Shown: positions 1 to 64,000 of the stretch, piece after piece
Layout of the letters: each line of letters opens with the position of its first letter
Position numbering within the stretch: position 1 is the stretch's first letter
IMG/VR virus record: IMGVR_UViG_3300045988_134250
Direction: 5' to 3' (one strand)
DNA: 64,000 bases
From: a virus
Taxonomy: Duplodnaviria > Heunggongvirae > Uroviricota > Caudoviricetes
Made by a program: the position numbers and the translations under genes
The notes under the pieces: generated by a model
The model's input: the letters and a program-made list of their open reading frames with translations, nothing else
Database searches by the model: none
What the model was told of the DNA's origin: nothing

Positions 1-498
1 GTTCGCGTGGTGTGAATGGAATGACAGGCAGGCTGCCGAGCGATTTTCGCAATAAAGCCAGCTGGTCCTCTGCCTTTTTGGCGCTGCTTGCCTCAACGAA
101 TACCAGATGGTTGCTGCGGTCGATCAGGATTTTGGCGAGTGATTTTCTCGTGAAAGCACGAGGAAGAAGAGAGTGAAGCACTTCATCCTTCAGCGAATCT
201 TTTTCGGTCTTCTTCAGCTTTCTGTCTTGCTCTTCTTCAAGTGTCAGGATTTTTTTCTGTAACTCTTCTTTGAGCACTTGAGAAGGTAGGATTTTTTCCT
301 CTCGTTTATGCTGTATCAGAAGAAAACCCTGGTATTCATGGGTGAGGTTGTCACCAAGAACGGAGGTCCAACCAGCTTTAGCCATATCCTGAGAACCGCA
401 TGGGGTAAACACAAACTTGCTAAGGGCTGCATTTACTTCTGCAGTATCCCAGCTAACTTCGCGTGAAAGACGATAGATGAAGATATTTTTGAAAGCGA
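1..498 (-). CDS. rdgC: RdgC-like recombination-associated protein, N-terminal 166 aa only; gene runs off the window edge
   Basis: Manual minus-strand translation from ATG at 498-496: [21 protein letters not shown]...[13 protein letters not shown]...[23 protein letters not shown]...[26 protein letters not shown], matching recalled E. coli RdgC; not in ORF track because incomplete. Confidence 0.75.
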
Positions 499-567
499 CT
501 GATCTCATGTCTCACCATTTGTGTTAGAAAATACATATTAATTATCTAACACAAATGGGTGCATTTT

Positions 568-1221
568 CTATCCTTTCTTGAAATCGAAGTTGCCAGCAGT
601 GGCCTGAAAGGTTCCTCCTGCCTTGAAAGCTATGTCTCCGTTAGCGGTGACAGCAATATTTTCCCCTTTAACATTGATGTTGTTGGTTGATTTGACGTTA
701 ACACTCCCTCCTGCATTCACGATTACATCAGCCGGACCAATGATATATATCTGCCCGGACTCATTCATGCCAATCCTTGAGCCTGCTGCCGTATTGGCAA
801 TTTCATAGCCGCCACCAGCAGTTCGTACTTCAAGAATATTGTTGCGGTGAATAACGAAGTCTTTCGTTGCTGAGATTTGGGGGCGGGGAGGTGCTCCATC
901 TACTTCCGGCGGCGTCCAGCCGTTGCCTTTGCCAGATGCTTCTGGTGCAACGTTTGGAATTCCTCCCGGTGCATCCTGAGCGGCACCAACTATCATTGGG
1001 CGTCTGGTGTCTATTCGACCGTTAACATCTAAATAAGGAAACTCTACCCAGACCAGGTCACCTTTGACTGTGGGTACAAAAGCGTTTCCGATGGGTAACA
1101 GGTATTCCGCCCAGGGTAGATCGTCATCAGGAACGCCATTCCAGTCAGGTAAAACACGGACTTGAGCACGCATAAGCCCTGCCGGGTGCACAGTTCCAAC
1201 AATTTGCGCTCTACGCTTCAT
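568..1221 (-). CDS. Putative phage structural protein with Gly/Asn-rich beta-helix-like C-terminus (baseplate or tail-spike-like)
   Basis: 217 aa ORF; repetitive GGxVNV / NINVKGENIAV segments; start overlaps stop of upstream gene (1218-1221). Confidence 0.35.
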   Translation of the reverse strand: MKRRAQIVGTVHPAGLMRAQVRVLPDWNGVPDDDLPWAEYLLPIGNAFVPTVKGDLVWVEFPYLDVNGRIDTRRPMIVGAAQDAPGGIPNVAPEASGKGNGWTPPEVDGAPPRPQISATKDFVIHRNNILEVRTAGGGYEIANTAAGSRIGMNESGQIYIIGPADVIVNAGGSVNVKSTNNINVKGENIAVTANGDIAFKAGGTFQATAGNFDFKKG

Positions 1222-2198
1222 TTGTTCGGCACTCCCAATATCATTCGTGTTGTGTAGCCTACGCGGTCTTCAAAGTGCGCAACATTTTTTACTATCAGCT
1301 TACGGGGCATTGATTCATCAATGCGGTTTTCCTGGTCATAGCGGTATACGATAATCTCTATCACCATCCCCGGTTTTATATCAGGATTGCCTGCGACTTC
1401 TATATCCATTTTGGGGACGAGAGACAGCTGCATATTACGAAGAGTTTCCATATCAGAGTCGGATATATAACGCACTGGGAGTGAGCTATCGCCATATTCG
1501 ACGTAGCCATCGGTCATGGAATACCCAACAAAACGATATTGATTCTTTGCTGTTGTCGCATGTTCCTGTTGGAGTAGGCGCATTTTGGACAAAGTGTATT
1601 CTGCTTTAGGGTTATTCCCCTCGTAGGTAAATGATGGCGTTTGCTTCATCAGATCAGCCAGGGTGTAAAAGTTAAATTCCCCCCGGCATACCCAACATAA
1701 TGCACCTTTGTCTCGCGCTATCTCCGAAAGCATTTTTGACGGTTTGTCACCGGCATTCAGATGATATGTAACTGCGCGTTTTAGCACGCTGCTGGTAATT
1801 TTAAGCTTGCCGGAATATGCCTTGAATATAGCGTCTGGTGTTTTGTTGGTATGTAAATTTGTGCGCGGGGAGGGGATCTTAAACCTGCGCACGTCTTCAC
1901 TGACAGCAATAACGGTAACAACATCACCAGCCAGCATTGCAGACGTAACAAAGAAATCTGTTTTAAAAGTGCCTGCATTACCGTTTGGATCGCCCATTTC
2001 AGCCACCAGCGATGCACCGTATTTGGCTTTCCAGTCATCAATTACGGTGCCGGTAGCGTCATGAATTTCCAGTTTTAGCAAAGGGGCTTTGAGGCTGGTT
2101 TTTTCTACATATACTGCGGTAAAAATCCAGTCTCGTGGCACTTTGTTATCGTTAATGAGCACTGACTGTAGAAAATATTGTTGTAACTCCTGGGCCAC
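1218..2198 (-). CDS. Hypothetical phage protein (probable virion or morphogenesis protein)
   Basis: 326 aa ORF in a co-directional block of coupled genes; no recognisable motif. Confidence 0.35.
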   Translation of the reverse strand: MAQELQQYFLQSVLINDNKVPRDWIFTAVYVEKTSLKAPLLKLEIHDATGTVIDDWKAKYGASLVAEMGDPNGNAGTFKTDFFVTSAMLAGDVVTVIAVSEDVRRFKIPSPRTNLHTNKTPDAIFKAYSGKLKITSSVLKRAVTYHLNAGDKPSKMLSEIARDKGALCWVCRGEFNFYTLADLMKQTPSFTYEGNNPKAEYTLSKMRLLQQEHATTAKNQYRFVGYSMTDGYVEYGDSSLPVRYISDSDMETLRNMQLSLVPKMDIEVAGNPDIKPGMVIEIIVYRYDQENRIDESMPRKLIVKNVAHFEDRVGYTTRMILGVPNK

Positions 2199-2201
2199 TT
2201 A

Positions 2202-2969
2202 TCACCCCATAGATATCGAGGTTTCGGTAATAATACGTTTTGCGTCCAACTCCCATGCTGTGATCACGTCTGCAATCACACTTATCGGCGCTTGTGTGGC
2301 ATAAATACGCTCTTCTCCAATTGGTGCTGAAACATCCGTAAAGCCGACTTCTTTGGCATCCTGTATCGAGCAAATCAGCGGGACCGGGACACGAACAAGG
2401 TGAGTGGTTGCTTCAAATTGTGTACCTGTCATCAGGCGAAGCCGTGCGCCCAGCGAATTACACATCAGACTCATGGTCGCTTTATCAGTTGCCATTAACG
2501 TAACGTCATACGTCAGAATGGCCTGGGTGTATTCCAGTTCTGCTAAAGGCATTCCGGTATCCGGTTCGCAAAAACTGGCTACTTTTTTGCGGTCAATCTG
2601 CTGATCATCGTTGATATAATTGATATCCATATTGCGTGAGATATTGACCAGGGGGAGAGCATCCCGGTTAATGTTCTGGTTTTCAGGTTTTCTCCCTTGC
2701 CCGGCATTTGCGCGACGAACTGCTTTAAGAAACTCGATCGCATTGTCGAAACGGGCCACATAGACACGCTCTGCTGGTGGACGATTCAGGAATGACGCAA
2801 AGCGTTTTTCTTCCGGCGCGGGGGCCACCAGTAAGATATCAGAAAAAATGTTGCTGATTAGCGTCGCAAACGCGTTATCCACGTTTTCAAAGCCCGTGGT
2901 CTGGAATTTTCCTGTGCGTGAGGTTTGCCATTCACCTGTTCGCGCCAGGAGGGTTTTATTTGAAGTCAT
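2202..2969 (-). CDS. Hypothetical phage protein
   Basis: 255 aa ORF, same operon, overlaps the upstream gene at 2966-2969. Confidence 0.35.
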   Translation of the reverse strand: MTSNKTLLARTGEWQTSRTGKFQTTGFENVDNAFATLISNIFSDILLVAPAPEEKRFASFLNRPPAERVYVARFDNAIEFLKAVRRANAGQGRKPENQNINRDALPLVNISRNMDINYINDDQQIDRKKVASFCEPDTGMPLAELEYTQAILTYDVTLMATDKATMSLMCNSLGARLRLMTGTQFEATTHLVRVPVPLICSIQDAKEVGFTDVSAPIGEERIYATQAPISVIADVITAWELDAKRIITETSISMG

Positions 2970-3769
2970 TCGATCACTCCGTTTTGAGTCGTATCAAAAT
3001 TCCTGGCAGGTATGCAGTAGTAAAGCGAACCAACATGCTGTGTGCCGTAGCTAAAAATACGGTGCACGTACCACCAGCGGCGCGCTACGCCGTTTACCAT
3101 CTCTTCATTCCATTCAAGAATTGAGCCGACGGGGACGTTATTTGCTGCAATACGCAGAATCAGAACATCATCGGTTAAGCCATCCTGCTCACCGTCTGCG
3201 TCAATCGCATGGAAAGAGTCACGCCCGTCAGGGTTATCCAGCACATAAACGATTTCAGGTTCCTGGTAAGTCAGTTCGCGTTGGTTGTTATCCAGTTCGG
3301 TGAATGACTCTTCTCCTGTTTCGTCGCTGACTACCCCATATGTGCCAACATCTGGTCGATATAAGAGAGCCTGAAACGCGTCTGGGCTGGATTCAATAAT
3401 CAGCATCCAGTCTGCGCGGATTTGGTCGTTAAAGGCTTTATGCCCGTTATAGCGTGCTTTTAACTGTGGAGTCGGTTCTCTGCCAGCCAGGGAAGATGGA
3501 AGTATGGCTATATCTGATTCGCCAGCATCCGGAGTAAGGCCACCGTTGCTATCAGCAAAATTATCATGGCTATCAGCTTTGGCGGCGGGTTGCTCTTCCA
3601 GAATGCTGAATGAATCCGAACCGGTATTGCCATGTTCCGGCGCGCCTCCTGCATTCGCTTCAATCGGCGCTGGCGTTTCTCTCTGCGTGCTGTCATGTTC
3701 TGACTCCTTACTTGCCAGGTTTGCATCGTCAGCAAACCATTCGTCAAAACGGCCCATAAGCATCCTCAA
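2966..3769 (-). CDS. Hypothetical acidic phage protein
   Basis: 267 aa ORF, Asp/Glu-rich N-terminal half; first gene of the minus-strand block. Confidence 0.35.
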   Translation of the reverse strand: MRMLMGRFDEWFADDANLASKESEHDSTQRETPAPIEANAGGAPEHGNTGSDSFSILEEQPAAKADSHDNFADSNGGLTPDAGESDIAILPSSLAGREPTPQLKARYNGHKAFNDQIRADWMLIIESSPDAFQALLYRPDVGTYGVVSDETGEESFTELDNNQRELTYQEPEIVYVLDNPDGRDSFHAIDADGEQDGLTDDVLILRIAANNVPVGSILEWNEEMVNGVARRWWYVHRIFSYGTQHVGSLYYCIPARNFDTTQNGVIE

Positions 3770-3919
3770 AGGTCGATCTGTCAGGTATCGAAAGGAAGAT
3801 TTTCTGGAGATTGTGATTTTGGATGAAGGAGGGGGAATTCATAAAATGCACTTGCGCACAGTGCAACGGTGCGCTATAGTTATGGCATTCGGTAATCATC
3901 ACGGAGGATCAAATGACTA

Positions 3920-4222
3920 ATGACCAAAAAAATTAACATAAAGGATTTCAGGGATGCGTGGCTTGATGATTTTTTTGAATTTTCAACACCACATAGAAAG
4001 ATACCTCCTGATATTCATATGACATTGTCACGGAAGTTGGACATTATCAATGCCGCAACTACCTGTAAGGATTTAAGATCACCACCAGGTAATCGGTATG
4101 AGGAACTGTCAGGGAAGCTAAATGGCTATTCATCAGTAAGGGTGAATAAGCAATATAGGTTAATTTTTAGGTGGGTTAACGGAAAGGCCGAGGACTTGTA
4201 TCTCGACCCTCACAAATACTAA
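3920..4222 (+). CDS. higB: HigB toxin (RelE/ParE superfamily, plasmid-killer type)
   Basis: 100 aa; C-terminal GKLNGYSSVRVNKQYRLIFRWVNGKAEDLYLDPHKY resembles recalled HigB family; followed by an HTH antitoxin. Confidence 0.8.
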   Translation: MTKKINIKDFRDAWLDDFFEFSTPHRKIPPDIHMTLSRKLDIINAATTCKDLRSPPGNRYEELSGKLNGYSSVRVNKQYRLIFRWVNGKAEDLYLDPHKY

Positions 4223-4292
4223 AACAGATACCCGGTTACGGACCGGGTTCTGACCAGAGTCCACTTAATACGCACGCTAGTAAGGGCAAAAA

Positions 4293-4631
4293 ATGAAACA
4301 GGCAACCAGAAAACCGACGACCGTAGGTGATATCCTGCTGTACGAATACCTGGAGCCGTTAGAGCTGAAGATCAACGAGTTAGCAGAAATACTTCATGTT
4401 CATCGTAACACCGTAAGTGCTCTTGTTAATAATAATCGTAAGCTAACGATGGATATGGCATATCGCCTGGCAAAAGCATTCGATACTTCTGTAGATTTTT
4501 GGATTAATCTTCAGACCGCAGTAGACCTGTGGGAAGTCGAAAATGATATGCGCGTTCAGGAAGAGTTAAGTCGTATCAATACTGCTGAAAAATTTATTTC
4601 TCAGCGGAACCTGAATAAAAAAGCAGCCTGA
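4293..4631 (+). CDS. higA: HigA antitoxin (XRE-type HTH)
   Basis: 112 aa; HTH segment LKINELAEILHVHRNTVSALVNNNRKLTMDMAYRLAKAF; immediately downstream of higB. Confidence 0.8.
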   Translation: MKQATRKPTTVGDILLYEYLEPLELKINELAEILHVHRNTVSALVNNNRKLTMDMAYRLAKAFDTSVDFWINLQTAVDLWEVENDMRVQEELSRINTAEKFISQRNLNKKAA

Positions 4632-4649
4632 TATAGTAAAACACATACA

Positions 4650-4681
4650 AAAAGCCCACTTAGCAAGTGGGCTTTCCTTTG
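4650..4681 (+). terminator. Rho-independent terminator after higA
   Basis: Hairpin aaagcccact-tagc-aagtgggcttt followed by a T-rich run. Confidence 0.6.
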
Positions 4682-4687
4682 TAATTA

Positions 4688-5047
4688 ATGAACATTAAAC
4701 CTATCCGTACAGAACAAGATTATGAGGCCGCACTGCGTGCGGTCGAACCGATGTTCGATAACGAACCGGAAATGAATACTCCGGAAGGTGATTTCTTTGA
4801 GGTTATGTGTCTTCTCATTGAGGAGTACGAGAAAAAACATTACCCAATTGAGCCACCATCACCTATTGAGGCCATTAAATTCCGTATGGAACTGCAAGGA
4901 CTGACCGTGAAGGATCTGGAACCGGCAATTGGTAAGTCAAACCGTGTTTACGAAGTGCTTAATGGGACACGAAATTTGACGTTACCTATGATTCGTCGTT
5001 TACATGCCCAGTTTGGTATTCCACTGGAAAGCCTGGTTGGCGTTTGA
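4688..5047 (+). CDS. Second HigA-family HTH protein (E. coli K-12 HigA type), with no cognate toxin upstream
   Basis: 119 aa; C-terminus GLTVKDLEPAIGKSNRVYEVLNGTRNLTLPMIRRLHAQFGIPLESL parallels recalled E. coli HigA. Confidence 0.6.
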   Translation: MNIKPIRTEQDYEAALRAVEPMFDNEPEMNTPEGDFFEVMCLLIEEYEKKHYPIEPPSPIEAIKFRMELQGLTVKDLEPAIGKSNRVYEVLNGTRNLTLPMIRRLHAQFGIPLESLVGV

Positions 5048-5052
5048 GTTTT

Positions 5053-5077
5053 GCGGTCTGGATGACCGCTGTTTTTA
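5053..5077 (+). terminator. Rho-independent terminator after the second HigA-like gene
   Basis: gcggtc-tggat-gaccgc stem-loop followed by tgttttta. Confidence 0.55.
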
Positions 5078-5110
5078 TAAAAAATAGATACTAGAAATTT
5101 GGTAGCATAT

Positions 5111-5890
5111 ATGAGTACAGATTCATCAGTAAAGAAGACATCTGAATCAGATAAAGAAAATGAGTCCGTTGTTGATTCCGTCAAGAATACAATGGAATAT
5201 GTTATAAAAGATAAAGTATTTAATAAGCTTTTTGCATATATTTTTATATCTTTTCTGGTTGTTAACTGGAGAGATATATTAATTTTGTTCAAATCAAAAG
5301 AAGATGTTCTATATACTCTGTCAATAGTTTTTACCGGTGAAAAAATACAATTTCTTGATGGCGAGATTTTACCTCCTTGGTTTGCCCACTTTTTCTTGCC
5401 GTTTTTCTATGGTGTGATTGCGTCGATTGTGGCACCAGTAATTACACTTGCGGTATCTTGCATTACAACTAAGGTGTACTATAAAATAAAAATTTTGGAC
5501 AATAAAACAGACGAAAACGAGAAAGAGAAATTAGCAAAAAGAGCCAAGAAAAGAGCTGAGCGTGAAATAGAGGCTAGCTATAGCCAACAAAAGCTGGATG
5601 AAAGAAAAAAAGAACTGGAAGACATTTTAAACAAAATAGAAGATGAAAAAGAAAAATATGATAAAATGAAAGAAAGGTTTGATGATGCCATAACGCTTAC
5701 ATATAAAAATATTCACATTTTGCCTACTCTGTATGAGAATAGGAAATGTAAAATTGAAACTCCGCAGGATTTATATGATTTTATTGCAGCAATAAAGAAA
5801 ACATCATTCTATAGTACTGATTTTAATGAATTGTTCTCTGATATTTCTCGATTGTATTCTGAAATGCAAACTGATTTATCAGAAAAGTGA
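5111..5890 (+). CDS. AT-rich membrane protein with two predicted TM helices and a Lys/Glu-rich coiled-coil
   Basis: ORF track starts at a TTG (5099); ATG at 5111 gives MSTDSS...; hydrophobic FAYIFISFLVVNW and FFLPFFYGVIASIVAPVITLAV; KEKLAKRAKKRAEREIEASYSQQKLDERKKELEDILNKIEDEKEKYDKMKERF. Confidence 0.5.
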   Translation: MSTDSSVKKTSESDKENESVVDSVKNTMEYVIKDKVFNKLFAYIFISFLVVNWRDILILFKSKEDVLYTLSIVFTGEKIQFLDGEILPPWFAHFFLPFFYGVIASIVAPVITLAVSCITTKVYYKIKILDNKTDENEKEKLAKRAKKRAEREIEASYSQQKLDERKKELEDILNKIEDEKEKYDKMKERFDDAITLTYKNIHILPTLYENRKCKIETPQDLYDFIAAIKKTSFYSTDFNELFSDISRLYSEMQTDLSEK

Positions 5891-5925
5891 AAGCCTGGCA
5901 TAGACCACCAGGCTATATGTGTGGT

Positions 5926-7119
5926 TTATGCTTTTTTTACATACGCCATAAACATTTTTTCAGCATGTTCTTGTGGCGTTCCTGCCATGACAAGCGCATC
6001 AATAAACGCCTGCTTCTTCAGTGCGAACTGATCGGCCAGGCGTTGCTGAAGCTCCTTGTTTTTCTGTTTCTCACGTTGCAACGCCGCTTCTTTTGCTGCC
6101 GCCCGTTTTTTCTGTGCGTCTGACAACTTTCTGGCCTTGGTCAGTTGGTCACGTAGCTTGTCAATCTTGCCGTTGTCCTTTGCCAGTTTTGTGCTTAAAG
6201 CGGCCTGGCGCTTCTGATAGAGTCTCCATTCTCGCTTGGCAGCGTCAACGTTCGTTTTACTGCTACGATTGCGATTAAACTCCTTCTCGTCTTCTTTTGA
6301 GAAGTGTTTGGTTGTACGGCGGCGATCGTCACCAAATGCAATTTGCGTTGCAGCCTTTTGTAGTGCACGAGCAATACTCATTTGCCAACTTGCGGACTGT
6401 AACCGCGTCATTGAGTGGATCACGTGTTTACAGGCGACGCCTTGTAGCTTAGGGTTACGAACTTTTGGATAGGCGTATTCTTTTGGCGGGGCCAGGGCAA
6501 AGTTACCCGCAGTAGCGATGTAACGATACCAGTATTGATGACGACCACAGTCACAATCGAAAGACACTCGCCCGGCGCACAGTGATTTAGTGATTTTGAG
6601 AGCTGATTTATCGTCTTCTGCGATGTCATCGACCATCTGATCCCATTCTTCAAAGCGTATCCGGACGATATGGTGCTGGTGGACGGATATATCCGATGCT
6701 TCTACGCGGATATTAATCACGTTGTGGCGAAGAGATACGGGGGTAGCTCTTTTGATACCAGATCCGTCATCCACGGCGTTATTTGCACGCTTAATATCGA
6801 TTGCCTGGCTGGATGCCACCAGCTGGGCGTATGTGATGCCAGCCGTCTTGCTGTCATATTTTTCGCGTGTTTTACTCCGTAGCTTTTCGAAACCTTTCAG
6901 GTCGTCTCGCGTGAAGAACGTGCCGCCTTTTTTCTTCCCTAACTTGAGAATATCTTCGGCGGATTTGTTCCTCAGTCTACCTGGCGTCAGCGTCCGGTGA
7001 GCTTGTCGGCGCTTACGGGTTTGTTCTTTCCTGATAAGCTCGAATATACGCGTGAAGTCCTTAGAGGACAGACCGTCAGTGATATAGCGCCCGTCCTGGT
7101 TTTTCAGGAAATCAGGCAT
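5926..7119 (-). CDS. SWIM-type zinc-finger protein with Lys/Arg-rich coiled-coil C-terminus
   Basis: 397 aa; CDCGRHQYWYRY...GVACKHVIH fits CxC...CxH; C-terminal KKRAAAKEAALQREKQKNKELQQRLADQ. Confidence 0.45.
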   Translation of the reverse strand: MPDFLKNQDGRYITDGLSSKDFTRIFELIRKEQTRKRRQAHRTLTPGRLRNKSAEDILKLGKKKGGTFFTRDDLKGFEKLRSKTREKYDSKTAGITYAQLVASSQAIDIKRANNAVDDGSGIKRATPVSLRHNVINIRVEASDISVHQHHIVRIRFEEWDQMVDDIAEDDKSALKITKSLCAGRVSFDCDCGRHQYWYRYIATAGNFALAPPKEYAYPKVRNPKLQGVACKHVIHSMTRLQSASWQMSIARALQKAATQIAFGDDRRRTTKHFSKEDEKEFNRNRSSKTNVDAAKREWRLYQKRQAALSTKLAKDNGKIDKLRDQLTKARKLSDAQKKRAAAKEAALQREKQKNKELQQRLADQFALKKQAFIDALVMAGTPQEHAEKMFMAYVKKA

Positions 7120-7441
7120 TTTCTATCTCCGGTTCCGCGCTTGCGTAATCACGGATCTTGTTCCTCAGCCATGCCACATCAGGAAGAGTTAACGTGGTCC
7201 CTGCGGGCATTTCTTCCATTTCTGACTCATGGCCCACCAGCACCCGGAATACCCAGCGCAAATCTGCATTGCCATACGCCCGGTAGGCTGCAAGGTCTGA
7301 ACGATATACTTCATCAATCTTTATCGTGTACTGGAAATTATCAGAGTGATACTCCGATACCCGCTTAATCATTTCCTGGTGAAACAGCGCACGAAAAATA
7401 TCGTCTTCAATGTACCTGTCGTCGAGTCTGCTATAGCCCAT
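7112..7441 (-). CDS. Hypothetical protein
   Basis: 109 aa ORF overlapping the downstream gene start by 8 nt. Confidence 0.4.
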   Translation of the reverse strand: MGYSRLDDRYIEDDIFRALFHQEMIKRVSEYHSDNFQYTIKIDEVYRSDLAAYRAYGNADLRWVFRVLVGHESEMEEMPAGTTLTLPDVAWLRNKIRDYASAEPEIENA

Positions 7442-7634
7442 AACAAAGCCTCTCAGTCATAACCTGGGGGAAACTGTATGCAGGGTGTGAAATGTGAGAA
7501 ACAGACAGGCCACCAGTTCAGGGGGATGTGGTTCATAAATCCCCTCACTGGTGACAAGTGACTTTCATTAATCTTTGTGCGGGGGCCAGCTTCATTTGCT
7601 GGCATTAGATTAAAAATTAAACGGAGTGAATGAC

Positions 7635-7769
7635 ATGGATGTTATATTCGAATTATTAATGCTAATTGATCTGTTTATGAACGCTTCATTGACCACTCAA
7701 ATACTCGCGTCAATATTTTTGTTACTCTTCTACCTGGTATTGAGGGAGTTAACAAAGCTACTAATGTGA
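7635..7769 (+). CDS. Candidate small hydrophobic peptide (44 aa)
   Basis: Manual translation MDVIFELLMLIDLFMNASLTTQILASIFLLLFYLVLRELTKLLM; GGAG 9 nt upstream of the ATG; below the ORF-track size cut-off. Confidence 0.3.
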   Translation: MDVIFELLMLIDLFMNASLTTQILASIFLLLFYLVLRELTKLLM

Positions 7770-8465
7770 TCAAAGTATCACGGTATCTTCATCAACTTCT
7801 TTCCCAGTCAGCGACTTTGGCTGGGAGGTGCCTGCTTTAACTTTTTCATGCCCAATAATGGACAGGAACGAAGCGAGTATGCCTGTTTTTTGCTCTTTCT
7901 CGACTGTACCGGTCATCTGCTCTACGTAATCCGCACTGGCAACATTGTGGTATACGGTCGCGTAGCAACACAGGATCATCAAAATATGTTCCGGCCTAAT
8001 ATCCTGCCAGTTCACCCGGTAAACTTCTTCTCCGTTACCGTTGTATTCGGTGTCAACGATGGAGTCGGGAATTTCGAAAGCACCTTTATTGTTTTGCGGC
8101 AGGGATAATAGCTTCTGGAGTTTTAGCTCTCTGTATCTTTCCATCCCTACGATGATCGCAGCTCTGCCGTCGGCATGACGTGTCTTGAGTGTTACCTGGC
8201 TTGCTCCGGTGCCAGCGGAGATCGTTGGCGTAATTTCGTCTACCAGCACCTTAAATTTGCTTTTCCGCAGGGCTGCTATAGCTGGAGGAATCTTTTGCTT
8301 TTGTTCCAATGCTGACGCGGGAAGGGGTTTTACTTCGTTAATCACGAGAGCACCGTCTTTCAGTATTGCAGTGAGCATTTGCGGTTTGCTGGTGGTCAGG
8401 CTGAATATTGCTATCTTCTCCATTGTCCTTCCTCCACGGATGACGGATACAAAAAAAGGCCGCAC
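7770..8465 (-). CDS. Hypothetical phage protein (true start may be the internal Met near 8423)
   Basis: 231 aa ORF; a hairpin plus A/T run at 8452-8476 overlaps the annotated start. Confidence 0.4.
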   Translation of the reverse strand: MRPFFVSVIRGGRTMEKIAIFSLTTSKPQMLTAILKDGALVINEVKPLPASALEQKQKIPPAIAALRKSKFKVLVDEITPTISAGTGASQVTLKTRHADGRAAIIVGMERYRELKLQKLLSLPQNNKGAFEIPDSIVDTEYNGNGEEVYRVNWQDIRPEHILMILCCYATVYHNVASADYVEQMTGTVEKEQKTGILASFLSIIGHEKVKAGTSQPKSLTGKEVDEDTVIL

Positions 8466-8691
8466 ATGGCGGCCTGCTTTGGCGTTATGACTCCCTACCG
8501 CGCTTCGGCTGAAAGTTAATCGTCAAAAGAACCTTCAACGGGAGCCGTTAGCGCGATGGATTATGTGCAGTTTGTGATTTCCAAAATAGTGTCAACCACT
8601 TTTTGTGGATTTTATTTTTTGACCGAAATTTGGCCTAAATCATGTTGATGTAGTTGATTGTTTTTGTAACATAAAACTTCATTTTGTTTAC

Positions 8692-9315
8692 ATGAAGGAC
8701 GGTGTAGTGAAGTTAAGGGTTTTAGGGACCGCGCTCGCGGCTATGTTGGGATGCGTATCTGTTAATACAGCCAATGCAACTGCGTTACCTGCACAATTCA
8801 GGGCAGGGCAGCAGGTTATGAATAACGCTGGTGGGGATCATTCACAAGCGGCAATTATGGACTTTTGCAAGAGAGAGGGCATTCCATTACGGCCTGTTGG
8901 AACTCAGTTTATTGGTAAAACTGACTTTTGCGTTTTTGCATATACAGCATATCTGACGGACAAAGCTATAACAAAAACAGGTTATTCAACCAAAGATACT
9001 CTTTCCAGATTAAGTCAGGGATGGCAGCAATTCGAAGTGTATCGCCAGCAAGGATTAGGTGAGTTATTACAACCACTTTTTATGCTTGCGCTGGTGCCCG
9101 AGGGGCAGCAATTTTTGGTTAAAAAGGGAATGCTTCGCCAAAGTGATATTGCCGGGTTCGATAGCATGATGGCTTATGAGCGCAAACTAACCGAGCAGCG
9201 AAATAAAAAACCATCTGCTTCATGTGTGCAAAGTAAAACAGCAGAATACAGTGCAGTAGCCGGGCCTTTAGCCAAACAAATGGCAGAGCAATGGTGTAAA
9301 AAATACGGGCAATAA
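8692..9315 (+). CDS. Putative secreted protein
   Basis: 207 aa; N-terminal hydrophobic signal-like segment LRVLGTALAAMLGCVSVNTANA. Confidence 0.45.
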   Translation: MKDGVVKLRVLGTALAAMLGCVSVNTANATALPAQFRAGQQVMNNAGGDHSQAAIMDFCKREGIPLRPVGTQFIGKTDFCVFAYTAYLTDKAITKTGYSTKDTLSRLSQGWQQFEVYRQQGLGELLQPLFMLALVPEGQQFLVKKGMLRQSDIAGFDSMMAYERKLTEQRNKKPSASCVQSKTAEYSAVAGPLAKQMAEQWCKKYGQ

Positions 9316-9335
9316 GTTACGCAGCGGAGGCAGAA

Positions 9336-9728
9336 TTGAAAAGATTGGCTATTGCTTTACTGGCGTCTTTCCCTTTGATCGCGAGCGCCGGAAATTTACA
9401 AGTTAAGTGCGGTAGGTTTGATATAAAAATCTATCCAGATGCCATATTTCTGAATGGGAATAAGGTTGATAACGCACACCGAAAAACTGAATCTGACGTA
9501 ATGAGCTATGTGTTCCAGGAGTATGCGGAGATGGGGGGAACTTACACGCTGTACTCGCTGGATGTTCCTTCTCGCGGTGATATGACATTATCCCATCAAT
9601 GGCAGAACGCCGATGGCGAAGCTCTGCGCGAGGTTAAAACAGAAAAATGTGGCACTTTCCATTCTTTTAAAGGGAAAGCGCCAAATGTTAAATCTGTGCT
9701 TGAAAAACAGCGCGCAGGTGAGCTTTAA
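9336..9728 (+). CDS. Putative secreted or periplasmic protein
   Basis: 130 aa; signal peptide MKRLAIALLASFPLIASAGN; convergent overlap with the minus-strand gene at 9725. Confidence 0.5.
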   Translation: MKRLAIALLASFPLIASAGNLQVKCGRFDIKIYPDAIFLNGNKVDNAHRKTESDVMSYVFQEYAEMGGTYTLYSLDVPSRGDMTLSHQWQNADGEALREVKTEKCGTFHSFKGKAPNVKSVLEKQRAGEL

Positions 9729-10036
9729 ACACCTTTAACCACGGAGATGCCGTTCCCTGCACGATAGCGGCGGGGAACGGAATTCTCCATCAGGTCACGA
9801 ATTACTCCCGCCTCATGTAGTTCCTCTGTTTCCCAGTATCTGTTTGTCACCAGATCGAGGCTGGCTATGACCTTGTGCCGGTCATTAGGCATAGCCAATT
9901 TTTCTGCTATAACCATCAGTGAAAACTCTTCATCCAGTAGGATTTGATACCAGACTTTTGACAGTTCCAACTCTCTAATGAGGGTGAAGCGCCGCTCAAG
10001 TGTGGCGGCAGAATAAGTGAAATCTATTTTTTTCAT
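9725..10036 (-). CDS. Hypothetical protein downstream of the Rha-like gene
   Basis: 103 aa ORF. Confidence 0.4.
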   Translation of the reverse strand: MKKIDFTYSAATLERRFTLIRELELSKVWYQILLDEEFSLMVIAEKLAMPNDRHKVIASLDLVTNRYWETEELHEAGVIRDLMENSVPRRYRAGNGISVVKGV

Positions 10037-10095
10037 CGTGCGGATAATCCGATTATTTGGCAGTTAAATCCCCGGCGTCGCCGGGGATGCAGCAT

Positions 10096-11037
10096 TTAAC
10101 TAACAATCCAGTCCATAGCAATAACATCCTCTGGAGCTAAATCAATAGCATGGATTTTCCCGTCACGGATGGTGCGCCAGTGCTTTCGTGATCCACCTTC
10201 GGGCCACACCCATATACCTTCAGGCCAGGAAGAACGACGACACACTGTTGCGTATCCAGTCCTGATCTTCTCTCTGGCGGTATGTAGTGACAGATTATCC
10301 TTTGGGCTTTCAGGCACAGGATGGTGGATTGCCTGAAACATCCCCATCTTTGGATGATACCAGCGTTTATTGCGTGGTTCTGCCTCCGACATCACCTGCT
10401 TAAAGGCTTTCCGGAAGGGGGCAAGGGCCACAATGGAGCGTCGCGCAAGCAAGCCATCGGGGGTCAAAAACTCATGTGTATCGGTGGGAATCCGGTAAGC
10501 GTTGACAAGGTTACGGCATTTGGCTTCAGTCAGGCCACATTTCGCCGCCAGCTGGCGGTAGCCAATGTAGCCTTCCGGCATATTGCCTTTCTTGATTTGC
10601 TCAACGGTTTCAGCGACCCTGGACACTTGTGCCGATACCTCGGCTACCTGGGCATTTACGGCGTTGATCCGGCGTTCATGCTCAAGATGCATTTGCGCCA
10701 TTTCAGCCAGGATTTCGGCTTTTGATTTTAACTGTACCCGGGCATTCTCCAGTTCGCGCCAGCGGTCCACCAGCCGGGCGGTAAATTCGGGAGAGAGCTG
10801 CGCGACGACGACAATACTATCGCGCTTGCCTTGTTCGCCTTCGAAGAAATAGGCTTTTGTGTATTTATTAGGGCTAAGTGATTGATTATTCTCAACTGTA
10901 GCCAATGGCGTATGTTGGATAACTCCTTTAGCAACAAGTCTTTCGATGCTGCGTTTAACATCAGAGTGACGACTTCCCACCAGTTCCGCGATCTCAATAC
11001 TGGTCATTGTCGCTTTTTGAGAGATGGACAGATTCAT
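10096..11037 (-). CDS. Rha-family phage regulatory protein (antirepressor-like) with a C-terminal W-rich small domain
   Basis: N-terminus MTSIEIAELVGSRHSDVKRSIERLVAKG typical of Rha; C-terminus REKIRTGYATVCRRSSWPEGIWVWP...EDVIAMDWIVS shares the motif of ORFs 27497-27937, 35584-36159 and 49844-50044. Confidence 0.75.
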   Translation of the reverse strand: MNLSISQKATMTSIEIAELVGSRHSDVKRSIERLVAKGVIQHTPLATVENNQSLSPNKYTKAYFFEGEQGKRDSIVVVAQLSPEFTARLVDRWRELENARVQLKSKAEILAEMAQMHLEHERRINAVNAQVAEVSAQVSRVAETVEQIKKGNMPEGYIGYRQLAAKCGLTEAKCRNLVNAYRIPTDTHEFLTPDGLLARRSIVALAPFRKAFKQVMSEAEPRNKRWYHPKMGMFQAIHHPVPESPKDNLSLHTAREKIRTGYATVCRRSSWPEGIWVWPEGGSRKHWRTIRDGKIHAIDLAPEDVIAMDWIVS

Positions 11038-11252
11038 CAGTGCACCTCCACGCAGTTCATCGGCAGATTCCAGTAATTGAGGATCTCCATCGCATCAAGA
11101 GTGAAGCGAGCAGCAAAAATGCAGGGTTCTTCGGGAAGGTATGAGCGCGCCTCTGCTTCGGTAGCAGCCATGACGCAGATATACAGGTGTTTTTGGCAGG
11201 AATAGAAACGCCAGATAAATTCAGAATGAGTTGGGGTAGGGATAGTAGCCAT
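11037..11252 (-). CDS. Small protein preceding the Rha gene; paralog of 50748-50972
   Basis: 71 aa; shares SEFIWRFYSCQK / AATEAEARS with the 74 aa ORF upstream of the second Rha gene. Confidence 0.5.
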   Translation of the reverse strand: MATIPTPTHSEFIWRFYSCQKHLYICVMAATEAEARSYLPEEPCIFAARFTLDAMEILNYWNLPMNCVEVH

Positions 11253-12063
11253 ATTGGCAGCCTCCTTTGACTAAGTTAAGGAGCTACCGCGTGAGGTTCC
11301 AATCTCAATGGCGGTAGCACTGACTGGGTTGGAACTACCGGCGTCAAAGGGAACCGGCCTGCCTTTCGGCAGCCCAGCCAGCACTACCATTGATCTCTGA
11401 GCTAAACGCTAAGTATGGCTGTGCGATGGCATGACACAAAAAAAGACGCGTTCGGCGTCTGTGTCGCCTTTGACATTATCCGGGGTTCCAATCCCGGCAC
11501 CCGTTTTTCTAAGGTGCCGTAGAAATATACCCCACGATAATGCCAGGGCGCAACAGTCAGTATTTTATGCTTTGGCGGATTTCTTCCTGACTTGCTTGCA
11601 GGCGTAGGCCATTGCTTTAGCTTTCACTTCATCCAGCTTCCCGGTGATCACTTCTTTTCCGAGAGTGACAAACCAGTCATAGCAACCGCCAGTAATGTTC
11701 TTGATTTGAAAGTTGAGGTAGCGAACAGTCATTTTGACACCCCCGGCGCGAGCAAAGAATGCAGATTATCGCGTGAGTGGTGGAAGACGAGTGATGGGAA
11801 AAGACTGTAGTTGTTCATAGTGTTGTGACTCCTTGCTTTCGGAGCCGCCATCGACTGTTCCACGGTCTGGTGGCGGCGCAATAAAGGCTGGAACACCGTG
11901 AGTCAACGGGGGCTTTTCAGCCACCTATATTGCACCGCCATAGGTATGGCGGAGGCAATAATACGAAAAACTAAACAGTTTGTCTCAAAAAGTTGACCGG
12001 TGTGCCAATCGGTAGTGAATGTACATCGGAGAGTTTTTCAATTCAACTTAAAATGTTAGAAAA

Positions 12064-12642
12064 CTAATTTATCAACTCAATCGCCATCTGATACAACGTC
12101 ATTTCATCGGCATTGTGCCGCATGAAATCTGCTTTTCCGCCTATTTTTCCGTCAGCATGAACAGGGACCAGCCAGGGATATTGTTCTCTGACCTCGGCTG
12201 GCGCTGCGTACTGGTGGTGCCATTTACACAAAGGGAGGACATATTTATGCGCGTTCTCTGCCGTTCTCCCGAAGATATGGTGCAGGGATACCACTGGGCT
12301 ATGTTGCCCGTGAATATGGCAGGCAATGCAGGGGAGAGCACCGATAGCGGTCTGTATCCGGCGTTCATCGGCTGTGAGTGATCTGCCTTTCAGGCCGCGT
12401 GACGTGCGTGTTTTTTTGGACGGAGCGGATACAGCTTTATCTTTTCTCCGCTGTTCATATTGCTTTGCTTTTTCAATTTTCTTTTGCCGATATTCAGGCG
12501 ATGCGGCTTTTTCTCTCGCTCGCTGCTGCTGGCGTTGAGCTTGTTGAAGGCGCTTTGCCCTTTGTTCCTCTCGCCAGGCCGGGTCAGCCAATTTTTGCAT
12601 GGCTTTTTGTCTCTGTTTCTCCCAATAACTCTGTTTCTGCAT
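12064..12642 (-). CDS. ref: Ref-like HNH endonuclease (recombination enhancement function family)
   Basis: 192 aa; Lys/Arg/Gln-rich N-terminus then CIACHIHGQHSPVVSLHHIFGR...LPLCKWHH, an HNH-type Cys/His cluster as in P1 Ref. Confidence 0.65.
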   Translation of the reverse strand: MQKQSYWEKQRQKAMQKLADPAWREEQRAKRLQQAQRQQQRAREKAASPEYRQKKIEKAKQYEQRRKDKAVSAPSKKTRTSRGLKGRSLTADERRIQTAIGALPCIACHIHGQHSPVVSLHHIFGRTAENAHKYVLPLCKWHHQYAAPAEVREQYPWLVPVHADGKIGGKADFMRHNADEMTLYQMAIELIN

Positions 12643-12914
12643 GATGGCAGTCTCTTACTTTTCAACGATTTTTCTATGATTGATCAAAATGGTTAGATAT
12701 TCAAAATTGATTTTCTAACACAAAACATTAATATCATTCCTGATAACTGTTTGGAGGACATGATGCTTATAGCTTTAAGTGCGATCCACCAGCCATCTGT
12801 GAATGAGATTGGCCTGTTCTATGTGTTGTTTTTCGGGGCGTTGGCGCTACTTGAGCTTGGTATTGAGCTTTTCGCAGTGCTTATGTTTTGCGTCACGATT
12901 CTGGGGAAATTTTG

Positions 12915-13526
12915 ATGGTGAAACGTGTTTTGAAAATTTACATCGCGGGGCCGATGACTGGTTATCCAGATTACAACCGTGCGGCGTTTAATGCGAAAGC
13001 GAGCGAGTTGATGGCTGAAGGGCATATCGTTCTGAATCCAGCTATGTTACCTGGTGGCCTTTGTCAGAGTGAATACATGGATATTTGCCTGGCAATGGTG
13101 CGTTCTGCTGATGCGATCTACTTGCTCAATCGATGGGAAGAATCGGTTGGTGCTCGCGCAGAGCACGCGCTGGCTGAAAAGCTGGGGCTGACTGTAATTT
13201 ATGAGTCACCAACCAACATTGAATGCCAGGTTGCTCCGCATATTTACCGGGAACTGGTCAATGCACTGCGTGATATCGCTGCTGTATATCACGGCACAGA
13301 ACAGCTTCGTGAGCGTTTAGCCCATACCATTTCCTATTACCTGTCTTTATCTCATGAGCACAAGCTCCGCCAGAAGGTAATGATCAAATTTATCATGAGG
13401 TTATCGAAATCCCTGGCAAACGCCGATCCAAAGAATCCATTACCGAAAGAGGCAATGAATTACCTGAAGTCCTGCAACGTTGTTTCTGAAGATGGCGTTC
13501 TTTTGGTTAGAAGGAGTTCTGCGTGA
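12915..13526 (+). CDS. DUF4406-like protein (nucleoside 2-deoxyribosyltransferase-like fold)
   Basis: Start taken at internal ATG 12915 (MVKRVLKIYIAGPMTGYPDYNRAAF...); Rossmann-like IYIAGPMTG motif. Confidence 0.6.
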   Translation: MVKRVLKIYIAGPMTGYPDYNRAAFNAKASELMAEGHIVLNPAMLPGGLCQSEYMDICLAMVRSADAIYLLNRWEESVGARAEHALAEKLGLTVIYESPTNIECQVAPHIYRELVNALRDIAAVYHGTEQLRERLAHTISYYLSLSHEHKLRQKVMIKFIMRLSKSLANADPKNPLPKEAMNYLKSCNVVSEDGVLLVRRSSA

Positions 13527-13840
13527 GCTGGCGGGGATGGGGAAGGGCAGAAATCATGATACTCCGCCAGTGCGCCGGAACTATGACGGTCGAGAGTATT
13601 GGGAAGCTGATCGGTCGTACCGGTGATGCCGTCAGGACTAAAGCGCGGGAGTTGGGGATCAGCATGATTCTGAAAGGAGACTTTCATCCGTCAGCCAAAT
13701 TCCGGCAGAGCGATATAGAACTGGCGCGGCAGCTTCATCAGTGTGGTGTTCCCCGCCGTGAGATCGCGGAAAAACTCGAAATGCCCCTGGGCATGATTAA
13801 TCAGTACGTTTATTTCGAAAGGAGAGTACATGAAGTCTGA
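13523..13840 (+). CDS. Small phage protein with a probable HTH
   Basis: 105 aa; overlaps the upstream stop (translational coupling). Confidence 0.45.
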   Translation: MSWRGWGRAEIMILRQCAGTMTVESIGKLIGRTGDAVRTKARELGISMILKGDFHPSAKFRQSDIELARQLHQCGVPRREIAEKLEMPLGMINQYVYFERRVHEV

Positions 13841-14333
13841 AGGTTTAACGCCAGCACAACTGGCAGAGCGTAACGCTGAGTATGTAACGGAAATTTCCCG
13901 ACTTGAGAAAGCGTGTGCTGCGCTGGCGGCGGAGAATGCGAGACTGAATGCGATATGTGAGGATCGCCGCACGTTCATTATGAATGGCGTGCAGCTTGGC
14001 TTTATCAAGGTGCCAACAGTGGAAATAGATCCAGCTCTCGAAACAATTCGTCTCGCCCTATCACCACAAAAAACCACTCCTGCGACCGACACTTTCCTGG
14101 ATGAAGTGAAGACTGAAGCACGCAAGGAGGGCGCTTACTTTGTGGCGAACAGGATGCTGGCTGCTTGGGAAGCTGGTTTTATTGATGATACTGCGAAGAA
14201 CGCCGCGGATATTGCCCGGATGATTCTTACCTCTACTGAGTTTATGGCTAATGCGCGGGAAGGCGATTTTGACCGCTCATTCTCTGATGGCGTTCTCGAA
14301 GATATCGCCGAACAGCTTAGAAAAGGAAGGTAA
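13830..14333 (+). CDS. Ead/Ea22-like coiled-coil protein (paralog family, copy 1)
   Basis: Contains ACAALAAENARL encoded by gcggcgctggcggcggag-like DNA shared with three paralogs. Confidence 0.6.
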   Translation: MKSEGLTPAQLAERNAEYVTEISRLEKACAALAAENARLNAICEDRRTFIMNGVQLGFIKVPTVEIDPALETIRLALSPQKTTPATDTFLDEVKTEARKEGAYFVANRMLAAWEAGFIDDTAKNAADIARMILTSTEFMANAREGDFDRSFSDGVLEDIAEQLRKGR

Positions 14334-14336
14334 ACA

Positions 14337-14585
14337 GTGAGTAATACCGCACGACTACAGCTTGGTTTTTCACCGCTATCAAAAACCATCGTGTTGGCAA
14401 AAATGCGTGACTTAGGGGATGGAACAAAACGTCGTGTTGGCAATGATCGCGGTCGTGATGTAACCAACGAGGCCGCTCAACTCCTCTGGCATCTGGTCAT
14501 GGCAGAAGGCGGTGAAATTAATTGGGAGCTGGATGATGGTTCTCGCATGGTATTGAAGGCAGAAAAGCAGGAACCACCACAGTGA
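14337..14585 (+). CDS. Hypothetical small protein
   Basis: 82 aa ORF in the plus-strand early-type operon. Confidence 0.4.
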   Translation: MSNTARLQLGFSPLSKTIVLAKMRDLGDGTKRRVGNDRGRDVTNEAAQLLWHLVMAEGGEINWELDDGSRMVLKAEKQEPPQ

Positions 14586-14857
14586 ATATCGACACCACGA
14601 TAACGCTCGATACGGCCCTAAATACCGGTCTGGCACTTCTTGGTTGGCTTTACATCATGTCCCGTACCTGGCGATGGCTGGGTTCCATTTTCCTAAAAGA
14701 GTGGAAAAAACGGCGCAAACAGGAACTACGCCAGAAGGCATTAGAAGCGTTCTATGACGCATTTGAACTTAGCCGCATTGAACCAGGCACAACAGCCAGA
14801 ATAGCGACAAAAGGCGACCTGATGATAGTGATGTTCAGACAGGAGAAAACCAAATGA
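14582..14857 (+). CDS. Small membrane protein
   Basis: 91 aa; TM segment LNTGLALLGWLYIMS; start overlaps the upstream stop. Confidence 0.45.
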   Translation: MNIDTTITLDTALNTGLALLGWLYIMSRTWRWLGSIFLKEWKKRRKQELRQKALEAFYDAFELSRIEPGTTARIATKGDLMIVMFRQEKTK

Positions 14858-15078
14858 CAGAACAGACGATGACAAATCGCGAACTTGTTGATGCCGCGAT
14901 TGAACTTGCTGGCGATTTTTATTCCATGATGGGGTACACGCATCGCCCAGGCTTCAAATATTGGGAGTCTCCGCACCCGCAAGAGCAACGGGTATTTCAA
15001 ATGGCCTGCCGCGCTTTTGAAGTTATTCGCGGTTCTGATGTGATGGACGCGGTTGCTGATTTGGAGGATGAAGAGTGA
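14854..15078 (+). CDS. Hypothetical small acidic protein
   Basis: 74 aa, coupled to flanking genes. Confidence 0.4.
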   Translation: MTEQTMTNRELVDAAIELAGDFYSMMGYTHRPGFKYWESPHPQEQRVFQMACRAFEVIRGSDVMDAVADLEDEE

Positions 15079-15386
15079 ACACAATTAAAGAAATGCCGGT
15101 AGAACGTGATGAATATGGCTGCTGGACACATCCGGAGTATGAGAAGTTTTGCGCAGGTCGTGAATATATTTCCACTGAGGAATTTGACGCCTGGATGAAG
15201 GAAAATAATCTTCAGTGGACTATTCGCAGTATGGATGAAGATGATTTTGATCTGGACGCAGCTGGTCCCGATATTGCCGCCTGGGAACCGGAGCGACCAG
15301 AGGGTGAAGGCTGGTTTGTTGGCTCTATTCATGACACTGAAGATGGTCCGGTTTGTATCTGGCTGCGTGAGAAGGTTGCCGCATGA
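15075..15386 (+). CDS. Hypothetical small acidic protein
   Basis: 103 aa, coupled. Confidence 0.4.
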
Positions 15387-16075
15387 CCCAGGCTCTGCAT
15401 GAAGTGAATTTATATAGCCGTATTGATGGTTCTGGCTATAGAAACATATGGGTTGTTGGTGATCTGCATGGTTGCTACACCAGACTGATGTCCGAACTCC
15501 ATCGTGTGGATTTTGACCCGGCGCAGGATTTACTGATATCGGTTGGCGACCTTATCGATCGCGGTACTGAAAATGTCGAATGTCTGGAACTATTGCAGAT
15601 GCCCTGGTTCAGGGCAGTAATGGGGAACCATGAGCGGTTGATGCTTGATGCGTTAAGTCCTGATGGCAACGTGAATAACTGGCTAATGAATGGCGGACAA
15701 TGGTTCTTCATGCTGGACACTGATCAGGAAATATTAGCCAAGGCGCTGGTGGAGCTGGTAAAGCGTCTGCCATATATCATTGAGTTGAACACCGGGCATG
15801 AAACTATCGTTATAGCCCATGCCGACTATCCAGGTGGAGAGTACCAGTTCGGTAAGGATGTGTCGCTTTTTGATGTTGTCTGGTCGCGCAGTCGCGTCGG
15901 TGATTCGATAGATGGCATTGGTGGAGAAATCACAGGCGCAGATCGCTTTATCTTTGGGCACACACCGGTACGAAGACCAAAAGCATACTGGAATCAGCAC
16001 TACATAGACACGGGCGCGGTTTTTAGCGGAAATCTGACGCTAATGCAGGTGAAGGGAGGGCAGCTTAAAGTCTGA
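15383..16075 (+). CDS. Ser/Thr protein phosphatase, lambda-PPase / calcineurin-like metallophosphoesterase
   Basis: 230 aa; GDLHGCY, GDLIDRG and GNHE motifs; equivalent of the P1 ppp-type gene. Confidence 0.8.
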
Positions 16076-16173
16076 TCAAATCATTTACGCACTCAAAATT
16101 ACGTTAGAACATTGATTTTAGTTTTCTAACATATTATTTTACCGATCGGAACAAAACAGAGTCGGTATGCATT

Positions 16174-17169
16174 ATGAGTGCAATAATCACCCCATATGTC
16201 GTAAATGAAACTGGTGTGGCTGTCTTTCCTGTAGATAAGCCCACCAGCAATTACATCGGCGCAGGACGCCGTTTTCTTATATCCCCATTGCCGCGTGAAC
16301 AGGCTGAAAACACCCCTGATGGTGTCGTTGACCTGAATTATTCACTGGTTGCCAACCAGTCACTGGCACCCTTTTTTCAAAGTGAGCGCGTATTTAACGC
16401 GTTAGGTGGTGAGGATTCTCTCGTTCACTGGGTTAGCACCAACATTCACGATTGCCAGGTGCATGATAAGCGCGATTGCAGCCACCAGCTAACCACCCAT
16501 TTCTATAACGGTTCTGCCGTTCGCCTGTGCTGGAAGCATGATGCGGAATACATGATGAAGGGATACGGCAAGCTGGAAGACCAACTGTCACTGAATCGCG
16601 CCAACTGGATTATGAACTGGGCTGCCAGCGAGTTAAAACTTCCGCCAGATCGCGATCTGAGCATGGTTGAACTCACCTTTTGGGCCATTCGCCGGAATCT
16701 TAAAGACGAACTGCCTGATGAAGCTGGTCGCATTGCATTTTGTCAGCCAAAAACTGAAATCCCTACCGGCACTCTGAAAGAGTCGGATATTACTTGGGAG
16801 CATAGTACCCGCGAGCTGGTGGATATTTCCGCAGAGCAGATCGTCAATCTGTCCGTCGATGAAGATTCTGGCCTCCTATATATGCGCCGTCCAAAAACCT
16901 TACTCGGAAAAAGCCCGGCTTATCTCCGGTTTGTGGTGTCTCGCCCGTGTGTAGGCTGCGGCGGCAAGGTTAATCACCCATTCATGTACCGCGCCCGCTC
17001 GTTAAACGAACACGACCGCTGGACTGTTCCTCTTTGCGATGACTGCGCCAGAAGCGCAGAAAACGATGTCCGGGCATGGGAAAAAGCACATGGCATACGC
17101 CTTTACGTAGCCGCTAACCAGCTTTTCGACTTCGCCATTGAGCGCGGAGTGATCACGTTCAATAACTGA
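16174..17169 (+). CDS. Hypothetical protein with C-terminal zinc-ribbon-like Cys cluster
   Basis: 331 aa; CVGCGG...CDDCARS; palindromic GTTAGAAC...TTCTAACA site about 40 nt upstream. Confidence 0.5.
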   Translation: MSAIITPYVVNETGVAVFPVDKPTSNYIGAGRRFLISPLPREQAENTPDGVVDLNYSLVANQSLAPFFQSERVFNALGGEDSLVHWVSTNIHDCQVHDKRDCSHQLTTHFYNGSAVRLCWKHDAEYMMKGYGKLEDQLSLNRANWIMNWAASELKLPPDRDLSMVELTFWAIRRNLKDELPDEAGRIAFCQPKTEIPTGTLKESDITWEHSTRELVDISAEQIVNLSVDEDSGLLYMRRPKTLLGKSPAYLRFVVSRPCVGCGGKVNHPFMYRARSLNEHDRWTVPLCDDCARSAENDVRAWEKAHGIRLYVAANQLFDFAIERGVITFNN

Positions 17170-17182
17170 TGGGAGCAATGCA

Positions 17183-17476
17183 ATGAGTCAAGGTAATGGT
17201 GACGGAGCTGCAAAGTGCAGAATCTCCACTTGTTTGATTAATGACAAAAAAATAGAACCGTGCGCGGCGTTGGCACAATCTCTGGAGCAGGATGCTGAAT
17301 ACACGACGCGGAAAGGTCTGCTGAAATACAAAATCTATAACCATGAATTAATTCATTCACAAGACCTGATCATGCTGCGGTCTGGTGAATTTTCTAAATC
17401 GCCTATTCGAGTTTCATTTTGCCCATTCTGTGGTGAAAGTCTGAAAACGTGGGAAGCGGAGGCAACCAGTGAATAA
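17183..17476 (+). CDS. Small protein with CxxC motif
   Basis: 97 aa; FCPFCGESL. Confidence 0.4.
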   Translation: MSQGNGDGAAKCRISTCLINDKKIEPCAALAQSLEQDAEYTTRKGLLKYKIYNHELIHSQDLIMLRSGEFSKSPIRVSFCPFCGESLKTWEAEATSE

Positions 17477-18113
17477 CCGCTTTTACATGATGTGCTTGCG
17501 TGAAACTGTGGGTAATAACGCCTCATTCCATTGCCATAACGGCAATGGTTACAGTTCTGATATCGATCGCGCTCATATTTACACGCTGGAAGAAGCCCAA
17601 AAAGCCTGGAATTGTGGGCGAGATATCGATCAGCCTGTTTGTGCCGATAGTGTGGATGCAATGGCTGTGTGGCACGTTGATTGCCAGTACATCCCTACAG
17701 AAAGCCTGATTGAGTCAGATTGCACTGAGTATGTGGCCTACAAAAAAGGTAGCTGGAACGGCAACGATGTTTACTGGCTTCAACACGGTGGATTGCCAAC
17801 AGATGACTTCAGTAAAGCGACCATCTTTAGCTTCGCCAACAAAAACGAACCAGGAATAGTTTGGTTGCCATTTTCCATTGCTGATGCAGCAAAGCGCCGG
17901 ACGTTCAATATCAATAACTTTAACCGCAGAACAATGGTTCAGGGCGCAGGTTTGGTCATGCCTGACTGGTTGAAAGAGCAGAACAGAAGAAAGAAGTCGC
18001 GAAGCGGGAAGGTGCGTTGGAATTGTCCGCATTGCGGAAAAATAACCTGGCAGTACAGCCCATATGATTTTGAAGGCTGTCGTGATTACAACTGTGAAGG
18101 ATGGCGAGAATGA
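17469..18113 (+). CDS. Hypothetical Cys-rich protein
   Basis: 214 aa; C-terminal CPHCGKITWQYSPYDFEGCRDYNCEGW. Confidence 0.45.
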   Translation: MNNRFYMMCLRETVGNNASFHCHNGNGYSSDIDRAHIYTLEEAQKAWNCGRDIDQPVCADSVDAMAVWHVDCQYIPTESLIESDCTEYVAYKKGSWNGNDVYWLQHGGLPTDDFSKATIFSFANKNEPGIVWLPFSIADAAKRRTFNINNFNRRTMVQGAGLVMPDWLKEQNRRKKSRSGKVRWNCPHCGKITWQYSPYDFEGCRDYNCEGWRE

Positions 18114-18823
18114 CAATTGACTATCAGGTACTGCGTGAGGCGGCAGAAAAGGCAACACCAGACGAATGGGTCGCATTTATTTCGACGGATACTGGTACTT
18201 ATGCGGTGCACACGCCCGGTGATGAACGATGTGAAGACGTTATCAAATGGACCGGCTTTGATGGACAGAAAAATGCAGAGAACAACGCTCGTTATGTTGC
18301 CGCGTTCAACCCAAAGGTTGCACTGGAGCTTCTTGGTGAAATTAAGCGCCTGGAGGACACAAATATTGATGCTATGTGTCGAATTGCAGAGCTTGAGACT
18401 AATCTCGCGGCGCTGGCGGCGGAGAATGAACTGGCTCGTAAGGCAGTTCAGGCATTCTGCGATGTTGTTGGCGACAACACCGAGGTTATCGCTGAGGAGG
18501 TTGGGCGAGATGGCGTTCTGGTTATTTTGGAGGCCATGAAGGCAACAGGAAATATGCCAGCCACCGATGCTTTTCTGGCTGAAATTCGTGCGGAAGCACG
18601 CAACGAGGGAGTTAACTATACCGCCAGCCGTCTTGCTGCTGCGTTCAATCACGGATTTATCAATAAGTCTTTGCGTGAAGTTTTCGACGTTACACGCATG
18701 ATTTTGTCAGCGAAAGAAGAGTTGGCTAATGAAGCGCATCCGATTGATGGCCTGTCTGGTGAATATGCGGAGAAATCCCTTGAAGAATGGGCGGAACAGA
18801 TTCGCAAAGGAGCTGACAAGTGA
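18101..18823 (+). CDS. Ead/Ea22-like protein (paralog family, copy 2)
   Basis: 240 aa; LAALAAENELARKA motif; N-terminus YQVLREAAEKATPDEW shared with ORF 19759. Confidence 0.6.
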   Translation: MARMTIDYQVLREAAEKATPDEWVAFISTDTGTYAVHTPGDERCEDVIKWTGFDGQKNAENNARYVAAFNPKVALELLGEIKRLEDTNIDAMCRIAELETNLAALAAENELARKAVQAFCDVVGDNTEVIAEEVGRDGVLVILEAMKATGNMPATDAFLAEIRAEARNEGVNYTASRLAAAFNHGFINKSLREVFDVTRMILSAKEELANEAHPIDGLSGEYAEKSLEEWAEQIRKGADK

Positions 18824-19230
18824 AGAAGATGATTTTTATCGCGGCATTGTTGGTGAATATCCAACAAGTGCATGCTTCAGCAGCTATTGTAGCCTCTACC
18901 GCCGCGACTACGGCTGCTGTAGCTGCTGCGAACTCTGCGAATATCGCAAACCAACAGGCACAGCGTGCTGCTAATGCATCAGCCAGCGTTCACTCAATCA
19001 CCATTAAGAGCAGTAAGCAAAATCTGGGATTCATAACGTGCGGCACGCGTTCTAATGAAGCTGTAGGTTCACTTGGATGTACGGTATATGGGGGTAGTGA
19101 GAATAGAGAAATTCCATGGAAAACGTGGCCCGGATACGTTCTTGGCTCGAAGCTCCCGGCCAGTTATGAAGTAAACGCCGTATCGTTTGATCACTATAAC
19201 GGCGTGGCAACGGTCTATTTTGCATATTGA
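18820..19230 (+). CDS. Putative secreted small protein
   Basis: 136 aa; signal peptide MKKMIFIAALLVNIQQVHASAA then Ala/Thr-rich stretch. Confidence 0.45.
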   Translation: MKKMIFIAALLVNIQQVHASAAIVASTAATTAAVAAANSANIANQQAQRAANASASVHSITIKSSKQNLGFITCGTRSNEAVGSLGCTVYGGSENREIPWKTWPGYVLGSKLPASYEVNAVSFDHYNGVATVYFAY

Positions 19231-19772
19231 GGCTCCGCATGAAATTCTCCAAATTTTCTGAGTTGGTGAATCGTATTTTGTTGAATCGTATTTTGTCCAA
19301 CAACCACAGCCATCGTCGCGATATGGATGTAACGATCGTTGTTCATTCGCCTGGCAGCATTGGTTCAACACCCTCAGTTGAGGTTCAGTCAATTCACGCT
19401 GGTTTTGATTGGGATTCCGGGAAAGTGCTGATTTTCCCAGCACAGCCACTGACCACTCTAACACCAGAACAGATTACTGATATTACTGATAGTGTGCGCA
19501 AAGGTCAGTCCTGGCACGCATATCAGGAATACAAGAAGCATAAAGAGCAGTTGGAAAAATTATCGATTGAACTTGATACCGCAAAACAGCGCATTGCAGA
19601 GCTGGAGAGCAATCGCGCGGCGCTGGCGGCGGAGCATGGTATTCAGATTGCAATAAATGAACTGCTTGCTCTGGCCCCGCGTCTGGATAAACGAGCGGTG
19701 GATGCACTCTCTGTGGCTGTGGAGCACCTGTGTAAACTGATTAAGAAGGAGGCAGTCAGTGAGCAAAATTAA
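19227..19772 (+). CDS. Ead/Ea22-like protein (copy 3)
   Basis: 181 aa; NRAALAAEHG motif. Confidence 0.5.
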   Translation: MRLRMKFSKFSELVNRILLNRILSNNHSHRRDMDVTIVVHSPGSIGSTPSVEVQSIHAGFDWDSGKVLIFPAQPLTTLTPEQITDITDSVRKGQSWHAYQEYKKHKEQLEKLSIELDTAKQRIAELESNRAALAAEHGIQIAINELLALAPRLDKRAVDALSVAVEHLCKLIKKEAVSEQN

Positions 19773-20397
19773 TTACCAGGCACTGCGTGAGGCGGCAGAG
19801 AAAGCAACGTGGGGAGACTGGGACTCATATAAACCACACCGTGGCGCACGTGGTTATAAGGTCCGACTAAGTGGTCAGGCCATTGCGCAACACGTTCTGA
19901 AAAACAACGCTGAATTTATTGCTGCCTTTAATCCAAAGGTTGCTTTGGCATTACTGGATGAACTGGAAAGAAACCAGCAATACATCAAATCTCGCGACCA
20001 GGAGAACGAGGATATTGCGCTTACGGTAGGGAAGCTGCTAATCGAAAACGGCCGGCTTGTTGCCGATACGCTACGCCACTTAGCTGATAACGAAATCGAC
20101 TCTGATTATTTTGCTATCACCTCAACGAATGAGAACGGTACTGAAATTGATCATGAGATGGCTATTACCGATTACGCACTGCAAGCTGCCGGAACTGTAG
20201 ACGAATTGGTTGCGGCGTTGGAATCCGCAGAGAAGCGCATTGCAGAACTGGAAGCACGGGAAATATCGCTCCCAGAACGTAGCAGCATGCTTCATCGAAC
20301 AGATTTTCACGAGGATTACCAAACGGTAATGGCATACAAAGTTTCTGAAGTCATCGATGCAATCCGCGCTACTGGCATTCGCATCAAAGGAGAGTGA
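19759..20397 (+). CDS. Ead/Ea22-like protein (copy 4)
   Basis: 212 aa; N-terminus YQALREAAEKATWGDW; ELEAREIS coiled coil. Confidence 0.5.
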   Translation: MSKINYQALREAAEKATWGDWDSYKPHRGARGYKVRLSGQAIAQHVLKNNAEFIAAFNPKVALALLDELERNQQYIKSRDQENEDIALTVGKLLIENGRLVADTLRHLADNEIDSDYFAITSTNENGTEIDHEMAITDYALQAAGTVDELVAALESAEKRIAELEAREISLPERSSMLHRTDFHEDYQTVMAYKVSEVIDAIRATGIRIKGE

Positions 20398-20398
20398 G

Positions 20399-20809
20399 AT
20401 GAACGCTATAACCAAAGAACGTATCAAATTATTCATTAAAAATCCGCTTGATAACGGACTTACTCGTGGCGAACAAATGGAACTGGCACGAATTGCTCTG
20501 GCATCGCTGGAAGCAGAGGCAGTTATGTTCTGTATATCAGGACAAAATGTAGATTCAGAAGAACATGTATCAACCAGCAAAGCGGTTGTTGATGCCTGGG
20601 TTGAAGAATGGAATCAGGTTGACGGAAGTCCTGGCGAACCACTGTACAAAACTATGCCACTCTACTATCACGCTGCCTTGCCAGCGCCGGTAGTGCCGGA
20701 TGAAATGTATTGGCAGGATGCGCCAGTTGAAGGCAGCAGCAAAGCGGCTGCATACGCTACAGGCTGGAACGCCTGCCGCGCCGCTATGCTTCATGGGAAA
20801 GGAGAGTGA
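20399..20809 (+). CDS. Hypothetical protein, short paralog of 21085-22605
   Basis: Start at ATG 20399 (MNAITKERIKLFIKNPLDNGLTRGEQMELARIALASLEAE) with AGGAG upstream; about 105 nt of the 5' end repeated at 21097. Confidence 0.5.
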   Translation: MNAITKERIKLFIKNPLDNGLTRGEQMELARIALASLEAEAVMFCISGQNVDSEEHVSTSKAVVDAWVEEWNQVDGSPGEPLYKTMPLYYHAALPAPVVPDEMYWQDAPVEGSSKAAAYATGWNACRAAMLHGKGE

Positions 20810-20810
20810 T

Positions 20811-21074
20811 ATGGCAACTTTAACAAAAAAAGAACGGGCATGGTTGAACGAATTACAGGACGTTCTTGATCGCTGCCCATCACCGAAAAAAATTGGTTTT
20901 TACACCATTGGCGATAAAAGCATTTACCTGTATGACCTGCGCCGCATGGATGAAATCATGGAGACTCTTGATAATCGTTCGTCGATGGATTGGTGTGTTG
21001 CTGTTCATGATATGAATGCAGGGTTTGATGAAAAGATTTTGTTCCCCTCATCAGTTGAAAGCACTGCGGGTTAA
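20811..21074 (+). CDS. Hypothetical small protein
   Basis: Start at ATG 20811 (MATLTKKERAWLNEL...), 1 nt after the upstream stop. Confidence 0.45.
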   Translation: MATLTKKERAWLNELQDVLDRCPSPKKIGFYTIGDKSIYLYDLRRMDEIMETLDNRSSMDWCVAVHDMNAGFDEKILFPSSVESTAG

Positions 21075-21084
21075 GGAGTAACAC

Positions 21085-22605
21085 ATGACCACTATTACCA
21101 AAGAACGTATTGAATTGTTCATTAAAAATCCGCTTGAAAACGGGCTTACCCGTGGTGAACAAATGGAACTGGCACGGATTGCGCTGGCATCGCTGGAAGC
21201 AGATCCAGTTAAACGAGTTAACTCAGATCAGATGCGCCGAGTCTGCTTAGAAGCTAATCGCCATTTAGATAAATATGACGCGATGGCGAAAGAGGTAAAT
21301 AAGTTGCTTGGACGCATCGCCCCGCCAGCGCCGGTAGTGCCGGAAGAAGCAACTCCGGAAAACGTAGAAATGCTCTCTGGCTATGTTTCCACGTACAAAT
21401 TAACCGATAGCGAGCGCGATATTGCTGCCGAAATATGGAACGCCTGCCGCACCGCCATGCTTCAGTCCGGAAACTTTCGGGAAAGCAAGAATTCGTCAAC
21501 CAATAATTTTCGGGAAATCGCGGAAACGTCAACCAACTATCCGGTAATTCCTAGTGAGGTGTTGTCAGCAATCCTGAAGTTTGCCAGAGTTCGTGCCGAT
21601 TTCGATGATTTTGACGGTGACAGGCGAGGTATCGGTGATTGTCTGGATGAGGCCGAGCAAGAGCTTATCGTTACCATTAACAAATATGCCAGTCAGTTGG
21701 CAGCAGAACCGATAGCGACTAATGACGTTCGAGAGCAAACAGCCGTTCCGCCAATACAGGCTGATGTCGCGCAAGCAATTGAAAATCTCAAGCAGAAGTT
21801 AGTGGAATGCAATCGCTATAACTACTGCGCAGATGCAGTTAAAGGCGTAGAGGATGCCAGCCGCGTCTTGGCACTCCAAAATCAAAATATGTCAGCACCG
21901 GTAACGCCGGAGGCCATTGAAAACGCAATTGAATATATCCGCAGTATCGCTTTTCACATCGATGAAGACGATTACCACGGCAAGCATATTGCGTATTTCA
22001 TGCGACAAGCATTGGCCTGGCTGGAAGGGCATTCATGCAGCGACGACAGGCTGGGTAAGGCCGACAATCAACCCGCATCTGGTAACCAGTCTGCCGAATC
22101 CAATCGCGGTAATGAGTGGACCGGCAATCCTGATATTGATAACGCCATCATCATGCTCGACCGCATAGATACGGCGGAAAGTTGCGATGATGACCGTATT
22201 GAGGCCGTTAAGGCTGTGTTGCGTAGACTGGCAGGCAACTATCCGGATATTCCGGATAGTTCGGTGCCAGCGCCAGGAAAGGGCGTCACCGGTGAACGTA
22301 TCCGCATTAAGCCGCATGTTTATCGCGAACTGGTTAACCGTCTCCACGATACAGCGATCAAGTGTGCTGGCACCCAGCAATTACGAGAAAGAATTAGCCG
22401 TGTTTTGGGCGACGTTATTACACCAGATCATCATAAACAAGCCGAGAAAAGTGGCCTGGAAAGGTGTCGCCTTGAGGCGGCATTAAACATTAAGCCGGGG
22501 CATACGCTTGGCATTATTGATGCACTATTGGTTCATAAGATGGCCAGGGCTTTATTGCCGCTGGTGGCTGAAAAGCATGAGGTGGACCATGCCAACGAAA
22601 GCTGA
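21085..22605 (+). CDS. Hypothetical protein, long paralog sharing its N-terminal domain with 20399-20809
   Basis: 506 aa; MTTITKERIELFIKNPLENGLTRGEQMELARIALASLEA. Confidence 0.5.
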   Translation: MTTITKERIELFIKNPLENGLTRGEQMELARIALASLEADPVKRVNSDQMRRVCLEANRHLDKYDAMAKEVNKLLGRIAPPAPVVPEEATPENVEMLSGYVSTYKLTDSERDIAAEIWNACRTAMLQSGNFRESKNSSTNNFREIAETSTNYPVIPSEVLSAILKFARVRADFDDFDGDRRGIGDCLDEAEQELIVTINKYASQLAAEPIATNDVREQTAVPPIQADVAQAIENLKQKLVECNRYNYCADAVKGVEDASRVLALQNQNMSAPVTPEAIENAIEYIRSIAFHIDEDDYHGKHIAYFMRQALAWLEGHSCSDDRLGKADNQPASGNQSAESNRGNEWTGNPDIDNAIIMLDRIDTAESCDDDRIEAVKAVLRRLAGNYPDIPDSSVPAPGKGVTGERIRIKPHVYRELVNRLHDTAIKCAGTQQLRERISRVLGDVITPDHHKQAEKSGLERCRLEAALNIKPGHTLGIIDALLVHKMARALLPLVAEKHEVDHANES

Positions 22606-22873
22606 ATTACAGGTGCGCGTAGATGAGCTTGAAAAAGAGAACGCGAGCCTCAAAAAAATGCTGTCGCGGGCGGAAAGGGAATTATCAGGCAAATTATTGC
22701 CAGAAGAACTGCCACCAGCAGATATACCTGATCGAGTGTCCTGGTGGATGAAGTATTTCCGTGCACCGTGGGAGGCGTTTTGGTGCTACGACCATCGCAG
22801 ATGGTGTGATGAGCTTGATAGCAGTTTCCCCTATTTTGCAGAAGGGAACTCTTGCCCTGAATGTAGGCGTTAA
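22589..22873 (+). CDS. Small coiled-coil protein with C-terminal CxxC (tandem paralog 1)
   Basis: Start at ATG 22589 (MPTKAELQVRVDELEKEN); ends WEAFWCYDHRRWCDELDSSFPYFAEGNSCPECRR. Confidence 0.45.
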   Translation: MPTKAELQVRVDELEKENASLKKMLSRAERELSGKLLPEELPPADIPDRVSWWMKYFRAPWEAFWCYDHRRWCDELDSSFPYFAEGNSCPECRR

Positions 22874-23178
22874 TGATGACCGGCGAGCTTTATTTTAAAA
22901 TGGCACGGGAGCGGCGTGTGCATCTGGATCGGATATTTCATCTCCAGAAGAGAGTAGAAGAACTGGAACGTCGTCTGAACTGTTATCCTGTTGATATGGT
23001 GTCTGCAATACCGCCGATTCCAATAGAAATGCAGATCCGCCTATGGATGGAAGAATATGGAATGCCGTGGGAGATATTTTTCTGCTTCGACCATAAACAG
23101 TGGGTAGATGAGCTGGATAATAGTTTCCCATATTTCACAGAGAACACATGCCCAGTATGCAGGAAGAACGGAATATGA
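22873..23178 (+). CDS. Small coiled-coil protein with C-terminal CxxC (tandem paralog 2)
   Basis: 101 aa; ends WEIFFCFDHKQWVDELDNSFPYFTENTCPVCRK. Confidence 0.45.
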   Translation: MMTGELYFKMARERRVHLDRIFHLQKRVEELERRLNCYPVDMVSAIPPIPIEMQIRLWMEEYGMPWEIFFCFDHKQWVDELDNSFPYFTENTCPVCRKNGI

Positions 23179-23699
23179 CAAAATTTGGAAAGCTGGAAGC
23201 TCATTTGCTAACTCGCAACTACCGCCATGATATACACCCATATAGACAGTGGATCGATGAAAGCGAAGGAGTAGTTACATTCCCTCTCTACAGGTTTGAT
23301 GGGATGTTGGCTGGGTATCAGACATATAGACCAGGTGCACCTAAGCAGCATAGCAATCCGAAGATGGCCCGGTATTTCACGCGATCACACGGCAGACAGT
23401 TACTTTGGGGAACCTATCTTCCTTTAAAAGATGGCCCAATATGGATAACTGAGTCTATTTTTAAGAGCGCAGCTGTACACAACGCGGGCGGCAATTCGTG
23501 GGCGCTGTTAGGTTCAACTTTCTCCGCAGGATTACGCCGTCAACTTGCGATGCTGCCGTATGACTTTCGCGTAATAGGTGACAATGATGCGGCTGGTGAA
23601 TCACTTGTGAAGTCTTTCGGAAAAGGTTTTGTGGCCCCGGATCTTGACGAGCTACAACCACATGAAGTGTCTCATTTGATTTTTAGCCATAGCCAATAA
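23175..23699 (+). CDS. Small protein with Toprim-like acidic motifs
   Basis: WITESIF...VIGDNDAAGE resembles the Toprim E...DxD signature; last gene of the long plus-strand operon. Confidence 0.35.
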   Translation: MTKFGKLEAHLLTRNYRHDIHPYRQWIDESEGVVTFPLYRFDGMLAGYQTYRPGAPKQHSNPKMARYFTRSHGRQLLWGTYLPLKDGPIWITESIFKSAAVHNAGGNSWALLGSTFSAGLRRQLAMLPYDFRVIGDNDAAGESLVKSFGKGFVAPDLDELQPHEVSHLIFSHSQ

Positions 23700-23907
23700 G
23701 CATCTCTCCCCTTTGAGGTCACAATTAGTGGCCTTAAACAATGTGTTTTCTACCTCGATTTAGCCTTTATTATCGTTTTGCATTTCTCTAATCCGGGCAA
23801 CGAGGTTACGCTGATTCGTTGGTGATGAATAGTAGCAAAGCGCACAAAATCATCTGCGGTGGTTGATGTACGTAACGCGTTTGCACCAAATGTGTCTCTT
23901 TAATGTA

Positions 23908-23927
23908 TACTGTATAAATGAACAGTA
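23908..23927 (+). promoter_or_regulatory. LexA (SOS) box upstream of the umuD-like gene
   Basis: tactgtataaatgaacagta fits CTGT-N8-ACAG, about 20 nt upstream of the start at 23947. Confidence 0.65.
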
Positions 23928-23946
23928 TTATTGAGGTGAAAACGCT

Positions 23947-24336
23947 ATGGGCTTCCCTTCTCCTGCGGCGGACTATGTTGAAAGCCGAATTTCTCTTGAT
24001 CAGCAACTAATCAGGCATCCATCAGCGACATACTTCATGCGGGCGGCAGACAGCCATCACCGTGAGGGAATATTGCAGGGTGCTTTGCTGGTGGTTGATT
24101 CTTCGCTTACTCCAGTTGATGGTTCGCTGCTTGTGTGCGCTATGGAGGGAGAATATCGCGTAAAAAGATACCGGAAGTATCCGCGCCAGCACCTGGAGGA
24201 TTTAAGCACCGGGAAGAAAGAGGCGTTACCAGTAGATGACGATGGTTACACGGGTAGTAATGCTGTTTTTGGTGTGATCACCCACATTATCAATGACGCC
24301 AGGGGCGGTGAATTTGATGATAGTCCTGCTATATGA
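23947..24336 (+). CDS. humD: UmuD'-like S24 peptidase-family protein (P1 HumD-type), with no umuC partner
   Basis: 129 aa; [36 protein letters not shown] parallels UmuD [37 protein letters not shown]; preceded by a LexA box. Confidence 0.7.
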   Translation: [129 protein letters not shown]

Positions 24337-24470
24337 TTTGTTTTCAGAGAAACCATAGAGAGGCATGACTGGATCTATATCGCCCTGGCCATTTAAATGA
24401 TTCCTCCCATTAGACGCGGTTACTCACTTGAAGATAAGATGAGGTTATAATTCTCTTTTTAGGTACGCGA

Positions 24471-24893
24471 ATGAGTTCGTCTGCTTTTGTCACTGTTGTC
24501 ACTGGAGTAAGCGTTTTTGTCCTAGGTCGACTCATCATCAAGGGGGTTGAGTCTTACATTTCATTCAAGGAACAGTTGGGGGAAATATCGCATCTGTTAT
24601 TGTCTAACCAAGCAAAGCTATCGAATCCCCGCTCTGACTTAAAACAAGAAATCATCCATGATTTGAAAGATGCGGCAGCACAGTTACGGGTGAAGTACGA
24701 ACTATTACCTTTCTATATCAAAATGTTACACATCGGTTTTCGCCTTGTTCCATCAGAAACTGAAATTCGTAAAGCGGCGCAAGAATTGAATCTGATAGCC
24801 TCGATACATGATGGTAAAACCGGAGAGCTGCCATATGAGCACATAGCCAAGATTGGATTACTGCTCAGAATTCCAACCACTTATTCTGCTTAA
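24471..24893 (+). CDS. Hypothetical membrane-anchored protein, AT-rich, between humD and phd
   Basis: 140 aa; N-terminal TM FVTVVTGVSVFVLGRLII. Confidence 0.45.
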   Translation: MSSSAFVTVVTGVSVFVLGRLIIKGVESYISFKEQLGEISHLLLSNQAKLSNPRSDLKQEIIHDLKDAAAQLRVKYELLPFYIKMLHIGFRLVPSETEIRKAAQELNLIASIHDGKTGELPYEHIAKIGLLLRIPTTYSA

Positions 24894-25001
24894 TCCCAGC
24901 AATTGCAAGACTGCATCTCGAGGATTTAAGGCACCAAGAAGTGGTATTCAGCATCATTAAAACCTATAATTGCGTACACATAACGAGCACACGAGGTGTT
25001 T

Positions 25002-25223
25002 ATGCAATCCATTAACTTCCGTACCGCGCGCGGCAACCTTTCTGAAGTGCTCAACAATGTTGAAGCCGGGGAAGAGGTTGAAATCACCCGCAGAGGCCGT
25101 GAGCCAGCAGTAATTGTCAGCAAGGCTACTTTTGAAGCCTACAAAAAAGCGGCGCTGGATGCCGAATTTGCATCCCTGTTTGACACCCTGGACTCCACCA
25201 ACAAGGAACTGGTTAACCGATAA
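25002..25223 (+). CDS. phd: Phd antitoxin (prevent-host-death)
   Basis: [49 protein letters not shown] matches recalled P1 Phd; stop overlaps the doc start. Confidence 0.9.
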
Positions 25224-25603
25224 TGAGGCATATATCACCGGAAGAACTTATTGCGCTTCATGATGCGAATATAAGCCGCTACGGCGGCCTGCCGGGAATG
25301 TCAGATCCGGGTAGGGCAGAGGCCATTATCGGGAGAGTTCAGGCCAGAGTTGCCTACGAAGAGATCACCGACCTTTTCGAAGTCTCCGCCACCTACCTGG
25401 TGGCTACGGCGAGAGGGCATATATTCAATGATGCCAATAAGCGTACCGCGCTAAACAGTGCGCTGCTATTTCTACGCCGTAACGGTATACAGGTATATGA
25501 TGATCCCGTGCTGGTGGAGCTTGCAGTGGGGGCTGCAACTGGTGAAATCCCCGTATCTTCAGTAGCGAAAAAACTACGTGAACTATATGGTTCCAATATT
25601 TGA
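25223..25603 (+). CDS. doc: Doc toxin (death-on-curing, Fic-fold)
   Basis: 126 aa; [25 protein letters not shown]...[11 protein letters not shown] matches recalled P1 Doc. Confidence 0.9.
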
Positions 25604-25638
25604 AAAGAAGCCCGCTCAACCAGGCGGGCTTCTTACTA

Positions 25639-26733
25639 TCACTCAATGATTTTTTCTGCTGTCAGCCAGCTAATTTCTTGCCTGTCTTTCGGCGGTTTTA
25701 GCATGTGGGCGTATTCAGCGACATTCTCCCACGGAATTGTTTTTGCCCACTCAACGATAGCATTGTGATCTGCAGTGAAGAGTGGAATGGTGTGCGATTT
25801 CAACCATTCTAATGTCGTGACGCCATGTTTTTTGGCGTGGTGCTGCGCATGATGCCGGGCTATCACTCGTAATGGTATTGTCCATTCACTACCATCAGGC
25901 ATCGAAAAGCGCATTGTCTTCGGCATATCTGATTCAAGAACAGCCTCCCTAATACCAGGGAACTCACCAAGAATCATACGACGATAGTCATCACTATTTC
26001 GCCCGCCATACCTTTCGGCAAAATGATCAAGATATTCTTGGGTAATAAATGGTGAATCCTCCGCACTCAGCTTAATGGCTTTATATACACCACTCGGATT
26101 ATCTTCAGCTAAAGCACGTCCATGATGTGAATCATAAAAAAAGCCTATTTCCTCTGGTGACGGAATTGAAGTGAGCAATATGCGTGAATCACCACTAGTC
26201 ATGCTTGCCCACACAATGCTGTATGCCCGATCGCTGATATGTGCGGAATCCACAATAATGAATAAAAGATGGTCGGCGTAGTGACCTGCAATGCTATCTT
26301 CATAGTTAAGGCGGAAGTTACAAAAGCACATTCCCCAAAATTCATTGAACATCAGACCGCTATCACCGACCTTAAAATACTCAATGATAAAAGGTTGTTT
26401 TTTCAGCAATGCCTCCCAACATTGCCACACATATGCAACAATTCCTCTTTTGCAAACATTTGATTTTGGATAAACAATTACTGTCCGGGAATCAGGATAC
26501 ATAATCGTATAAAGGGTACTAATAACAGCAAGCACTTGCGGTCGTCCGATCCCATACGGAGTGGTGACAGTAGCTTTTGCATTATTGGGCTGTATAGCTT
26601 CAACAATTTGTTGTTGCTGGTGGCTTAAATCAATATCAAACAATTCTTTTGCTGCCAGTACCCAATTGTCTTTATATTTCTCCACCAGCGACAGCCAGCG
26701 CGGATCTTTATAAATATTGCTCTTAGTCGCCAT
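25639..26733 (-). CDS. Large-terminase (PacB-type) ATPase-domain paralog with degenerate Walker A/B and no nuclease domain
   Basis: Start at ATG 26733 (MATKSNIYKDPRW...) overlapping the upstream stop (ATGGCGACTAA); aligns to PacB-like ORF 31822-33330 (PSHQQQQI, FFYDSHH, EYGGR) but has TTPYGIGRPQ where PacB has TSGHGTGKSS, and IIVDSAH where PacB has LILDEAS. Confidence 0.65.
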   Translation of the reverse strand: MATKSNIYKDPRWLSLVEKYKDNWVLAAKELFDIDLSHQQQQIVEAIQPNNAKATVTTPYGIGRPQVLAVISTLYTIMYPDSRTVIVYPKSNVCKRGIVAYVWQCWEALLKKQPFIIEYFKVGDSGLMFNEFWGMCFCNFRLNYEDSIAGHYADHLLFIIVDSAHISDRAYSIVWASMTSGDSRILLTSIPSPEEIGFFYDSHHGRALAEDNPSGVYKAIKLSAEDSPFITQEYLDHFAERYGGRNSDDYRRMILGEFPGIREAVLESDMPKTMRFSMPDGSEWTIPLRVIARHHAQHHAKKHGVTTLEWLKSHTIPLFTADHNAIVEWAKTIPWENVAEYAHMLKPPKDRQEISWLTAEKIIE

Positions 26734-27490
26734 CTGCCACTTCCTTAACTTCTTCTTTGGCCTGTTCTGCAATCGCCGCACGGCATTTCGCCCTGGCTGT
26801 AGCGATTGCTTCAGCTCGCACATCGTCTGGAATCGTTGACGTGATATACATATCCAGTTCTTCGGCACGGAATACTGTTTGGTCCAGATATTCGCGTAGC
26901 ATCCAGGTAAATTCGAAATCACACGCGATAATCTCTGCGCTACCTTCTGCACCATTTGGGAAATGAATAAATGCCTGTTTAGCCAAACCGATAACACGAC
27001 ATGCGGTTGCCAAAACAGCGACAACTAGGTTTACATTTTCACACGCTACGGGCTGGTTAACGCCGGAGATTACTCCATTTAACTGTCGGTTATATGGAAG
27101 GTAGTTTGAGATGCGTTCTACGCGCCATGTGCCAGTCAGGCTGCCATTTTTAAATATAATTGGTGTAACGGATAGCCCAAGCTCGCGTATAAGTCGTTGC
27201 GCTATAGCAGGATCATTAAACAGGTCTAATGCTACACATTCGAAAGACTGCGCAAGGGCAAACAGTTCTTCCAGAGAGTAGTCTTTGCCCCTGGCGGTGA
27301 TGTAACGACGAACGCCGCTGTCTGCATCACTCCATATAGCTACGCCATGCTCTTCATTCAGCTCTTCATTAAAGCCGAGATACGTCATGATAGTGCGTTC
27401 AATCGTGTCAAACGGCAGTGACATGTCGGCGTTAACAGCCACCAGCAGGCCATTACGCAAGCGGTATTGAATTGTTTTAGTGCTTTCCAT
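26723..27490 (-). CDS. Hypothetical protein translationally coupled to the terminase-like paralog (small-subunit position)
   Basis: 255 aa; stop overlaps the downstream ATG. Confidence 0.45.
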   Translation of the reverse strand: MESTKTIQYRLRNGLLVAVNADMSLPFDTIERTIMTYLGFNEELNEEHGVAIWSDADSGVRRYITARGKDYSLEELFALAQSFECVALDLFNDPAIAQRLIRELGLSVTPIIFKNGSLTGTWRVERISNYLPYNRQLNGVISGVNQPVACENVNLVVAVLATACRVIGLAKQAFIHFPNGAEGSAEIIACDFEFTWMLREYLDQTVFRAEELDMYITSTIPDDVRAEAIATARAKCRAAIAEQAKEEVKEVADGD

Positions 27491-27496
27491 GTCAAA

Positions 27497-27937
27497 TCAC
27501 TCCACAACAAACCAGTCACAGGCCAGCAGGTCGCCAACTGAAGGCACCCACGGAACAACTACACCTTGTGCATTTTTTAAGGCGAAATAAGCACCATACG
27601 GAACGAGGTCGCCGGGGAAATATCCCTTAATGGCTTCCATTCGTGCCGGGTACTGTCCTTCAGGAACCAGCCAGCAGAATTGGTTTTCGCCGTTCCACCC
27701 GCGTCGAGCAACTTTCTTGCCTTCCTTCAGCCACATCAGCGCGTCTGAAAAGTCGGCTGCTTCAAGGTCGATTTCTTCTTGCTGGGTGGTGATGCCACCA
27801 GCAGAAATAGTTACGCTCCCGGTAAGATTAATCATCACGCCGTTGTCATCCGTAATGATGACCGTGGTTCCATTTTTTTTGTGAGCTTTGTATTTGGGAC
27901 GGAACTTAAAAAGCTCTTTCGTTGCCATGTTATTCAT
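27497..27937 (-). CDS. Small protein with W-rich domain resembling DUF2829 (the family that includes Thoeris anti-defence Tad2)
   Basis: 146 aa; ALMWLKEGKKVARRGWNGENQFCWLVPEG ... DLLACDWFVVE; family assignment from memory, not HMM-verified. Confidence 0.5.
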   Translation of the reverse strand: MNNMATKELFKFRPKYKAHKKNGTTVIITDDNGVMINLTGSVTISAGGITTQQEEIDLEAADFSDALMWLKEGKKVARRGWNGENQFCWLVPEGQYPARMEAIKGYFPGDLVPYGAYFALKNAQGVVVPWVPSVGDLLACDWFVVE

Positions 27938-27951
27938 AGTCTTTTCTCTGC

Positions 27952-28446
27952 TTATAACTTTTCGTACTGAAGCGGTGAACGCTTAATTTCAAAGTGGCCT
28001 TCCGATGTGCTACCAAAGCCACCAGCACCACGCTCCGTTTCGTTGAGTTCCTCAACCTCGACTAGTGAGACTTGTTCAACACGCTCAAAAATTCCTTGCA
28101 TGACAGCCATTCCAGGCTTGAGACAAACGCCTTCCCCGCCGGGATCAGTAATCAGTTTTGCCATGATTTCGCCGCGATAATCGGAGTCGATAATTCCTAC
28201 GCAGTTAGCCAGGCGAGTATGTTTTTTGCAGCCCAATCCTGATCGCGGATAGAGTTTCAGACACCAGCCGGGCGGGATCTCCATAGCCAGTCCGGTATAC
28301 ACCCACCAGCTTGAGGAAATTGCACCATTGCTATCGACGCATGGTTTTATTTCAACAGCCTCAAAATCCATCGCCGCCGATCCGGAGGTGGCATAAGCTG
28401 GAAGTTTTGCTGCCGGATGTAGGCGTTTCACTTTTACGTAAATCAT
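27952..28446 (-). CDS. dut: dUTP diphosphatase
   Basis: 164 aa; RSGLG, GIIDSDYRGE and C-terminal RGAGGFGSTS motifs. Confidence 0.85.
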   Translation of the reverse strand: MIYVKVKRLHPAAKLPAYATSGSAAMDFEAVEIKPCVDSNGAISSSWWVYTGLAMEIPPGWCLKLYPRSGLGCKKHTRLANCVGIIDSDYRGEIMAKLITDPGGEGVCLKPGMAVMQGIFERVEQVSLVEVEELNETERGAGGFGSTSEGHFEIKRSPLQYEKL

Positions 28447-28925
28447 TGTTTTTTAGCTCTCTGCGTGAAGGTGTAAACCCGACGTTTGATATGTGGAACG
28501 GTAGGAACAGGAAGACAGGAACTTTCAATAACTCCTTGCTCATCCAGCGATCGCACCGCCCGCAAGAACTGCGACGTGTCGCCGCCAAACTGGCGGGCAT
28601 AGGTGCTGCCGTTATGAAGTATTTGAGCTATTACCCGAGTTTTTGTCTGGCTGTCACGATATGCGAATAGCCGCACGGCCTCTTCTGGCGCAATCGCTAA
28701 CTGATAGCCTTTCCCGGCACGGTGTCGAATGAATCCATGCGCCAGTAGGTTTTTGAGTTCGTTACGAGTGCGAACAGATCCGTAACCCAGGAAGTGTGGA
28801 TTGATAACGACTGGCTTAAACCATTCCGTAGGTGCTTTAGCTAATAGAGCTAACAGCTTCCCGGATAATTCTGGATAGGAAGACGGGTAACAATTCAGAG
28901 ATGGGTAATAAGTTTTCACCGACAC
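28443..28925 (-). CDS. Hypothetical protein, possible winged-helix DNA-binding
   Basis: 160 aa; overlaps the dut start. Confidence 0.4.
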   Translation of the reverse strand: MSVKTYYPSLNCYPSSYPELSGKLLALLAKAPTEWFKPVVINPHFLGYGSVRTRNELKNLLAHGFIRHRAGKGYQLAIAPEEAVRLFAYRDSQTKTRVIAQILHNGSTYARQFGGDTSQFLRAVRSLDEQGVIESSCLPVPTVPHIKRRVYTFTQRAKKQ

Positions 28926-29260
28926 CCCCTTGCAGGATATCGACCGGCATTAGTATCCGGTGCAATAAAGCCGGTAGTGGGGCGAGTGAAAGCGAGATTA
29001 ATCTTCTCGACCATAGTGCGATAATTTTCCTGATAGTGGGCCAGGAGTTTTTCGGCGGCAATGATGGTTACTTTCCGGACGTAGCTTTCTGCTTCCTCCA
29101 GATTTCGCCAGTTTTTTTCGAGGGTAAACACAGGGACGGCCTCAAGCCCGGTCATGATGCCGAACACAACGACAGCATGACTGTTCTTAACACCAGCGGC
29201 GAAGGTTACGGTGTAACCATCCACCTTGAAGCGTCTTGATTCCGTGATTTGACTCTGCAA
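28916..29260 (-). CDS. Hypothetical protein downstream of dre
   Basis: 114 aa; GTGTTAGAAA site about 60 nt upstream. Confidence 0.4.
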   Translation of the reverse strand: MQSQITESRRFKVDGYTVTFAAGVKNSHAVVVFGIMTGLEAVPVFTLEKNWRNLEEAESYVRKVTIIAAEKLLAHYQENYRTMVEKINLAFTRPTTGFIAPDTNAGRYPARGCR

Positions 29261-29333
29261 AGCACCCTCCTAAATAGGCGAGGGTACTTTACAGCAAAGG
29301 CGTTAATCTAAAAAGATGTGTTAGAAATTTAAT

Positions 29334-30362
29334 TTACGAATCCATCAGGCGGCTATTAGCCCCCACAGACACGCCGCCACGGCGAAGATACCGCATAAGT
29401 GTTTCCGGTTTCTTCCAGGTTCCTTCCTGCATGATCTCCACCATAGACACCTGCTTTTCAGCCATATCAATAGCGGCCCCGACGCGTGCACTATGCCCGG
29501 TCCACGTCCGGTATCTTCCTTTGTTTGGCGTAGCATCTCTTTTATTCAGCAACACCCAGGCGTCGCTGAATATTTTCTCCATTGCAGGTGCAGTAAGGGG
29601 CGTTGTCGTGATCCTGGCCTTATTGCTACGGTGTATCGGCGGGAACAGCACTGCGTCAGGATGTTCGCGAAGCCCGGAAACATCCAGCCAGTCATTCAGC
29701 ACAGCGGTAGTGCGACGGGAAAGCACCTTATCAAGCCCGGCGGCGGTCGTTATTGTCTTCGTGTGTGAAATATGTAGCGTGACAGTGTCACCTGTTTGAT
29801 CCAGATCTCCTACACGAATACGCGAGATTTCCGACATACGCATCAGCGTATTGTATGCAACAAAGAGAAAAGCCCGGTTGCGCAGGTCCACCAGCCGTTC
29901 TGACCTGGACAACAGGACGTCGAGCAGTTTCAGATCGTCCCACCGAAGCGGTATAGCCTGGCCTGTTCGTTCGCCTTTTTCAGTTGCCGCTTCGCGCCGG
30001 ATGCGCCGCATAGCCAGAGAAACACTTTTATCATCCGAAAGTGGCGGAAGGCCACAATGCGAAAGCAGCATATTCAGCATGGCGTAGTGCTTATCAATGG
30101 TGGTCGAAGCCAGATCGGCATCATGCAGCTGAAGAAAATACTCGCGGGCCATTTCTGGTGAGATCGGAAACCAGGCAAGCTGGCGAGCGTGACACCAGCG
30201 CGCCCATGAATGAAACACCAACCGGAGGTCGCGCAGAGTATTCGGCGCATAAGCCCCCTGGTCATTCATGAACCGCATAAAGTTTTCTGCGGCCTCCTGG
30301 TACTCTTTGCCAATGTTGCGCAGAAAACCACCGGAGCTGCCAGAGATAATTAATTCACTCAT
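29334..30362 (-). CDS. dre: Tyrosine site-specific recombinase, Cre family (Dre-type)
   Basis: 342 aa; aligns along its length with recalled Cre (NLAFL.IAYNTLLR, WSGHSARVGAA.DMA); rox-type 32 bp site lies about 150 bp upstream. Confidence 0.85.
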   Translation of the reverse strand: MSELIISGSSGGFLRNIGKEYQEAAENFMRFMNDQGAYAPNTLRDLRLVFHSWARWCHARQLAWFPISPEMAREYFLQLHDADLASTTIDKHYAMLNMLLSHCGLPPLSDDKSVSLAMRRIRREAATEKGERTGQAIPLRWDDLKLLDVLLSRSERLVDLRNRAFLFVAYNTLMRMSEISRIRVGDLDQTGDTVTLHISHTKTITTAAGLDKVLSRRTTAVLNDWLDVSGLREHPDAVLFPPIHRSNKARITTTPLTAPAMEKIFSDAWVLLNKRDATPNKGRYRTWTGHSARVGAAIDMAEKQVSMVEIMQEGTWKKPETLMRYLRRGGVSVGANSRLMDS

Positions 30363-30514
30363 GAAACTATTTAACCTCTATATACAGATAACGCTACGCG
30401 AAAAATATAAAAATGACAGGGTAGCTATAAGTTAATTTTCAAGATTCAAGCCTTTGATTCGAGGCGCGTATTTTCAGTGATGTCAATACTGATCATCTAC
30501 CCATAATTATAGCC

Positions 30515-30546
30515 TAACTTTAAATAATGCCAATTATTTAAAGTTA
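30515..30546. other. rox-type recombination site (lox-like inverted repeat)
   Basis: TAACTTTAAATAATGCCAATTATTTAAAGTTA: perfect inverted arms around a GCCA core, matching the recalled Dre target rox. Confidence 0.8.
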
Positions 30547-30756
30547 TAAAATGGCGATTTTTTTTAATCCATCACAGATTGATTCTGACCAGTAACACGT
30601 TGCCTTCATGGTCTTTAATTTGCGAAGCGTGGTTTATACAGTTGGTTTTCTAAATTTGATGACAAAAAATCACAGTTCGATCCTTTACTCACTCTGTTAT
30701 TCGACATAAATTTGTCATAGTAATTTTATGTTAGAAAACTAAATCGAGTAGGAATA

Positions 30757-31794
30757 ATGAGTAAGAAGTCGATCGAGAAAGAGTACAAACGGTTCCTGCA
30801 AACCGCTGAACGGTGGAAAGAGCTGGTGGTCGCAAACTCTGTTTTCCATGATACCAGTTATGCTGGCGAGGAATTCCGCCATGTTGCATTAACGCATGAC
30901 CAAAACATATTAGAAGAAGCTGAAAAATGTCTTGCTGAATGGAAAGCCTTCGTTGACATGTGCCGCGATGCCGACGGCAAAGCGTCGAACATTGTTGAGT
31001 CTGTATATTCTCCGATCCCATTCATCATTGAGGACACCAATCAAAGCACGCATGTTGTTGTGCAAAGCGCTACAACAACACGTACATTTACACGTGAACA
31101 ATTGCTCAAAAAATACGACAAAATCATAAAGAAAAGCCTGAAAAATAGGGTTTTTTCTCAAATCGTAGGTGCTCTTGAAGAAGAACAGCGCTTCTTTGAA
31201 GCTGAGCCTGAAGGCGAGATCTACCGGGCGCGTAAAGAGGCATATACAGATGTTGTGCTGACAACAAACATCGAAGGCAGCAATGCCCTTTCTCGCTTTA
31301 GAGTTGGCGCACATGGCGCATTGGTTTTCGCAAGACTACCGAAGACAACGATCCCCGTTGTCAATAATGTTGGTGAGCGCCGGAGCATTACAATTTATTC
31401 TGGCGTCGAATCGGTACCTTGCAGCCTTCTCGGCGATTTTAACTTATATCGTGTTCGTGACCTGGAAAAACACCAGCCAAGCTACGTTGCGAAGTCGTAC
31501 ATCTTAAGGAACATCGATATTCGCAATGAAAGCCTTAAGCAGAAATCCGCTAAGATGCTGGAGGATGCCGATCCGGCTATTCGCCATATCATTGAGCGTA
31601 AGATACGTACATCACGTGAAGCAATGGCAAGGCTGGATAAAATGGATCTGGAATTGTTAGACGTAATGATGGCCTCTGGAGACGACCTGACCGGCATAAA
31701 ACTGAATGAAGCTCGTAAAAAATACGGCAAAGCAATCGAAGAACGTTACGGATACACATTCCCCCAAACGCAGTACGCCGCGAAGCTCTGGTAA
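30757..31794 (+). CDS. Hypothetical protein divergent from dre, in the position c1 occupies in P1; candidate regulator
   Basis: 345 aa; TGTTAGAAAA site about 20 nt upstream of its start; no similarity to recalled P1 C1. Confidence 0.45.
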   Translation: MSKKSIEKEYKRFLQTAERWKELVVANSVFHDTSYAGEEFRHVALTHDQNILEEAEKCLAEWKAFVDMCRDADGKASNIVESVYSPIPFIIEDTNQSTHVVVQSATTTRTFTREQLLKKYDKIIKKSLKNRVFSQIVGALEEEQRFFEAEPEGEIYRARKEAYTDVVLTTNIEGSNALSRFRVGAHGALVFARLPKTTIPVVNNVGERRSITIYSGVESVPCSLLGDFNLYRVRDLEKHQPSYVAKSYILRNIDIRNESLKQKSAKMLEDADPAIRHIIERKIRTSREAMARLDKMDLELLDVMMASGDDLTGIKLNEARKKYGKAIEERYGYTFPQTQYAAKLW

Positions 31795-31821
31795 TCACAA
31801 CCGGCCCCGCATCGCGGGGCT

Positions 31822-33330
31822 TTATATATCCAGATCCGGCATTTCGATATCCGCCAGAACCTGATCTCGGAAAGTTGCCATTTCGGCACCAATATCTTCA
31901 TTAGCAGGCACATAGTCCACCAGCATAGTGAAGCAGTAGGTATCCCATCGGTCAGGCGATTTGATGTTTAGCTTTTGCCGCATGTGCTCTTTGCGCATCA
32001 TCGCCATTTTCCCTTCTTCATTCAGTAAAAAGGGGATTTTTGACGCTTGCTCTGCCGTTTTAGGGTCACTGTCTATCCGCATACGCCCTGACTTTATGGC
32101 ATCTCGCGCCATAATATTTGCGTAGGCACGCTGATTAACAAATCGCTCCCTGTCTTTGTTCGCAAACATGGGTTTTCCCCACCGAATACGTACCGGGTTC
32201 GCACCACGACGCACCAACTGCGCACACGTATCAGAACCAAAACCATCAGCATCAACCGCGATTGTTATATTCGGGTATTTTTCCGGCGTACATTCGTTAT
32301 ATATGAAGTCAGCAAAGGCCAATGGGTCCATAGTGCCAGGCATCTCCATTACCTTAAAGTTAACAACGCGCCGCTTATCCCTGTGACCTGATACCTTGCA
32401 GATGTTGAGGACCGACTTATCTCGCCCATTACCAACGTCAGCCGTTGCCACCCATCCCCAGTTTTTCTCCAACAACACCTTGCGGCGAGCAGAGCGATCG
32501 CATTCATCACGACCAAGCAAATAGCCGTTAATTTCTCGTGGGAACTGACCAAGCACCTTGACCATGTACTCAATAGAATCGCGCCCACCATATTCCAGAA
32601 GCTTCTCCTTGATGAATTGTGGTGTGACGAACGGTGATTCTTCCGAGTTAAGAACAATTGCTGTCCAGATCCCTTTCGGGTTGTCTGGGGTTTTTGCTCG
32701 AGAATGGTGCGAATCGTAGAAATAACCACTTGGCCTTGTTGGCTGGGATAGCATCAACATCCGGTTATCTTCTTCAGTAAGAGCACCGGTCATTACGCCG
32801 ATCGCCTTATCAGATATACCAGATGCTTCATCCAGAATTAGAAGCAAATGTGCCGCGTGTTCCCCCGCCAGCGCTTCTTCGTTGCCGAGTCGATAACCTT
32901 TGCAGAGAACTTCCCAAATCCCCTTACGGGAGCGCTCATAAAACATGGTGTCAGAGAGGACAAAATAGGTCTGCAACCACCCATGACGCTTAACTGCATT
33001 CGCCCAATACTGTTTAACGTATTTGAATACGCCTGTTTTTACCTGGCCTATCTTGTTAGCAACAATGATGACACGGGCATCGGGGAACAGGATCATAAAA
33101 ATCAACAGCAACATCGCGGTAAGGGACGACTTCCCCGTTCCGTGTCCGGACGTGACGGTCGTCCTACTCCCCGTTTCCTGCACTGACTGAATGATCTGCT
33201 GCTGCTGGTGGGAGGGGAACATCCCAAAAATATCGACTACAGCCTGGGTAAAGTTGTAGCGGTATTTGATTACCATATCGCGCCAGCGTGGATCGCTGGT
33301 GACGCATTTAATCTTGCGCCCGCCAGCCAT
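31822..33330 (-). CDS. pacB: Terminase large subunit (PacB-type)
   Basis: 502 aa; Walker A TSGHGTGKSS, Walker B LLILDEASG, C-terminal nuclease-like region VATADVG...IAVDADGFG; start overlaps the pacA-like stop. Confidence 0.75.
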   Translation of the reverse strand: MAGGRKIKCVTSDPRWRDMVIKYRYNFTQAVVDIFGMFPSHQQQQIIQSVQETGSRTTVTSGHGTGKSSLTAMLLLIFMILFPDARVIIVANKIGQVKTGVFKYVKQYWANAVKRHGWLQTYFVLSDTMFYERSRKGIWEVLCKGYRLGNEEALAGEHAAHLLLILDEASGISDKAIGVMTGALTEEDNRMLMLSQPTRPSGYFYDSHHSRAKTPDNPKGIWTAIVLNSEESPFVTPQFIKEKLLEYGGRDSIEYMVKVLGQFPREINGYLLGRDECDRSARRKVLLEKNWGWVATADVGNGRDKSVLNICKVSGHRDKRRVVNFKVMEMPGTMDPLAFADFIYNECTPEKYPNITIAVDADGFGSDTCAQLVRRGANPVRIRWGKPMFANKDRERFVNQRAYANIMARDAIKSGRMRIDSDPKTAEQASKIPFLLNEEGKMAMMRKEHMRQKLNIKSPDRWDTYCFTMLVDYVPANEDIGAEMATFRDQVLADIEMPDLDI

Positions 33331-34694
33331 TAATCATCCTCCGGCGGTTCTATCGCGATATCATCATCTCCGGCGTCATACCCTGCATCAGATGCATCAT
33401 AATCACCGTAAATTTCAGCCGTTGCCGAAGGGTCAATATCCAGCTCTTCGTCGTTGGCCTCGAATTCTCCAGCTTTACGCTCGCCATTGCGGTCGTAATC
33501 TCCGCACCCCAATTCTTCAACAATGGTTGCCACATCCGCCCGGCGCTCTGCCAGCCATTGCGGATGGTTAGCCTGAAGCGTTGCAAACTCCCTTGCCTCT
33601 TTGTCCAGCTGTTCATCATCAACATCATTGACGTCAGAAACAGGTGGTTCGAGAAGAGTGATAGCTTTCGCCGCGCGCGCCGCGAGGATAGCCGGGACGC
33701 TGACACCCTGGCGCTCGATGTATTCAGCAACACCGATATCATCCAGTTCCTCGCGCTCACGCATACGTATAGCGGCGGCGATAACTCTGGCTGCGCGTGC
33801 GTCAGCGCCAATGCGATATTCAATCTCTTTGCCACGCTGTTCGGCCTGTAGGCGTGCTAATTCGAGTTTTTCTCTGGCCTCAGCCTCTTTGAATGCTTGC
33901 TGGCGAGCGCTCTGACGAAGCTTTTCATCCCCCTGTCGCAGCTTTTGTTCGGACTGATATATAGCTGCCAACCTACTGATAAAATCATTCATGTAGTAGG
34001 CCGCGTCACTGATTAGACCGAGAAGGCGCTGCCCAGGGTGCATTCCTTCTGGCTCTTTATCGCCCAAGGCGTCTATTTCCGCCTGTAGACGTTCGGCCTC
34101 CTGATCAACAATGCTTTGATACTGAAGTGCGCGCTCTTGCGCCATTTGAATTGCTAACCGCAGGTGTTCTTCTGCGCCGTTCTTCATCATATCGCGAGCC
34201 ACATTCGTAGTTGGCAATGTGGCACGCTGCACAGCACCGTCAGGGATCATTGCAGAAGATCCCTCAATTTTTGGGGCGTTTTTATCTTCTTCGGGGATCA
34301 TTTTCGCCATTTTTTCGCGCAATGATCTCCTGACAGATTCTTTTATCTCATTGTTATTATTTGAATTATTTTCATGATCCGAAGTTTTCTTTCTCGGCAT
34401 ACTTCGGAAAGAACCTGCGCCCTGCGAATTGTCAATTTCTGTAAATTTTGTTTTTTCTGCACCCTCTTCCAGCTTTTTTGTTGCTCTTCCCGCCCGTTTT
34501 TTTTCAGGTGATTTGGTGCTTTTTTTTGTTGTCTTTACCTGCGACCGCACCTCATTTTTTTTCATATTGAGATGCTTTCTGGCTGTATTGAAGCTAAGGC
34601 CATGCTCCTCACAGTATTCCTTTACAGTGATCCCTTTTTCTTCACGCAACGCTATAAAGCGGGCGCGGTGCTCCTCCCAATTAACCAGACTCAT
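33330..34694 (-). CDS. pacA: Terminase small subunit-like protein (PacA-type), with Asn-rich low-complexity insert and acidic tail
   Basis: 454 aa, coupled upstream of the large subunit; N-terminal HTH-like region; NNSNNNNEIKE segment; C-terminal DASDAGYDAGDDDIAIEPPEDD. Confidence 0.6.
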   Translation of the reverse strand: MSLVNWEEHRARFIALREEKGITVKEYCEEHGLSFNTARKHLNMKKNEVRSQVKTTKKSTKSPEKKRAGRATKKLEEGAEKTKFTEIDNSQGAGSFRSMPRKKTSDHENNSNNNNEIKESVRRSLREKMAKMIPEEDKNAPKIEGSSAMIPDGAVQRATLPTTNVARDMMKNGAEEHLRLAIQMAQERALQYQSIVDQEAERLQAEIDALGDKEPEGMHPGQRLLGLISDAAYYMNDFISRLAAIYQSEQKLRQGDEKLRQSARQQAFKEAEAREKLELARLQAEQRGKEIEYRIGADARAARVIAAAIRMREREELDDIGVAEYIERQGVSVPAILAARAAKAITLLEPPVSDVNDVDDEQLDKEAREFATLQANHPQWLAERRADVATIVEELGCGDYDRNGERKAGEFEANDEELDIDPSATAEIYGDYDASDAGYDAGDDDIAIEPPEDD

Positions 34695-35083
34695 AAAGCA
34701 ACACCACGCTTTTTAACGGCGGCATTCCACAGCTTATTCGCCATGTCCACCAGCTCTCGTTGCTCTTTTCGCGCCTGTTCGACTGATTTCCTGCTACAGT
34801 TTTTAACCAGTAAACTGCCATATTCAGGGGTTCGCCCACGCACCTTGAACTGATATCCGTTCAGGCCATGCAACCAGTATTTTCGTGGGTAAACACGATC
34901 ATCAAGCTCACAGATTGCCCTGCTTGAACGAACAAAATGACGAATGATGTTAGTTACACTTACTCGTGAAACATGGAGATGAGGGTATTTTTCTTTGGCG
35001 AGAGTGGTAATTTCAGTGACTGTCAGATAGCAGTCAGCCCTGATCATGATATCCGCAATTTCTGCGCTGCTGATTTGTTCCAT
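34691..35083 (-). CDS. Small HTH protein immediately upstream of pacA (position of lpa in P1)
   Basis: 130 aa; LTVTEITTLAKEKYPHLHVSRVSVTNIIRHF. Confidence 0.4.
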   Translation of the reverse strand: MEQISSAEIADIMIRADCYLTVTEITTLAKEKYPHLHVSRVSVTNIIRHFVRSSRAICELDDRVYPRKYWLHGLNGYQFKVRGRTPEYGSLLVKNCSRKSVEQARKEQRELVDMANKLWNAAVKKRGVAL

Positions 35084-35191
35084 TAATCCCCCGGGCAGGA
35101 AATGACCGAGGGGATGATAATGAGAATGTTAAAACTGTATAGACTGGTAAAAAGATGAATATGTTAGAAAATTAATACTAAATATCTAATG

Positions 35192-35584
35192 CTACCAGCG
35201 AGACAAACGAACAACATGTTTCACTTTTGCGATCCACTGTCCGCGATAACTATTGATTACGGCCTGTGCCAGCTTCAAATTGGCTTCAAAATCAGCCTTA
35301 CTACCATCAGACTCCACCAGCATTCCTCCATCTATTTCTGGTAAACATAGATAATCCTGCTCAACCTGCAGCGGCATTGATGGCTCTCTGAATGGGGTTA
35401 CTTGCTCTGCTTTCCAGCGAAATCTAACCCTTATCCCCCTGGTGGTCATTACTAGATAGCCTGTTATAGTGCTTTTATGGCCCACATCAGTACGCGTGGC
35501 ATTGCATGACTCGATCTTACAGTTAGCGATAGACCACTCCATATTGGTGGCCTGTTGAGTGCTTAATTTGGTAGTCCCGTACAT
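35192..35584 (-). CDS. Hypothetical protein
   Basis: 130 aa ORF. Confidence 0.4.
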   Translation of the reverse strand: MYGTTKLSTQQATNMEWSIANCKIESCNATRTDVGHKSTITGYLVMTTRGIRVRFRWKAEQVTPFREPSMPLQVEQDYLCLPEIDGGMLVESDGSKADFEANLKLAQAVINSYRGQWIAKVKHVVRLSRW

Positions 35585-36159
35585 CAGAAAGCCTCCCAGT
35601 CAGTCGCGATAATATCCACACCAGTTGCAAACCAGTCTGTCTGCGCCTGTAAATCCCCATTCATCATTACCAGGCGAGGCATCACCATCACATCGCACCC
35701 TTCCACAATATCGAATGCCTCTTCCGGCAAGAATTCGAAGAGCTTTTCTTTGCTGCCAATACTGCCACGGAACATCGATATATAGCTCCCTTTGGGCCAT
35801 GATGTCCGCCGGGCATCAAGCCCTTTCATCATCCAGTAAAAAGCCGAGGAAAAAGGGATATTCTTTTTGCCAATGATTACATTATTCGCTTCTGTGTATT
35901 TCAGGAACTTAACTAACCTTACCATTGACTCGGATAACGCAACGTATGGCTCATGATTGATTGCTGACACGCTTACACCGTGCAATCCAACGCTTACCAC
36001 TGTCATATCGCCGCTCTGTGCGGTTTCGATATTGACGCCTTTGCGAACTAATGAGGCGTAAATTTCCTCTCGCTTTTGGGTCCAGCGTTCACGCTTCCCT
36101 ATGAAGTCACTCAAAATGAGATCTTCTTCTGTATATGCGTTATCGTTCGCCATTAACAT
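35584..36159 (-). CDS. Hypothetical protein with C-terminal W-rich DUF2829-like domain
   Basis: 191 aa; FYWMMKGLDARRTSWPKGSYISMF ... DIIATDWEAF. Confidence 0.45.
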   Translation of the reverse strand: MLMANDNAYTEEDLILSDFIGKRERWTQKREEIYASLVRKGVNIETAQSGDMTVVSVGLHGVSVSAINHEPYVALSESMVRLVKFLKYTEANNVIIGKKNIPFSSAFYWMMKGLDARRTSWPKGSYISMFRGSIGSKEKLFEFLPEEAFDIVEGCDVMVMPRLVMMNGDLQAQTDWFATGVDIIATDWEAF

Positions 36160-36602
36160 AACGTTTCCTTTTTTACACGCGCGACTATCCCCCGGAAGTA
36201 CCGGTAGTGATGTCGTAACTTCGTATTAATTAAGGGGTACAGCCTGAGCGGCTATATGATGAATTGAAAGGAGTTGTGGCGGTGGTGCCTCCACCTGCCA
36301 GGTTAGCCACTCCTGGCGACGTCACTTATCAGAACGTAGTGAATGAAAATGGCTTCGTCACGAGCGCATAGCCGCAATTACCACAACGGAAACGGCGCTC
36401 ACGCTAATTAAACGCCTTTTCCTGTTGTGCGCCGTGCTCTTCCGGCTGTCACACCGAATCGCCAGGATGGTGAATCCGCAGTCCGACGCTATGAACGGGG
36501 CTTGCACATTCCGGCTACCTGGTGTGCCCATGCAGTGTTAGTAAAAGGTACCTAACAGCTACACCAGACCGCTAACGACGCATGTGCCATACGCCGTGTT
36601 AC

Positions 36603-36678
36603 AACCAAATGTGGTGGCCCCTACCGGACTTGAACCGGTGACCGTGCGATTATGAGTCGCCCGCTCTAACCACTGAGC
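36603..36678 (-). tRNA. tRNA-Ile2-type (anticodon CAU; ileX-like)
   Basis: GGCCCTTTAGCTCAGTGGTTAGAGCGGGCGACTCATAATCGC...GGTTCAAGTCCGGTAGGGGCCACCA; near-identical to recalled E. coli ileX; encoded CCA. Confidence 0.8.
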
Positions 36679-37116
36679 TAAAGGGCCAGATTACTGTTAA
36701 TTACGCTTACGCTTTTTGCCAGAACCGCGTAAGGCTTTTGCCGCTTGCTCTACCCCGTATGCAACCACCAGCAGAAACAATAATGTCCACTCCGGGTTTT
36801 TATCGGCAAACGCCCAAAAATCCATCACTTGCAGCCACCTTTTAAGACAAAACGCCATTGCTGTTAGGTTGCGGTGCCGGGCGCCTCCCGGTGACGTTAA
36901 CCAGTTAACAATTAACGCCGGATCACTTATGGATTCTCGTTACGCCAGTAAAAAGACCACCTTTACTGTTTTAACTGTTCCGCGTGCGCTTAGCCGCATT
37001 CACCGCAATGGTAAGAGCATTTGGCTGACTGGGCGGCGATGACGCCTGTACGCATTTGGTGATCCGGTTCTGCTTCCGGCATTCGCTTAATTAGCCAAAT
37101 ACCCTTAATGTTGCAC

Positions 37117-37203
37117 TGGCGGAGAGTAATGGAATCGAACCATCATCGCTTGCGCAATGGGACGGTTTTCAAGACCGCTTGAGCACCATGCTCCCTACTC
37201 TCC
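37117..37203 (-). tRNA. tRNA-Ser (anticodon UGA), type II with long variable arm; atypical D-arm
   Basis: 7-bp acceptor GGAGAGT/ACTCTCC, anticodon stem-loop CGGTCTTGAAAACCG as in E. coli serT, T-arm GATGG-TTCGATT-CCATT, discriminator G, CCA. Confidence 0.6.
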
Positions 37204-37338
37204 CGTTATTGTGGCGACCGGTGCTGATCTCCGGCTTGCGGTTATTTCAGACTCTCACGGGCGTTTAATTGCCCCGCCGAACAGCTCTTTTCCGCAATAG
37301 CTGCAATGTCTTTCGCGCATCAGCCTGCGCATTCACCA

Positions 37339-37428
37339 CAATGTTGAGAACACTGGTTGTCACGCTGCAACGCAACATTTATTCGTAGATTGGGATATGA
37401 CCCCGTTACGCCAGTGTTCTCAACGTTG
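37339..37428 (-). repeat. Long hairpin element (18-bp stem, one mismatch) next to a degenerate tRNA 3'-end remnant
   Basis: caatgttgagaacactgg ... ccagtgttctcaacgttg; followed by gtgccggtta, which resembles the tRNA-Thr 3' end. Confidence 0.5.
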
Positions 37429-37575
37429 TAGTGCCGGTTACGGTTCCGGCCAGACCTCTTCCTCAACGGGGTGTTCTCCATACGGACTACCGTTTATTGG
37501 TCGTTCCTGCGGTTTATGTTGTGAAGCCAGATGCTTATCTTCTGGTTGCTTCAAAGAGCTGCACTTCATCACAAC

Positions 37576-37649
37576 GGTAAGAGCATTTATGGCTCGCATC
37601 GCGGGAAAAAGCCCACGGTAGAGAGTCGAACTCTACAAATGCTCTTACC
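37576..37649 (-). repeat. Long hairpin element (13-bp perfect stem, 48-nt loop) directly 3' of tRNA-Thr
   Basis: ggtaagagcattt ... aaatgctcttacc; the same 13-mer ggtaagagcattt recurs at 37012. Confidence 0.5.
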
Positions 37650-37657
37650 TGTTGTGT

Positions 37658-37733
37658 TGGTGCCGGTTAACGGGATCGAACCGCTGACCATTCGCTTACA
37701 AAGCGACTGCTCTACCAACTGAGCTAAACCGGC
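37658..37733 (-). tRNA. tRNA-Thr (anticodon UGU)
   Basis: GCCGGTTTAGCTCAGTTGGTAGAGCAGTCGCTTTGTAAGCGA...AGCGGTTCGATCCCGTTAACCGGCACCA; folds canonically. Confidence 0.8.
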
Positions 37734-37737
37734 AATT

Positions 37738-37824
37738 TGGTGGGGAGTGATGGAGTCGAACCACCCGAGTCGCAATGACAGTAGATTTACAGTCTACCCC
37801 GCTACCCCTACGGACTAACTCCCC
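37738..37824 (-). tRNA. tRNA-Tyr (anticodon GUA), long variable arm
   Basis: Acceptor GGGGAGT/ACTCCCC, anticodon arm GTAGA-CTGTAAA-TCTAC, T-arm GGTGG-TTCGACT-CCATC, CCA. Confidence 0.65.
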
Positions 37825-37829
37825 TAAAT

Positions 37830-37904
37830 TGGCGATGGTGGGTGGATTCGAACCACCGACCAGTTGGTTAACAGCCAACTGCTCTACCGCTGAGCTACAC
37901 CATC
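37830..37904 (-). tRNA. tRNA-Asn (anticodon GUU)
   Basis: GATGGTGTAGCTCAGCGGTAGAGCAGTTGGCTGTTAACCAACTGG...GGTGGTTCGAATCCACCCACCATCGCCA; acceptor GATGGTG/CACCATC. Confidence 0.75.
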
Positions 37905-39139
37905 ACTTGCCGGGTACGTCTCCGGCGAGGGCTTCCACCTCCGTATGCTTTTCGGCGCACCGCGCCCTGGCTGCAATTCGGTAACAGGGGATGCACAACC
38001 CTGGCTTCCAGCGTGATTAGCGCCTTCAGCATGACGGGATATACCCGTTACAAGAAGTTCTCCCAGGATGCCATTAAGCAATGGCTGTTACGCGGGAAGG
38101 ACGCAACAGGTAAGGGCGCTGACCAGAAAGACCTGACCCTTCTCATTCATCTGGTTAATCACACCAGCGCCCTTGCCTGTTATGCCTCCCCGTTCCCTAA
38201 TACACAGACGGGGACACTCTGCGGTCGATTTTTTTGACGGGGGACGACTCATACCCCGTGGCGTCTGGCTTCTTAGCCCGCTACCATCATCAGATCATCG
38301 TTTGCATTTACTTTAATGGTCAGTTTCTAAACCGCCGCAAAGTCGCTAACCATGACGAAAACCCTAAAAAAGCCCACCCGAAGATGGGCAAATACGCTAC
38401 ATCTCACACAAGAAAGAAGCCGACTGCCTGAGCTGGATTCACTTTCAAATGCCCGCTGAAAGGGATCACAAGTCGGCTTCTTTCTTGATGCGGCACTCTC
38501 TCCGCCCGTCACCGCTCTGTCTCGGTTGTCGCGTTTGCCACGCCAGCCGTAACGAGGTTTAAAGTCTTTACACGTTTCCATCACTCGACTGCCGTCTGTG
38601 GCTGTTCGTTGCAGCGGGGGTGCCTCCCCCTGGGGATATCCCCGGCCTTACCCCATTCTTTCAAGACACAATGCAAGGCCACATCCGCATAGGTGCATTA
38701 CCGCAACATTAAGGAGACTCAGGGCAAAAGGTAACCGCCACAAAAATCCCTATGCCTCCTTAATGTTGAAGATGTGCATTGATGATTAGATGCAGCATGT
38801 ACCGTTACTCTCTGCCGGACCATCATCAATGAACACCTTAAAAAGACCTTCCGTGGCTCAACATGTATTGTCGTTTACTCCGCAAAGTGCTCTCTCTGAA
38901 ACCACTTTCCGCACTAAACCTGCTGAACTTTGGCCTGCACGGTGCCAAAGCGTGCTCTTGCATTACTATACATTTCTAACACTTTAATTTGTTAAATGCT
39001 GGTGGGCGAACAATAACCAATAAGTGACTATCAAGCCCAGCAAGCGAAACGTGGGTACCGCCCACCAGCAAGGAAAATTCTATGTTAAGTTATCTTCACA
39101 ATCAATACATTCGAATTGTGATTTTAGATTTCTAACACA

Positions 39140-40348
39140 TTATTTCCCATAAAGATCTTCTACACCCCCATTCTTCTTATCCCATTCGTTCGCCCATACC
39201 CGGCAAGCGTCAATGATTTCCTGACGACGATCTCCTTGCATGAACGGGATGCTTTCATGGAAACAGCTTGGAATGCAGGCCACACTGAATACAGTATCAA
39301 ACTCCGTCTGCTTGATTGCCTCCAGCGTCTCCGGACGCATTTTTAATTCATCGATTGGCGCATCCTTAGAGTCCATAATCCGGCGATATAAGCGCGGAAA
39401 ATCCGTCTCCAGATACGCCATAATTTTATCTGCGAGACATTCGTCTATGTCGGTATTCCAGTCCTTTTCGAAGCCCGGCAGGCGATAGTAAAGCGGCGTT
39501 CCCCATACCGATGGGATCACATCCATCGTTAACAGGCGATTGGTTCTGATTTGTTGATGGTAATTAGCCGTCAGCAGTGCTTCGCCACGCTGCCCAGTTT
39601 CCGCAACCAGGCCGTGCGGATACTCATGGATGTAGGCAATGGCATCCCTTCCATCATACATAAGTGGAAATGTCTCTGGTCTTTGTCCCATGCCACAAGC
39701 ACGGTTCAGATCGTGACCAAGCTGTGAGCACTCTCGCTTTAATGTTTCGATAATGCTCTGCGCTGTAGCCAACTTTTTACGCAGTGTGACGCCTTCGCCT
39801 TGATAATCAATGCATTGCTGATTGAGCTTGGTTAAACGCTCTTTTAGTTCCCGGCGCTCTCTTTTCAGCGTGCGGTTATCCTTCTCCGCAACATCCAGCC
39901 GCTTTGTCAGGCTTGGCGGATAGTCTTTTTTGTAACGGTTCAAATCGGCTTCGGCAGATTTACGCAGTGTATTTGCCTGTTCAAGACGCGCTTCCAGATT
40001 GCCGATCTCATTACGCATATTCGCGGCAAATTGATTAACTGCATCACCCAGGCTTTCAACTGTCGCTGATACGCCTGTGACTTGTGAAAAACGGATCAAG
40101 CCATCATTAACTGCTTGTTGGTATTCCTCAAACTGATCCACCAGCTTATTGTAATCAACTGCCCCATCATCAAGCAGCTTGTTGATTTCCGCCACCAGGT
40201 TATCTGTAGTGGCAATGACACTCTCGTGCAGTCGCTTTGACAGGTCATCACCCGGATTCCGTTTCTGTATAAGAGCGATTTGTGTGCGCAGCGTTTCAAT
40301 TGCTGTCGAGATAATTTCCAGATTAGAAGTATCAGTGTGTTGACTCAT
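39140..40348 (-). CDS. Hypothetical protein with long N-terminal coiled coil
   Basis: 402 aa; TTTCTAACA-type site about 35 nt upstream of the start. Confidence 0.45.
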   Translation of the reverse strand: MSQHTDTSNLEIISTAIETLRTQIALIQKRNPGDDLSKRLHESVIATTDNLVAEINKLLDDGAVDYNKLVDQFEEYQQAVNDGLIRFSQVTGVSATVESLGDAVNQFAANMRNEIGNLEARLEQANTLRKSAEADLNRYKKDYPPSLTKRLDVAEKDNRTLKRERRELKERLTKLNQQCIDYQGEGVTLRKKLATAQSIIETLKRECSQLGHDLNRACGMGQRPETFPLMYDGRDAIAYIHEYPHGLVAETGQRGEALLTANYHQQIRTNRLLTMDVIPSVWGTPLYYRLPGFEKDWNTDIDECLADKIMAYLETDFPRLYRRIMDSKDAPIDELKMRPETLEAIKQTEFDTVFSVACIPSCFHESIPFMQGDRRQEIIDACRVWANEWDKKNGGVEDLYGK

Positions 40349-40425
40349 TGCTATTCCCGTTACTTTGTTAAATTATTTTTCTAACATATTTTATTAGTTT
40401 GATGACAGTATCGAAAGATGCAATA

Positions 40426-40453
40426 AACAAAAAACCCGCTAATTGGCGGGTTT
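40426..40453 (-). terminator. Rho-independent terminator (bidirectional hairpin)
   Basis: aaaaacccgc-taattg-gcgggttttt between the 104 aa and 402 aa genes. Confidence 0.6.
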
Positions 40454-40461
40454 TTATGCAA

Positions 40462-40776
40462 TTACTGTGTTGCAGCCTGATAAATAAGATACGCGATAAA
40501 TACAGGTACGATGGCCCATTGCAGCAATGAAAGTAGCCTCATTACTGTTATTGGGGTAACTCCATCCACGTATTGTTTCTCTGACATTTTCCCGAACCAA
40601 CTAACCGACAACAGTGCCGAGTTTTCCCCCAATTCCAGCTCTCTGAGAGCTTCACGGATTAACGGCGCTGTCACAGCCTTAACCGGTGTGCTCAACGTGA
40701 TACTCCGCGTCCTCCCCGCATCGTCAGCGAACGCCAGACTCACATAATATTTTTTGCTCAATGTACAAACTCCCAA
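40462..40776 (-). CDS. Small protein with C-terminal TM helix
   Basis: 104 aa; C-terminus VMRLLSLLQWAIVPVFIAYLIY. Confidence 0.4.
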   Translation of the reverse strand: MGVCTLSKKYYVSLAFADDAGRTRSITLSTPVKAVTAPLIREALRELELGENSALLSVSWFGKMSEKQYVDGVTPITVMRLLSLLQWAIVPVFIAYLIYQAATQ

Positions 40777-40958
40777 TCATCAGCGCTTGCACTTTCCGGG
40801 GTTATGTGAACCTTATCGCCAGTAACAATATTGCGAGCTTCAAAACTTCCATTGATACGTTTCGAGATCTCAATACATAGAGCCTGCTGCCATGAGCGAC
40901 GACGAGCGATAGCATTAGTTCCTGCAGGGATAAGTTCTGCCACGTTAAGTAACCGCAA
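40758..40958 (-). CDS. Hypothetical small protein
   Basis: 66 aa ORF coupled between the VRR-NUC and membrane-protein genes. Confidence 0.35.
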   Translation of the reverse strand: MRLLNVAELIPAGTNAIARRRSWQQALCIEISKRINGSFEARNIVTGDKVHITPESASADDWEFVH

Positions 40959-40972
40959 AACGATTTCTCCGT

Positions 40973-41467
40973 TTAATCAAGACAAACATACTCCGTGATA
41001 GCTTTTATGGCTTCAGCGGCACTGCGCGCCTCAAAGCAGTAGTAACCGGCTTCTGTGAGGCGAGTCATCCAGACGAGTTGTTCGGGAGTCAGGCGATTTC
41101 TCCCATGTTTCATCTCAATGCGCATTCCGTGGTATCCCCCACAAGCAAGGTCTATAGAAAGATCGGGATATCCCTTCTTTTGGCCCTCTGCCACCATTTT
41201 TATTGCCGTCCTTATGCCTCGCAGGCCACCGTTTGGAGTGGCGTGAGTATGCTCATACACATAACGCATATTGCGATACATCCAGTCCAGGACGCGAACC
41301 TGCTCGTAATGCTCATGGTTCCTTTTGATTAGATCTGGGTTTTTCTCCAGTTCTCTAAGAGCTGCGGCATGTGGGGATGTTTCAGAATATTCACTACGAC
41401 GCCTTCTCTTTCGCGCTATTTTTCTAACACACCCATTGATAGTAAATATGCGAAATAATAACAACAA
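40973..41467 (-). CDS. VRR-NUC-domain nuclease-like protein with Arg-rich N-terminal extension
   Basis: 164 aa; GYPDLSIDLACGGYHGMRIEMK fits the PD-(D/E)xK VRR-NUC pattern; a GTGTTAGAAAAA site lies inside the annotated N-terminal codons, so the start is uncertain. Confidence 0.5.
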   Translation of the reverse strand: MLLLFRIFTINGCVRKIARKRRRRSEYSETSPHAAALRELEKNPDLIKRNHEHYEQVRVLDWMYRNMRYVYEHTHATPNGGLRGIRTAIKMVAEGQKKGYPDLSIDLACGGYHGMRIEMKHGRNRLTPEQLVWMTRLTEAGYYCFEARSAAEAIKAITEYVCLD

Positions 41468-41603
41468 CGTTAGATTTGTAAAACAAGAGAGATACTACTC
41501 AAGGATGGTCTATATGCAACAGGTCGGATTTGCTTTTAGAGTAAAGAGTGACCTTAATCAACAAGGAGGGTAAATCGCATGGCATTTACCCAACCTGTTA
41601 TTT

Positions 41604-41864
41604 TTAAAGGGTTATTTTATCCTGTTCGGATAATTCTTTGATTGTCTTGTCGATTGCGATCAACCAACCTTCATAGGTTAAATCATCAACAAGTTCTACC
41701 AACTTATCATCGGTGTGAGGAAAGTATATCCAGCTCCAGTTCGCAGGGTTTTCTGCTTTTCGCAGCGTAAAAACCTTCTTGTATCGGTGGAACTCAAGGA
41801 TATACCCCTTCGATATGGAATATTCCTTTAGGTCTTCGACCGTAAACCTACGATTCTTTCGCAT
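41604..41864 (-). CDS. Hypothetical small protein
   Basis: 86 aa; start overlaps the upstream stop (ATGA). Confidence 0.4.
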   Translation of the reverse strand: MRKNRRFTVEDLKEYSISKGYILEFHRYKKVFTLRKAENPANWSWIYFPHTDDKLVELVDDLTYEGWLIAIDKTIKELSEQDKITL

Positions 41865-41866
41865 GG

Positions 41867-42301
41867 CTACCCCATAATTCGATATTTCTCTATAGACTCG
41901 TCGTAACTTGTGTACACGTATGGCTCTGTATCATCGGCATAAGGTGCGACTTCCAGAGCATGAACAGGATTGTATACCGCGTCATTTTCCAGGCGATCGC
42001 TCGAATACAGATGCCCAGCCAAAACCGTAAGCGCCGGGCGACTCATTTTGTAGATCTCTGCCACATCACTATCTACAACTTGTCCAAATGATATGTCGCC
42101 GCGCTCCAGCAATAACGTTTTAAGCGCAGGCCACCACGGCCCATAAAGGTGATAAAGCTGTGGATCTCGTTTCAGCCTTTCCACCATGCCATTCAGATAT
42201 GCATCCAGAAACGCCTCTTCACTCCTGCCATTGAGCGCCTGCGGCAAAATGTCCTCAAGGTAGGATTCCGTCGGTTTTACAGTGTCAATTAATGTCGTCA
42301 T
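41867..42301 (-). CDS. Hypothetical protein immediately downstream of the DarB-like gene
   Basis: 144 aa ORF. Confidence 0.4.
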   Translation of the reverse strand: MTTLIDTVKPTESYLEDILPQALNGRSEEAFLDAYLNGMVERLKRDPQLYHLYGPWWPALKTLLLERGDISFGQVVDSDVAEIYKMSRPALTVLAGHLYSSDRLENDAVYNPVHALEVAPYADDTEPYVYTSYDESIEKYRIMG

Positions 42302-42337
42302 TCAAATTCGGCCCCAGTTGGGGCCGCTCCTTATCTG

Positions 42338-45300
42338 TTAGGCCGCATCGGCGATTATTTTACGCAGTTCATCTACCGAGTAACGCGTAGATACCATCCA
42401 TGCAGGACGGTCAAAGTTCACATCAGCAACCGGGTTTGCTTCAAAATTCCAGAAACGTCCGCCAATCTTCTTAATCGCGTCTTTGGCGTTCCGTATTGTC
42501 GAGGAACCTGGTTGGTCGGCAATGAGATAAACCGCGCCAACGTCCTCGCTGACGCTCCACCAGCGCCCGCGAACACGCGCCTTAGCGCGAATCGGCTTAT
42601 CATTAACCACAATGATATAGTCATCATTCGCCGCTTCATCAGCTCTGGCTTCAGCCACTGCCGCCTGCTCTTCTCTTTTGCTTTCAGCCTGCTCAAGCCT
42701 TTCCGCGATCTCTGATTCAGTGGCCCCGCCGTTTTTCAGCGATACATAGTCCTGCCACGTTGCCGATTTGAGCGTATCCGGCAACTCATTCACATAGTCG
42801 CCGTCTTTCAACTCACGGGCGCGGCGGGTAGCCATTTCTACCAGGCGATTAACAGAAACAGCATCAGCAAAATCGTCCTTACTAATGTGTTTTTCATCAA
42901 ATGCATTGATGACAGCCCCCACCTTAATCCACTGTGCTGCCGGTGATTCCAGGGGGTTATCAGCCTGAACAATGGCGAGTTTCGCTCCATCTACCCCATT
43001 ATTCGCCAGCTGTTCCAATGCCGCCCATCCATCTGCATCACTGAGTGATTTATATTGCTCAAACAATGCATCGCGCCAGGCCACCAGCGCAGAACGTGTT
43101 TTTTCGATCTTCGCCTTAATTTTCGCGATCTTGACCTGATTAAACATCCGTTCAATATCATCGATATTGCTAAAGGCTTTCATCCTGCCCTGGAATAAAC
43201 GGTATGCCAGCACGGTCCTCCAGAATGATTCCAGACCTTCTCCGGACGGTTTGCGGAACAAGCTAAGAATATCTTCAGAAGTGACTTTATTAAGCGAACG
43301 ACCTGACAGACCACGCCCAGCCATCCAGTTTTCGAACTCATGGGCAACATCATCCATCGTTGCCTGTGCGCCCCATGCCTGCATTCCCTGGGTGTAATCA
43401 TACCCATACAATGCCTGGAGGAATCCCTCGCCGTCCACGATATTCAGCGGGTTATCACTGGCTTGTATTTTTGCCACTTCACGCTTCAGCGCCTCGTCGT
43501 TGCCATCAGGATATATCCATCGCTCAGGTGCTATATCCGATGCTCGCCCGATTTTTTGGCCTATCACGCCATCATAGGCCGATGACAGCGCGATCTGACC
43601 ATCATCTGTGCGATATGCCCAGTATTTAATAGCTGACCCACCGCCCCATGCATTACCAGGTTTACCAGCAATAACATTCATTACCCCATTGCGAATAGCA
43701 TCATAGAACTGATCGCGAGTAAGTATTGTTGATAGCTGGTGGCACTGAACACCACGCGCAGCCGTTGCGCGCGATTCAGCTACCCCCTCTTCAAAAGTTA
43801 CCGCTTCAATCACAGAGTCAAACGGCAATGTAACGATTGACCCCGGTGCTCGAGCGTAACGACTTGCTCTATCCAGCCAGGCGATACGGCAGAGGTATTG
43901 TGCTTTTTCACCGTCAATTTTTTCCACCCGGACAATCGCTGTTGTTTCGCGATCATCAATGACTGCACGGTAATAACTACCTTTATGCAACAGGATATTC
44001 TTGTCAGTGCGCATATATTCCTGTGGGTTCTGAATAACATCGATACTGATATCCAGCACACCAGACTTAATAGCGCGCTCCACATCACCACGAGAGCGTT
44101 TCATTATGGTATCCGCGTCTTTTGCCCTGGTGATCGCAAACCGCAGCACCCGCGCACGTTTTCTGTAGCTACTCAACTGCTCAAGCGCGTATTTTTGCCC
44201 ATTCCTGTTCGTACCCGCTTTTATCAGGTCGTCAAGATTGCGCTGGTAATACTCTATCTGTTCCATCGCGCTTTTCAGTTCTGTCTCCATCATGCCGATA
44301 TCTTTTCCGGCGGCGTTTGCCGCTTTCAGGTAGATATCGAGAGCATTGTTGGCCTCGCGCTGTGCTTTCAGTTTCAGACGTTCTTCACGCTCTTGCGCCT
44401 GGCGAGCCATGATTGCGCGGCGTTCTTCCGGGTTTGCCGCCAGCATAATGGCGCGTTCATCAGCATCATCCGCATCACCATTGGCGATCTCTGACATGTC
44501 GGATGTCATCACCATCTTGATCCAGTCTTTCTTACGTTTCAGCGTATCCAGACGGAAGTCGTCGAATGTGCCTTTGCCACAATAGTAGTGAACATTGACC
44601 TTTTCTTGCGGTGAACCTACGCGCGCACCGCGCCCATTTCGTTGGTCGATACTGGCTGGTGTCCAGGGTAGTGTCAGGTGGTGGATATCGGTTGTCCCGA
44701 TGTGCAGGTTAATACCTACTTCAGCCTTCTTGTTACAGATTATGATGCGCGTGCGACCTTCGTTATAGTCGGCGGCAATACCTTCCATGCCCTCAAGGCC
44801 AGCATCATTTTTAGCGGAGAGATAATCCTCATATTGGGCAAGTTTGCTGTAGTAGGTTTCCCATGCCCCTTCTTTGTATTCACCGTTTTTGTTTGGAGTA
44901 GGTTCGGTCGGCTTATTCACCTTCTTCAGCTTGATGCCACCAGCCTGGCTAACTGTCGTCGCATTGATAATGCCAATCTCCTGCTCCGGCATTTGCAGTG
45001 CACTGGCGATAATACGGCGCAGCTTCTGGTGCTGGGCTTTTTCATCAATAAAGACGATCTGCTTACCGTTCTTCAGACCTTCACGAAGATTTTCGATCAG
45101 CGCGGCATACTTCGGCGGGATGGGGTGCGACACCTGCTGCATATCAATGCCGGCAGCCGCAATGGCCTTCAGTATTTCAGCTTCCAGTTCAATGCTGGCA
45201 CGTATTTCAACATGCGTCGGATGTTCACTAAAAGCGGTCTTCACTACCTTGCTGGTACGCGTACTGACCAGCCCGCCAGCGCCGTCTTCCTCGGCCTCAT

Positions 45301-48300
45301 CAACATCATCTGCCACTTTACCGCCAGCTACTTTTGGCAAGGCATCAGCAATAGCTTTTACCTGGTCTGCAAGCTCAACGGGGAACTGGAATGTAATCGC
45401 ACTGGCATACAGATCCGGGTCTATAGCAACCTTATCCATGTCACGGATGATGGAGAAGATGAAATCATCCGGTTTGTCGTTAGTGATATGCCCGTTTTCA
45501 TCGACTGTCAGCTCATCATTGCGACTTAACTCCTGAGCACGCTTACGAAGCTCTTCATAAGCAGTCTCCTGCTCCCCTGTCATCGGGATCTGCAAGGTGT
45601 TCTCGATGATGTCGGGAATTTTAACCGTCGCTCCGACATCTGCAGCAGTCTTCAGAGTGGTCCAACGATGGAAAATACCACGCAGGCCGTCAAGGTTCTG
45701 GAAGCCCACCAGCCCCTGCTTCTCTTCCACTTCCCCGGAAATTTTCTGGACCTGAACTGTGGCTGTTTTGCCAAACACACGAACGAAATCATCAGGCGTA
45801 ATGATGCCCATACGCATCCACTCTTCCTGCGGAATGACAGTAGACAGCATGTTGAAGGCATCAATCGGACTGTTCACCAGCGGTGTTGCCGTCAGCATGA
45901 CTACACCACGCCCGTTGTTGCGTTTCATCATGTACGCAGCTTTTACAGCCATGTCGCGGGCCATCTTGGATACTGCCGGGTTAGGCAAATATGCCAGTTG
46001 TCCCGCTTCACGCCCGGCATTAAAGGAGTTGCGGTAGTTATGCCCCTCGTCGGCAATCACGCTATCGAAGTTCATATCCTCAAAGTAAGGGATATTCTGC
46101 TTCTTCGTTGTACCGGTATTCGCGGCCTGATCCTTAATCTTGTTCTTCTTCTGCGCATCACGGTGTTTACCGGACGCCAGGTCAAGACGCCCCATTTCCA
46201 CAGCATTAAAGACAGCTTGCTGTGAGTTCTCCTCGATGGTTTTTTCTCGTAGCGGGATAGACGCGAATTGTTCTTTTGTCATGATGACCGTTCGCCAATT
46301 TGACGACGGGATCATGTTCATACGCTGAACGATAACGGCGCTGGAGGACTCTTTCACAACATTTCTGGTAAGAGGCTGCCCGTTACTGTCGAGGCGTGGT
46401 TCGCCATTTTCATCAAGCACCGGCGCGGTCAGAATATTTCCGCTGTCATCACGAACTTCATCCAAACCGATAAACATCATATTGGCGAAGGCATCAGCAC
46501 TGTAGAAACTCTGTGCCTCGTGATACCAGTTCTGATAAACCGCCTTCGGAACAACAATACACGTGCGTTTAGTGCGACCTGTTTCGAAGTTATACGCCTC
46601 AAGCGCAAGCGCGGTCGTGGTTTTACCCAGCCCGGTACCAAATCCCATGATGCCACGCCCATCTTCTGACAAGCGCCGAACTTCTTCATTCTGATAAGTC
46701 AGAGGAATGCGCTTTCCACTAATCCCTTCCAGGCCAAGCGGTGCGTCAGAATGTGTGAACGGAATGAAACCATTGAATGCGTCGTTATAGTCACGGGCTA
46801 TCTGATCCGCCTGCGGGTGGGTGCGTAACCAGTCGTTAAAGCTAACTTCCAGTTGAGCAATTTTATCCAGGTACTCGTTAGCGTTCTGCCCACGCGGTTT
46901 AACACCGTTCAGGTAGTTTTCTAACTGGTTCAGGAAGCCGTCTTTATTGTTGGCCTTCTTGAACTCATTCCCGTTTTTGCCGTTTACGGTTCGTAGCTGA
47001 TAGCCGGTAAATACCCCGTCCTTACCTTCGTAATCGTCCGGAGATACCAGAATGCCATCGACGACCTTCAGATCAGGTTCAGTGTACTTAAACTCGTCAT
47101 AGCCCTGCTCTGCCAGGAACTCTTTTATCAAGCGGCGATCCAGCCAGCGGGCATTCAGATTAACGGTGACTTTATTTAGTGGCGTGAAAATGCGTTTCTC
47201 TTCGATTTTCGCCAACTGACGCTCAAAGTTCGCTTTCTGCTCACCTGTTGACGCATCACGCCAGCCCACCAGCAGTGCTGTTTTGGTTGCAACATCGCCG
47301 CTGGTGGCGCGGTCCATCGGCAGCAGACAGCCATACCCATCAATAGCGATATCATCAAATTTCGCCAGGTATTCAAGGACCGCGTCGTCGTCCTCTGGCA
47401 GTTCACCAGCAAACGCCTCACGAAAGTCGCCCAGCGTTATAGGATTAAGGGCTACATCACTAAAAAGATGTGCTATCACTTGTTCAGGACGCGTAAAGTC
47501 AATACCGGCAGCACCATCCGTTACATCAAGTCGCCCTGCCAGAAGGTCAGAAGTGGAACCATCCTGTTTCACATTGCCAGTGAACGTCATCCAGTTTTTA
47601 GCGCCAGCTTCAGCAAGCCCATTCAGCTTAATCGCGTGCGGTGGTCCATACTTCGCAACTTCTGCTGCCGCCAAGCGGGATGCATCTGCCAGTTTGTCAT
47701 CAACGTTCACCCCCAGGTTACGCAAATCAAGTGCCTTGTTGATCAACTGACCTATCAGTGCACCGCGCATAACGCGCTCCCTGTCTTTTTCTCGCTGCTT
47801 GCCAGCAAAGCGAATCATTGCTGCCACTTCATCACTGACAACCGATGGATAGTCGGACGCGATCGCCGATATCTGGTCCCATGACAAAGCCAGAATCCCG
47901 TTTGTTGACTGGAACGCGATCTGCAGATCGCCAAACGTCGAAACACCATATCGACTTACATCAAGCGCGGAGGATTTGGTTGTCGTGTCCTGAACCCATT
48001 TCAGACCATCAAACTCATGCCAGATACCGCCTACAAGGCGTTTATCGCCCACTTTCGCGCCCTGCCATGCCTGAGTAGTTACGCCGAGCAAATCCCAATT
48101 GATGCGACTATCAAAGCGACGAGATAGCGCGGTTTTCATCGACTCATTGGATACACGACCGTCTTTTTTCACCACTAGGGTATTGCGGAAGCTGGTACGT
48201 TCCATGTCGCCGTAAACAAATCGCTTCCCTTCGGTTGTAAACCATTTCCCTTTGAGGAAGGTAACCCAAAGGACGTTTGCCGATTTGAGCGTCGAATCAT

Positions 48301-49174
48301 CCGTATCGGGGATCATCTCCAGGAAGGCTTCCGGGTGTTTACGCAATACCCATACGTCCACCACGGTATCTGTACCTGATTCACTGAACGTACCGGAAGG
48401 CATACGATGCGCGCCCAAAAATTCCGCTTTACGGCTGACTTTATCGCGCAATTTTTTGTATTTCGTACCATCAGTCATGCCATTCGGCACCACCAATACG
48501 ATAAGCCCACCAGGTTTAACCTTGTCGATCGTGCGCAGCACAAAGTAATTGCCAACGTTCTTCTCGTTTGCATATGCCGGATCAAGCCCTGCAACGCCGG
48601 AACGGCCTTCGCCAAACGGTACGTTACCAACAGCGTGGTCATACATTGCGTCTTTCGCCGCCAGAGCCTCAAACGCCCCAATGTTCACATCGTCTTCCGG
48701 GTGCAACAGCTGGTTGATTCGACCGGAGATCGGAGACAGCTCGGCGCTGGTCATTATCATTCCCTGCCGTTTTGTCTCCTGGAAAATACCCGTGCCAGCT
48801 GATGGTTCCAGTACGTGACCGCCATCAATACCGTAGTCAGCAAACAGCTCCCATATACCTTCAGCCATAAACTGTGGCGTGTAGTATTCGTATTGGCTGC
48901 CCTCACCATCTGTCAGGCCGCCTTCACCGGTATACCCAGCAAGAATCTGACGTTGTTCGTCAGTTAATTTCGCCCCATCGAAGCCGGGCGGAAGGGAATT
49001 AAGAAGATTTACTGCGGCATTGTTTGCTGCCCGGCGTGTTTTCTGAATACTGACGCCATCGGCTTTCCTGACGCCAAAGGTCGCAACAGCACGTAATTTA
49101 TGCAACCGACTAACAATTTCAATCAGTTCGCCTAAGCTGGAGGCTTCACTGATTGAATGAAGTAGTTTGTCCAA
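42338..49174 (-). CDS. darB: Giant DarB-like antirestriction protein: N6-adenine methyltransferase domain fused to SF2 helicase domain
   Basis: 2278 aa; MTase motifs EPSAGTGIF and GNVPFG; helicase motifs GFGTGLGKTTTA and IADEGHNYRN; size and architecture match P1 DarB. Confidence 0.7.
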   Translation of the reverse strand: MDKLLHSISEASSLGELIEIVSRLHKLRAVATFGVRKADGVSIQKTRRAANNAAVNLLNSLPPGFDGAKLTDEQRQILAGYTGEGGLTDGEGSQYEYYTPQFMAEGIWELFADYGIDGGHVLEPSAGTGIFQETKRQGMIMTSAELSPISGRINQLLHPEDDVNIGAFEALAAKDAMYDHAVGNVPFGEGRSGVAGLDPAYANEKNVGNYFVLRTIDKVKPGGLIVLVVPNGMTDGTKYKKLRDKVSRKAEFLGAHRMPSGTFSESGTDTVVDVWVLRKHPEAFLEMIPDTDDSTLKSANVLWVTFLKGKWFTTEGKRFVYGDMERTSFRNTLVVKKDGRVSNESMKTALSRRFDSRINWDLLGVTTQAWQGAKVGDKRLVGGIWHEFDGLKWVQDTTTKSSALDVSRYGVSTFGDLQIAFQSTNGILALSWDQISAIASDYPSVVSDEVAAMIRFAGKQREKDRERVMRGALIGQLINKALDLRNLGVNVDDKLADASRLAAAEVAKYGPPHAIKLNGLAEAGAKNWMTFTGNVKQDGSTSDLLAGRLDVTDGAAGIDFTRPEQVIAHLFSDVALNPITLGDFREAFAGELPEDDDAVLEYLAKFDDIAIDGYGCLLPMDRATSGDVATKTALLVGWRDASTGEQKANFERQLAKIEEKRIFTPLNKVTVNLNARWLDRRLIKEFLAEQGYDEFKYTEPDLKVVDGILVSPDDYEGKDGVFTGYQLRTVNGKNGNEFKKANNKDGFLNQLENYLNGVKPRGQNANEYLDKIAQLEVSFNDWLRTHPQADQIARDYNDAFNGFIPFTHSDAPLGLEGISGKRIPLTYQNEEVRRLSEDGRGIMGFGTGLGKTTTALALEAYNFETGRTKRTCIVVPKAVYQNWYHEAQSFYSADAFANMMFIGLDEVRDDSGNILTAPVLDENGEPRLDSNGQPLTRNVVKESSSAVIVQRMNMIPSSNWRTVIMTKEQFASIPLREKTIEENSQQAVFNAVEMGRLDLASGKHRDAQKKNKIKDQAANTGTTKKQNIPYFEDMNFDSVIADEGHNYRNSFNAGREAGQLAYLPNPAVSKMARDMAVKAAYMMKRNNGRGVVMLTATPLVNSPIDAFNMLSTVIPQEEWMRMGIITPDDFVRVFGKTATVQVQKISGEVEEKQGLVGFQNLDGLRGIFHRWTTLKTAADVGATVKIPDIIENTLQIPMTGEQETAYEELRKRAQELSRNDELTVDENGHITNDKPDDFIFSIIRDMDKVAIDPDLYASAITFQFPVELADQVKAIADALPKVAGGKVADDVDEAEEDGAGGLVSTRTSKVVKTAFSEHPTHVEIRASIELEAEILKAIAAAGIDMQQVSHPIPPKYAALIENLREGLKNGKQIVFIDEKAQHQKLRRIIASALQMPEQEIGIINATTVSQAGGIKLKKVNKPTEPTPNKNGEYKEGAWETYYSKLAQYEDYLSAKNDAGLEGMEGIAADYNEGRTRIIICNKKAEVGINLHIGTTDIHHLTLPWTPASIDQRNGRGARVGSPQEKVNVHYYCGKGTFDDFRLDTLKRKKDWIKMVMTSDMSEIANGDADDADERAIMLAANPEERRAIMARQAQEREERLKLKAQREANNALDIYLKAANAAGKDIGMMETELKSAMEQIEYYQRNLDDLIKAGTNRNGQKYALEQLSSYRKRARVLRFAITRAKDADTIMKRSRGDVERAIKSGVLDISIDVIQNPQEYMRTDKNILLHKGSYYRAVIDDRETTAIVRVEKIDGEKAQYLCRIAWLDRASRYARAPGSIVTLPFDSVIEAVTFEEGVAESRATAARGVQCHQLSTILTRDQFYDAIRNGVMNVIAGKPGNAWGGGSAIKYWAYRTDDGQIALSSAYDGVIGQKIGRASDIAPERWIYPDGNDEALKREVAKIQASDNPLNIVDGEGFLQALYGYDYTQGMQAWGAQATMDDVAHEFENWMAGRGLSGRSLNKVTSEDILSLFRKPSGEGLESFWRTVLAYRLFQGRMKAFSNIDDIERMFNQVKIAKIKAKIEKTRSALVAWRDALFEQYKSLSDADGWAALEQLANNGVDGAKLAIVQADNPLESPAAQWIKVGAVINAFDEKHISKDDFADAVSVNRLVEMATRRARELKDGDYVNELPDTLKSATWQDYVSLKNGGATESEIAERLEQAESKREEQAAVAEARADEAANDDYIIVVNDKPIRAKARVRGRWWSVSEDVGAVYLIADQPGSSTIRNAKDAIKKIGGRFWNFEANPVADVNFDRPAWMVSTRYSVDELRKIIADAA

Positions 49175-49325
49175 AGGATTTCCCCCTCTAAACCGTAAAA
49201 AATTCCGCTATGCGGTACGGTTGAGAGGGTATGGAGAATGTTATTTTCAGGGGGACGATACTACCGTCAAAATCACATACTCCCCATAGTTTGCCTACTT
49301 ATTAACCCATGACCGGGAGAAAAAT

Positions 49326-49811
49326 ATGGCAAACATTGAACCTCGCTGGCTAATTGAAGCCCGTAAGCACATTGGCTTGACTGAAATAAAAGGCGCTAAA
49401 CACAACCCTGAAATCGTTCAGTTCTGGCGCGACATCAAGCGCGGCGGAATTAAAGACGATGAAACGCCGTGGTGCGCAGCATTTGTCGGTGCAATGCTGG
49501 AACGTGTAGGCATTCGCTCAACAAGATTTGAGTCGGCAAAATCCTATCTGGATTGGGGCGAGAAATTAGATACACCGGCATACGGATGTATCGTTGTATT
49601 TACCCGCGTAGGCGGTGGGCACGTAGGCTTCGTTGTCGGACGCCGCGCCAATGGCGATCTGCTTGTCCTGGGTGGGAACCAGGGGGATGCGGTTAATATT
49701 CGCGCATTCCCAACATCAAGAGTGTCTGGCTATCGCTGGCCTGCTGGCGAACCACGCAATACCGCCCTGTTACCAGTCGGAGACGCAGCAACCTCAACTA
49801 ATGAGGCATGA
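49326..49811 (+). CDS. Putative Cys/His peptidase-like protein (CHAP / TIGR02594-like)
   Basis: 161 aa; PWCAAFV and GGGHVGFVV candidate catalytic Cys/His; family assignment from memory. Confidence 0.4.
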   Translation: MANIEPRWLIEARKHIGLTEIKGAKHNPEIVQFWRDIKRGGIKDDETPWCAAFVGAMLERVGIRSTRFESAKSYLDWGEKLDTPAYGCIVVFTRVGGGHVGFVVGRRANGDLLVLGGNQGDAVNIRAFPTSRVSGYRWPAGEPRNTALLPVGDAATSTNEA

Positions 49812-49835
49812 AAAAAGCCCCGGCCAGGCCGGGGC
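49811..49835 (-). terminator. Rho-independent terminator downstream of the second Rha module
   Basis: gccccgg-ccagg-ccggggc with A-run on the plus strand (U-run on the minus-strand RNA). Confidence 0.55.
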
Positions 49836-49843
49836 ATCACGCT

Positions 49844-50044
49844 TCAAGTCACGATCCAATCATTACCGACTATATCAGCCGTCGATAAATCAACTTCCCG
49901 GATCTGGAGTCCATTAATACAAAACCATCCGGTAGTAGAGTAATTATCAGGCCAGGCCCATACACCAACACTCCATGCTTTACGGCGGCACACTTCAGCC
50001 TGTCCTTCCCTGATTTTTTTTACCGCCTGCATGATGTCCATCAC
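49844..50044 (-). CDS. Stand-alone W-rich small domain protein (DUF2829-like), coupled to Rha
   Basis: 66 aa; AVKKIREGQAEVCRRKAWSVGVWAWP ... ADIVGNDWIVT; homologous to the C-terminal domain fused to Rha at 10096-11037. Confidence 0.5.
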   Translation of the reverse strand: MMDIMQAVKKIREGQAEVCRRKAWSVGVWAWPDNYSTTGWFCINGLQIREVDLSTADIVGNDWIVT

Positions 50045-50748
50045 TCACCTCCCCAACCGATCACCTGGAATTGCCCCATTTTGGGGTGATACCAGCGTTT
50101 TCCTCGGTGTTCAGCCTCCGACATCATCCGGTTAAAAGCATTCATGAAGGGAGATAAGGCCACGATGGAACGACGCGACAATACCCCCTCTGGAGTCAAA
50201 AACTCATGTGTATCGGTGGGAATCCGGTAAGCGTTGACAAGGTTTCGGCATTTGGCTTCAGTCAGGCCGCATTTCGCCGCCAACTGGCGGTAGCCAATGT
50301 AGCCTTCCGGAATATTGCCTTTCTTTATTTGCTCGACGGTTTCAGCGACCTGGCTAACCTTTGACTCAACAGCATGAATCAGCTTTTGCTGCTGAACTGC
50401 ATTCGCAGCCATTGCAGCGATCATCTCTATTTCGGTCAACGGCTGGCGTACTTGTTCTTCCAGTTCGCGCCAGCGGTCCACCAGCCGGGCGGTGAATTCG
50501 GGAGAGAGCTGCGCGACGACAATGATGCTGTCTCGTTTGCCTTGCTCGCCTTCGAAGACGTAAGCCTCAACGCCACGACGCAATCCTAAGTTATTGATTT
50601 TTTCGAAAACAGCCATTGGCGGTTTTCGGATAATGCTTCGAGCAACCATACGCTCAATACTACGTTTAACGTCAGAGTGTTGGCTTCCCACCAGCTCCGC
50701 AATCTCAATGCTGGTCATTGATAGTTTTTCGAGAATGCAGATACCCAT
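50041..50748 (-). CDS. Rha-family phage regulatory protein (second copy, without fused C-terminal domain)
   Basis: 235 aa; MTSIEIAELVGSQHSDVKRSIERMVAR; paralog of 10096-11037. Confidence 0.75.
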   Translation of the reverse strand: MGICILEKLSMTSIEIAELVGSQHSDVKRSIERMVARSIIRKPPMAVFEKINNLGLRRGVEAYVFEGEQGKRDSIIVVAQLSPEFTARLVDRWRELEEQVRQPLTEIEMIAAMAANAVQQQKLIHAVESKVSQVAETVEQIKKGNIPEGYIGYRQLAAKCGLTEAKCRNLVNAYRIPTDTHEFLTPEGVLSRRSIVALSPFMNAFNRMMSEAEHRGKRWYHPKMGQFQVIGWGGE

Positions 50749-50972
50749 CAGTGAGCCTCCGCAATGCCGGGATTGGTAATATTGCGATACCAGGGATTAG
50801 TGTTTGGTTGTGGGGAAGTAGAGAAACGACCAGTAAGAACACCATGCTGATCAGGGATCAGAGAACGGGCTTCTTTTTCGGTTGCGGCAATTGCGAAGTG
50901 ATCGCAGCGTTTTTGCAGGGAGTGGAAACGCCAGATGAATTCTGGACGTGAGCAAGGATTGGCATTAACCAT
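50748..50972 (-). CDS. Small protein preceding Rha (paralog of 11037-11252)
   Basis: 74 aa; PEFIWRFHSLQK / AATEKEARS. Confidence 0.5.
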   Translation of the reverse strand: MVNANPCSRPEFIWRFHSLQKRCDHFAIAATEKEARSLIPDQHGVLTGRFSTSPQPNTNPWYRNITNPGIAEAH

Positions 50973-51385
50973 AGTTACGGCCTCACTAACAGGTTTAACA
51001 ACCTGCCACCCGCTGTCAAACAGGTGGCAGGACGTGACAGGGTTGACAGACTGGCGTTAGTGAAACCAGCAGGCCGAAGCCTCCCCATCACGCCCCACCA
51101 TAATTCGGGCGTAACGCGGTTTACGGACACAAAAATACCGCAATATCGGAAATCTGCGGTTGTCCGCACTAACATTCAGGCTGTCAAACCCGGTCGCAGA
51201 ATTTGCTACGACGGCATGAATATAAGCCTGAAAACATGGAAGATCAACTAAAAATTTCAGCAATGGATGACTTCAGTCGATGATGCAGATCATACATTCC
51301 GTTTTAGAAACAGCAAATTAATTTTCTAACATAAATAATCGGCCGAGCATTTTCCGATCATTGGGATGTTTTGTAGACACACAGG

Positions 51386-52348
51386 TCATCCCCTAAATCC
51401 CGCAGGGATTGACCAATCCTCACGGTCAAATTCAGACCGATAGCCACGCTGTTTCATCAGGTCAAAGGCTTCACCAATGGTTGCACACCCCTGGGAGCCA
51501 GAATAATCCATTGAGAAATCTAGGGCACTGGATTGTTTAGGCTTATTCACTGCGGTAGCGGCACTACGTATCCATGCAAATTTTTTTGCCAGATTTTCAG
51601 CGGTACGATACAGAGCCTGCCGTTTTGCGTGCCCCTCGTCTGAACGACGCTTTGCAGCTCTCGCTTTTGCCGCCGCCAGGCAGTGGTTGGTATGTTCTTC
51701 CCTGATTACTGGTTTTTTATCCAGTACCCCGTTATCCGTTTGAGAACTATCTGCAGGTGAAGCCTTTGGCTGAACCGCGCATGATCTTTCTCTTCTTTTG
51801 GCTATAGAGTGACTCTTATTTTCTATTGGCTGTTCATTTTGAACATGGGGGGACTTGTTCAATTTGAACAGGGGGTTCCCAGTTTCAAAAAAATAACGAA
51901 CCTTTGAAATCAACTGCTTAACCAGTTTTGTGGCGTTGGCAAATTTGATGCCCTGCTTACCCCCTATCTCCATTGCTACATGAATGAAGTGGAGAAATTG
52001 TGTCGTAAACCGATATACGTTACACACCTGGGCATTGTTATTCGCTACCTGATGTTGCTTAACAAGCATTCCGCACTTCGTCGCTTCAGCAAATGCCCGG
52101 CGCACAGTAGAAATACTGCGTCCTGTAATCTCGGACATATCAGCATATGAGCGACGGATCATGTATTCATCGGTAGACCCTGCCAGGTTGGCGAACTCGG
52201 CAATAATGGCGCTATGTGAAGGGGAAAGAAGACCGCTATGACGAGCAAAAAAACTCAACTGATGACCTTTGATTTTTTTGTGGTATTCAGTGTTGTTTTT
52301 ATACTCAGAAGTGTTGAAAGTTACTGAAACTGAATTTAAAATACTCAC
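51386..52348 (-). CDS. HTH-containing protein with basic C-terminal half; candidate replication or regulatory protein
   Basis: 320 aa; YADMSEITGRSISTVRRAFAEATKCGMLVK; TGTTAGAAA site in its upstream region. Confidence 0.4.
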   Translation of the reverse strand: MSILNSVSVTFNTSEYKNNTEYHKKIKGHQLSFFARHSGLLSPSHSAIIAEFANLAGSTDEYMIRRSYADMSEITGRSISTVRRAFAEATKCGMLVKQHQVANNNAQVCNVYRFTTQFLHFIHVAMEIGGKQGIKFANATKLVKQLISKVRYFFETGNPLFKLNKSPHVQNEQPIENKSHSIAKRRERSCAVQPKASPADSSQTDNGVLDKKPVIREEHTNHCLAAAKARAAKRRSDEGHAKRQALYRTAENLAKKFAWIRSAATAVNKPKQSSALDFSMDYSGSQGCATIGEAFDLMKQRGYRSEFDREDWSIPAGFRG

Positions 52349-52409
52349 CAGATAGTTCCGTGAAAAAATCTATCTACCGTATAAATCTATGGCAGTGGAT
52401 TTATACACC

Positions 52410-52446
52410 CAAAAAGCCGCTGAGAAGCGGCTTTTGCTTTTTTGGC
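52410..52446 (-). terminator. Bidirectional Rho-independent terminator after the protease-like gene
   Basis: aaaagccgc-tgagaa-gcggctttt flanked by A/T runs on both sides. Confidence 0.55.
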
Positions 52447-52548
52447 AGTCGCTACCGGAGCAGTGACCGCGATCCTACTCGATCCCATCCACCAGGATCA
52501 ACAGTGTATATAAATACACTATGTTAGAAATTTAACTTAACAAGGCGA

Positions 52549-53547
52549 TTACCCCCTTCTGGAAACGAAGAGTAACGGGGTAGTGTTTTTGTTCTCCTTC
52601 GGTGATAACTCTGGTTCTTTCTTGCCTGATACCGGTAAGCCATAAGTAGCATTTGCCCCAAGAGATTCAAGCATCGCAGCCACTATGCGGGCATCATCTT
52701 CAGACTGCATACGGCAGAGCGCCCGGCGCTGTTCTGCGCTGATAAAAACAGGCATTTCCTGGATAGCTTCACGCAAAATCCGGCGGTATTGCTTTGCATT
52801 TTCCCCCTGGCTTTCCATCATCGCTGTTTGAGCGCGCAGCTTATCTCGAAGCTGTATGTTTTCCACTTCAAGGAGCATCAATTCTGATTCCAGGGCTTCA
52901 CGATGTGCAGATTCGAGCATGGCTTGCTGATTTTTCATTGCTGAAAAGTGGTGAACCAGATCCGTAGCAGCGTTATCGGTAAAACCTTGTTCGATAAGTG
53001 CTGCATGAATAGCCGCATCGCGCTCTTCTGCTGATTCAAGCATCAGGCTTTTCTTGTCGAGGCTGATATAGTTAGGCACAGTTACGTAATCAAAGCCGTG
53101 GAAAGACTTTACCAGGGATACCGATGAATCTGGACCAGATGTAGCCCACGACCAACCACCAGCACCAGAATTAATCATGCCCTGAACAATACGCCCGGTG
53201 TCTGTATCCAGTATTTCCTGCGTATGAGTAACAATGCCGTTGTCGTCAATCGAAATGTCGATAGTCCTGTTTGACGGCACGTTCTCCAATACAACAGGCT
53301 TCCCATCTACCATCACAACAGAGACTTCCGGCAAGTTCAGGCTTTTCGTTTTGTTATAGTGCATCGCCCGGCGACCATGACCGTAATAACCATACATCTC
53401 ACCCAGCGCGATACGCTCTTTTGTTTCTGGCGAGTTGAATGTGTCTCGTACCGACTGAATGACGTAATTTCGGTTGTTCTGCGGTGTGTGTTTGCGGATT
53501 TTCTCTACCAGGGAGAAGCGATCCGTAACAGTATTCAGTGATTGCAT
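52549..53547 (-). CDS. Putative head-maturation protein (protease/scaffold candidate, by position after the portal-like gene)
   Basis: 332 aa, 14 nt after the 560 aa gene; coiled-coil C-terminal half; function inferred from gene order only. Confidence 0.35.
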   Translation of the reverse strand: MQSLNTVTDRFSLVEKIRKHTPQNNRNYVIQSVRDTFNSPETKERIALGEMYGYYGHGRRAMHYNKTKSLNLPEVSVVMVDGKPVVLENVPSNRTIDISIDDNGIVTHTQEILDTDTGRIVQGMINSGAGGWSWATSGPDSSVSLVKSFHGFDYVTVPNYISLDKKSLMLESAEERDAAIHAALIEQGFTDNAATDLVHHFSAMKNQQAMLESAHREALESELMLLEVENIQLRDKLRAQTAMMESQGENAKQYRRILREAIQEMPVFISAEQRRALCRMQSEDDARIVAAMLESLGANATYGLPVSGKKEPELSPKENKNTTPLLFVSRRG

Positions 53548-53560
53548 TATTTCCCTCCGG

Positions 53561-55243
53561 TTAATTGCTCATCACAAATTTTGCAAAGTTTATTAACTGT
53601 TCTGGCGTCCAGTTTTCCGGATCGTCACCGGACGACAACGGCGCGGATTCGTACATACCATGCTCGTTGTTTTGCTCTGATTCATTCGCCTTAAACTCTT
53701 TGATCATGGTGTTGAGAGTGTCATCGTCGATGTGCAACTGCTCAGTGAACAGATAACGCATAAACGCGTCGCTACCAGCCAGTTTCGGGTTGTTCTGGAT
53801 CTGGTCCATAATTTGGGAGATGACAGCAACAAAGTTGGCGCGTGCATCCAGTTCTCGGTTTTCCTCTTCCTGGATAGCTGTGTTCATTGAGTTGAATTGC
53901 ACGTCATAAGGGCGGTTTGTTTCGGTGTAAACCTTGCCGTATTTATAAGCGAGGTGAATGTCCAGAAGCCGATAAATAGTTCGCTGGGCGGCCTGTCTGA
54001 TCCAGTTCGCACGCAATGCAGCCTGGATAGCAGTTTGCTGCCAGCCGCCTTCTCCAAGCCCTCCGCTCATCTGATCAGCCCAGCCAAGCATTGTTGCGTC
54101 AATGCCGAGGCTTGCAGCAAGCTGCCGGAGGTGAAACATAACGTCTTCGATACCACTGATATCTGCGGGTATGGATTGCGTATCAATGGTGATGCCGTTC
54201 TTCCCGTCTCCCATAACAGGTATCAGATGGTTAAGCACAGTCGGAATAGCGTTGGCATTAATCGACCTTTGCGCCACCAGGTCACTATGACGCTTCAATG
54301 CCTGGCTGACGCCACGCGTATAGTTCGCCGCATTAACCGGGTCCAGTGTGTTCGTCGTAAGAGCAATCAGGCGGTCAATTTTGGCTGCATTATTTCGCGT
54401 TGATTTCAGCGCGGCGAGCGAAGCACATAAATTAAGGTAAGGTTCATAGCTGTATTCCAGGAATGAAGTTCCGTAATTCTGCGTCTCCATTAACGGCTTA
54501 TCAGCCTGATCACTTAACAGTGAGTACCCTTTTGTGCCGTAGCTAACCGGAATAACTTTATGCTGTGGCGTCCAATAGGGATTTTTCATGGAAACCAGAT
54601 TCCACGGTTCGGTTATTACTCTGCGCAAACTATGCGTATCCAGAATGTAATCACCACTGAAACCTACCAGCTGGCTACCACGATAAAACTCCTGGACGAA
54701 GTGTGGCAGAGTGTAATAACTGGACTCAATGCCTGTTATCCCCCTGCCCTGTTCAGCATAAGGTCGGACATAAGACACCCCAAAGATCGCCATAATCATG
54801 GCCCATGAAGGAAGTCCGTCATTAATCATCGTCCCCAAATCAGCGGTTAACTCTTCACATCTACTTACTGCCTCGGCATCGGAACCATCCTTTGGCGAAA
54901 GGATGAATGCTTGTCCGGTTTTTTTTGAAGGCGCAAGCGCATGTGCAATGTGAATATTTAAAGCCGTCGAGATAGTCGGGCTTTTAGCCATCGTTTCCAG
55001 GATGTTGTACTTTTGCAGGCGGTCGCCGGGCAGTTCTGCCGAAATTGATACTGTATCTGCCGCGCTTGTCATGCCATCGCTATTGCCACCCAGTATCCCC
55101 GGACGTAAAGCGGACAGACCAGAACGCGCAACGACACTATGACCGCTCGTAAAAACGACCGGATCGGCAGGCGTGACATCGCCACTGTTGAAGGCTTTCT
55201 TCAATGCCGACAGAAAGCCTTTGTTTTTGTCTTTCGTTGCCAT
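53561..55243 (-). CDS. Putative portal protein (P1 prt-like, by size and position)
   Basis: 560 aa in the morphogenesis block upstream of a protease-like gene; no motif verified. Confidence 0.4.
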   Translation of the reverse strand: MATKDKNKGFLSALKKAFNSGDVTPADPVVFTSGHSVVARSGLSALRPGILGGNSDGMTSAADTVSISAELPGDRLQKYNILETMAKSPTISTALNIHIAHALAPSKKTGQAFILSPKDGSDAEAVSRCEELTADLGTMINDGLPSWAMIMAIFGVSYVRPYAEQGRGITGIESSYYTLPHFVQEFYRGSQLVGFSGDYILDTHSLRRVITEPWNLVSMKNPYWTPQHKVIPVSYGTKGYSLLSDQADKPLMETQNYGTSFLEYSYEPYLNLCASLAALKSTRNNAAKIDRLIALTTNTLDPVNAANYTRGVSQALKRHSDLVAQRSINANAIPTVLNHLIPVMGDGKNGITIDTQSIPADISGIEDVMFHLRQLAASLGIDATMLGWADQMSGGLGEGGWQQTAIQAALRANWIRQAAQRTIYRLLDIHLAYKYGKVYTETNRPYDVQFNSMNTAIQEEENRELDARANFVAVISQIMDQIQNNPKLAGSDAFMRYLFTEQLHIDDDTLNTMIKEFKANESEQNNEHGMYESAPLSSGDDPENWTPEQLINFAKFVMSN

Positions 55244-55426
55244 GAGTCACCGCGAAATGTTTTCAGTTTGCGGCAGCATAATCAGTATGTGATTTTTGAT
55301 GATGGATCTTTTCAACTAGAAATATTGGCTGGCCCCTCTCGTAACAAAGTGAAGAATAAAACTTGAATATGCACATTGTGCGCATTAAGATTGAAAAAGT
55401 TGACCACTTTGCTGCGGAGAAATCCC

Positions 55427-55729
55427 ATGAAAAGCTCTTTAATTAATTCCAAATTACACCAACTTGCTATCAAAAATCGAGTTCCTGCATGGTCGGTTTA
55501 CATGCATATCAGCCGCGCATGTCTGAGCAATGAAAACATTTACAATCTGCAAATTCTAAGCCGGGAAGGCAGGACTTTGTTTAGCGTTGCAGAGGATTCC
55601 TATAAGGCCTGGGATATGCTGGATGACGCGTTAAGCCAATACGCGCAAACAGAAGAATGCCAAAAAGAATGGGCCAGGTACTGTGATGAAGGGATGCCAT
55701 GCTGCGGTCTATTCGGCGCAGCTCTGTGA
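55427..55729 (+). CDS. Hypothetical Cys-containing small protein
   Basis: Start at ATG 55427 (MKSSLINSKLHQ...) with GGAGA upstream. Confidence 0.35.
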   Translation: MKSSLINSKLHQLAIKNRVPAWSVYMHISRACLSNENIYNLQILSREGRTLFSVAEDSYKAWDMLDDALSQYAQTEECQKEWARYCDEGMPCCGLFGAAL

Positions 55730-55741
55730 ATCGATTCAACG

Positions 55742-56005
55742 ATGATATACTTCGTTGCGAATCACAGCATTGGCAAAGGGCATATTGTGAAACAACTCCC
55801 ACCAAACACCCCGGAAACTATAATTGAAATCCGCCAGCGAATGGGGCTAACGCAAACGGAGTTAGCCCACAAAATGGGGTATCAACTCCGGGCTTGGCAA
55901 TTCAAAGAAGATAGAAATAAACCGAGACGCCTTATGGCTGGTGAATTTGAGTACCTGTTATTGCTTGCTGGAGAGCATCCTGAATTTATTCTTACACCAC
56001 GCTAA
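55742..56005 (+). CDS. XRE-type HTH protein (position of hxr in P1)
   Basis: 87 aa; IIEIRQRMGLTQTELAHKMGYQ. Confidence 0.5.
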   Translation: MIYFVANHSIGKGHIVKQLPPNTPETIIEIRQRMGLTQTELAHKMGYQLRAWQFKEDRNKPRRLMAGEFEYLLLLAGEHPEFILTPR

Positions 56006-56039
56006 AAAAACCCGCCTGACGGCGGGATTATCAATCATA

Positions 56040-56333
56040 TCAATTCACATCAATGTCTTGATATGATTCGCCAGTATCGTCTTCGTCGTCAGGATCTCCT
56101 TCCACCTCTGGCCACTCAACCTCCCAGCCAACAGTTTCCAGGCTCCGCAGAACAAACACCCCATCGGCATGAATGGTATTCACGATCCCCATTGCGGAAT
56201 TTGTGTTGATAAAGCGTAAATCTTGCGCAATATTTTCTTCCGAAATATCGCCTTCAAATATACGCAATGTGCCGTCATCAGAGCATTCAACAATCCCTCT
56301 AATCCCAGCGGGACTCACAATGCTATACTTCAT
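56040..56333 (-). CDS. Hypothetical acidic small protein
   Basis: 97 aa; overlaps the stop of the large upstream gene. Confidence 0.4.
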   Translation of the reverse strand: MKYSIVSPAGIRGIVECSDDGTLRIFEGDISEENIAQDLRFINTNSAMGIVNTIHADGVFVLRSLETVGWEVEWPEVEGDPDDEDDTGESYQDIDVN

Positions 56334-59300
56334 TTTGCAACTCCTTCATACATCCCAAGAAAAATTCCAGCACGCCGTCATTGTTTAATACAGAGTTAGT
56401 CGCCTGCTCCGGATCGGCATACATCTGCAAGGCCATAGAAAAAATCTCAGTCGCCCTGCAATTGCTTAATGCAGGTGGCTTTGATATAAATCTGCCGCTG
56501 ACAGAACTTACCGTATTTTCCATATAAATTTTAGACATATATCCATGACTTAGGTCGGTTCGCACCAAATACTCAGCACTGCCACGGCTACCAATATTAT
56601 GATAAGAAACTTTACCGTTAGTTTTTGATTTAATGAAGGCTTTGGCCCTCTCCAATAGATGGGGATTTGAATGTTCTATATGGTGACCTATTTCATGCCA
56701 TAATACACGCTCGTGATCACTATTAGCATCAATTGTTATATTCCCATTTCGACTTGCAAAAGCACGAACATTGTTCTTGTGGTTAATATTTTTTAATGTA
56801 GATAAAGTCCCTCCTGAAATAATATAGGCTTTTTCAATCGTCTCGCGAATACTGTATGCTTTACGGGAGAAAGTTTCATTATCGTGACCACTTAACTGCT
56901 CTGCTTCATCAGAAATAGCAATCCCACGACTCCATTCCTTAGACTGGTCATGTGACACATTTGACGATTCAAGAATCATGTCAAATGCGGCTCTGACTTT
57001 TTTATGTACTACATTTTCAAGCGCATTAGGATAGGCTTTTTGTCCACGTGTTAATGAAGCTATTTCATATAGTTCTGCTTGCAAGTCTTCCGGTATGTCC
57101 AGATTAAAAACAAGCATTTTTTTCAGATCATATCCAATCCCATGATCATTCTGGTGCAAAACCTCAGCAAGGTAGTCAGTGAGTTTTTCCTTATTTGACC
57201 TAACTTTATTGATTTGTTCTATAGTAAAGTCAACACGCTCCTTGATTCCGTAATATGAGGAATGCTCTGCTAATTCCACTATCTCCTTAAGCCTGACAAG
57301 TGTCTCAATATACGCATCAGCGATCTCCTCTGCCGTTAGTTCAGAGCTAACTCCGACACTGGCTGTTATTTTCCTACCAGCCGCCATAATATCGTCGATA
57401 TTATGCAAGCTCTTTTTGAATAACTTCAAAGTATTTTGGATTATGCACACCATCTCTTCTGCGCTTCCAGCTTTATTCATTTCCTTTCTAAATCTTAAAG
57501 CTGTTTTCTCTGCAATAGACGCTGGAGATTTTAAATAGTTACCTAACCAAACAAGACAACCATTGCGCAATTCATCAATACTAAAGTCATCAGGAATATG
57601 TTTTGCTGCATTATGTAAAACACGTATAAATTGTTCAGCGGGCACGCCTTCTTCTGATATGTTGCAAAACGTTTCAATATCACAATCAATATTTCTTTCA
57701 TCTGCGAGCGAAGGAGCTTCATCTCCTTTTTCAATCGCGTCACGCAGTGCGTTAGCATAAAAATTGCTGCGTTGATAAGACAATAACATCGTTGTTAACA
57801 CAGCGTCGCTGTATCCATAACGTTTAGCCCACTCCTTAATCTCATTAACGGTGACATTGCGAATATAAAAACCAAGTTCCAAAAATACATTGCGCTTTAT
57901 TTTTTTTGCGGACTCCTTAATTTTTTCTGACACCTTCACGATTCGGATCAAGTCCTCCACGCTGGTCGCATCAGCAATTAGCTTTGAAATGTATGGTTCG
58001 ACCTCTCCTGAAACCGATTCAAACATGGCGAAATTAAGCCCTTTACCTTCGCCATACTCAGCCTCAATTTCATCAGAAACGGCAGATAAAATGCTACGCA
58101 GATCGACATCTCCGCCGCCGAACATATCGCCTAACGCTTGTTGCTGGTGAATAAGTTCATCGTTAATTTTTTGCGCCAGTTTCTTGAAAGCTGCCCCCAT
58201 TCGCTTAGCGCTTCGGTTGTTGGCAACAATAAACAGAGCAAGCGCTTCTGCTTCCGGAGTGCTATCTCCAAACAATCCACGCTGTGCGATCACCTCTTCT
58301 ACTGCCTGACCGTTATCTTTTGCTTCACGAACAAGGTTAATTGCTTCCTGTAGCGCGGCAATAGCCTGTTTATCCAGACCATTCAATTGCTCTATACCGT
58401 CTACCAGTCCGGTTACCGTGTCATGGTGAACATCACCTGAAAGCGACTGCATTTGCGCAAAATCGCTGGCTGCCGTATTTAATGCGGTAAGAATGTTACG
58501 CATTTCCGGATCTGGCTCTTCCGCCACCAGCCGAACAAGCCTTTCATCCTTGTACGCTTTGGCAAAAATTGCATTCTGGATGCGGTCGATAAGTTGTTTC
58601 GTTGGACGCCCATCGGCAGTAAGCAAACCTGCCGTCGCCGTATCACCTATTTCGCGCAAAAACGCACGAATAAACGCATCATTGGACCGCGCCAGTAGAT
58701 TTCCATCATCTGAAGGATTAAATAGCGCCATGACGCTCTCAGTGAGAAATTGCGCATCCGCATACGCTTTTTCACTTGCAGCCATCTCTTGCAGATCGCT
58801 GATGTTTGAATCGCGGGCAAATTGTGCGCGGTCTACATCTGTGAGTCTTTCTCGCACCAATACGGGCATAGACATTTGTGAAATGTCGTCAGGATTCAGA
58901 CCAAACTCTTTTGCATGATCGATCAGGTACTGGCGATATTCATCCGCCTGCCCTTGCTCATAGGCACGCCAGATACCCATGCTCCTTCCGTTGCCGGATT
59001 CAACAACGTTGTCCGGACCAACTATCGGCGCTCCGTGGCTGCTCATGCCGGAATCCGTTAATTGTGCCGGGCGTAAATTGGAGGCAATACGGTTAACCTG
59101 GAGTTTGCTTGATAGCCGTGTACGGTCACGTGGCTGGAGTTCTTCCGGGAAGGCCGGATTAATCGTACCGTCAAGGTTGTTCGAAATGATCAGACTGCTG
59201 GCATCAACGACCTTAAAAGCCGTCTTTACCTCTGCCCCTTTACTGGTGACTACGTAACTACTGCGCCCCTGGCGTGTTTCTCGCCTCTCTAATGAAGAAA

Positions 59301-59364
59301 CCAGCGCAATAACACTGTTAATGTCTGCTGCTTCGGATAGCGCGGAAGTAACTGACTTGTTCAA
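56323..59364 (-). CDS. DdrB-like large virion-associated protein (by position in a dar-type operon), containing an HExxH motif
   Basis: 1013 aa; WHEIGHHIEH near the C-terminus; 4th gene after the holin pair, as in P1 hdf-darA-ddrA-ddrB. Confidence 0.45.
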   Translation of the reverse strand: MNKSVTSALSEAADINSVIALVSSLERRETRQGRSSYVVTSKGAEVKTAFKVVDASSLIISNNLDGTINPAFPEELQPRDRTRLSSKLQVNRIASNLRPAQLTDSGMSSHGAPIVGPDNVVESGNGRSMGIWRAYEQGQADEYRQYLIDHAKEFGLNPDDISQMSMPVLVRERLTDVDRAQFARDSNISDLQEMAASEKAYADAQFLTESVMALFNPSDDGNLLARSNDAFIRAFLREIGDTATAGLLTADGRPTKQLIDRIQNAIFAKAYKDERLVRLVAEEPDPEMRNILTALNTAASDFAQMQSLSGDVHHDTVTGLVDGIEQLNGLDKQAIAALQEAINLVREAKDNGQAVEEVIAQRGLFGDSTPEAEALALFIVANNRSAKRMGAAFKKLAQKINDELIHQQQALGDMFGGGDVDLRSILSAVSDEIEAEYGEGKGLNFAMFESVSGEVEPYISKLIADATSVEDLIRIVKVSEKIKESAKKIKRNVFLELGFYIRNVTVNEIKEWAKRYGYSDAVLTTMLLSYQRSNFYANALRDAIEKGDEAPSLADERNIDCDIETFCNISEEGVPAEQFIRVLHNAAKHIPDDFSIDELRNGCLVWLGNYLKSPASIAEKTALRFRKEMNKAGSAEEMVCIIQNTLKLFKKSLHNIDDIMAAGRKITASVGVSSELTAEEIADAYIETLVRLKEIVELAEHSSYYGIKERVDFTIEQINKVRSNKEKLTDYLAEVLHQNDHGIGYDLKKMLVFNLDIPEDLQAELYEIASLTRGQKAYPNALENVVHKKVRAAFDMILESSNVSHDQSKEWSRGIAISDEAEQLSGHDNETFSRKAYSIRETIEKAYIISGGTLSTLKNINHKNNVRAFASRNGNITIDANSDHERVLWHEIGHHIEHSNPHLLERAKAFIKSKTNGKVSYHNIGSRGSAEYLVRTDLSHGYMSKIYMENTVSSVSGRFISKPPALSNCRATEIFSMALQMYADPEQATNSVLNNDGVLEFFLGCMKELQNEV

Positions 59365-59457
59365 AATACACTCCCCTTACATAGAAAGCAGGAAGTGTAA
59401 AAAGTGTGTGATTTATGGACTTACAGGAAAGTGAAAGGGGCATTTCAGCCCCTTTGA

Positions 59458-59826
59458 TTACCCTGCATAACCGTTGGCTTTCACCCAGCTTATGGTCTGC
59501 TCTTTTGCCTGTTCCAACGTAAGGAACTCGCCAACATAGTTTGAGATCCCACGCAGCGCATCAATAAATTCCATTTGTGTGGACTTTGTGAACACACCGC
59601 CCAGGAAGTCAGTCACTATCTTAGGAACTTCATCTACAACAGGATCAGTCTGTTGTTGCGGTTCCGCTGCCGGTTGCGCGGCAGTCCCCAAGCCCAATTT
59701 CAGCATCACATCAACAATCTGCTTACCAATGGTGACGCGTTGCAATACTGGCGCCGTTTTCTGCGCCTGCATTAGATCTGATAGCTCTTTACCTAATTTC
59801 AGGCGGTCTAAAACAGAGATGGTCAT
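59458..59826 (-). CDS. DdrA-like small protein (by position)
   Basis: 122 aa; start overlaps the stop of the DarA-like gene. Confidence 0.4.
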   Translation of the reverse strand: MTISVLDRLKLGKELSDLMQAQKTAPVLQRVTIGKQIVDVMLKLGLGTAAQPAAEPQQQTDPVVDEVPKIVTDFLGGVFTKSTQMEFIDALRGISNYVGEFLTLEQAKEQTISWVKANGYAG

Positions 59827-61757
59827 TAAGCACCTCCCTGCTGAATTTCAGCCAGAATGTTGATCAGGTAGTCAACTGCTGCACCAACAGTGGCTTCGTT
59901 CTCGTCGTATCGACCTGCGCTGATTAGAGCGTTTGCTGCTTCCTGCACATGATCAAGTTCAGCACTGATGACCGTCAGATCGCGGGATGTAAACTGCTCC
60001 GGCACGGATTTCAGGTACTCCAGTGCTTTATCTGCCTCCTGATCAGCTTCACTTGCTGATTCACCAGCTTCTTCTGGCTCCGGCTCCTGTTCTGGTGCTG
60101 GTTGTGGTTGTGATTCCGGCTCAACCACATGCTCTGTTTTTACTTCGCTTGAATGATTTTGAAGGGCGTTATACACGTCCATAATGAAAAGGTTCTCCCC
60201 ATCACCAAGTGGATACGCCACGTTTGGAAACGCTTTGCGGAAAAGAATTTTCACTTGCGCCTTGAATGTTTTCAGGTCACTGCCAAACAGGTCTACATAG
60301 CCATCAATATGTTTCGACATGCTGGACACAACCAATTGGCCTGCAAAATCTTTCAGCTCATCTTCATCAGGAAGATAGAGCAACTCGTACTGGCTGACTT
60401 CTTCATCTGTCAGTTTACGGTCATACGTAATGATACCGTGACGAGCATATTCGTAATACTGATCAGCCTGGTCAGGACGATCAAGCACGGCTTTATTTCC
60501 ATCCGGCACAGCACCAACACCAGCCGGGCGAGATTGAAGTGCATAGTGGTATTTACCTACATCCTGGCTCTCTGGTTGTGATACTGGGTTCGTCTCGGGG
60601 TCTGTCTGTGGTGGTTCGGGGTCTTCCTGCTGGCCTGGTAACACATCAACTTTATATTTATCTGCGTTATGCTCTCGGTAGGCTTTAAGTAATTTGGTTG
60701 CAGCATCTGCCAAACTGCCTCCTTTGACAGCACTGGCATCAATACTGAATTTACCTTCAGGTGCTACTATCGTAACGAAATTGTCACTGCCGGACGTGAT
60801 ATAATTAACTTCAGCGCCATTATCCAGCACTGTTTTTCCGTCAATGGCAAGATTATGTTTTACATGTCGCAGCTGGTCACTAAACGCTCGTTCCTTCGTT
60901 TTTTCACCTTTAGCAGACAACAATTTATCGCGTTTTTCTTGTAATTCCTCGTTGATGGCTTTCTGGGCATCAAGTTTTTTTTGCATCTCCGTAAGAGCAG
61001 CACGCTTTTCAGTCAGCCCACGTTGCGCAACGTCCACCTGATCAATCATTATTGACCGTTCTTCTGCCAGTTTATCTGCTTCATTGAGATAACTCTCAAT
61101 ATCTGCCTTCATTTTGTCCTGGCGCTCTTTTGCTTTCTTAAATTTTTCGCTGTTACGCTCAATCAAATTAGATAGCGCCTGGCATACCTGGCTTAAAGAA
61201 ACATCTCTCCCACCAATCGGGGCGACAACGTGAGTTACGTTACGCTTATTAAGTAAAAACTGAAATGCAACAAGCTCGTCGTTACTCTTTATTTTTGCCC
61301 CGTCAGCTGTTGGAGAGTGGAAAATTATGCTTGTACTCTGCCCGTCAGTAAGCGGTATCTGCGCGGTCAAAACAGGGATATTAGCTACCCGACGTACACG
61401 ACCGATAATCGCACCACCAATACAATTACGTCCATTTTCATCGGTCCCGGCTTCATCAGTCCCTGCCATAATATTCGTACCATTCAGGCCACGATTCAGC
61501 GCACGGACGAAAGCTCGCATTGTTTGAGCTAACCGAATTCTGGTTGTAGTTATGGACTCAAACATAGCTTCGTCAGACACAACCAGAATTTCATTGCCCA
61601 TATAGGCAAGCTCAATATCTTCTAAGGTCGCCGCCTCAAAAATCAGGTCATCTTCGCTTAATTCTTCTGAAGACCAGCGACTTGGCACATAGCCGGGGAT
61701 CGTATCAGCAAAAGTAGACTGAATATTAATTCGTAAAGGATTGTTAATCATGCTCAT
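59826..61757 (-). CDS. DarA-like antirestriction/capsid-associated protein (by position and size)
   Basis: About 640 aa; start set at an internal Met because the longest ORF overlaps the upstream gene by 47 nt; Glu/Lys coiled-coil and acidic PEPE-rich C-terminal region. Confidence 0.45.
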   Translation of the reverse strand: MSMINNPLRINIQSTFADTIPGYVPSRWSSEELSEDDLIFEAATLEDIELAYMGNEILVVSDEAMFESITTTRIRLAQTMRAFVRALNRGLNGTNIMAGTDEAGTDENGRNCIGGAIIGRVRRVANIPVLTAQIPLTDGQSTSIIFHSPTADGAKIKSNDELVAFQFLLNKRNVTHVVAPIGGRDVSLSQVCQALSNLIERNSEKFKKAKERQDKMKADIESYLNEADKLAEERSIMIDQVDVAQRGLTEKRAALTEMQKKLDAQKAINEELQEKRDKLLSAKGEKTKERAFSDQLRHVKHNLAIDGKTVLDNGAEVNYITSGSDNFVTIVAPEGKFSIDASAVKGGSLADAATKLLKAYREHNADKYKVDVLPGQQEDPEPPQTDPETNPVSQPESQDVGKYHYALQSRPAGVGAVPDGNKAVLDRPDQADQYYEYARHGIITYDRKLTDEEVSQYELLYLPDEDELKDFAGQLVVSSMSKHIDGYVDLFGSDLKTFKAQVKILFRKAFPNVAYPLGDGENLFIMDVYNALQNHSSEVKTEHVVEPESQPQPAPEQEPEPEEAGESASEADQEADKALEYLKSVPEQFTSRDLTVISAELDHVQEAANALISAGRYDENEATVGAAVDYLINILAEIQQGGA

Positions 61758-62364
61758 CCTCCAGGCGCGCGATTTCTTCTTTAAGAGCACGTGTCTTAGC
61801 TACTTCCTGAGACAAGGCAGCTTTAACGTTACCCGTATCTTGCATTACTTTGTCTGACTTGCTCTGGAGTTTAGACAGTTTGTCGTTAGCATTAGCGATA
61901 TCTTCACGGAGTGCATCACGTGATTCTTTCGCTTCAGCTAATTTCTGAGCGTTAGATTTAACTCCCTGCCGCTTCTTATTTCCGTCATCAATATTTTTTG
62001 CTGCACGAGCAAGTTTTCGAGCTAATGACTTCTGGAAAGAAGTTGCTCCGCGATTAAATAAAGCCGCAAGAGATTGCCCCAAAGCCGACATTGTTTTTAC
62101 TGGCTTGAACGGTACTGTTTTACCATTCAGTTTGATCCCAGATATATCACCGGTATCGTTAACCTGAACTTCCATTGTCTGTTCATCAATACCAATAAGG
62201 GTAAACGTGCGCGTCATGATCCCATCTTTCTTCCTGCCATTACTTGCAGGGATCACCCTCGCTATCTTGTAACCACCTTTGCTGATTTCTTTGACGAGTT
62301 TTGCCAGCCCCTTTTCGTTTAACTCATCATAATTAAGAAGAACATAATTATTCTTATTTGACAT
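61744..62364 (-). CDS. Hdf-like protein (by position upstream of the DarA-like gene)
   Basis: 206 aa; Lys-rich coiled-coil C-terminus. Confidence 0.4.
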   Translation of the reverse strand: MSNKNNYVLLNYDELNEKGLAKLVKEISKGGYKIARVIPASNGRKKDGIMTRTFTLIGIDEQTMEVQVNDTGDISGIKLNGKTVPFKPVKTMSALGQSLAALFNRGATSFQKSLARKLARAAKNIDDGNKKRQGVKSNAQKLAEAKESRDALREDIANANDKLSKLQSKSDKVMQDTGNVKAALSQEVAKTRALKEEIARLEDEHD

Positions 62365-62800
62365 CCCAGTCTCCTTTACGCTTTTCGATCGTAAACTGGC
62401 GCTCTATGCAGTCATTGATAGGGAAAATGCGATAAAGCGGATTCAGTCGGCAGTTACCGTTAGTCAATGTGACTTTCAGATCCCACTTCGTTGGCTCAAG
62501 ATATTTCGTATCGATGAGCAAATACTCTTCTCTCTCACCGCGTTTTGAGGCGTCAACTGGTCGCGTTTTCCCTGAAATAACCACAGATGGATTTTTCAGG
62601 TCTTGCAACCAATATTCGATTTGAGCATTGCTGACCCAGCTTCGCTTAACACGTAGCGAAACAGGAAATGCTATAGCGGATTCTTTCACTACAGCGTCAC
62701 CAATACTCAAAATCTCAACACTCTTGCGACGAAAAATGAAACGGTCAATGATGGCAACAAATGCCATGATAAAAATGAAATAATTTCCAAAGTTACCCAT
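62354..62800 (-). CDS. LydB-like lysis-timing protein (antiholin candidate), one N-terminal TM
   Basis: 148 aa; MGNFGNYFIFIMAFVAIIDRF; immediately downstream of a holin-like gene. Confidence 0.45.
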   Translation of the reverse strand: MGNFGNYFIFIMAFVAIIDRFIFRRKSVEILSIGDAVVKESAIAFPVSLRVKRSWVSNAQIEYWLQDLKNPSVVISGKTRPVDASKRGEREEYLLIDTKYLEPTKWDLKVTLTNGNCRLNPLYRIFPINDCIERQFTIEKRKGDWDVK

Positions 62801-63126
62801 TATTTCTCTCCACCTTTTCCCCCATTCGCTATTACGCTTAAGAGATTCAAGACGTAACTAGCTCTGGACTTCAAGCCCTGTAAAATTTCACTACCGTTGT
62901 TACTGGCAATCAGAACAACGCAGAAAATGATACCTTCAGGCCATTCTTGGCTAACCGCCACCCCATACCCCGCAAGCCCGGCTGTTACCGCAGTAAACAA
63001 TTCACTCGCAAGATTGAGCAGGGACGCAGAAATGCGCCCGTCTCTAACTCCGAGAAGGAATACGCCGGTTCCACTTAGTAGGGATGTTATGACTACTACA
63101 GCCAGATTTTCATAATCTGCAAACAT
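62800..63126 (-). CDS. Holin-like membrane protein (LydA-type)
   Basis: 108 aa with 2-3 hydrophobic segments (LAVVVITSLLSGTGVFLLG; IIFCVVLIASN); GGAGGGG RBS before the ATG. Confidence 0.5.
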   Translation of the reverse strand: MFADYENLAVVVITSLLSGTGVFLLGVRDGRISASLLNLASELFTAVTAGLAGYGVAVSQEWPEGIIFCVVLIASNNGSEILQGLKSRASYVLNLLSVIANGGKGGEK

Positions 63127-63229
63127 ACCCCTCCAGAAATAACATCTAATGCGCCACTAACTTAGTCAGTTTGTTATTTCCTTACAGGACATCTTCTAGG
63201 ATCGTATCCTTAGCATACAAGGGAGACAT

Positions 63230-63265
63230 ATGCTTATTGGATACATTCGCATATCAACAAATGAT
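63230..63265 (+). repeat. Inverted partial copy of the cin 5' end (start codon plus about 11 codons)
   Basis: atgcttattggatacattcgcatatcaacaaatgat resembles, in opposite orientation, the cin start atgctgattggctacatacgtgtgtcaacaaatgac at 63915-63880. Confidence 0.55.
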
Positions 63266-63342
63266 GATGCGCCGCGCGATAAATGCACTCTATCTTGTGC
63301 GATAAATGGCATCCACGCGGCGTTTCATTATTTGAAAAAGAA

Positions 63343-63915
63343 TTACATTTCAGGTTGCGTTATGACAGTCCCAACAGGGTGATAGCGGTAGATCGTTGAC
63401 AGTCCAATATCATAGATAATTGCCAGCCGCTTTCTGTCATACCCTTTCTGGAGCAATCTTGCGATCTGCTCATGCTGCTCCTTCGTCAGTTTCGGGCGAC
63501 GTCCTCCAACTCTTCCTTGTACTCGCGCAGCAGCCAGTCCTGCCAGCGTGCGCTCAACTATCAGTTCACGCTCCATTTCTGCCAGTGCACCCATCATATG
63601 AAAAAAGAACCTTCCCATCGGAGTGCTGGTATCGATTGAATCCGTCAGACTGCGAAAATTGACACCTTTTGCGCGTAACTCTTCTGTGAGAGCAATGAGG
63701 TGTTTCATTCTTCTACCCAACCGATCCAGCTTCCAGACCACCAATGTATCCCCTCTTTTAAGGCACTTTAAAGCGCGTTTCAGGCCTGGTCGTTCCGACT
63801 TGGTTCCGCTCATTTTGTCCTCAAAAATCTGTTCACATCCTGCGCACATTAATGCATTGCGTTGCAAATCTGTGTTTTGGTCATTTGTTGACACACGTAT
63901 GTAGCCAATCAGCAT
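63343..63915 (-). CDS. cin: Serine DNA invertase of the Hin/Gin/Cin/Pin family
   Basis: 190 aa; MLIGYIRVSTNDQNTDLQRNAL...GDTLVVWKLDRLGR...C-terminal HTH GLSTIYRY. Confidence 0.85.
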   Translation of the reverse strand: MLIGYIRVSTNDQNTDLQRNALMCAGCEQIFEDKMSGTKSERPGLKRALKCLKRGDTLVVWKLDRLGRRMKHLIALTEELRAKGVNFRSLTDSIDTSTPMGRFFFHMMGALAEMERELIVERTLAGLAAARVQGRVGGRRPKLTKEQHEQIARLLQKGYDRKRLAIIYDIGLSTIYRYHPVGTVITQPEM

Positions 63916-64000
63916 TAAAAATACTCCCTTTTGAGTGGTTAAAGTACTGAGATAATGTGGGGAGGATTTGAGAGATAAACGTTGGTTTGGGGGAAGGCTC

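Follow-up and report, generated by a model that had tools for sequence, protein, structure and literature searches.

Dispersed asymmetric candidate operators, probably of the D6-type C1 prophage repressor, in a phage-plasmid of the P1 family

Phage P1 carries 22 dispersed operators with the asymmetric 17-bp consensus ATTGCTCTAATAAATTT, by which RepL and Lpa are controlled (PMC8546580). The P1 C1 operators are annotated as monovalent and divalent, and the ImmC operators of P1/P7 comprise Oref, Omat, Ossb, Oc4, OrepL, Orlf, Odmt, Obanab, O26, Oppp, OpmgRa/b, OpmgT, Olpa and Op99. The network is complemented by two accessory proteins, the co-repressor Lxc and the inactivator Coi. The late promoters of P1 are Lpa-dependent and consist of a -22 box (AAGTGACTT), 4 nt and TANNNT. 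Mycobacteriophage L5-type repressors belong to an HTH family and act at dispersed asymmetric 'stoperators'. Tus is a monomer bound to an asymmetric site, and in its fold two alpha+beta domains clamp the DNA through interdomain beta-strands. The tus gene is autoregulated through TerB in its promoter (PMC8707476).

The window, i.e. the whole 64,000-nt stretch of DNA that was analysed, was identified from its sequence as a D6-like phage-plasmid of the P1 family. Phage D6 and plasmid pB2C_96 matched it at 97.8% and 99.9% identity, respectively. The genes dre, rox, c1, pacB, pacA and lpa followed in this order at 29334-35083. At the position equivalent to lxc in P1, no homologue of Lxc was found: the 86-aa ORF downstream of ulx showed no BLASTP similarity to it.

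A recurrent intergenic GTTAGAA/TTCTAAC site had been noted in a preliminary description of this DNA, and its existence was confirmed. The 9-mer TTTCTAACA/TGTTAGAAA gave 13 exact matches on either strand of the window against 0.61 expected from dinucleotide shuffles (highest shuffle count 3), and GTTAGAA gave 16 matches against 6.5 expected. All 13 nine-mers fell within the intervals listed earlier. Two of those intervals were weaker: the one at 30647-30656 was degenerate (7/9), and that at 36535-36558 was an inverted repeat of another kind with short spacing, TGTTAGTAA-N8-TAACA, scoring below 10 bits. The genome-wide weight-matrix search that had been called for, performed with 19 columns, returned 14 sites scoring 14 bits or more in the window against 0.33 in Markov shuffles. 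Together with 3-4 weak sites, about 17 copies were counted across 52 kb. The DNA outside long ORFs made up 11% of the window and held 11 of the 13 cores (binomial P = 2e-9). No copy was found in the 94.8 kb of phage P1 or in 30.5 kb of a Leclercia relative. The two remaining cores were located at 38973, where no genes are annotated in D6, and at 41421, inside the longest pmgM-like ORF, among its first codons.

The conserved unit, taken as a consensus of 26 sites, was an asymmetric 19-mer, TR-TGTTAGAAA-WN-TAAWWT, without internal symmetry. An inverted partner (at least 6/9) was present for five of the 13 cores, always across a spacer of 12 bp and at no other spacing. The paired 9-mers faced outward, and the divalent site spanned 30 bp, versus 28 bp in P1 Obanab. 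The other eight copies were solitary, and the orientation of the sites relative to the downstream gene was mixed. Hence, the earlier wording of a palindromic site, often in inverted pairs, was right only in part, an inverted partner being present for five cores; 'palindromic' was not supported, as the unit itself is asymmetric. The 'dimeric' regulator proposed with it was not supported by an asymmetric 19-mer that mostly occurs singly; the P1 paradigm is also asymmetric, and the C1 model described below resembles the monomeric Tus.

Several copies abutted stop codons (ref, dre, pmgS, repL) and some formed inverted repeats, which would suit a repeat acting at the RNA level in processing or termination, or a selfish or structural DNA repeat without a regulatory protein. 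Such an origin was considered extremely improbable, since the orientation relative to transcription was mixed and solitary copies prevailed. Moreover, poor hairpins are expected because both the 12-bp spacer and the 9-bp arms are A+T-rich, and conservation limited to one 9-mer within diverged flanks is the pattern typical of a protein-binding site.

The candidate operators and neighbouring features are collected in Table 1. Both C4 antisense RNAs (Rfam) of the window, which has two c4-icd-ant modules versus one in P1, were located downstream of a site.

Table 1. Candidate operators in the window, associated features and their P1 parallels.
Feature	Position	Strand	Sequence and score	Setting	P1 parallel
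Divalent operator (candidate)	520..553: 520-538, 535-553	+, -	TGTGTTAGAAAATACATAT, 23.6 bits; TGTGTTAGATAATTAATAT, 22.6 bits	Ends 13 nt ahead of rdgC/hrdC ATG (508, -)	Odmt, upstream of uhr-hrdC-dmt
Weak candidate operator, uncertain	8655..8673	-	TATGTTACAAAAACAATCA, 11.4 bits; equivalent in D6 TATGTTATAAAAATAATCA	mat/simB intergenic region	Omat, for comparison
C4 RNA of module 1	11307-11394	-	Rfam		
Monovalent operator (candidate)	12052..12070	+	25.7 bits	Overlaps ref stop codon; upstream (on - strand) of isrK-like RNA, C4 RNA, icd, anti-repressor module 1	Oc4 ahead of c4-icd-ant; Omat at ref 3' end
Operator (candidate) with weak inverted partner	12691..12722: 12704-12722; 12691-12699	- (operator)	Operator 26.8 bits; partner GGTTAGATA, 7/9, N12	Separates divergent ref (-) and long early operon (+); perfect palindrome in Shigella relative	Oref
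Divalent operator (candidate)	16100..16133: strong arm 16115-16133; weak arm 16100-16118	-, +	25.6 bits; 13.6 bits	41 nt upstream of 331-aa pdcB-like (DUF968) gene (D6 annotation)	
Monovalent operator (candidate)	29317..29335	+	29.2 bits	Overlaps dre stop codon; upstream of orf117-dut operon (-); kept in relatives L008, L010, L011	
Degenerate distal c1 operator (candidate)	30647..30656	-	TTTCTAAAT, 7/9	~100 nt ahead of c1; intact TTTCTAACA sites align with it in contigs with C1 51% and 44% identical	
Proximal c1 operator (candidate)	30727..30745	+	TATGTTAGAAAACTAAATC, 24.9 bits	11 nt ahead of c1 ATG; presumed autoregulatory site	
c1, D6-type prophage repressor gene	30757..31794	+	345 aa	Annotated c1 in AY753669, MF356679	
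lpa	34691-35083	-	PF25716, E = 5e-57 (Pfam scan)	Heads lpa-pacA-pacB	
Operator (candidate) with weak inverted partner	35160..35191: 35160-35178; 35183-35191	+ (operator)	Operator 26.4 bits; partner TATCTAATG	~80 nt upstream of lpa	Olpa
tRNA cluster	36612-37904	-			
Monovalent operator (candidate)	38965..38983	-	18.6 bits	Gene-free DNA upstream of tRNA cluster	Divalent Obanab, heading tRNA-tci-ban operon
Monovalent operator (candidate)	39121..39139	-	26.1 bits	Abuts pmgS stop codon, upstream of tRNA cluster; kept in L008 and L010; Leclercia relative carries own motif there	
Monovalent operator (candidate)	40370..40388	-	27.1 bits	21 nt upstream of pmgS ATG (40348, -)	OpmgRa, OpmgRb
Operator (candidate) with weak site	41413..41485: 41413-41431; 41467-41485	-	19.0 bits; 12.7 bits	Start of pmgM-like VRR-NUC gene; overlapped by promoter-like TTTACA-16-TATTAT	
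Operator (candidate) with inverted partner	51302..51333: operator 51315-51333	-	Operator 28.7 bits; partner TTTCTAAAA, 8/9	Just downstream of repL; upstream of c4-a1b1, C4 RNA, icd, anti-repressor module 2	Orlf right after repL; Oc4 ahead of c4-icd-ant
repL homologue	51386-52348	-		repL annotated in D6	
Monovalent operator (candidate)	52520..52538	+	27.1 bits	~170 nt upstream of repL homologue	OrepL

The positions shared with P1 were c1, lpa, repL (ahead of it and directly behind it), c4-icd-ant, ref (before it and at its 3' end), rdgC/hrdC-dmt, pmgR/S, pmgL/M and the tRNA operon. Further, the unit was asymmetric in both systems, measured 17-19 bp and was A+T-rich towards its 3' end (TAAATTT for P1, TAAWWT for the D6-type site). 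In both, many copies, either monovalent or paired as inverted divalent sites, were scattered over the genome in mixed orientation, and c1 was located beside a recombinase site and pacAB. In contrast, the specificity core TGTTAGAAA was unrelated to TTGCTCTAA of P1; no P1-type core occurred in the window and no D6-type core in P1.

It was also considered that the motif could be a late-promoter element, namely the P1 arrangement of a -10 hexamer and a -22 box read by Lpa. An Lpa homologue is encoded, and in one orientation the 9-bp box is followed after 2 nt by TAAWWT, which superficially resembles the conserved 9-bp box closely preceding a TA...T hexamer in P1 late promoters. However, the spacing in P1 is 4 nt, and the sites preceded early or regulatory genes (c1, repL, ref, the c4-icd-ant modules and lpa itself), structural genes not being targets. 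Just one more site was present in the 32 kb, mostly of structural genes, that the closest plasmid has beyond the window. The D6-type sites thus differed from P1 late promoters in spacing, gene class and orientation rule, the last of which disfavours this reading because a promoter element cannot tolerate mixed orientation. A separate motif, AAATCACAnAC-N4-TAnnnT, had the exact P1 late-promoter architecture and preceded mat, prt, ddrB, gene 7, lydA and the pgh/darB divergent pair. Since structural and lysis genes are preceded by this separate late-promoter-like motif, the late-promoter explanation fails, and its probability was regarded as negligible.

The 345-aa gene, previously suggested as a candidate auto-regulated factor, was identified by sequence and annotation as the D6 c1 repressor gene, with a site directly ahead of its start codon. 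It adjoins rox/dre and pacAB, the same neighbours as in P1. The protein was 21% identical to P1 C1 over 240 aa (E = 2e-8, BLASTP), matched NCBIfam phage_rep_C1 colinearly (E = 9e-6, 25 bits against a cut-off of 500) and had a precomputed Pfam match to PF27008 (Phage_P7_repressor_C1). Judged by these matches, it is a distant member of the P1 C1 family and not an equivalog. Most members of the family have 250-290 aa and match residues 5-245 only, and the D6-type C1 differs from the 283-aa P1 C1 by an extra C-terminal helical part. The core idea of the preliminary description, a dispersed operator network of one regulator, was upheld, the regulon positions matching the annotated C1 operators of P1. 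Its view of a system analogous to P1 and different in sequence was correct as to the cores, but the relation is closer than analogy, C1 being homologous and the regulatory positions the same.

The conservation of the motif was followed across relatives. In a Shigella plasmid with a 70% identical C1, the 9-mer was identical at 90/90 positions and the flanks were 51-57% identical; by this comparison the 9-mer appears to be under purifying selection. Phage D6 itself showed one-base core variants at the lpa and repL sites. The motif was kept at syntenic places where C1 was 51% and 44% identical, and the proximal c1 site was found in every relative with a C1 at least 44% identical. Where C1 was 30% identical, CCTTAGAAT replaced the motif at syntenic places, and at 21% identity (P1) the P1 operator replaced it. 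The motif, as far as these sequences indicate, tracks the c1 clade.

From homology, synteny and co-variation we infer that C1 is the binder of the sites, which are very probably a heteroimmune operator set belonging to the D6-type prophage repressor C1. Operators of some other regulator, either another DNA-binding protein of the phage-plasmid or a host factor, seem unlikely. The link between C1 and the sites is indirect, and the element encodes further DNA-binding proteins, among them two anti-repressors of the Rha/Roi type and HTH proteins of the HigA type. However, the sites trace the same regulon as those of P1 C1, a site lies 11 nt before c1 in all relatives with a C1 at least 44% identical, and the motif changes when, and only when, the c1 clade does, even though these elements also differ in other genes. 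The motif is also not known to resemble host-factor consensus sequences, e.g. those of IHF or LexA.

The predicted fold of the proposed C1 repressor appeared to resemble that of Tus, which was the sole fold match and an unexpected one. The models were of moderate confidence (pLDDT 76-79, pTM 0.46-0.61, shallow alignment). The profile-profile similarity between C1 and Tus was weak but colinear, with P = 3e-4 and 1e-3 in the same register for two disjoint C1 subfamilies; C1 did not match the Tus family PF05472 in the Pfam scan, and the hhalign probability was 8-38% (P = 3e-4 at best). A Tus-like monomer on an asymmetric site would fit the solitary asymmetric operators. TerB is placed 13 nt ahead of the tus ATG, comparable to the 11 nt of the c1 operator, and the sites are alike (TATGTT-GTAA-CTAA in Ter, TATGTT-AGAAAA-CTAA in the c1 operator). 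The Ter core GTTGTAAC was absent from the window, as was any excess over chance of Ter-like sites within 2 mismatches. The roles also differ, transcriptional repression at ~17 sites being proposed here versus polar fork arrest by Tus-Ter. Many scattered copies of a short asymmetric site for one repressor are likewise a feature of L5; however, the C1 family is unrelated to the HTH family of L5, and the L5 sites are one-oriented within transcription units, whereas the D6-type sites are intergenic and of mixed orientation.

We proposed that one C1 molecule would occupy each asymmetric ~19-bp site, with specificity derived from the invariant 9-mer and a smaller contribution from the A+T-rich 3' part. 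Eight operators would be single and five divalent, the latter with inverted, outward-facing 9-mers 12 bp apart. In the plasmid prophage, C1 would bind as a monomer and shut off the sigma-70 promoters of its target units by occlusion; convincing overlapping sigma-70 promoters could be proposed for only some operators, and none clearly for c1. The targets would include lpa, the late-gene activator, by which all late genes would be kept off, the lytic replication gene repL and both c4-icd-anti-repressor modules. Repression would extend to the long early operon, the tRNA operon and the dut operon near dre, as well as to ref, rdgC/hrdC-dmt, pmgR/S/M and the pdcB-like gene, and C1 would autoregulate its own gene through the proximal site. 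The network is, on sequence grounds, of the same design as that of P1 C1 with another specificity rather than homoimmune with P1/P7, and because the 9-mer is completely different from the P1 core ATTGCTCTAAT, the element would be heteroimmune to P1/P7.

The window shared 97.8% identity with Escherichia phage D6 and 99.9% with the E. coli plasmid pB2C_96, and was therefore assigned to the P1 phage-plasmid family as a D6-like member. The 345-aa gene, proposed in the preliminary description as a candidate auto-regulated factor, corresponded to c1, the prophage repressor gene, in the D6 records. Its neighbours were the dre recombinase gene with its rox site at one end and pacB-pacA-lpa at the other. 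The D6-type C1 protein was 21% identical to P1 C1 over 240 residues (E = 2e-8), matched the NCBIfam model phage_rep_C1 colinearly with a score far under its cut-off, and had a precomputed Pfam match to PF27008 (Phage_P7_repressor_C1). No Lxc homologue was found at the P1-equivalent position. About 150 PLSDB plasmids encoded a D6-type C1, and D6-like phage-plasmids were common in E. coli, Salmonella and Shigella.

The 9-mer TTTCTAACA (TGTTAGAAA on the other strand) occurred 13 times in the 64-kb window against 0.61 copies expected from dinucleotide-preserving shuffles, the shuffle maximum being 3, and the 7-mer GTTAGAA occurred 16 times against 6.5 expected. The recurrence noticed earlier was thus confirmed, all 13 nine-mers lying within the intervals first listed. 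A weight-matrix search, suggested there as a check, returned 14 sites of at least 14 bits in the window against 0.33 in Markov shuffles. The claimed intergenic placement also held, since 11 of the 13 cores fell outside long ORFs, that is, in 11% of the window (P = 2e-9).

The copies aligned on the 9-mer gave the consensus T-R-TGTTAGAAA-W-N-T-A-A-W-W-T, an asymmetric unit of ~19 bp; a consensus was also derived from 26 sites by pooling the window with one relative. Five cores had an inverted partner (at least 6 of 9 positions), always 12 bp distant, and no partner was found at other spacings of 4-24 bp. With the remaining eight cores solitary, the site did not prove palindromic as described, and no evidence for a dimeric regulator was obtained. 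Two of the listed intervals were weaker: one held a degenerate copy aligning with intact sites of relatives, and the other a different, short-spaced inverted repeat, related to the core but spaced otherwise than the operators. Separately, Chi (GCTGGTGG) was present 46 times in the window against 1.6 expected, 31 times on the minus and 15 times on the plus strand; the commonest 9-mers in four relatives (L008-L011) also contained Chi.

Coordinates of the candidate operators and associated features
Genome	Feature	Position (strand)	Location or content	P1 counterpart
Window	c1	30757-31794 (+)
Window	Candidate operator	30727	11 nt before c1	Op99 group
Window	Candidate operator	35160	before lpa	Olpa
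Window	Candidate operator	52520-52538 (+)	before repL	OrepL
Window	Candidate operator	51315-51333 (-)	just after repL	Orlf
Window	Candidate operator	520-553	before rdgC/hrdC-dmt	Odmt
Window	Candidate operator	12704	before ref	Oref
Window	Candidate operator	12052	ref 3' end	Omat
Window	Candidate operators	40370, 41413	at pmgR/S/M	OpmgRa/b, Oppp, O26
Window	Candidate operators	38965, 39121	upstream of minus-strand tRNA cluster	divalent Obanab
Window	Degenerate copy	30647-30656
Window	Inverted repeat	36535-36558	TGTTAGTAA-N8-TAACA, directly downstream of tRNA-Met
Window	C4 antisense RNAs	11307-11394 (-), 51020-51105 (-)	immI-type modules
Window	Further module elements	11439-11517 (-), 51173-51225 (-)	immI-type modules
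Window	tRNA genes	36612-37904 (-)	Met, Ser, Thr, Tyr, Asn
Window	Candidate late-promoter motif	8570-8579 (-), 49271-49280 (+), 55285-55294 (-), 59404-59413 (-)
Window	Candidate late-promoter motif, one mismatch	3809-3818 (-), 63169-63178 (-)
Window	Match to P1 late-promoter consensus	7556-7574 (+)	AAGTGACTTTCATTAATCT, gene 26/mat intergenic region
Phage D6 (L002/L005)	lpa operator	4630-4648	core variant TATTAGAAA
Phage D6 (L002/L005)	repL operator	22465-22483	core variant TGTTAGCAA
Phage D6 MF356679 (L002)	tRNA genes	6084-7850 (-, ARAGORN)
Phage D6 MF356679 (L002)	tRNA-Met, unannotated	6084-6159	ARAGORN
Leclercia pE1_003 (L009)	(A-rich)-CCTTAGAAT-CTAT	8084, 9485, 19219, 24332
Leclercia pE1_003 (L009)	Weaker copies	4066, 9152, 27789
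Leclercia pE1_003 (L009)	GATC-containing AGTGATCA cluster	16800-17080	upstream end of, and just before, gene 15781-16983

P1 C1 controls RepL and Lpa among its targets and has 22 dispersed operators with the asymmetric consensus ATTGCTCTAATAAATTT (PMC8546580). The P1 operators and late promoters were extracted from the annotated P1 record, where the operators were 17 bp long, asymmetric, monovalent or divalent, and in either orientation. The sites of the window lay at positions equivalent to those of P1 operators (Table). Rfam detected two C4 antisense RNAs, each with a site before it and icd plus an anti-repressor gene after it, so that the Oc4-c4-icd-ant arrangement of P1 occurred twice. Both immI-type modules were complete, one with C4 and a1b1 targets and the other with C4 and an isrK-like RNA, and their anti-repressors differed; P1 carries a single module of this kind. 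Outside the window, the closest plasmid comprised another 32 kb, mostly structural genes, with one more site, which had the capsid gene on one side and a divergent gene on the other. Hand counts on the consensus sequences left the P1-to-D6 operator alignment ambiguous, with 8/17 matches forward-forward versus 11/17 when the P1 consensus was reverse-complemented and anchored on TTAGAR; only the forward-forward alignment preserved the divalent architecture, with cores outside and the A+T-rich part inside. As for the tRNAs, the genes of phage D6 were placed on the minus strand by ARAGORN, and GenBank lists three on the plus strand.

The sites could also have been late-promoter elements of the P1 type, in which a 9-bp -22 box (AAGTGACTT) is followed by 4 nt and TANNNT. 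However, exactly this architecture was found in a separate motif of the window, AAATCACAnAC-N4-TAnnnT, located before mat, prt, ddrB, gene 7, lydA and the pgh/darB divergent pair. This candidate D6-type late promoter kept the 9+4+6 layout of P1 with a -22 box unlike that of P1, and Lpa was conserved. The TGTTAGAAA sites, by contrast, preceded regulatory and early genes, lpa itself included, in mixed orientation relative to their targets, and are therefore not promoter elements; the late-promoter reading was rejected. The P1 late-promoter consensus itself was matched once in the window. A simple sigma-70 scan revealed no consistent operator-promoter geometry, and promoter-like hexamers overlapped some operators, for example at pmgM, the first c4 module, lpa and the tRNA-proximal site. 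A scheme treating divalent sites as promoters (-35 TTAGAA, -10 TAACAT) was dropped as a rule, as it fitted only lpa, the pdcB-like gene, repL and the first c4 module.

Further, the motif was compared among elements with increasingly distant C1 proteins. A Shigella dysenteriae plasmid (C1 70% identical) carried 13 cores at matching syntenic places, three of them perfect palindromes TGTTAGAAA-N12-TTTCTAACA. Over 10 orthologous sites of this plasmid and the window the 9-mer was identical at 90/90 positions, while the 30-nt flanks were 51-57% and the 3' half 61% identical. In environmental contigs with C1 51% and 44% identical, TGTTAGAAA persisted upstream of c1, lpa and pmgS and also at the 3' end of the recombinase gene. 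The 9-mer was absent from Leclercia plasmid pE1_003 (C1 30% identical), where CCTTAGAAT occupied syntenic operator positions, namely the 3' ends of the recombinase gene and pmgS and the region preceding c1. This motif, spotted by inspection only (four exact and four one-mismatch copies), shared TTAGAA with the core of D6, and TTAGAG with the reverse-complemented P1 operator. P1 (C1 21% identical) had its own operator and no TGTTAGAAA, and the window had no P1 core. The motif was thus kept or replaced in step with C1 identity and follows the c1 clade. Phage D6 showed one-base core variants before lpa and repL, where the window cores were perfect. The GATC-rich, pac-type AGTGATCA repeats that k-mer counting first surfaced in the Leclercia plasmid were rejected as operators; their cluster was likened to the methylation-sensitive hexamers repeated in the P1 pac site.

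On these comparisons, the best-supported reading is that the sites are operators of the D6-type C1 repressor, and the idea of one regulator's operator network governed by the 345-aa gene appeared right in substance, with a regulon map like that of P1. We infer that C1 itself binds the sites, as a monomer, and acts by promoter occlusion. In the prophage, C1 would silence lpa and repL together with both anti-repressor modules and several early operons, and would also regulate its own gene. The D6-type operator set is a heteroimmune version of the P1 C1 regulon. The operators had been called analogous to those of P1 and different in sequence; the difference stood, but the homology of the two C1 proteins indicates a relation of homology beyond analogy. 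No operators were annotated in the D6 GenBank records, and no account of them was found in a literature search, although the D6 genome paper lay outside that search and may already describe them.

No PDB sequence matched C1. With the predicted full-length C1 model, of moderate confidence, Foldseek returned four Tus-Ter entries (E = 6.7e-7 to 2.2e-5, probability 1.00), the next best hit having E > 0.04. Word-indexed protein searches reached the D6-type clade only, and an exhaustive profile search collected 83 family representatives, most of them of 250-290 aa and matching positions 5-245, which makes the C-terminal helices seen in the D6 type an addition. In hhalign, the C1 family aligned with a profile of 80 Enterobacteriaceae Tus proteins (P = 3.4e-4, probability 38%; C1 85-196 with Tus 145-268), versus P = 0.07-0.1 for reversed-sequence controls. 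Short P1-like proteins, taken as a disjoint subfamily, gave P = 1.4e-3 in an unchanged register; a single Tus sequence in place of the profile gave no signal. The sequence-level link to Tus is weak but consistent, and a fold relationship seems plausible, with the case about evenly balanced.

Tus binds as a monomer to asymmetric Ter sites. It is autoregulated through TerB in the tus promoter (PMC8707476). In MG1655, TerB (AATAAGTATGTTGTAACTAAAGT) lay 13 nt before the tus ATG, and an equivalent Ter site preceded tus in 79/79 genomes examined; the c1 operator TATGTTAGAAAACTAAATC lay 11 nt before c1. Operator and Ter had TATGTT and CTAA in common, the operator middle being 2 nt longer, a resemblance that is suggestive only. 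Because of this common frame, the site just upstream of the own gene and the monomeric recognition, we tentatively proposed, with slightly more doubt than confidence, that P1- and D6-type C1 may be structural homologues of Tus, their operators relatives of Ter, and C1-operator complexes possibly orientation-dependent roadblocks. The operators on either side of repL, the site of oriL in P1, were both oriented away from repL; should C1 act as Tus does, they would face forks leaving the lytic origin. This remains speculative, since OrepL and Orlf of P1 are not oriented in this way.

No paper linking C1 and Tus was found in the literature search, and the predicted Tus-like fold is the part likely to surprise specialists. 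Confirmation of this fold would account for a long-known property of P1 C1, its monomeric, asymmetric binding, and would provide a concrete candidate for the origin of Tus-Ter, a system of unsettled ancestry; under the homology proposal, the immunity of phage-plasmids and the replication fork trap of enterobacteria would have a common ancestor. Knowledge of the operators bears on immunity specificity, meaning the pattern of mutual exclusion among elements, on the complete lysogeny-controlled regulon, and on handles to engineer or induce D6-like elements. The comparison presents a P1-type network that retains its wiring while the recognition core is swapped.

Follow-up and report, generated by a model that had tools for sequence, protein, structure and literature searches.

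Introduction

Toxin–antitoxin (TA) modules of the PF05015/TIGR02607 HigBA type, such as P. putida GraTA (6F8S) and the system of E. coli YbaQ (2EBY), combine a RelE-fold HigB toxin with an HTH_3 HigA antitoxin in toxin-first order. Another kind of HigA is found in E. coli K-12 (5IFG, 5YCL, 6JQ4), where a 138-aa protein has a helical domain at its N terminus and the HTH at its C terminus. Genes resembling both partners also occur in the PD-lambda-2 defence system, which is laid out as a HigB-like gene A, a HigA-peptidase fusion B and a third gene C, the last of which is required for defence (PMC9519451). Temperate phages, in turn, keep accessory genes in prophage 'moron' hotspots, short, AT-rich and high-turnover stretches that sit on the opposite strand between conserved genes; the P2 gpA/gpQ slot, or old/tin locus, is such an anti-phage hotspot (Rousset et al. 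2022, PMC9122126).

Here we analyze an island of TA-like genes in a 64,000-nucleotide stretch of DNA, referred to as the window, that derives from a D6-like, P1-related E. coli phage-plasmid with 99.9% identity to the E. coli plasmid pB2C_96 and 97.8% identity to phage D6. The original prediction for this island described a canonical higB-higA pair followed by an orphan HigA (here HigA2) and an AT-rich membrane-protein gene (here X), the latter two perhaps forming an antitoxin-first toxin/abortive-infection pair. Our comparison with related elements leads us to favor, with moderate confidence, a composite slot in which an intact higBA module, a leftover HigA2 and an autonomous X lie side by side, with phage exclusion as the best guess for the role of X. 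Under this reading the island would be an accessory slot of the tail operon occupied by three units that differ in age and status.

Results

An acquired island splits the tail operon

The island lies on the plus strand and interrupts a block of minus-strand structural genes. On the left it is flanked by a minus-strand gene (2966–3769) homologous to tail gene 7 of P1, which matches the tail-protein family phrog_1906 (E = 1.6e-116); the corresponding D6 orf69 is annotated as 'similar to P1 gene 7'. On the right, the minus-strand gene at 5926–7119 is homologous to tail gene 25 of P1, matching the tail-protein family phrog_1722 with E = 4e-196 and sharing 57% amino acid identity with P1 gp25. Since genes 25 and 7 are contiguous in P1 itself, separated by only 3 nt, the D6-type island is an insertion, and we conclude that it is acquired cargo, as was originally predicted, and that it splits the tail operon. 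Four plus-strand ORFs occupy it (3920–4222, 4293–4631, 4688–5047 and 5099/5111–5890), and these, the two hairpins between them and the AT-rich last gene were all found where the original prediction had placed them. Scanning positions 3600–6100 revealed 9 terminator-like sites versus 1.9 expected, and an Rfam scan of the same interval gave no score near the gathering threshold. A terminator-like hairpin on the minus strand also lies 3′ of gene 25 (5892–5914).

The first two genes form an intact HigBA module

The first ORF (3920–4222, plus strand) encodes a GraT-like HigB toxin of the RelE superfamily, which matches PF05015 (E = 9.2e-35, 119 bits versus a cut-off of 27), phrog_3066 'toxin of TA system' (E = 5e-37) and PDB 6F8S_B (E = 2.6e-14). 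Its cognate antitoxin (4293–4631, plus strand) is a YbaQ-like HigA that scores 102.5 bits against TIGR02607 (cut-off 47.7) and matches PDB 2EBY, E. coli YbaQ, with E = 1e-53. Both proteins exceed curated cut-offs, the toxin gene comes first, in the reversed order typical of hig loci, with a 70-nt gap to higA, and the pair is closed by a strong hairpin with an 11–13 bp stem (4651–4675) that is terminator-like on both strands, all of which bears out the description of this unit as a canonical higB-higA pair. The two genes are already annotated as TA in D6 and in RefSeq plasmids. Relative to known PF05015/TIGR02607 HigBA modules nothing notable differs; the site here is a phage tail operon rather than a chromosome or classical plasmid. 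By its gene content, the segment 3920–4631 is an intact toxin-first HigB(PF05015)/HigA module, and this predicted TA pair probably serves as a plasmid-addiction module and possibly also in defence.

A cassette swap stranded HigA2

The third ORF (4688–5047, plus strand) encodes HigA2, a K-12-type HigA of 119 aa, of which residues 6–112 match 5IFG_B and 5YCL_A (E. coli K-12 HigA) with E = 2.5e-7 by phmmer. HigA2 aligns with K-12 HigA over its full length and has the same domain order, although it is shorter (119 versus 138 aa) and sequence identity is low. Sister D6-like plasmids carry the same HigA (99% amino acid identity) 3 nt 3′ of a PF09907 HigB, and this cognate toxin gene lies directly 5′ of higA2 in L004, L009, L010 and L029–34. 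In the window, the region 5′ of 4688 is taken up by a hairpin and the unrelated higBA, with no PF09907 HigB, and the original description of the second HTH protein as an E. coli-type HigA lacking an upstream cognate toxin was accurate.

Alignment with L004 delimits the exchange. Similarity between the two sequences ends at 3819 and resumes at 4681, such that window positions 3820–4680 (plus strand), comprising the promoter region, higB, higA and hairpin, replace the L004 interval 4120–4502 that holds the K-12-type, PF09907 higB; the breakpoint sits at the higA2 start codon. In L004, the last part of higB contains a GGAG, and the promoter carries two TCCCA-N3-TGGGA palindromes, which we regard as the putative HigA2 operator. 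Neither feature is retained: no TCCCA-N3-TGGGA palindrome was found within the window island, and no Shine-Dalgarno sequence or GGAG precedes ATG 4688. In a single cassette swap, the older K-12-type module lost its toxin gene and promoter, along with the putative operator palindromes and the Shine-Dalgarno sequence, to the unit 3920–4631. Downstream, HigA2 is separated from X by a small GC hairpin (5053–5069, 6 bp) followed by a T-run (TGTTTTTATA), the two together spanning 5053–5079 on the plus strand; this is the second hairpin of the original prediction. L004 shares this sequence, and L005, a variant with truncated HigA2, lacks it.

Orphan HigA2 copies are decaying

Among 95 E. coli plasmids carrying higA2, 44 have a full-length copy and 51 do not, and the cognate higB is present in only 19. 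Most of the sampled non-full-length copies are cut at codon 65, and most of the 51 plasmids without a full-length copy have lost the HTH half. Cut higA2 accompanied by an intact X was likewise seen in 10 of 22 IMG/VR loci as well as in L005, and two further orphan copies carry a frameshift (L027) or a nonsense codon (L028). All ten of the examined loci with a truncated higA2 had an intact X, as did the plasmid tblastn matches of that allele type. Selection on HigA2 differs accordingly between settings, with a pN/pS of 0.10 for orphan copies versus 0.01 for higB-paired copies, a roughly tenfold difference at a pS of ~0.15 in both. As the orphan value is 0.10 and not 1, purifying selection persists, and HigA2 may retain some residual role. 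Comparison across these plasmids shows HigA2, as far as its sequence can tell, to be a decaying leftover antitoxin of an older K-12-type higBA and not the partner of X.

X encodes a predicted membrane protein with a charged stalk

The last gene, X (5111–5890, plus strand), is AT-rich and encodes a 259-aa predicted inner-membrane protein that matches phrog_8191, a family annotated with unknown function (E = 7.5e-91). Translation was assigned to ATG 5111, the conserved start and the RefSeq choice, and an upstream TTG at 5099 was rejected on the same grounds. The gene has a GC content of 30–34% versus 45–52% in its flanks. Hydropathy places hydrophobic segments at residues 40–60 and 92–118, followed by a K/E-rich region at residues 119–210 with 23 K+R and 22 D+E, in agreement with the AT-rich gene for two TM helices and a Lys/Glu coiled coil that had been proposed. 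A 35-sequence alignment yielded an AlphaFold model with a pLDDT of 76.6 in which residues 89–210 form one unbroken helix; a model built from a 4-sequence alignment (pLDDT 38) was unusable. Because acidic residues precede TM2 and lysines follow it, the positive-inside rule predicts the coiled coil to be cytoplasmic. X is accordingly modeled as two TM helices, a charged stalk of ~90 residues and a small, variable C-terminal helical head, and its topology would be that of a conserved 2-TM hairpin with both termini, the long coiled-coil stalk and the small variable head in the cytoplasm.

Conservation is unevenly distributed along the protein, with a mean pairwise identity of 55% in the membrane part, 24% in the stalk and 32% in the head. 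Residues N52, P97, G101 and P109 are invariant across the family, and W53 nearly so. The family is also rare, as a set of 1.84e9 proteins contained no more than 32 cluster representatives, and a family profile scan of genome contigs found no further relative.

Searches with X against Pfam, NCBIfam and PADLOC returned no family, and 27–35 family members run against the same three collections gave sporadic coiled-coil matches alone (LmuB, JetC, ZapB). Foldseek of the X model against PDB and BFVD gave no neighbor with an E value below 0.8; the top PDB rows were 2-TM NaK channels at a probability of ~0.1, which we did not count as evidence. Sequence searches of PDB produced a weak 'BONZAI' match and coiled-coil matches that were judged to be noise. 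No operator-like inverted repeat was found 5′ of X, and a consensus scan for a σ70 promoter was at chance (8 sites versus 6.8 expected), with none convincing.

X diversifies and reassorts independently of HigA2

Across D6-like backbones that are 97–100% identical, at least 10 groups of X alleles were distinguished, with 29–79% identity between groups. The transition at the slot is abrupt, from flanks of 97–100% identity to 38–80% nucleotide identity within X. One allele group was found with both TA architectures, and alleles reassort between island types. Within the four allele groups having measurable divergence, X shows a pN/pS of 0.2–0.4, which indicates that X is a real gene. HigA2, by comparison, is 94–100% identical across the very elements whose X alleles share only 29–79%, and the two do not co-vary.

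Five other contexts also harbor homologues of X in the absence of HigA, and intact HigA2 and X do not obligately co-occur. These contexts are the P2 gpA/gpQ slot; the P2 gpS–gpV interval, where the homologue runs on the opposite strand; the lambdoid nin region; the interval between scaffold and capsid genes in Serratia (podoviral) prophages; and non-phage islands, which harbor some of the homologues and in one of which HigA is absent. We considered P2 orf30 as a homologue of the gpS/gpV relative and dropped it, as tblastn of 50,697 phage records placed X relatives in D6 alone. Another homologue lies directly downstream of a TacA/TacT-like TA pair. An Enterobacter plasmid homologue has a transposase-like ORF fragment directly upstream, and its context is uninformative. 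Taken as they stand, these distributions would make X an autonomous, fast-diversifying gene of a rare, uncharacterized family carried on temperate phages and other mobile elements.

Discussion

The TA genes of this island are routine and already annotated. What the locus adds is a clean natural case of TA cassette replacement, in which a toxin gene was exchanged for a whole foreign TA pair, leaving a stranded antitoxin that can be traced over ~100 sequenced plasmids as selection relaxes and nonsense codons, frameshifts and truncations appear. It also cautions that an 'orphan antitoxin plus neighbor' is not always a new TA pair. The X family, for its part, consists of rare membrane proteins without a Pfam model that occupy accessory slots of several unrelated temperate-phage types and show conflict-like allelic diversity, making X a reasonable and cheap candidate exclusion factor in clinically common phage-plasmids of E. 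coli, Salmonella and Klebsiella.

T4 Imm, P22 SieA, HK97 gp15 and lambda RexB are small inner-membrane proteins that act in superinfection exclusion or abortive infection. By description, X resembles them in being carried by a prophage, having a predicted anchor in the inner membrane and being dispensable to the phage; it differs in its long, predicted cytoplasmic coiled coil and head, which they are not known to have. No sequence or fold relationship of X was detected in PDB, BFVD, Pfam, annotated PHROGs families or PADLOC. The slot in which X resides shares with moron hotspots such as P2 old/tin its small size, AT-richness, strand and high turnover between conserved phage core genes, and it is missing from P1. 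It differs from old/tin in belonging to a P1/D6-type tail operon and in that alleles of one family are replaced, rather than unrelated systems exchanged. From this context, our best guess is that X is a lysogen-expressed protein for exclusion of other phages or for abortive infection, and the original proposal that it is an effector of exclusion or abortive infection is still plausible. Mechanistically, the membrane module would be the effector, acting either by forming a pore or making the membrane leak (abortive infection) or by keeping DNA from entering (superinfection exclusion), and the variable cytoplasmic part would set specificity.

A bolder version of this idea, which we offer tentatively and would not expect to hold in full, is that X is the founding member of a new single-gene family of exclusion proteins that act at the membrane. 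Its 2-TM effector would be built around the invariant and nearly invariant residues (N52, P97, G101 and P109, with W53), its hypervariable coiled coil and head would serve as an allele-specific sensor, its members would reside in slots of P1/D6-, P2-, lambda- and podovirus-like prophages, and its alleles would mediate exclusion between competing D6-like relatives.

Exclusion aside, X might be a membrane protein of lysogenic conversion or host physiology, or an accessory to the phage-plasmid life cycle with a part in lysis timing, DNA entry or membrane anchoring. That X matches no defence family (none in PADLOC or Pfam), that some of its homologues reside in non-phage islands, and that it adjoins tail genes, with the 3′ end of gene 25 diverging along with X, would fit such a role. 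We nevertheless consider it unlikely. P1, in which genes 25 and 7 abut, has no X, and X is therefore not needed for P1-type morphogenesis; the gene is AT-rich and transcribed from the strand opposite to the late operon; extreme allelic diversity such as it shows, set in backbones that are almost identical, is typically seen in conflict genes; and one homologue occupies the gpA/gpQ anti-phage hotspot of P2. Lysis is addressed by the PHROG matches of X, all of which are of unknown function and include no lysis family, while its neighbors are tail and TA genes; the check for homology to a known virion or lysis protein accordingly came back negative. The predicted cytoplasmic position of the coiled coil would also be unlike that of spanins.

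Less probable still is that a K-12-type HigB, HigA2 and X together constituted an ancestral tripartite, TA-derived defence system with a layout like that of PD-lambda-2, of which the window holds a derived version whose TA role has passed to the other HigBA. Type-B relatives of the island do have a HigB, a HigA-like gene and a third gene in the PD-lambda-2 order, and the trio is kept between E. coli and Klebsiella types at identities of 26% for HigB, 28% for HigA and ~33–35% for X. The exact island (L032 4022–5752) is also carried, with 96% identity, by IncFIB plasmids of Klebsiella away from any phage context, having moved as a block, and the homologue downstream of the TacA/TacT-like pair again places X next to a TA module. 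HigA2 even matches the N-terminal domain of PD-Lambda-2_B (E = 1.3e-41), but the match covers profile positions 1–119 of 402, at which point the protein ends without a peptidase domain, and PADLOC profiles gave no match at E ≤ 0.1 between either HigB and PD-Lambda-2_A or between X and PD-Lambda-2_C. Unlike a PD-lambda-2 component, X acts as an independent gene: its alleles reassort freely with TA architecture, it persists after loss of HigB and decay of HigA2, and its homologues stand alone in four other prophage contexts. Conversely, the TA genes outlast X in Klebsiella, where X of plasmid L007 is interrupted by IS903B while higBA persists, and where other plasmid matches cover only the N-terminal half of X with higBA retained.

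The pairing originally proposed, in which HigA2 neutralizes or represses a membrane-damaging X, now appears very improbable: although the two genes adjoin and are co-oriented in every D6/P1-like element sampled, X is built like a membrane effector, and truncated variants retain the N-terminal 65 residues of HigA2, which we take to be the toxin-binding part by reference to K-12 HigA (structure 5IFG), HigA2 has a PF09907 toxin of its own in sister plasmids, lacks a Shine-Dalgarno sequence and the putative operator palindrome in the window, is set apart from X by the T-run hairpin and a 63-nt gap, and is nearly invariant beside X proteins of 29–100% identity with which it reassorts, while X is found without any HigA and stays intact beside cut, frameshifted or nonsense copies of its supposed antitoxin.

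Origin of the island and its intact HigBA module

The window region is 99.9% identical to the E. coli plasmid pB2C_96 and, up to window position ~5128, 97.8% identical to phage D6. Its minus-strand flanks carry homologues of P1 tail and baseplate genes: 5, 6, 24 and 7 to the left, 25 and 26 to the right. On the strength of these identities and P1-homologous flanks, we identify the window as a D6-like, P1-related phage-plasmid. The P1 gene order 26-25-7-24-6-5 is unbroken, with 3 nt between the end of gene 25 and the start of gene 7. Because these genes are contiguous in P1, the plus-strand island at ~3820-5915 is an insertion splitting the late tail operon, and it is acquired cargo, as the original prediction of an acquired island within minus-strand structural genes had held; the four open reading frames described there are all present, which confirms that observation as a whole.

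The first unit (3920-4631) is a standard HigBA module, in line with the canonical higB-higA pair anticipated. A PF05015-type HigB toxin (3920-4222, plus strand; E = 9e-35), whose closest solved relative is toxin chain 6F8S_B, is followed by a HigA antitoxin (4293-4631, plus strand) that matches TIGR02607 with 102.5 bits against a cut-off of 47.7 and E. coli YbaQ (PDB 2EBY) with E = 1e-53, and then by a strong hairpin at 4651-4675. The intergenic inverted repeat TGCACT-N7-AGTGCA (3847-3865), upstream of higB, may be the operator of this module.

HigA2 is left over from a displaced toxin-antitoxin pair

The second antitoxin, HigA2 (119 aa; 4688-5047, plus strand), aligns over nearly its whole length to E. 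coli K-12 HigA (5IFG/5YCL, E = 2.5e-7), bearing out its description as an E. coli-type HigA with no toxin upstream in the window, and matches the N-terminal HigA-like part of PD-Lambda-2_B in PADLOC (positions 1-119 of 402, E = 1.3e-41). Downstream of HigA2, at 5053-5079, lies a small GC hairpin followed by a T-run. At the same locus, sister D6-like plasmids (e.g. pZ1323HEC0010-2, p95_MLI121 and a Salmonella Concord plasmid) encode a K-12-type, 100-aa PF09907 HigB (E = 3e-34), then, after a 3-nt gap, the same HigA (99% amino acid identity) and a homologue of the AT-rich gene that we call X. DNA comparison with one sister plasmid, L004, showed that its positions 4120-4502 (promoter and PF09907 higB) are replaced by window 3820-4680 (promoter, PF05015 higB, higA and hairpin), with similarity picking up again at the higA2 start codon. 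In L004 a GGAG lies within the last part of higB, and two putative HigA2 operators, palindromes of the form TCCCA-N3-TGGGA, surround the promoter; in the window, no Shine-Dalgarno sequence precedes the ATG at 4688, and the island and its vicinity are free of such palindromes.

A survey of 5,426 complete E. coli genomes placed higA2 on 95 plasmids, full-length in only 44 and with its cognate higB in 19. Most of those sampled from the remaining 51 retain codons 1-65 only, because a recombination tract came in from the X side. Of the orphan copies, one is frameshifted (L027) and another, L028, is interrupted by a nonsense mutation at codon 69. Most copies have CAG (Q) at this codon (window 4892-4894); it reads CTG in the window (Q69L) and is a stop in L028, so two orphan copies differ at one and the same position. 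We estimated pN/pS at 0.01 with cognate higB versus 0.10 in orphans, at similar pS (about 0.15); judged from these sequences, constraint on orphan higA2 is relaxed about ten-fold yet still present. HigA2 is thus a stranded antitoxin from a displaced pair, and the population data agree with decay.

X diversifies independently of the toxin-antitoxin genes

X (5111-5890, plus strand; GC 30-34% versus 45-52% in its surroundings) is intact in nearly every D6/P1-like locus sampled, with frameshifts in L017 and L033, and is a real coding gene because pN/pS is 0.2-0.4 in the four allele groups with measurable divergence. Its nucleotide identity is 38-80% within backbones that are 97-100% identical, and its alleles form at least ten groups with 29-79% amino acid identity between them. 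These groups are not tied to toxin-antitoxin architecture: one is common to L004 (type B, higB-higA2-X) and L015 (type A), and another to L008 (type A) and L030, L031 and L034 (type B). Across the loci where X alleles diverge, HigA2 is 94-100% identical. X therefore behaves, in these comparisons, as an autonomous, diversifying gene. The 3' end of gene 25 (window 5893-5992) shows only ~84% identity to D6, against 96-97% for the remainder of the gene, so the recombination tracts of X alleles reach the C-terminus of the tail protein.

Distant X homologues without any HigA occupy several prophage and island contexts: the P2 gpA/gpQ slot, an anti-phage hotspot with old and tin (Rousset et al. 2022, PMC9122126); the gpS-gpV interval of P2-like prophages, where the homologue stands alone and is oppositely oriented; a lambdoid nin region; podovirus-like prophages of Serratia, where scaffold-position and capsid genes flank it; a site downstream of a TacA/TacT-like pair; and other islands. 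Unannotated same-strand ORFs with no Pfam match precede the homologues in the gpA/gpQ slot (503 aa; L042 2431-4723) and the nin region (176 aa; L037 4250-5666), and might be their partners.

The strongest rival reading joins K-12-type HigB, HigA and X in one tripartite module. Between the E. coli and Klebsiella types the trio is maintained even though the identity of each protein has dropped to about 26-35%; the very same island (L032 4022-5752) recurs, 96% identical and with no phage context, in IncFIB plasmids of Klebsiella; and in PD-lambda-2 a HigB/HigA-like pair requires a third gene for defence (PMC9519451). However, HigA2 is without the peptidase of PD-lambda-2B and X has no match to PD-lambda-2C, while X reassorts independently of the toxin-antitoxin genes, outlasts loss of both hig genes and is found alone elsewhere. 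In the Klebsiella plasmid examined (L007), moreover, it is X that carries an IS903B insertion, whereas higBA remains, and the other Klebsiella plasmid matches cover only the N-terminal half of X. The antitoxin-first pairing of HigA2 with X originally predicted fares worst, since a protein-level antitoxin is expected to co-vary with its toxin, whereas HigA2 is near-constant against a variable X and has its own PF09907 toxin in the sister plasmids. We consider the locus very probably a leftover HigA2 beside an independent X.

X matches are found in 55 Klebsiella plasmids in PLSDB. L007 is the IncFIB plasmid pQDE2-C, a large non-phage plasmid in which the whole higB-higA-X island (4022-6812) lies between IS elements and matches a Klebsiella P1-like phage-plasmid (L032, L036) at 96% identity.

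X is a predicted membrane protein with a candidate exclusion role

The X family is rare, with 32 cluster representatives at E <= 0.001 in a profile search of 1.84 billion representatives. Family members hit no family in Pfam, NCBIfam or PADLOC, giving only sporadic coiled-coil matches, and X falls in phrog_8191 (PHROGs), listed there as of unknown function. Two hydrophobic segments (residues 40-60 and 92-118) followed by a highly charged stretch (119-210) agree, together with the GC content, with the AT-rich gene for two transmembrane helices and a long charged coiled coil first described. Structure prediction of the 259-aa protein, as originally suggested, gave an AlphaFold model (35-sequence alignment; mean pLDDT 76.6) with two transmembrane segments, a stalk and a head. 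Helices 39-51 and 53-61 form TM1, kinked at N52-W53, and are followed by a short helix (66-74), a single continuous helix (89-210; pLDDT 87-97) comprising TM2 and a ~90-residue stalk, and a small helical head (218-258); from the charge distribution, both termini are predicted to be cytoplasmic. Mean pairwise identity is 55% in the membrane part, 32% in the head and 24% in the stalk, with N52, P97, G101 and P109 invariant in 35 of 35 sequences and W53 nearly so. The model has no structural neighbours in PDB or BFVD (best E = 0.8).

An exclusion or defence function for X is a tentative candidate, possible though somewhat doubtful, that is consistent with the variety of alleles, the location in accessory slots and the combination of a conserved membrane module with a variable cytoplasmic region. 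X would be expressed from the plasmid prophage and, oligomerised through its coiled coil in the inner membrane, would exclude other phages. Either its variable cytoplasmic part would sense infection and cause membrane collapse (abortive infection), or X would block genome entry (superinfection exclusion).

Existing annotation in phage D6 and RefSeq names HigB and both HigA proteins as such, whereas X carries just the label hypothetical protein. The locus is thus a prophage accessory slot holding a toxin-antitoxin module plus one gene without an assigned function; our analysis supplies a well-documented history of cassette swapping and a candidate for a new family of membrane exclusion proteins.

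A second variable slot lies between gene 26 and mat (window 7442-7769; pB2C_96 locus L002 7835-8406), where the otherwise 99.9% identical pB2C_96 carries an extra RelE/HigA pair absent from the window. After the mat homologue, two plus-strand ORFs (8692-9315 and 9336-9728) have signal-peptide-like N-termini, and the gene at the equivalent position in D6 is annotated as a putative SimB-like superimmunity accessory protein.

Follow-up and report, generated by a model that had tools for sequence, protein, structure and literature searches.

The 64,000-nucleotide stretch of DNA that we analyzed (hereafter, the window) is a D6-type phage-plasmid of E. coli with two separately controlled copies of the P1 immI switch. 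We propose that these copies are paralogous, regulatorily independent operons of the immI type that each also make a small tryptophan-rich domain (W domain), and we give this explanation as a whole a probability of about 0.5. The window matches the E. coli plasmid pB2C_96 (NZ_CP035876.1) at 100% identity, and across both modules it is 90-95% identical to phage D6. The same layout is found in D6, with one fused (orf82) and one split (orf18 and orf17) copy. The predicted Tad2-like identity of the W domain and its C4 gating appear not to have been described so far.

Organization and homology of the two modules

Both modules are encoded on the minus strand. A 71-aa ORF (11252-11037) precedes a 313-aa ORF (11037-10096) in module A, and module B comprises a 74-aa ORF (50972-50748), a 235-aa ORF (50748-50041) and a small ORF (50044-49844). 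The Rha parts of the two modules are identical at 159 of 237 positions (67%, E 2e-116) and the leader proteins at 22 of 51 (43%, E 1e-14). Thus, the ORF positions and a homology far beyond chance bear out the original prediction of two paralogous modules at these sites. The same prediction held that one W-rich domain is fused in module A and separate in module B, and the two are indeed homologous on alignment (residues 249-313 of the fused protein versus the small ORF; 26/65 identical or 40%, E 3e-18). The leader motif said to be shared (SEFIWRF...AATEAEARS) is exact in module A but reads PEFIWRF...AATEKEARS in module B. Nor are duplicated modules unusual, as had been claimed. The duplication is already known from the annotation of D6, a second module has been noted for pYU39_89 (PMC6799933), and P1-like plasmids often have a second C4/icd/ant module; in many of them, and in phage RCS47, an isrK/C4/icd/ant module lies between pacB and c1.

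Module A contains the following elements:

11439..11517, minus strand: isrK-like leader RNA (Rfam RF01394 isrK, 61.3 bits against a cut-off of 50)
11491-11485, minus strand: decoy a1, TTGGAAC, complementary to C4-A (computed)
11474-11467, minus strand: decoy b1, GTCAAAGG, complementary to C4-A (computed)
11460-11444, minus strand: intrinsic terminator of the leader, stem AGACGCCGAACGCGTCT then a T run (terminator scan)
11307..11394, minus strand: C4-A, a C4-type antisense RNA (Rfam RF01695, 77.1 bits against 45, E 2.4e-13, full length)
11302-11296, minus strand: target a2, TTGGAAC, exact complement of C4-A positions 60-66
11271-11264, minus strand: target b2, GTCAAAGG, exact complement of C4-A positions 45-52
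11037..11252, minus strand: Icd-like leader A, 71 aa (NCBIfam NF033153 phage_ICD_like, 49.4 bits against 25; phrog_1426, E 3.7e-41)
10096..11037, minus strand: fused Rha-family regulator and putative antirepressor, 313 aa (PF09669; phrog_63)
10099..10293, minus strand: W domain A, residues 249-313 of the fused protein, predicted minimal Tad2-like fold (40% identity to the stand-alone ORF; phrog_7385, E 3.5e-16)

The corresponding elements of module B are:

51247-51219, minus strand: promoter-like site just 5' of the leader (promoter scan)
51173..51225, minus strand: leader (Rfam RF03163 c4-a1b1, 55.2 bits against 46.7)
51187-51181, minus strand: decoy a1, TTGACAG, complementary to C4-B and aligned to the annotated a1 of P1
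51173-51167, minus strand: decoy b1, GTTAGTG, complementary to C4-B and aligned to the annotated b1 of P1
51020..51105, minus strand: C4-B antisense RNA (Rfam RF01695, 68.8 bits against 45, full length)
51019-51013, minus strand: target a2, TTGACAG, computed complement at the position of the annotated a2 of P1
50990-50983, minus strand: target b2, GTTAGTGA, computed complement at the position of the annotated b2 of P1
50748..50972, minus strand: Icd-like leader B, 74 aa (NCBIfam NF033153, 38.4 bits against 25)
50041..50748, minus strand: Rha-family regulator and putative antirepressor B, 235 aa, without W domain (PF09669; phrog_63)
49844..50041, minus strand: stand-alone W protein W_B, 65 aa from ATG 50041, predicted minimal Tad2-like fold, TGATG-coupled to Rha B
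49817..49835, minus strand: strong intrinsic terminator closing the operon, GCCCCGGCCTGGCCGGGGC then T6 (terminator scan, 8/8 GC pairs)

The terminator of operon B is shared tail-to-tail with a convergent gene for a CHAP-domain hydrolase. The Icd-like leaders, the C4 antisense RNA of each module and the Tad2 fold of the W domain had no place in the original prediction.

Regulatory RNAs and their specificity

Both modules have the makeup of a P1 immI-type operon: a C4 RNA in the leader, paired a1b1 and a2b2 sites, and a coupled Icd-like ORF. In the minimum free energy fold of C4-A (-46.5 kcal/mol), the parts that are complementary to the a and b sites (C4-A positions 60-66 and 45-52) lie in the loop and in single-stranded stretches. 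The downstream target region spans 11264..11302 (minus strand) in module A and 50983..51019 (minus strand) in module B. In both, b2 abuts or overlaps the Shine-Dalgarno sequence of the leader gene, running into AAGGAGG in module A, as read from the sequence, and adjoining the GAGG of icd in module B. Furthermore, the stop codon of each leader gene overlaps the start of the Rha gene (TGATG). Module A combines a match to the isrK model with an intrinsic terminator 5' of the small ORF and an antirepressor-like gene. Leader B is 59% identical to P1 Icd (BLASTP, E 8e-26), and the leader region of module B aligns with the P1c4 (former P51b) promoter of P1. The similarity of module B to P1 stops upstream of the -10 region. 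No match with up to three mismatches to the P1 C1 operator consensus (ATTGCTCTAATAAATTT) was found within the window, although this consensus is that of P1 and may not be the one recognized by the D6 C1. An operator-like sequence (ATTGCTGAAATTTTTAG) upstream of module B occurs only once in the window.

Each C4 RNA has exact 7-8-nt complements both upstream and downstream of itself in its own module, and none of 7 nt or more in the other module. The two RNAs are thus predicted from their complementarity to pair only with their own targets. The recognition sequences (UUGGAAC and GUCAAAGG in module A; UUGACAG and GUUAGUGA in module B) differ between the modules, which suggests that the two switches are orthogonal. 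C4-B and its sites are identical to those of P1, and an alignment with P1 and P7 shows that P7 differs in both recognition segments. Because its recognition sequences are those of P1, module B should respond to a P1 that resides in the same cell.

We propose that each operon is read as one transcript that carries, in order, the a1/b1 decoys, C4, the a2/b2 targets, the Icd-like leader, Rha and the W domain. On the model of P1 and of the IsrK system of Gifsy-1, the C4 RNA cut from this transcript would pair with a2/b2 and block translation of the leader. The block would, in turn, silence the downstream genes through lost translational coupling and polarity. When C4 is absent, as in a fresh infection, or is titrated by a1/b1, the leader, Rha and the W domain would be made together and in a roughly fixed proportion.

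Rha-family proteins

Rha A (32.7 bits) and Rha B (30.6 bits) match the Pfam model Phage_pRha (PF09669) by a thin margin over its threshold of 29.9 bits, and the match (residues 11-98) covers the whole model. Both are also assigned to phrog_63, 'anti-repressor Ant' (E 2.5e-62 for Rha A and 1.2e-46 for Rha B), and both carry the RefSeq name 'Rha family transcriptional regulator'. The fused protein starts with a winged helix (residues 11-98), followed by a helix or coiled coil (83-149), a conserved, Roi-like middle domain (~151-237), an 11-residue linker and the W domain. A single-sequence model of the full-length protein was poor (pLDDT 56) and confident only in the winged helix-turn-helix and the coiled coil, with a pLDDT above 90 for helix 83-149. 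At least 118 distinct homologues (299-314 aa) have the fused form. Rha/Roi proteins such as HK022 Roi and P22 rha are known as DNA-binding regulators, not as repressor binders. The position of the Rha genes, analogous to that of P1 ant, and the PHROG name make them putative antirepressors.

Structure of the W domain

Phages use the protein Tad2 to mop up the alarm molecules of bacterial immunity. The structure model of W_B (pLDDT 90.6) has the Tad2 fold, an alpha1 helix with an antiparallel beta-sheet, and all of its top 11 Foldseek matches in the PDB were Tad2 proteins, with a TM score below 0.45 for the next match. The top named matches in BFVD were all DUF2829/Tad2-like and included proteins of 63-75 aa. 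At the level of fold, the model shows the W domain to be a stripped-down member of the Tad2/DUF2829 group. The W domain of module A and the modelled W_B fall into one narrow family.

Profile searches gave a fainter signal. W_B scored 15.1 bits (E 0.034) against Pfam PF11195, under the gathering score of 25, and the fused protein did not match this model. Five of six members of the W family matched PF11195 at E values up to 1 (best, 1.3e-9), and one relative (P0008) carries PF11195; its own comparison with the PDB was uninformative. The best PDB sequence matches of the W family profile were HgmTad2 and AcrIIA7 (E 0.16-0.63). An exhaustive HMMER search with a three-sequence W profile returned eight matches, one of them spurious (P0009), and word-index searches for W relatives returned 3 and 14. 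D6 was the sole match of the module A W domain in a tblastn search of the phage collection, and no PADLOC defence-system model matched any of the seven proteins tested. By these searches the W subfamily is narrow, and sequence alone gives no bridge to canonical Tad2.

Tad2 and W proteins share the motifs R-R/K-x-x-W and D-x-x-x-x-D-W-I-V. We compared the pocket in sequence alignments to HgmTad2 and AcrIIA7 at the sites W25, N26, W73 and D79 of SPO1 Tad2 and W21, N22, G23, W87 and D93 of HgmTad2. In the HMMER alignments, two family-invariant residues of the W domain stand opposite pocket residues of HgmTad2, W24 opposite W21 and D57 opposite D93. W21 and D93 contact the ligand, and the mutants W21A/N22A and S90A/T92A/D93A lose gcADPR binding (10.1101/2023.11.15.567273). 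In the alignments, the W domain has S or P at the place of HgmTad2 N22 and lacks a counterpart of the neighbouring G23. At the second tryptophan of the pocket (W87 in HgmTad2, W73 in SPO1), the D6-type copies have V or I and the stand-alone relatives P0005, P0006 and P0008 an aromatic residue, Y or F. Also absent from the W domain is the beta2-beta3 insertion, which makes tetramer formation uncertain. This insertion provides the dimer helix in SPO1 Tad2 and the cyclic-dinucleotide site in HgmTad2. The ligands of the Tad2 family are varied and include 3'cADPR, His-ADPR, N7-cADPR, cUMP and cyclic dinucleotides (10.1101/2025.08.24.671296). A divergent pocket is, therefore, compatible with a sponge function. 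AcrIIA7/HgmTad2 neither bound nor inhibited Cas9 when re-tested (10.1101/2023.11.15.567273).

Function of the W domain

Fusion and fission of the same domain pair had been taken to imply that Rha and the W domain act together. This does not follow, since two Raoultella-type phage-plasmids (L008 and L010) have the W gene directly behind a1b1 and the C4 RNA, without Icd and without Rha. In these loci, a1, b1, C4, a2 and b2 lie immediately 5' of the W start and the W gene is itself the direct target of C4, which argues for an independent C4-gated cargo rather than an obligate partner of Rha. The constant partner of the W domain is the C4-gated expression slot, not Rha. Furthermore, W_B is 100% identical in loci whose Rha_B genes are only ~90% identical in nucleotides, and no co-variation is thus visible.

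The W domain most likely serves as a small-molecule sponge whose production is confined to times of lifted immunity. By analogy with Tad2, our best guess, a tentative one at somewhat less than even odds, is an oligomer that sequesters a nucleotide-derived immune signal of the host. Such an anti-defence sponge would be delivered exactly when the lysis-promoting regulator is made and kept off in the lysogen. On this view, the fusion in module A would have arisen secondarily from two neighbouring genes that were already co-translated, and would not be the sign of a shared biochemical step.

We consider it rather unlikely that the W domain serves the antirepressor as a module for protein-protein contacts, that is, an oligomerization cap or a surface contacting the D6 C1 or another target, with the Tad2 fold reused as a scaffold and the same complex built from two chains in the split form. 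Such a role is consistent with the location of the W domain beside Rha, fused or translationally coupled, in more than 100 plasmids and with the long coiled coil of the fused protein, which would bring the C-termini together. P1 Coi is a small C1 inactivator, and the W domain is about its size (70 aa in RCS47). In L008 and L010, the W gene fills the 'ant' slot of the immI operon, and its product could by itself act as the antirepressor of these loci. Of the four key pocket residues of SPO1 Tad2 and HgmTad2, two are lost, and the dimer-helix insertion is absent (10.1101/2023.05.01.538930). However, the W and D that contact the ligand in Tad2 are among the residues invariant across the subfamily, no Tad2-like protein is known to act through protein binding, and the lack of co-variation between W_B and Rha_B also argues against a protein interface.

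It is improbable that the W domain is a sensor that binds a host immune or stress nucleotide and switches the attached or co-translated Rha, thereby tying the choice between lysis and lysogeny to whether the cell is in alarm. A ligand-binding fold (here, that of Tad2) fused to a DNA-binding or antirepressor protein has the classic layout of a one-component sensor. Both fused and split forms exist, and the fusion and the TGATG coupling imply a fixed 1:1 production. Yet C4 is predicted to silence the operon in the lysogen, exactly when sensing matters, the W domain occurs without any Rha in L008 and L010, and a sensor domain of the Tad2 type had no precedent in the literature searched. A long shot would be a receptor, not a sponge, through which an alarm nucleotide derived from TIR or CD-NTase enzymes of the host allosterically switches the fused or co-translated Rha. 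The prophage would then read antiviral messengers to choose between lysogeny and lytic escape via two orthogonal antisense channels, one of them common with P1.

These proposals for the W domain concern a gene that is intact in module B. The separate small ORF exists as predicted, but the 66-aa form with a 4-nt overlap (GTG 50044) is less likely than a 65-aa product from ATG 50041, which has a consensus GGAGG 6 nt upstream, overlaps the Rha B stop codon by 1 nt (TGATG), and is the start annotated in RefSeq and in the D6 record. A check for a frameshift or stop at the junction indicated that the split is not an artefact. The ORF is intact in D6 and in five sampled plasmids and uninterrupted in 110 plasmid records of E. 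coli, Salmonella and Shigella (92-100% aa identity), and what sets the junction apart from that of module A is a linker segment of 33 nt rather than an indel of a single base. It is, therefore, highly improbable that the split copy is a decaying, frameshifted fused gene or a sequencing error with an unexpressed 65-aa ORF, despite an A8 run within the ORF (50021-50014), a few database variants that look frameshifted (P0003 and P0007) and a dN/dS across six loci not clearly below 1 (0-3 synonymous versus 2-8 non-synonymous differences, too few to decide); the junction anatomy and conservation largely refute it, as does the strong terminator directly after W_B.

Implications

Phage-plasmids of the D6 type are frequent among E. 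coli, Salmonella and Shigella of human, livestock and food origin, and we found these modules in more than 100 complete plasmids. Should the W domain prove to be a working sponge, a Tad2-type anti-defence function would for the first time be linked to a lysis-lysogeny switch and placed under antisense-RNA immunity control, and the domain would be a very small (65-aa) natural minimal version of the fold. The immI 'ant' slot would then be a general place to seek infection-specific anti-defence cargo. If the W domain is only a structural appendage, the gain is a modest one in annotation: two C4 RNAs, the Icd-like leaders and the assignment of a Tad2-like fold to D6 orf17 and the C-terminus of orf82. 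Regardless of its role, two orthogonal C4 circuits in one replicon offer a natural test bed for antisense-RNA specificity, and the identity of C4-B with the P1 RNA allows cross-immunity between co-resident phage-plasmids to be tested.

Comparison with known systems

The closest model is the immI operon of P1 (a1b1 - c4 - icd - ant1/ant2), which has the same order of elements, with b2 over the ribosome site of the leader gene and the leader stop overlapping the start of the next gene, as here. Its C4 RNA is identical to C4-B and acts on the same type of a/b targets. Unlike in P1, the effector belongs to the Rha family and is by sequence a non-orthologous replacement, without detectable similarity to Ant1/Ant2 (E 0.2 for Rha-W versus P1 Ant1 in BLASTP), and a Tad2-like domain comes in addition. 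The operon here is downstream of repL, whereas that of P1 is upstream of kilA-repL. Furthermore, the window has two such operons, which differ in C4 specificity, and lacks matches to the P1 C1 operator consensus.

The gene order of module A agrees with the description of the isrK-orf45-anrP locus of Gifsy-1 in Salmonella (PMC4825925). Like Gifsy-1, it has an isrK-family leader with its own terminator, followed by a stable, structured RNA and then a small leader ORF to which an antirepressor-like gene is coupled. The short IsrK RNA of Gifsy-1 activates translation of the read-through mRNA in trans (PMC4825925), which, in our own interpretation, fits IsrK as a decoy for a C4-like RNA. Module A differs in that it is on a plasmid prophage, its leader is a 71-aa Icd-like protein rather than one of 45 aa, and its effector carries a Tad2-like domain.

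The second module of P1-like plasmids (such as phage RCS47 and p1506-2) is also an extra immI-like operon beside the canonical one, and its isrK-C4-icd part is 87-97% identical to module A. It differs, however, in its location between pacB and c1 and in its KilAC-type antirepressor without a W domain. The loci of phage D6 (NC_050154), orf82/orf83 and orf17/orf18/orf19, are orthologous (90% and 95% nucleotide identity, respectively). In the D6 record, orf17 is a 'hypothetical protein', the C4 RNAs are unannotated, and orf84 is annotated on the plus strand across the C4-A region.

The W domain resembles the Tad2 sponges (SPO1 Tad2, HgmTad2/AcrIIA7 and ModTad2; PF11195/DUF2829) as a small phage-borne protein that keeps the W and D of the pocket. 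In contrast to them, it has 65 residues, scores below the Pfam threshold and lacks the beta2-beta3 insertion, and it has a Rha regulator as its fusion or coupling partner and is predicted to be gated by an antisense RNA.

Paralogous modules with fused and split W domains

The window encodes two modules in which a small leader protein precedes a Phage_pRha-family regulator (Rha) and a tryptophan-rich domain of about 65 residues (the W domain). Their ORFs and antisense RNAs are all on the minus strand:

11394-11307, minus: C4 antisense RNA A (C4-A; Rfam, 77 bits, full-length), directly upstream of the leader
11252-11037, minus: module A leader ORF, 71 aa (ORF table)
11037-10096, minus: module A large ORF (fused Rha-W), 313 aa, overlapping the 71-aa ORF by 1 base (ORF table)
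51105-51020, minus: C4 antisense RNA B (C4-B; Rfam, 69 bits, full-length), directly upstream of the leader
50972-50748, minus: module B leader ORF, 74 aa (ORF table)
50748-50041, minus: module B Rha ORF (Rha_B), 235 aa (ORF table)
ending at 49844, minus: module B small ORF (W_B; ORF table)

The observation behind the original prediction, two paralogous modules with a fused and a split W domain, is real and was accurately described; its interpretation holds only in part. In pairwise comparisons the large proteins share 67% identity across 237 residues (E 2e-116), the leaders are 43% identical (E 1e-14) and the small ORF aligns end to end with residues 249-313 of the fused protein (40% identity, E 3e-18), values far above chance level that argue for homology between the modules. 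The split ORF, described as a 66-aa frame with a 4-nt overlap, is a genuine separate ORF, but its start is most likely the ATG at 50041 (65 aa) rather than the GTG at 50044. This ATG follows a GGAGG at a distance of 6 nt, shares its A with the Rha_B TGA stop and is the start annotated in both RefSeq and the record of the plasmid prophage D6. The same TGATG overlap occurs at all coding junctions of both modules.

E. coli plasmid pB2C_96 (NZ_CP035876.1) matches both module regions at 100% identity; D6 matches them at 90% (A) and 95% (B) and has the same layout (orf83-orf82 fused, orf19-orf18-orf17 split). The W_B ORF is unbroken in D6 and five sampled E. coli/Salmonella plasmids, whose Rha_B genes are just 89-91% identical, and tblastn returned uninterrupted full-length matches in 110 plasmid records (92-100% amino acid identity). 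Furthermore, what distinguishes the A junction from the B junction is a linker segment of 33 nt (HHPVPESPKDN) and not a single-base indel. This conservation and the junction difference rule out a sequencing frameshift as the origin of the split copy, the explanation that the original prediction had itself raised; the one soft spot is the dN/dS analysis of W_B, for which six loci held too few substitutions for a useful estimate. The 223 W-domain places found by tblastn in 122 plasmid records mean that most plasmids have both forms. Fused proteins (118 distinct sequences of 299-314 aa, from contigs of ~90 kb) have a well-conserved W part (mean major-allele frequency 0.94), and the fused form is as stable as the split one.

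An A8 homopolymer run within W_B (50014-50021, minus; codons 8-10) could be a slippage-prone site or a mere source of sequencing errors; two database variants (P0003 and P0007) resemble frameshifted W_B ORFs. Beside module A, ORFs of 130 aa (9336-9728, plus) and 207 aa (8692-9315, plus) with signal-peptide-like N-termini replace D6 orf80, and positions 9700-9812, the initial 113 nt of the sequence used as module A query, have no match in D6. pB2C_96 and D6 differ slightly in cargo here.

Predicted C4 circuits of the two operons

Both leaders match NCBIfam NF033153 (49 bits for A and 38 for B; cut-off 25) and are Icd-like in sequence. Rfam identified an upstream decoy element in each module, isrK in A and c4-a1b1 in B. 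By computed complementarity, C4-A pairs via UUGGAAC and GUCAAAGG, and C4-B via UUGACAG and GUUAGUG(A), each with a pair of sites on either side of it; the b site downstream of C4 extends into the Shine-Dalgarno sequence of the leader gene in both modules. Neither RNA has a complement of at least 7 nt in the other module. An all-GC hairpin of 8 bp, followed by a T run, terminates operon B. Together, the Icd-like leaders, C4 RNAs, a/b sites and coupling junctions indicate two complete operons of the P1 immI type (a1b1-c4-icd-ant), with antisense specificities predicted to be orthogonal.

RefSeq annotates 11271-11390 (minus; also 2583-2702 of p1506-2) as a 39-aa 'ash family protein' CDS in many P1/D6-like plasmids; the region overlaps C4-A (11307-11394), and D6 annotates orf84 there on the plus strand. 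Since the C4 RNA gene in this stretch scores highly, both protein calls are probably translations of the RNA gene.

Rha-family proteins

Both large proteins exceed the Pfam Phage_pRha threshold by a narrow margin while covering the full model, and both match phrog_63 'anti-repressor Ant'. They have no homology to P1 Ant1 (E 0.2); the antirepressor label thus comes from position and annotation and is putative. Allele comparison reveals mosaic Rha genes. Both loci have a hypervariable stretch (~residues 22-63) in the N-terminal winged helix, covering its wing and recognition part, with 75-81% identity in alleles otherwise conserved at 95-99%, which suggests diversification of target specificity or frequent recombination. 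This cassette occupies 50460-50690 and 10750-10980, at about codons 22-63 of both genes. The Roi-like middle domain is near-invariant (95-99% within a locus, 84% between A and B), whereas the coiled coil is strongly divergent between A and B (47% identity, 7-residue indel), which would prevent mixing of the two paralogues.

The W domain and its predicted role

The W family is narrow, with about 14 clusters in 5.8 billion proteins, 8 matches among 1.8 billion representatives and D6 as the sole match in a phage collection. The window W protein matches the Pfam model of Tad2, a phage anti-Thoeris sponge fold (DUF2829), below threshold (15 vs 25 bits), and the window W proteins fall outside PF11195 by sequence; five of six W-family members match the model (best 1.3e-9), and the best PDB sequences for a family profile are HgmTad2 and AcrIIA7. 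An AlphaFold model from a 12-sequence alignment is confident (pLDDT 90.6). Foldseek against the PDB returned Tad2 for all 11 top matches (TM 0.72-0.78), then noise, and the named top matches in a viral structure library were all DUF2829/Tad2-like, including 63-75-aa and multi-domain proteins. The agreement of both searches makes the modelled Tad2 fold a solid assignment.

We mapped published pocket residues (10.1101/2023.05.01.538930; 10.1101/2023.11.15.567273) via HMMER alignments. The W subfamily keeps the pocket loop tryptophan (Hgm W21, SPO1 W25) and aspartate (Hgm D93, SPO1 D79) as invariant residues, but has S or P for the asparagine, lacks the next glycine and has V/I (D6-type copies) or Y/F (stand-alone relatives) for the second tryptophan. 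The beta2-beta3 insertion is likewise missing; SPO1 Tad2 uses it for its dimer helix and HgmTad2 for its cyclic-dinucleotide site. Tad2 homologues differ widely in the ligands they bind (10.1101/2025.08.24.671296), and such a pattern would therefore fit a change of ligand just as well as a loss of ligand binding. A third W variant on Salmonella sp. plasmid NZ_MK356558.1 (35585-35773; 168.8 kb) shares 53% identity with W_B and falls between types A and B.

Two stand-alone W proteins (P0005, also recorded from a Raoultella ornithinolytica plasmid, and P0006) are encoded on phage-plasmid contigs of ~74-91 kb (L008 and L010), directly behind c4-a1b1 and a C4 RNA:

L008 3252-3791: a1b1, C4 RNA and W-domain gene, without Icd or Rha
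L010 3246-3707: a1b1, C4 RNA and W-domain gene, without Icd or Rha

Neither locus has an Icd-like ORF or a Rha gene, and in L010 a2 and b2 lie immediately 5' of the W start codon. This arrangement points to an autonomous, C4-gated W product, the recurring element being an expression slot rather than a partnership with Rha. The C4 RNAs of both contigs have a third b-loop specificity (CACUCAAGA) and the P1 a site UUGACAG.

The most probable reading, at roughly 0.4 still tentative, is that a W oligomer sequesters a nucleotide immune signal. By analogy with P1 immI and IsrK, C4 in a lysogen would occlude the leader ribosome site and Icd, Rha and W would not be made; entry into a naive cell, or titration of C4 by the decoy, would allow all three to be made together. 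The anti-defence function of W would then operate during infection or induction but be silent in the lysogen. The main competitor, doubtful yet worth weighing, makes W a protein-interaction module of the antirepressor. The homology of W in fused and split forms had been read as evidence that Rha and W act together; this Rosetta-stone inference is weakened by the C4-gated W genes without Rha and by W_B being identical in loci whose Rha_B genes differ by ~10% in nucleotide sequence, although Rha and W may still bind each other. That W is a ligand sensor gating Rha is improbable. Signal sequestration by W would link an anti-defence fold to the lysis-lysogeny switch, a concrete and cheaply testable proposal in which the function is predicted and the ligand pocket is incomplete.

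Contigs L016 and L017 encode, at 2501-2746, an 81-aa linker and W-domain remnant (P0016, 'transcriptional regulator'). A tyrosine recombinase gene lies shortly upstream, and the remnant resembles a Rha-W truncated by rearrangement. Operon B lies tail-to-tail with a CHAP/TIGR02594 peptidoglycan hydrolase gene (49326-49811, plus), sharing its terminator. Next to the hydrolase gene, a 2278-aa DarB-like methyltransferase-helicase (42338-49174, minus), part of the P1 anti-restriction set, places the W gene beside other counter-defence genes. Rfam also identified a cluster of four tRNA genes (36615-37904, minus), as in D6 and P1.

Relation to known systems

Our literature search found no paper pairing Tad2/DUF2829 with an antirepressor or Rha, and D6 orf17 is annotated 'hypothetical'. 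Both the Tad2-like nature of the W domain and its control by C4 in fused, coupled and stand-alone form thus appear to be undescribed. The analysis adds two predicted orthogonal C4 circuits, the Icd-like character of the leaders and the recurrence of a minimal Tad2-like domain as C4-gated cargo.

The duplication itself, previously thought unusual, is already known from D6-like and P1-like phage-plasmids. The D6 record annotates both Icd/Ant pairs, and a second c4/icd region was noted in D6-like pYU39_89 (PMC6799933). Furthermore, hundreds of P1-like plasmids, and phage RCS47, carry the isrK-C4-icd part of module A at 87-97% identity, with a different effector and site:

RCS47 100905-106319 (L013): second isrK/C4/icd module driving a KilAC-type antirepressor, between pacB and c1
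p1506-2 (L014): second module of the same kind and position

In RCS47 the RNA and icd-like gene of this module are without annotation. Module A is of the IsrK type, having an intrinsic terminator between decoy and C4. It matches Gifsy-1 isrK-orf45-anrP, a locus whose short RNA acts in trans to activate translation of the read-through mRNA (PMC4825925). Module B matches a canonical P1-type immI, with a leader 59% identical to P1 Icd and, in an alignment with P1 and P7, a C4 RNA and all four a/b sites identical to those of P1, whereas in P7 both recognition segments and the targets differ.
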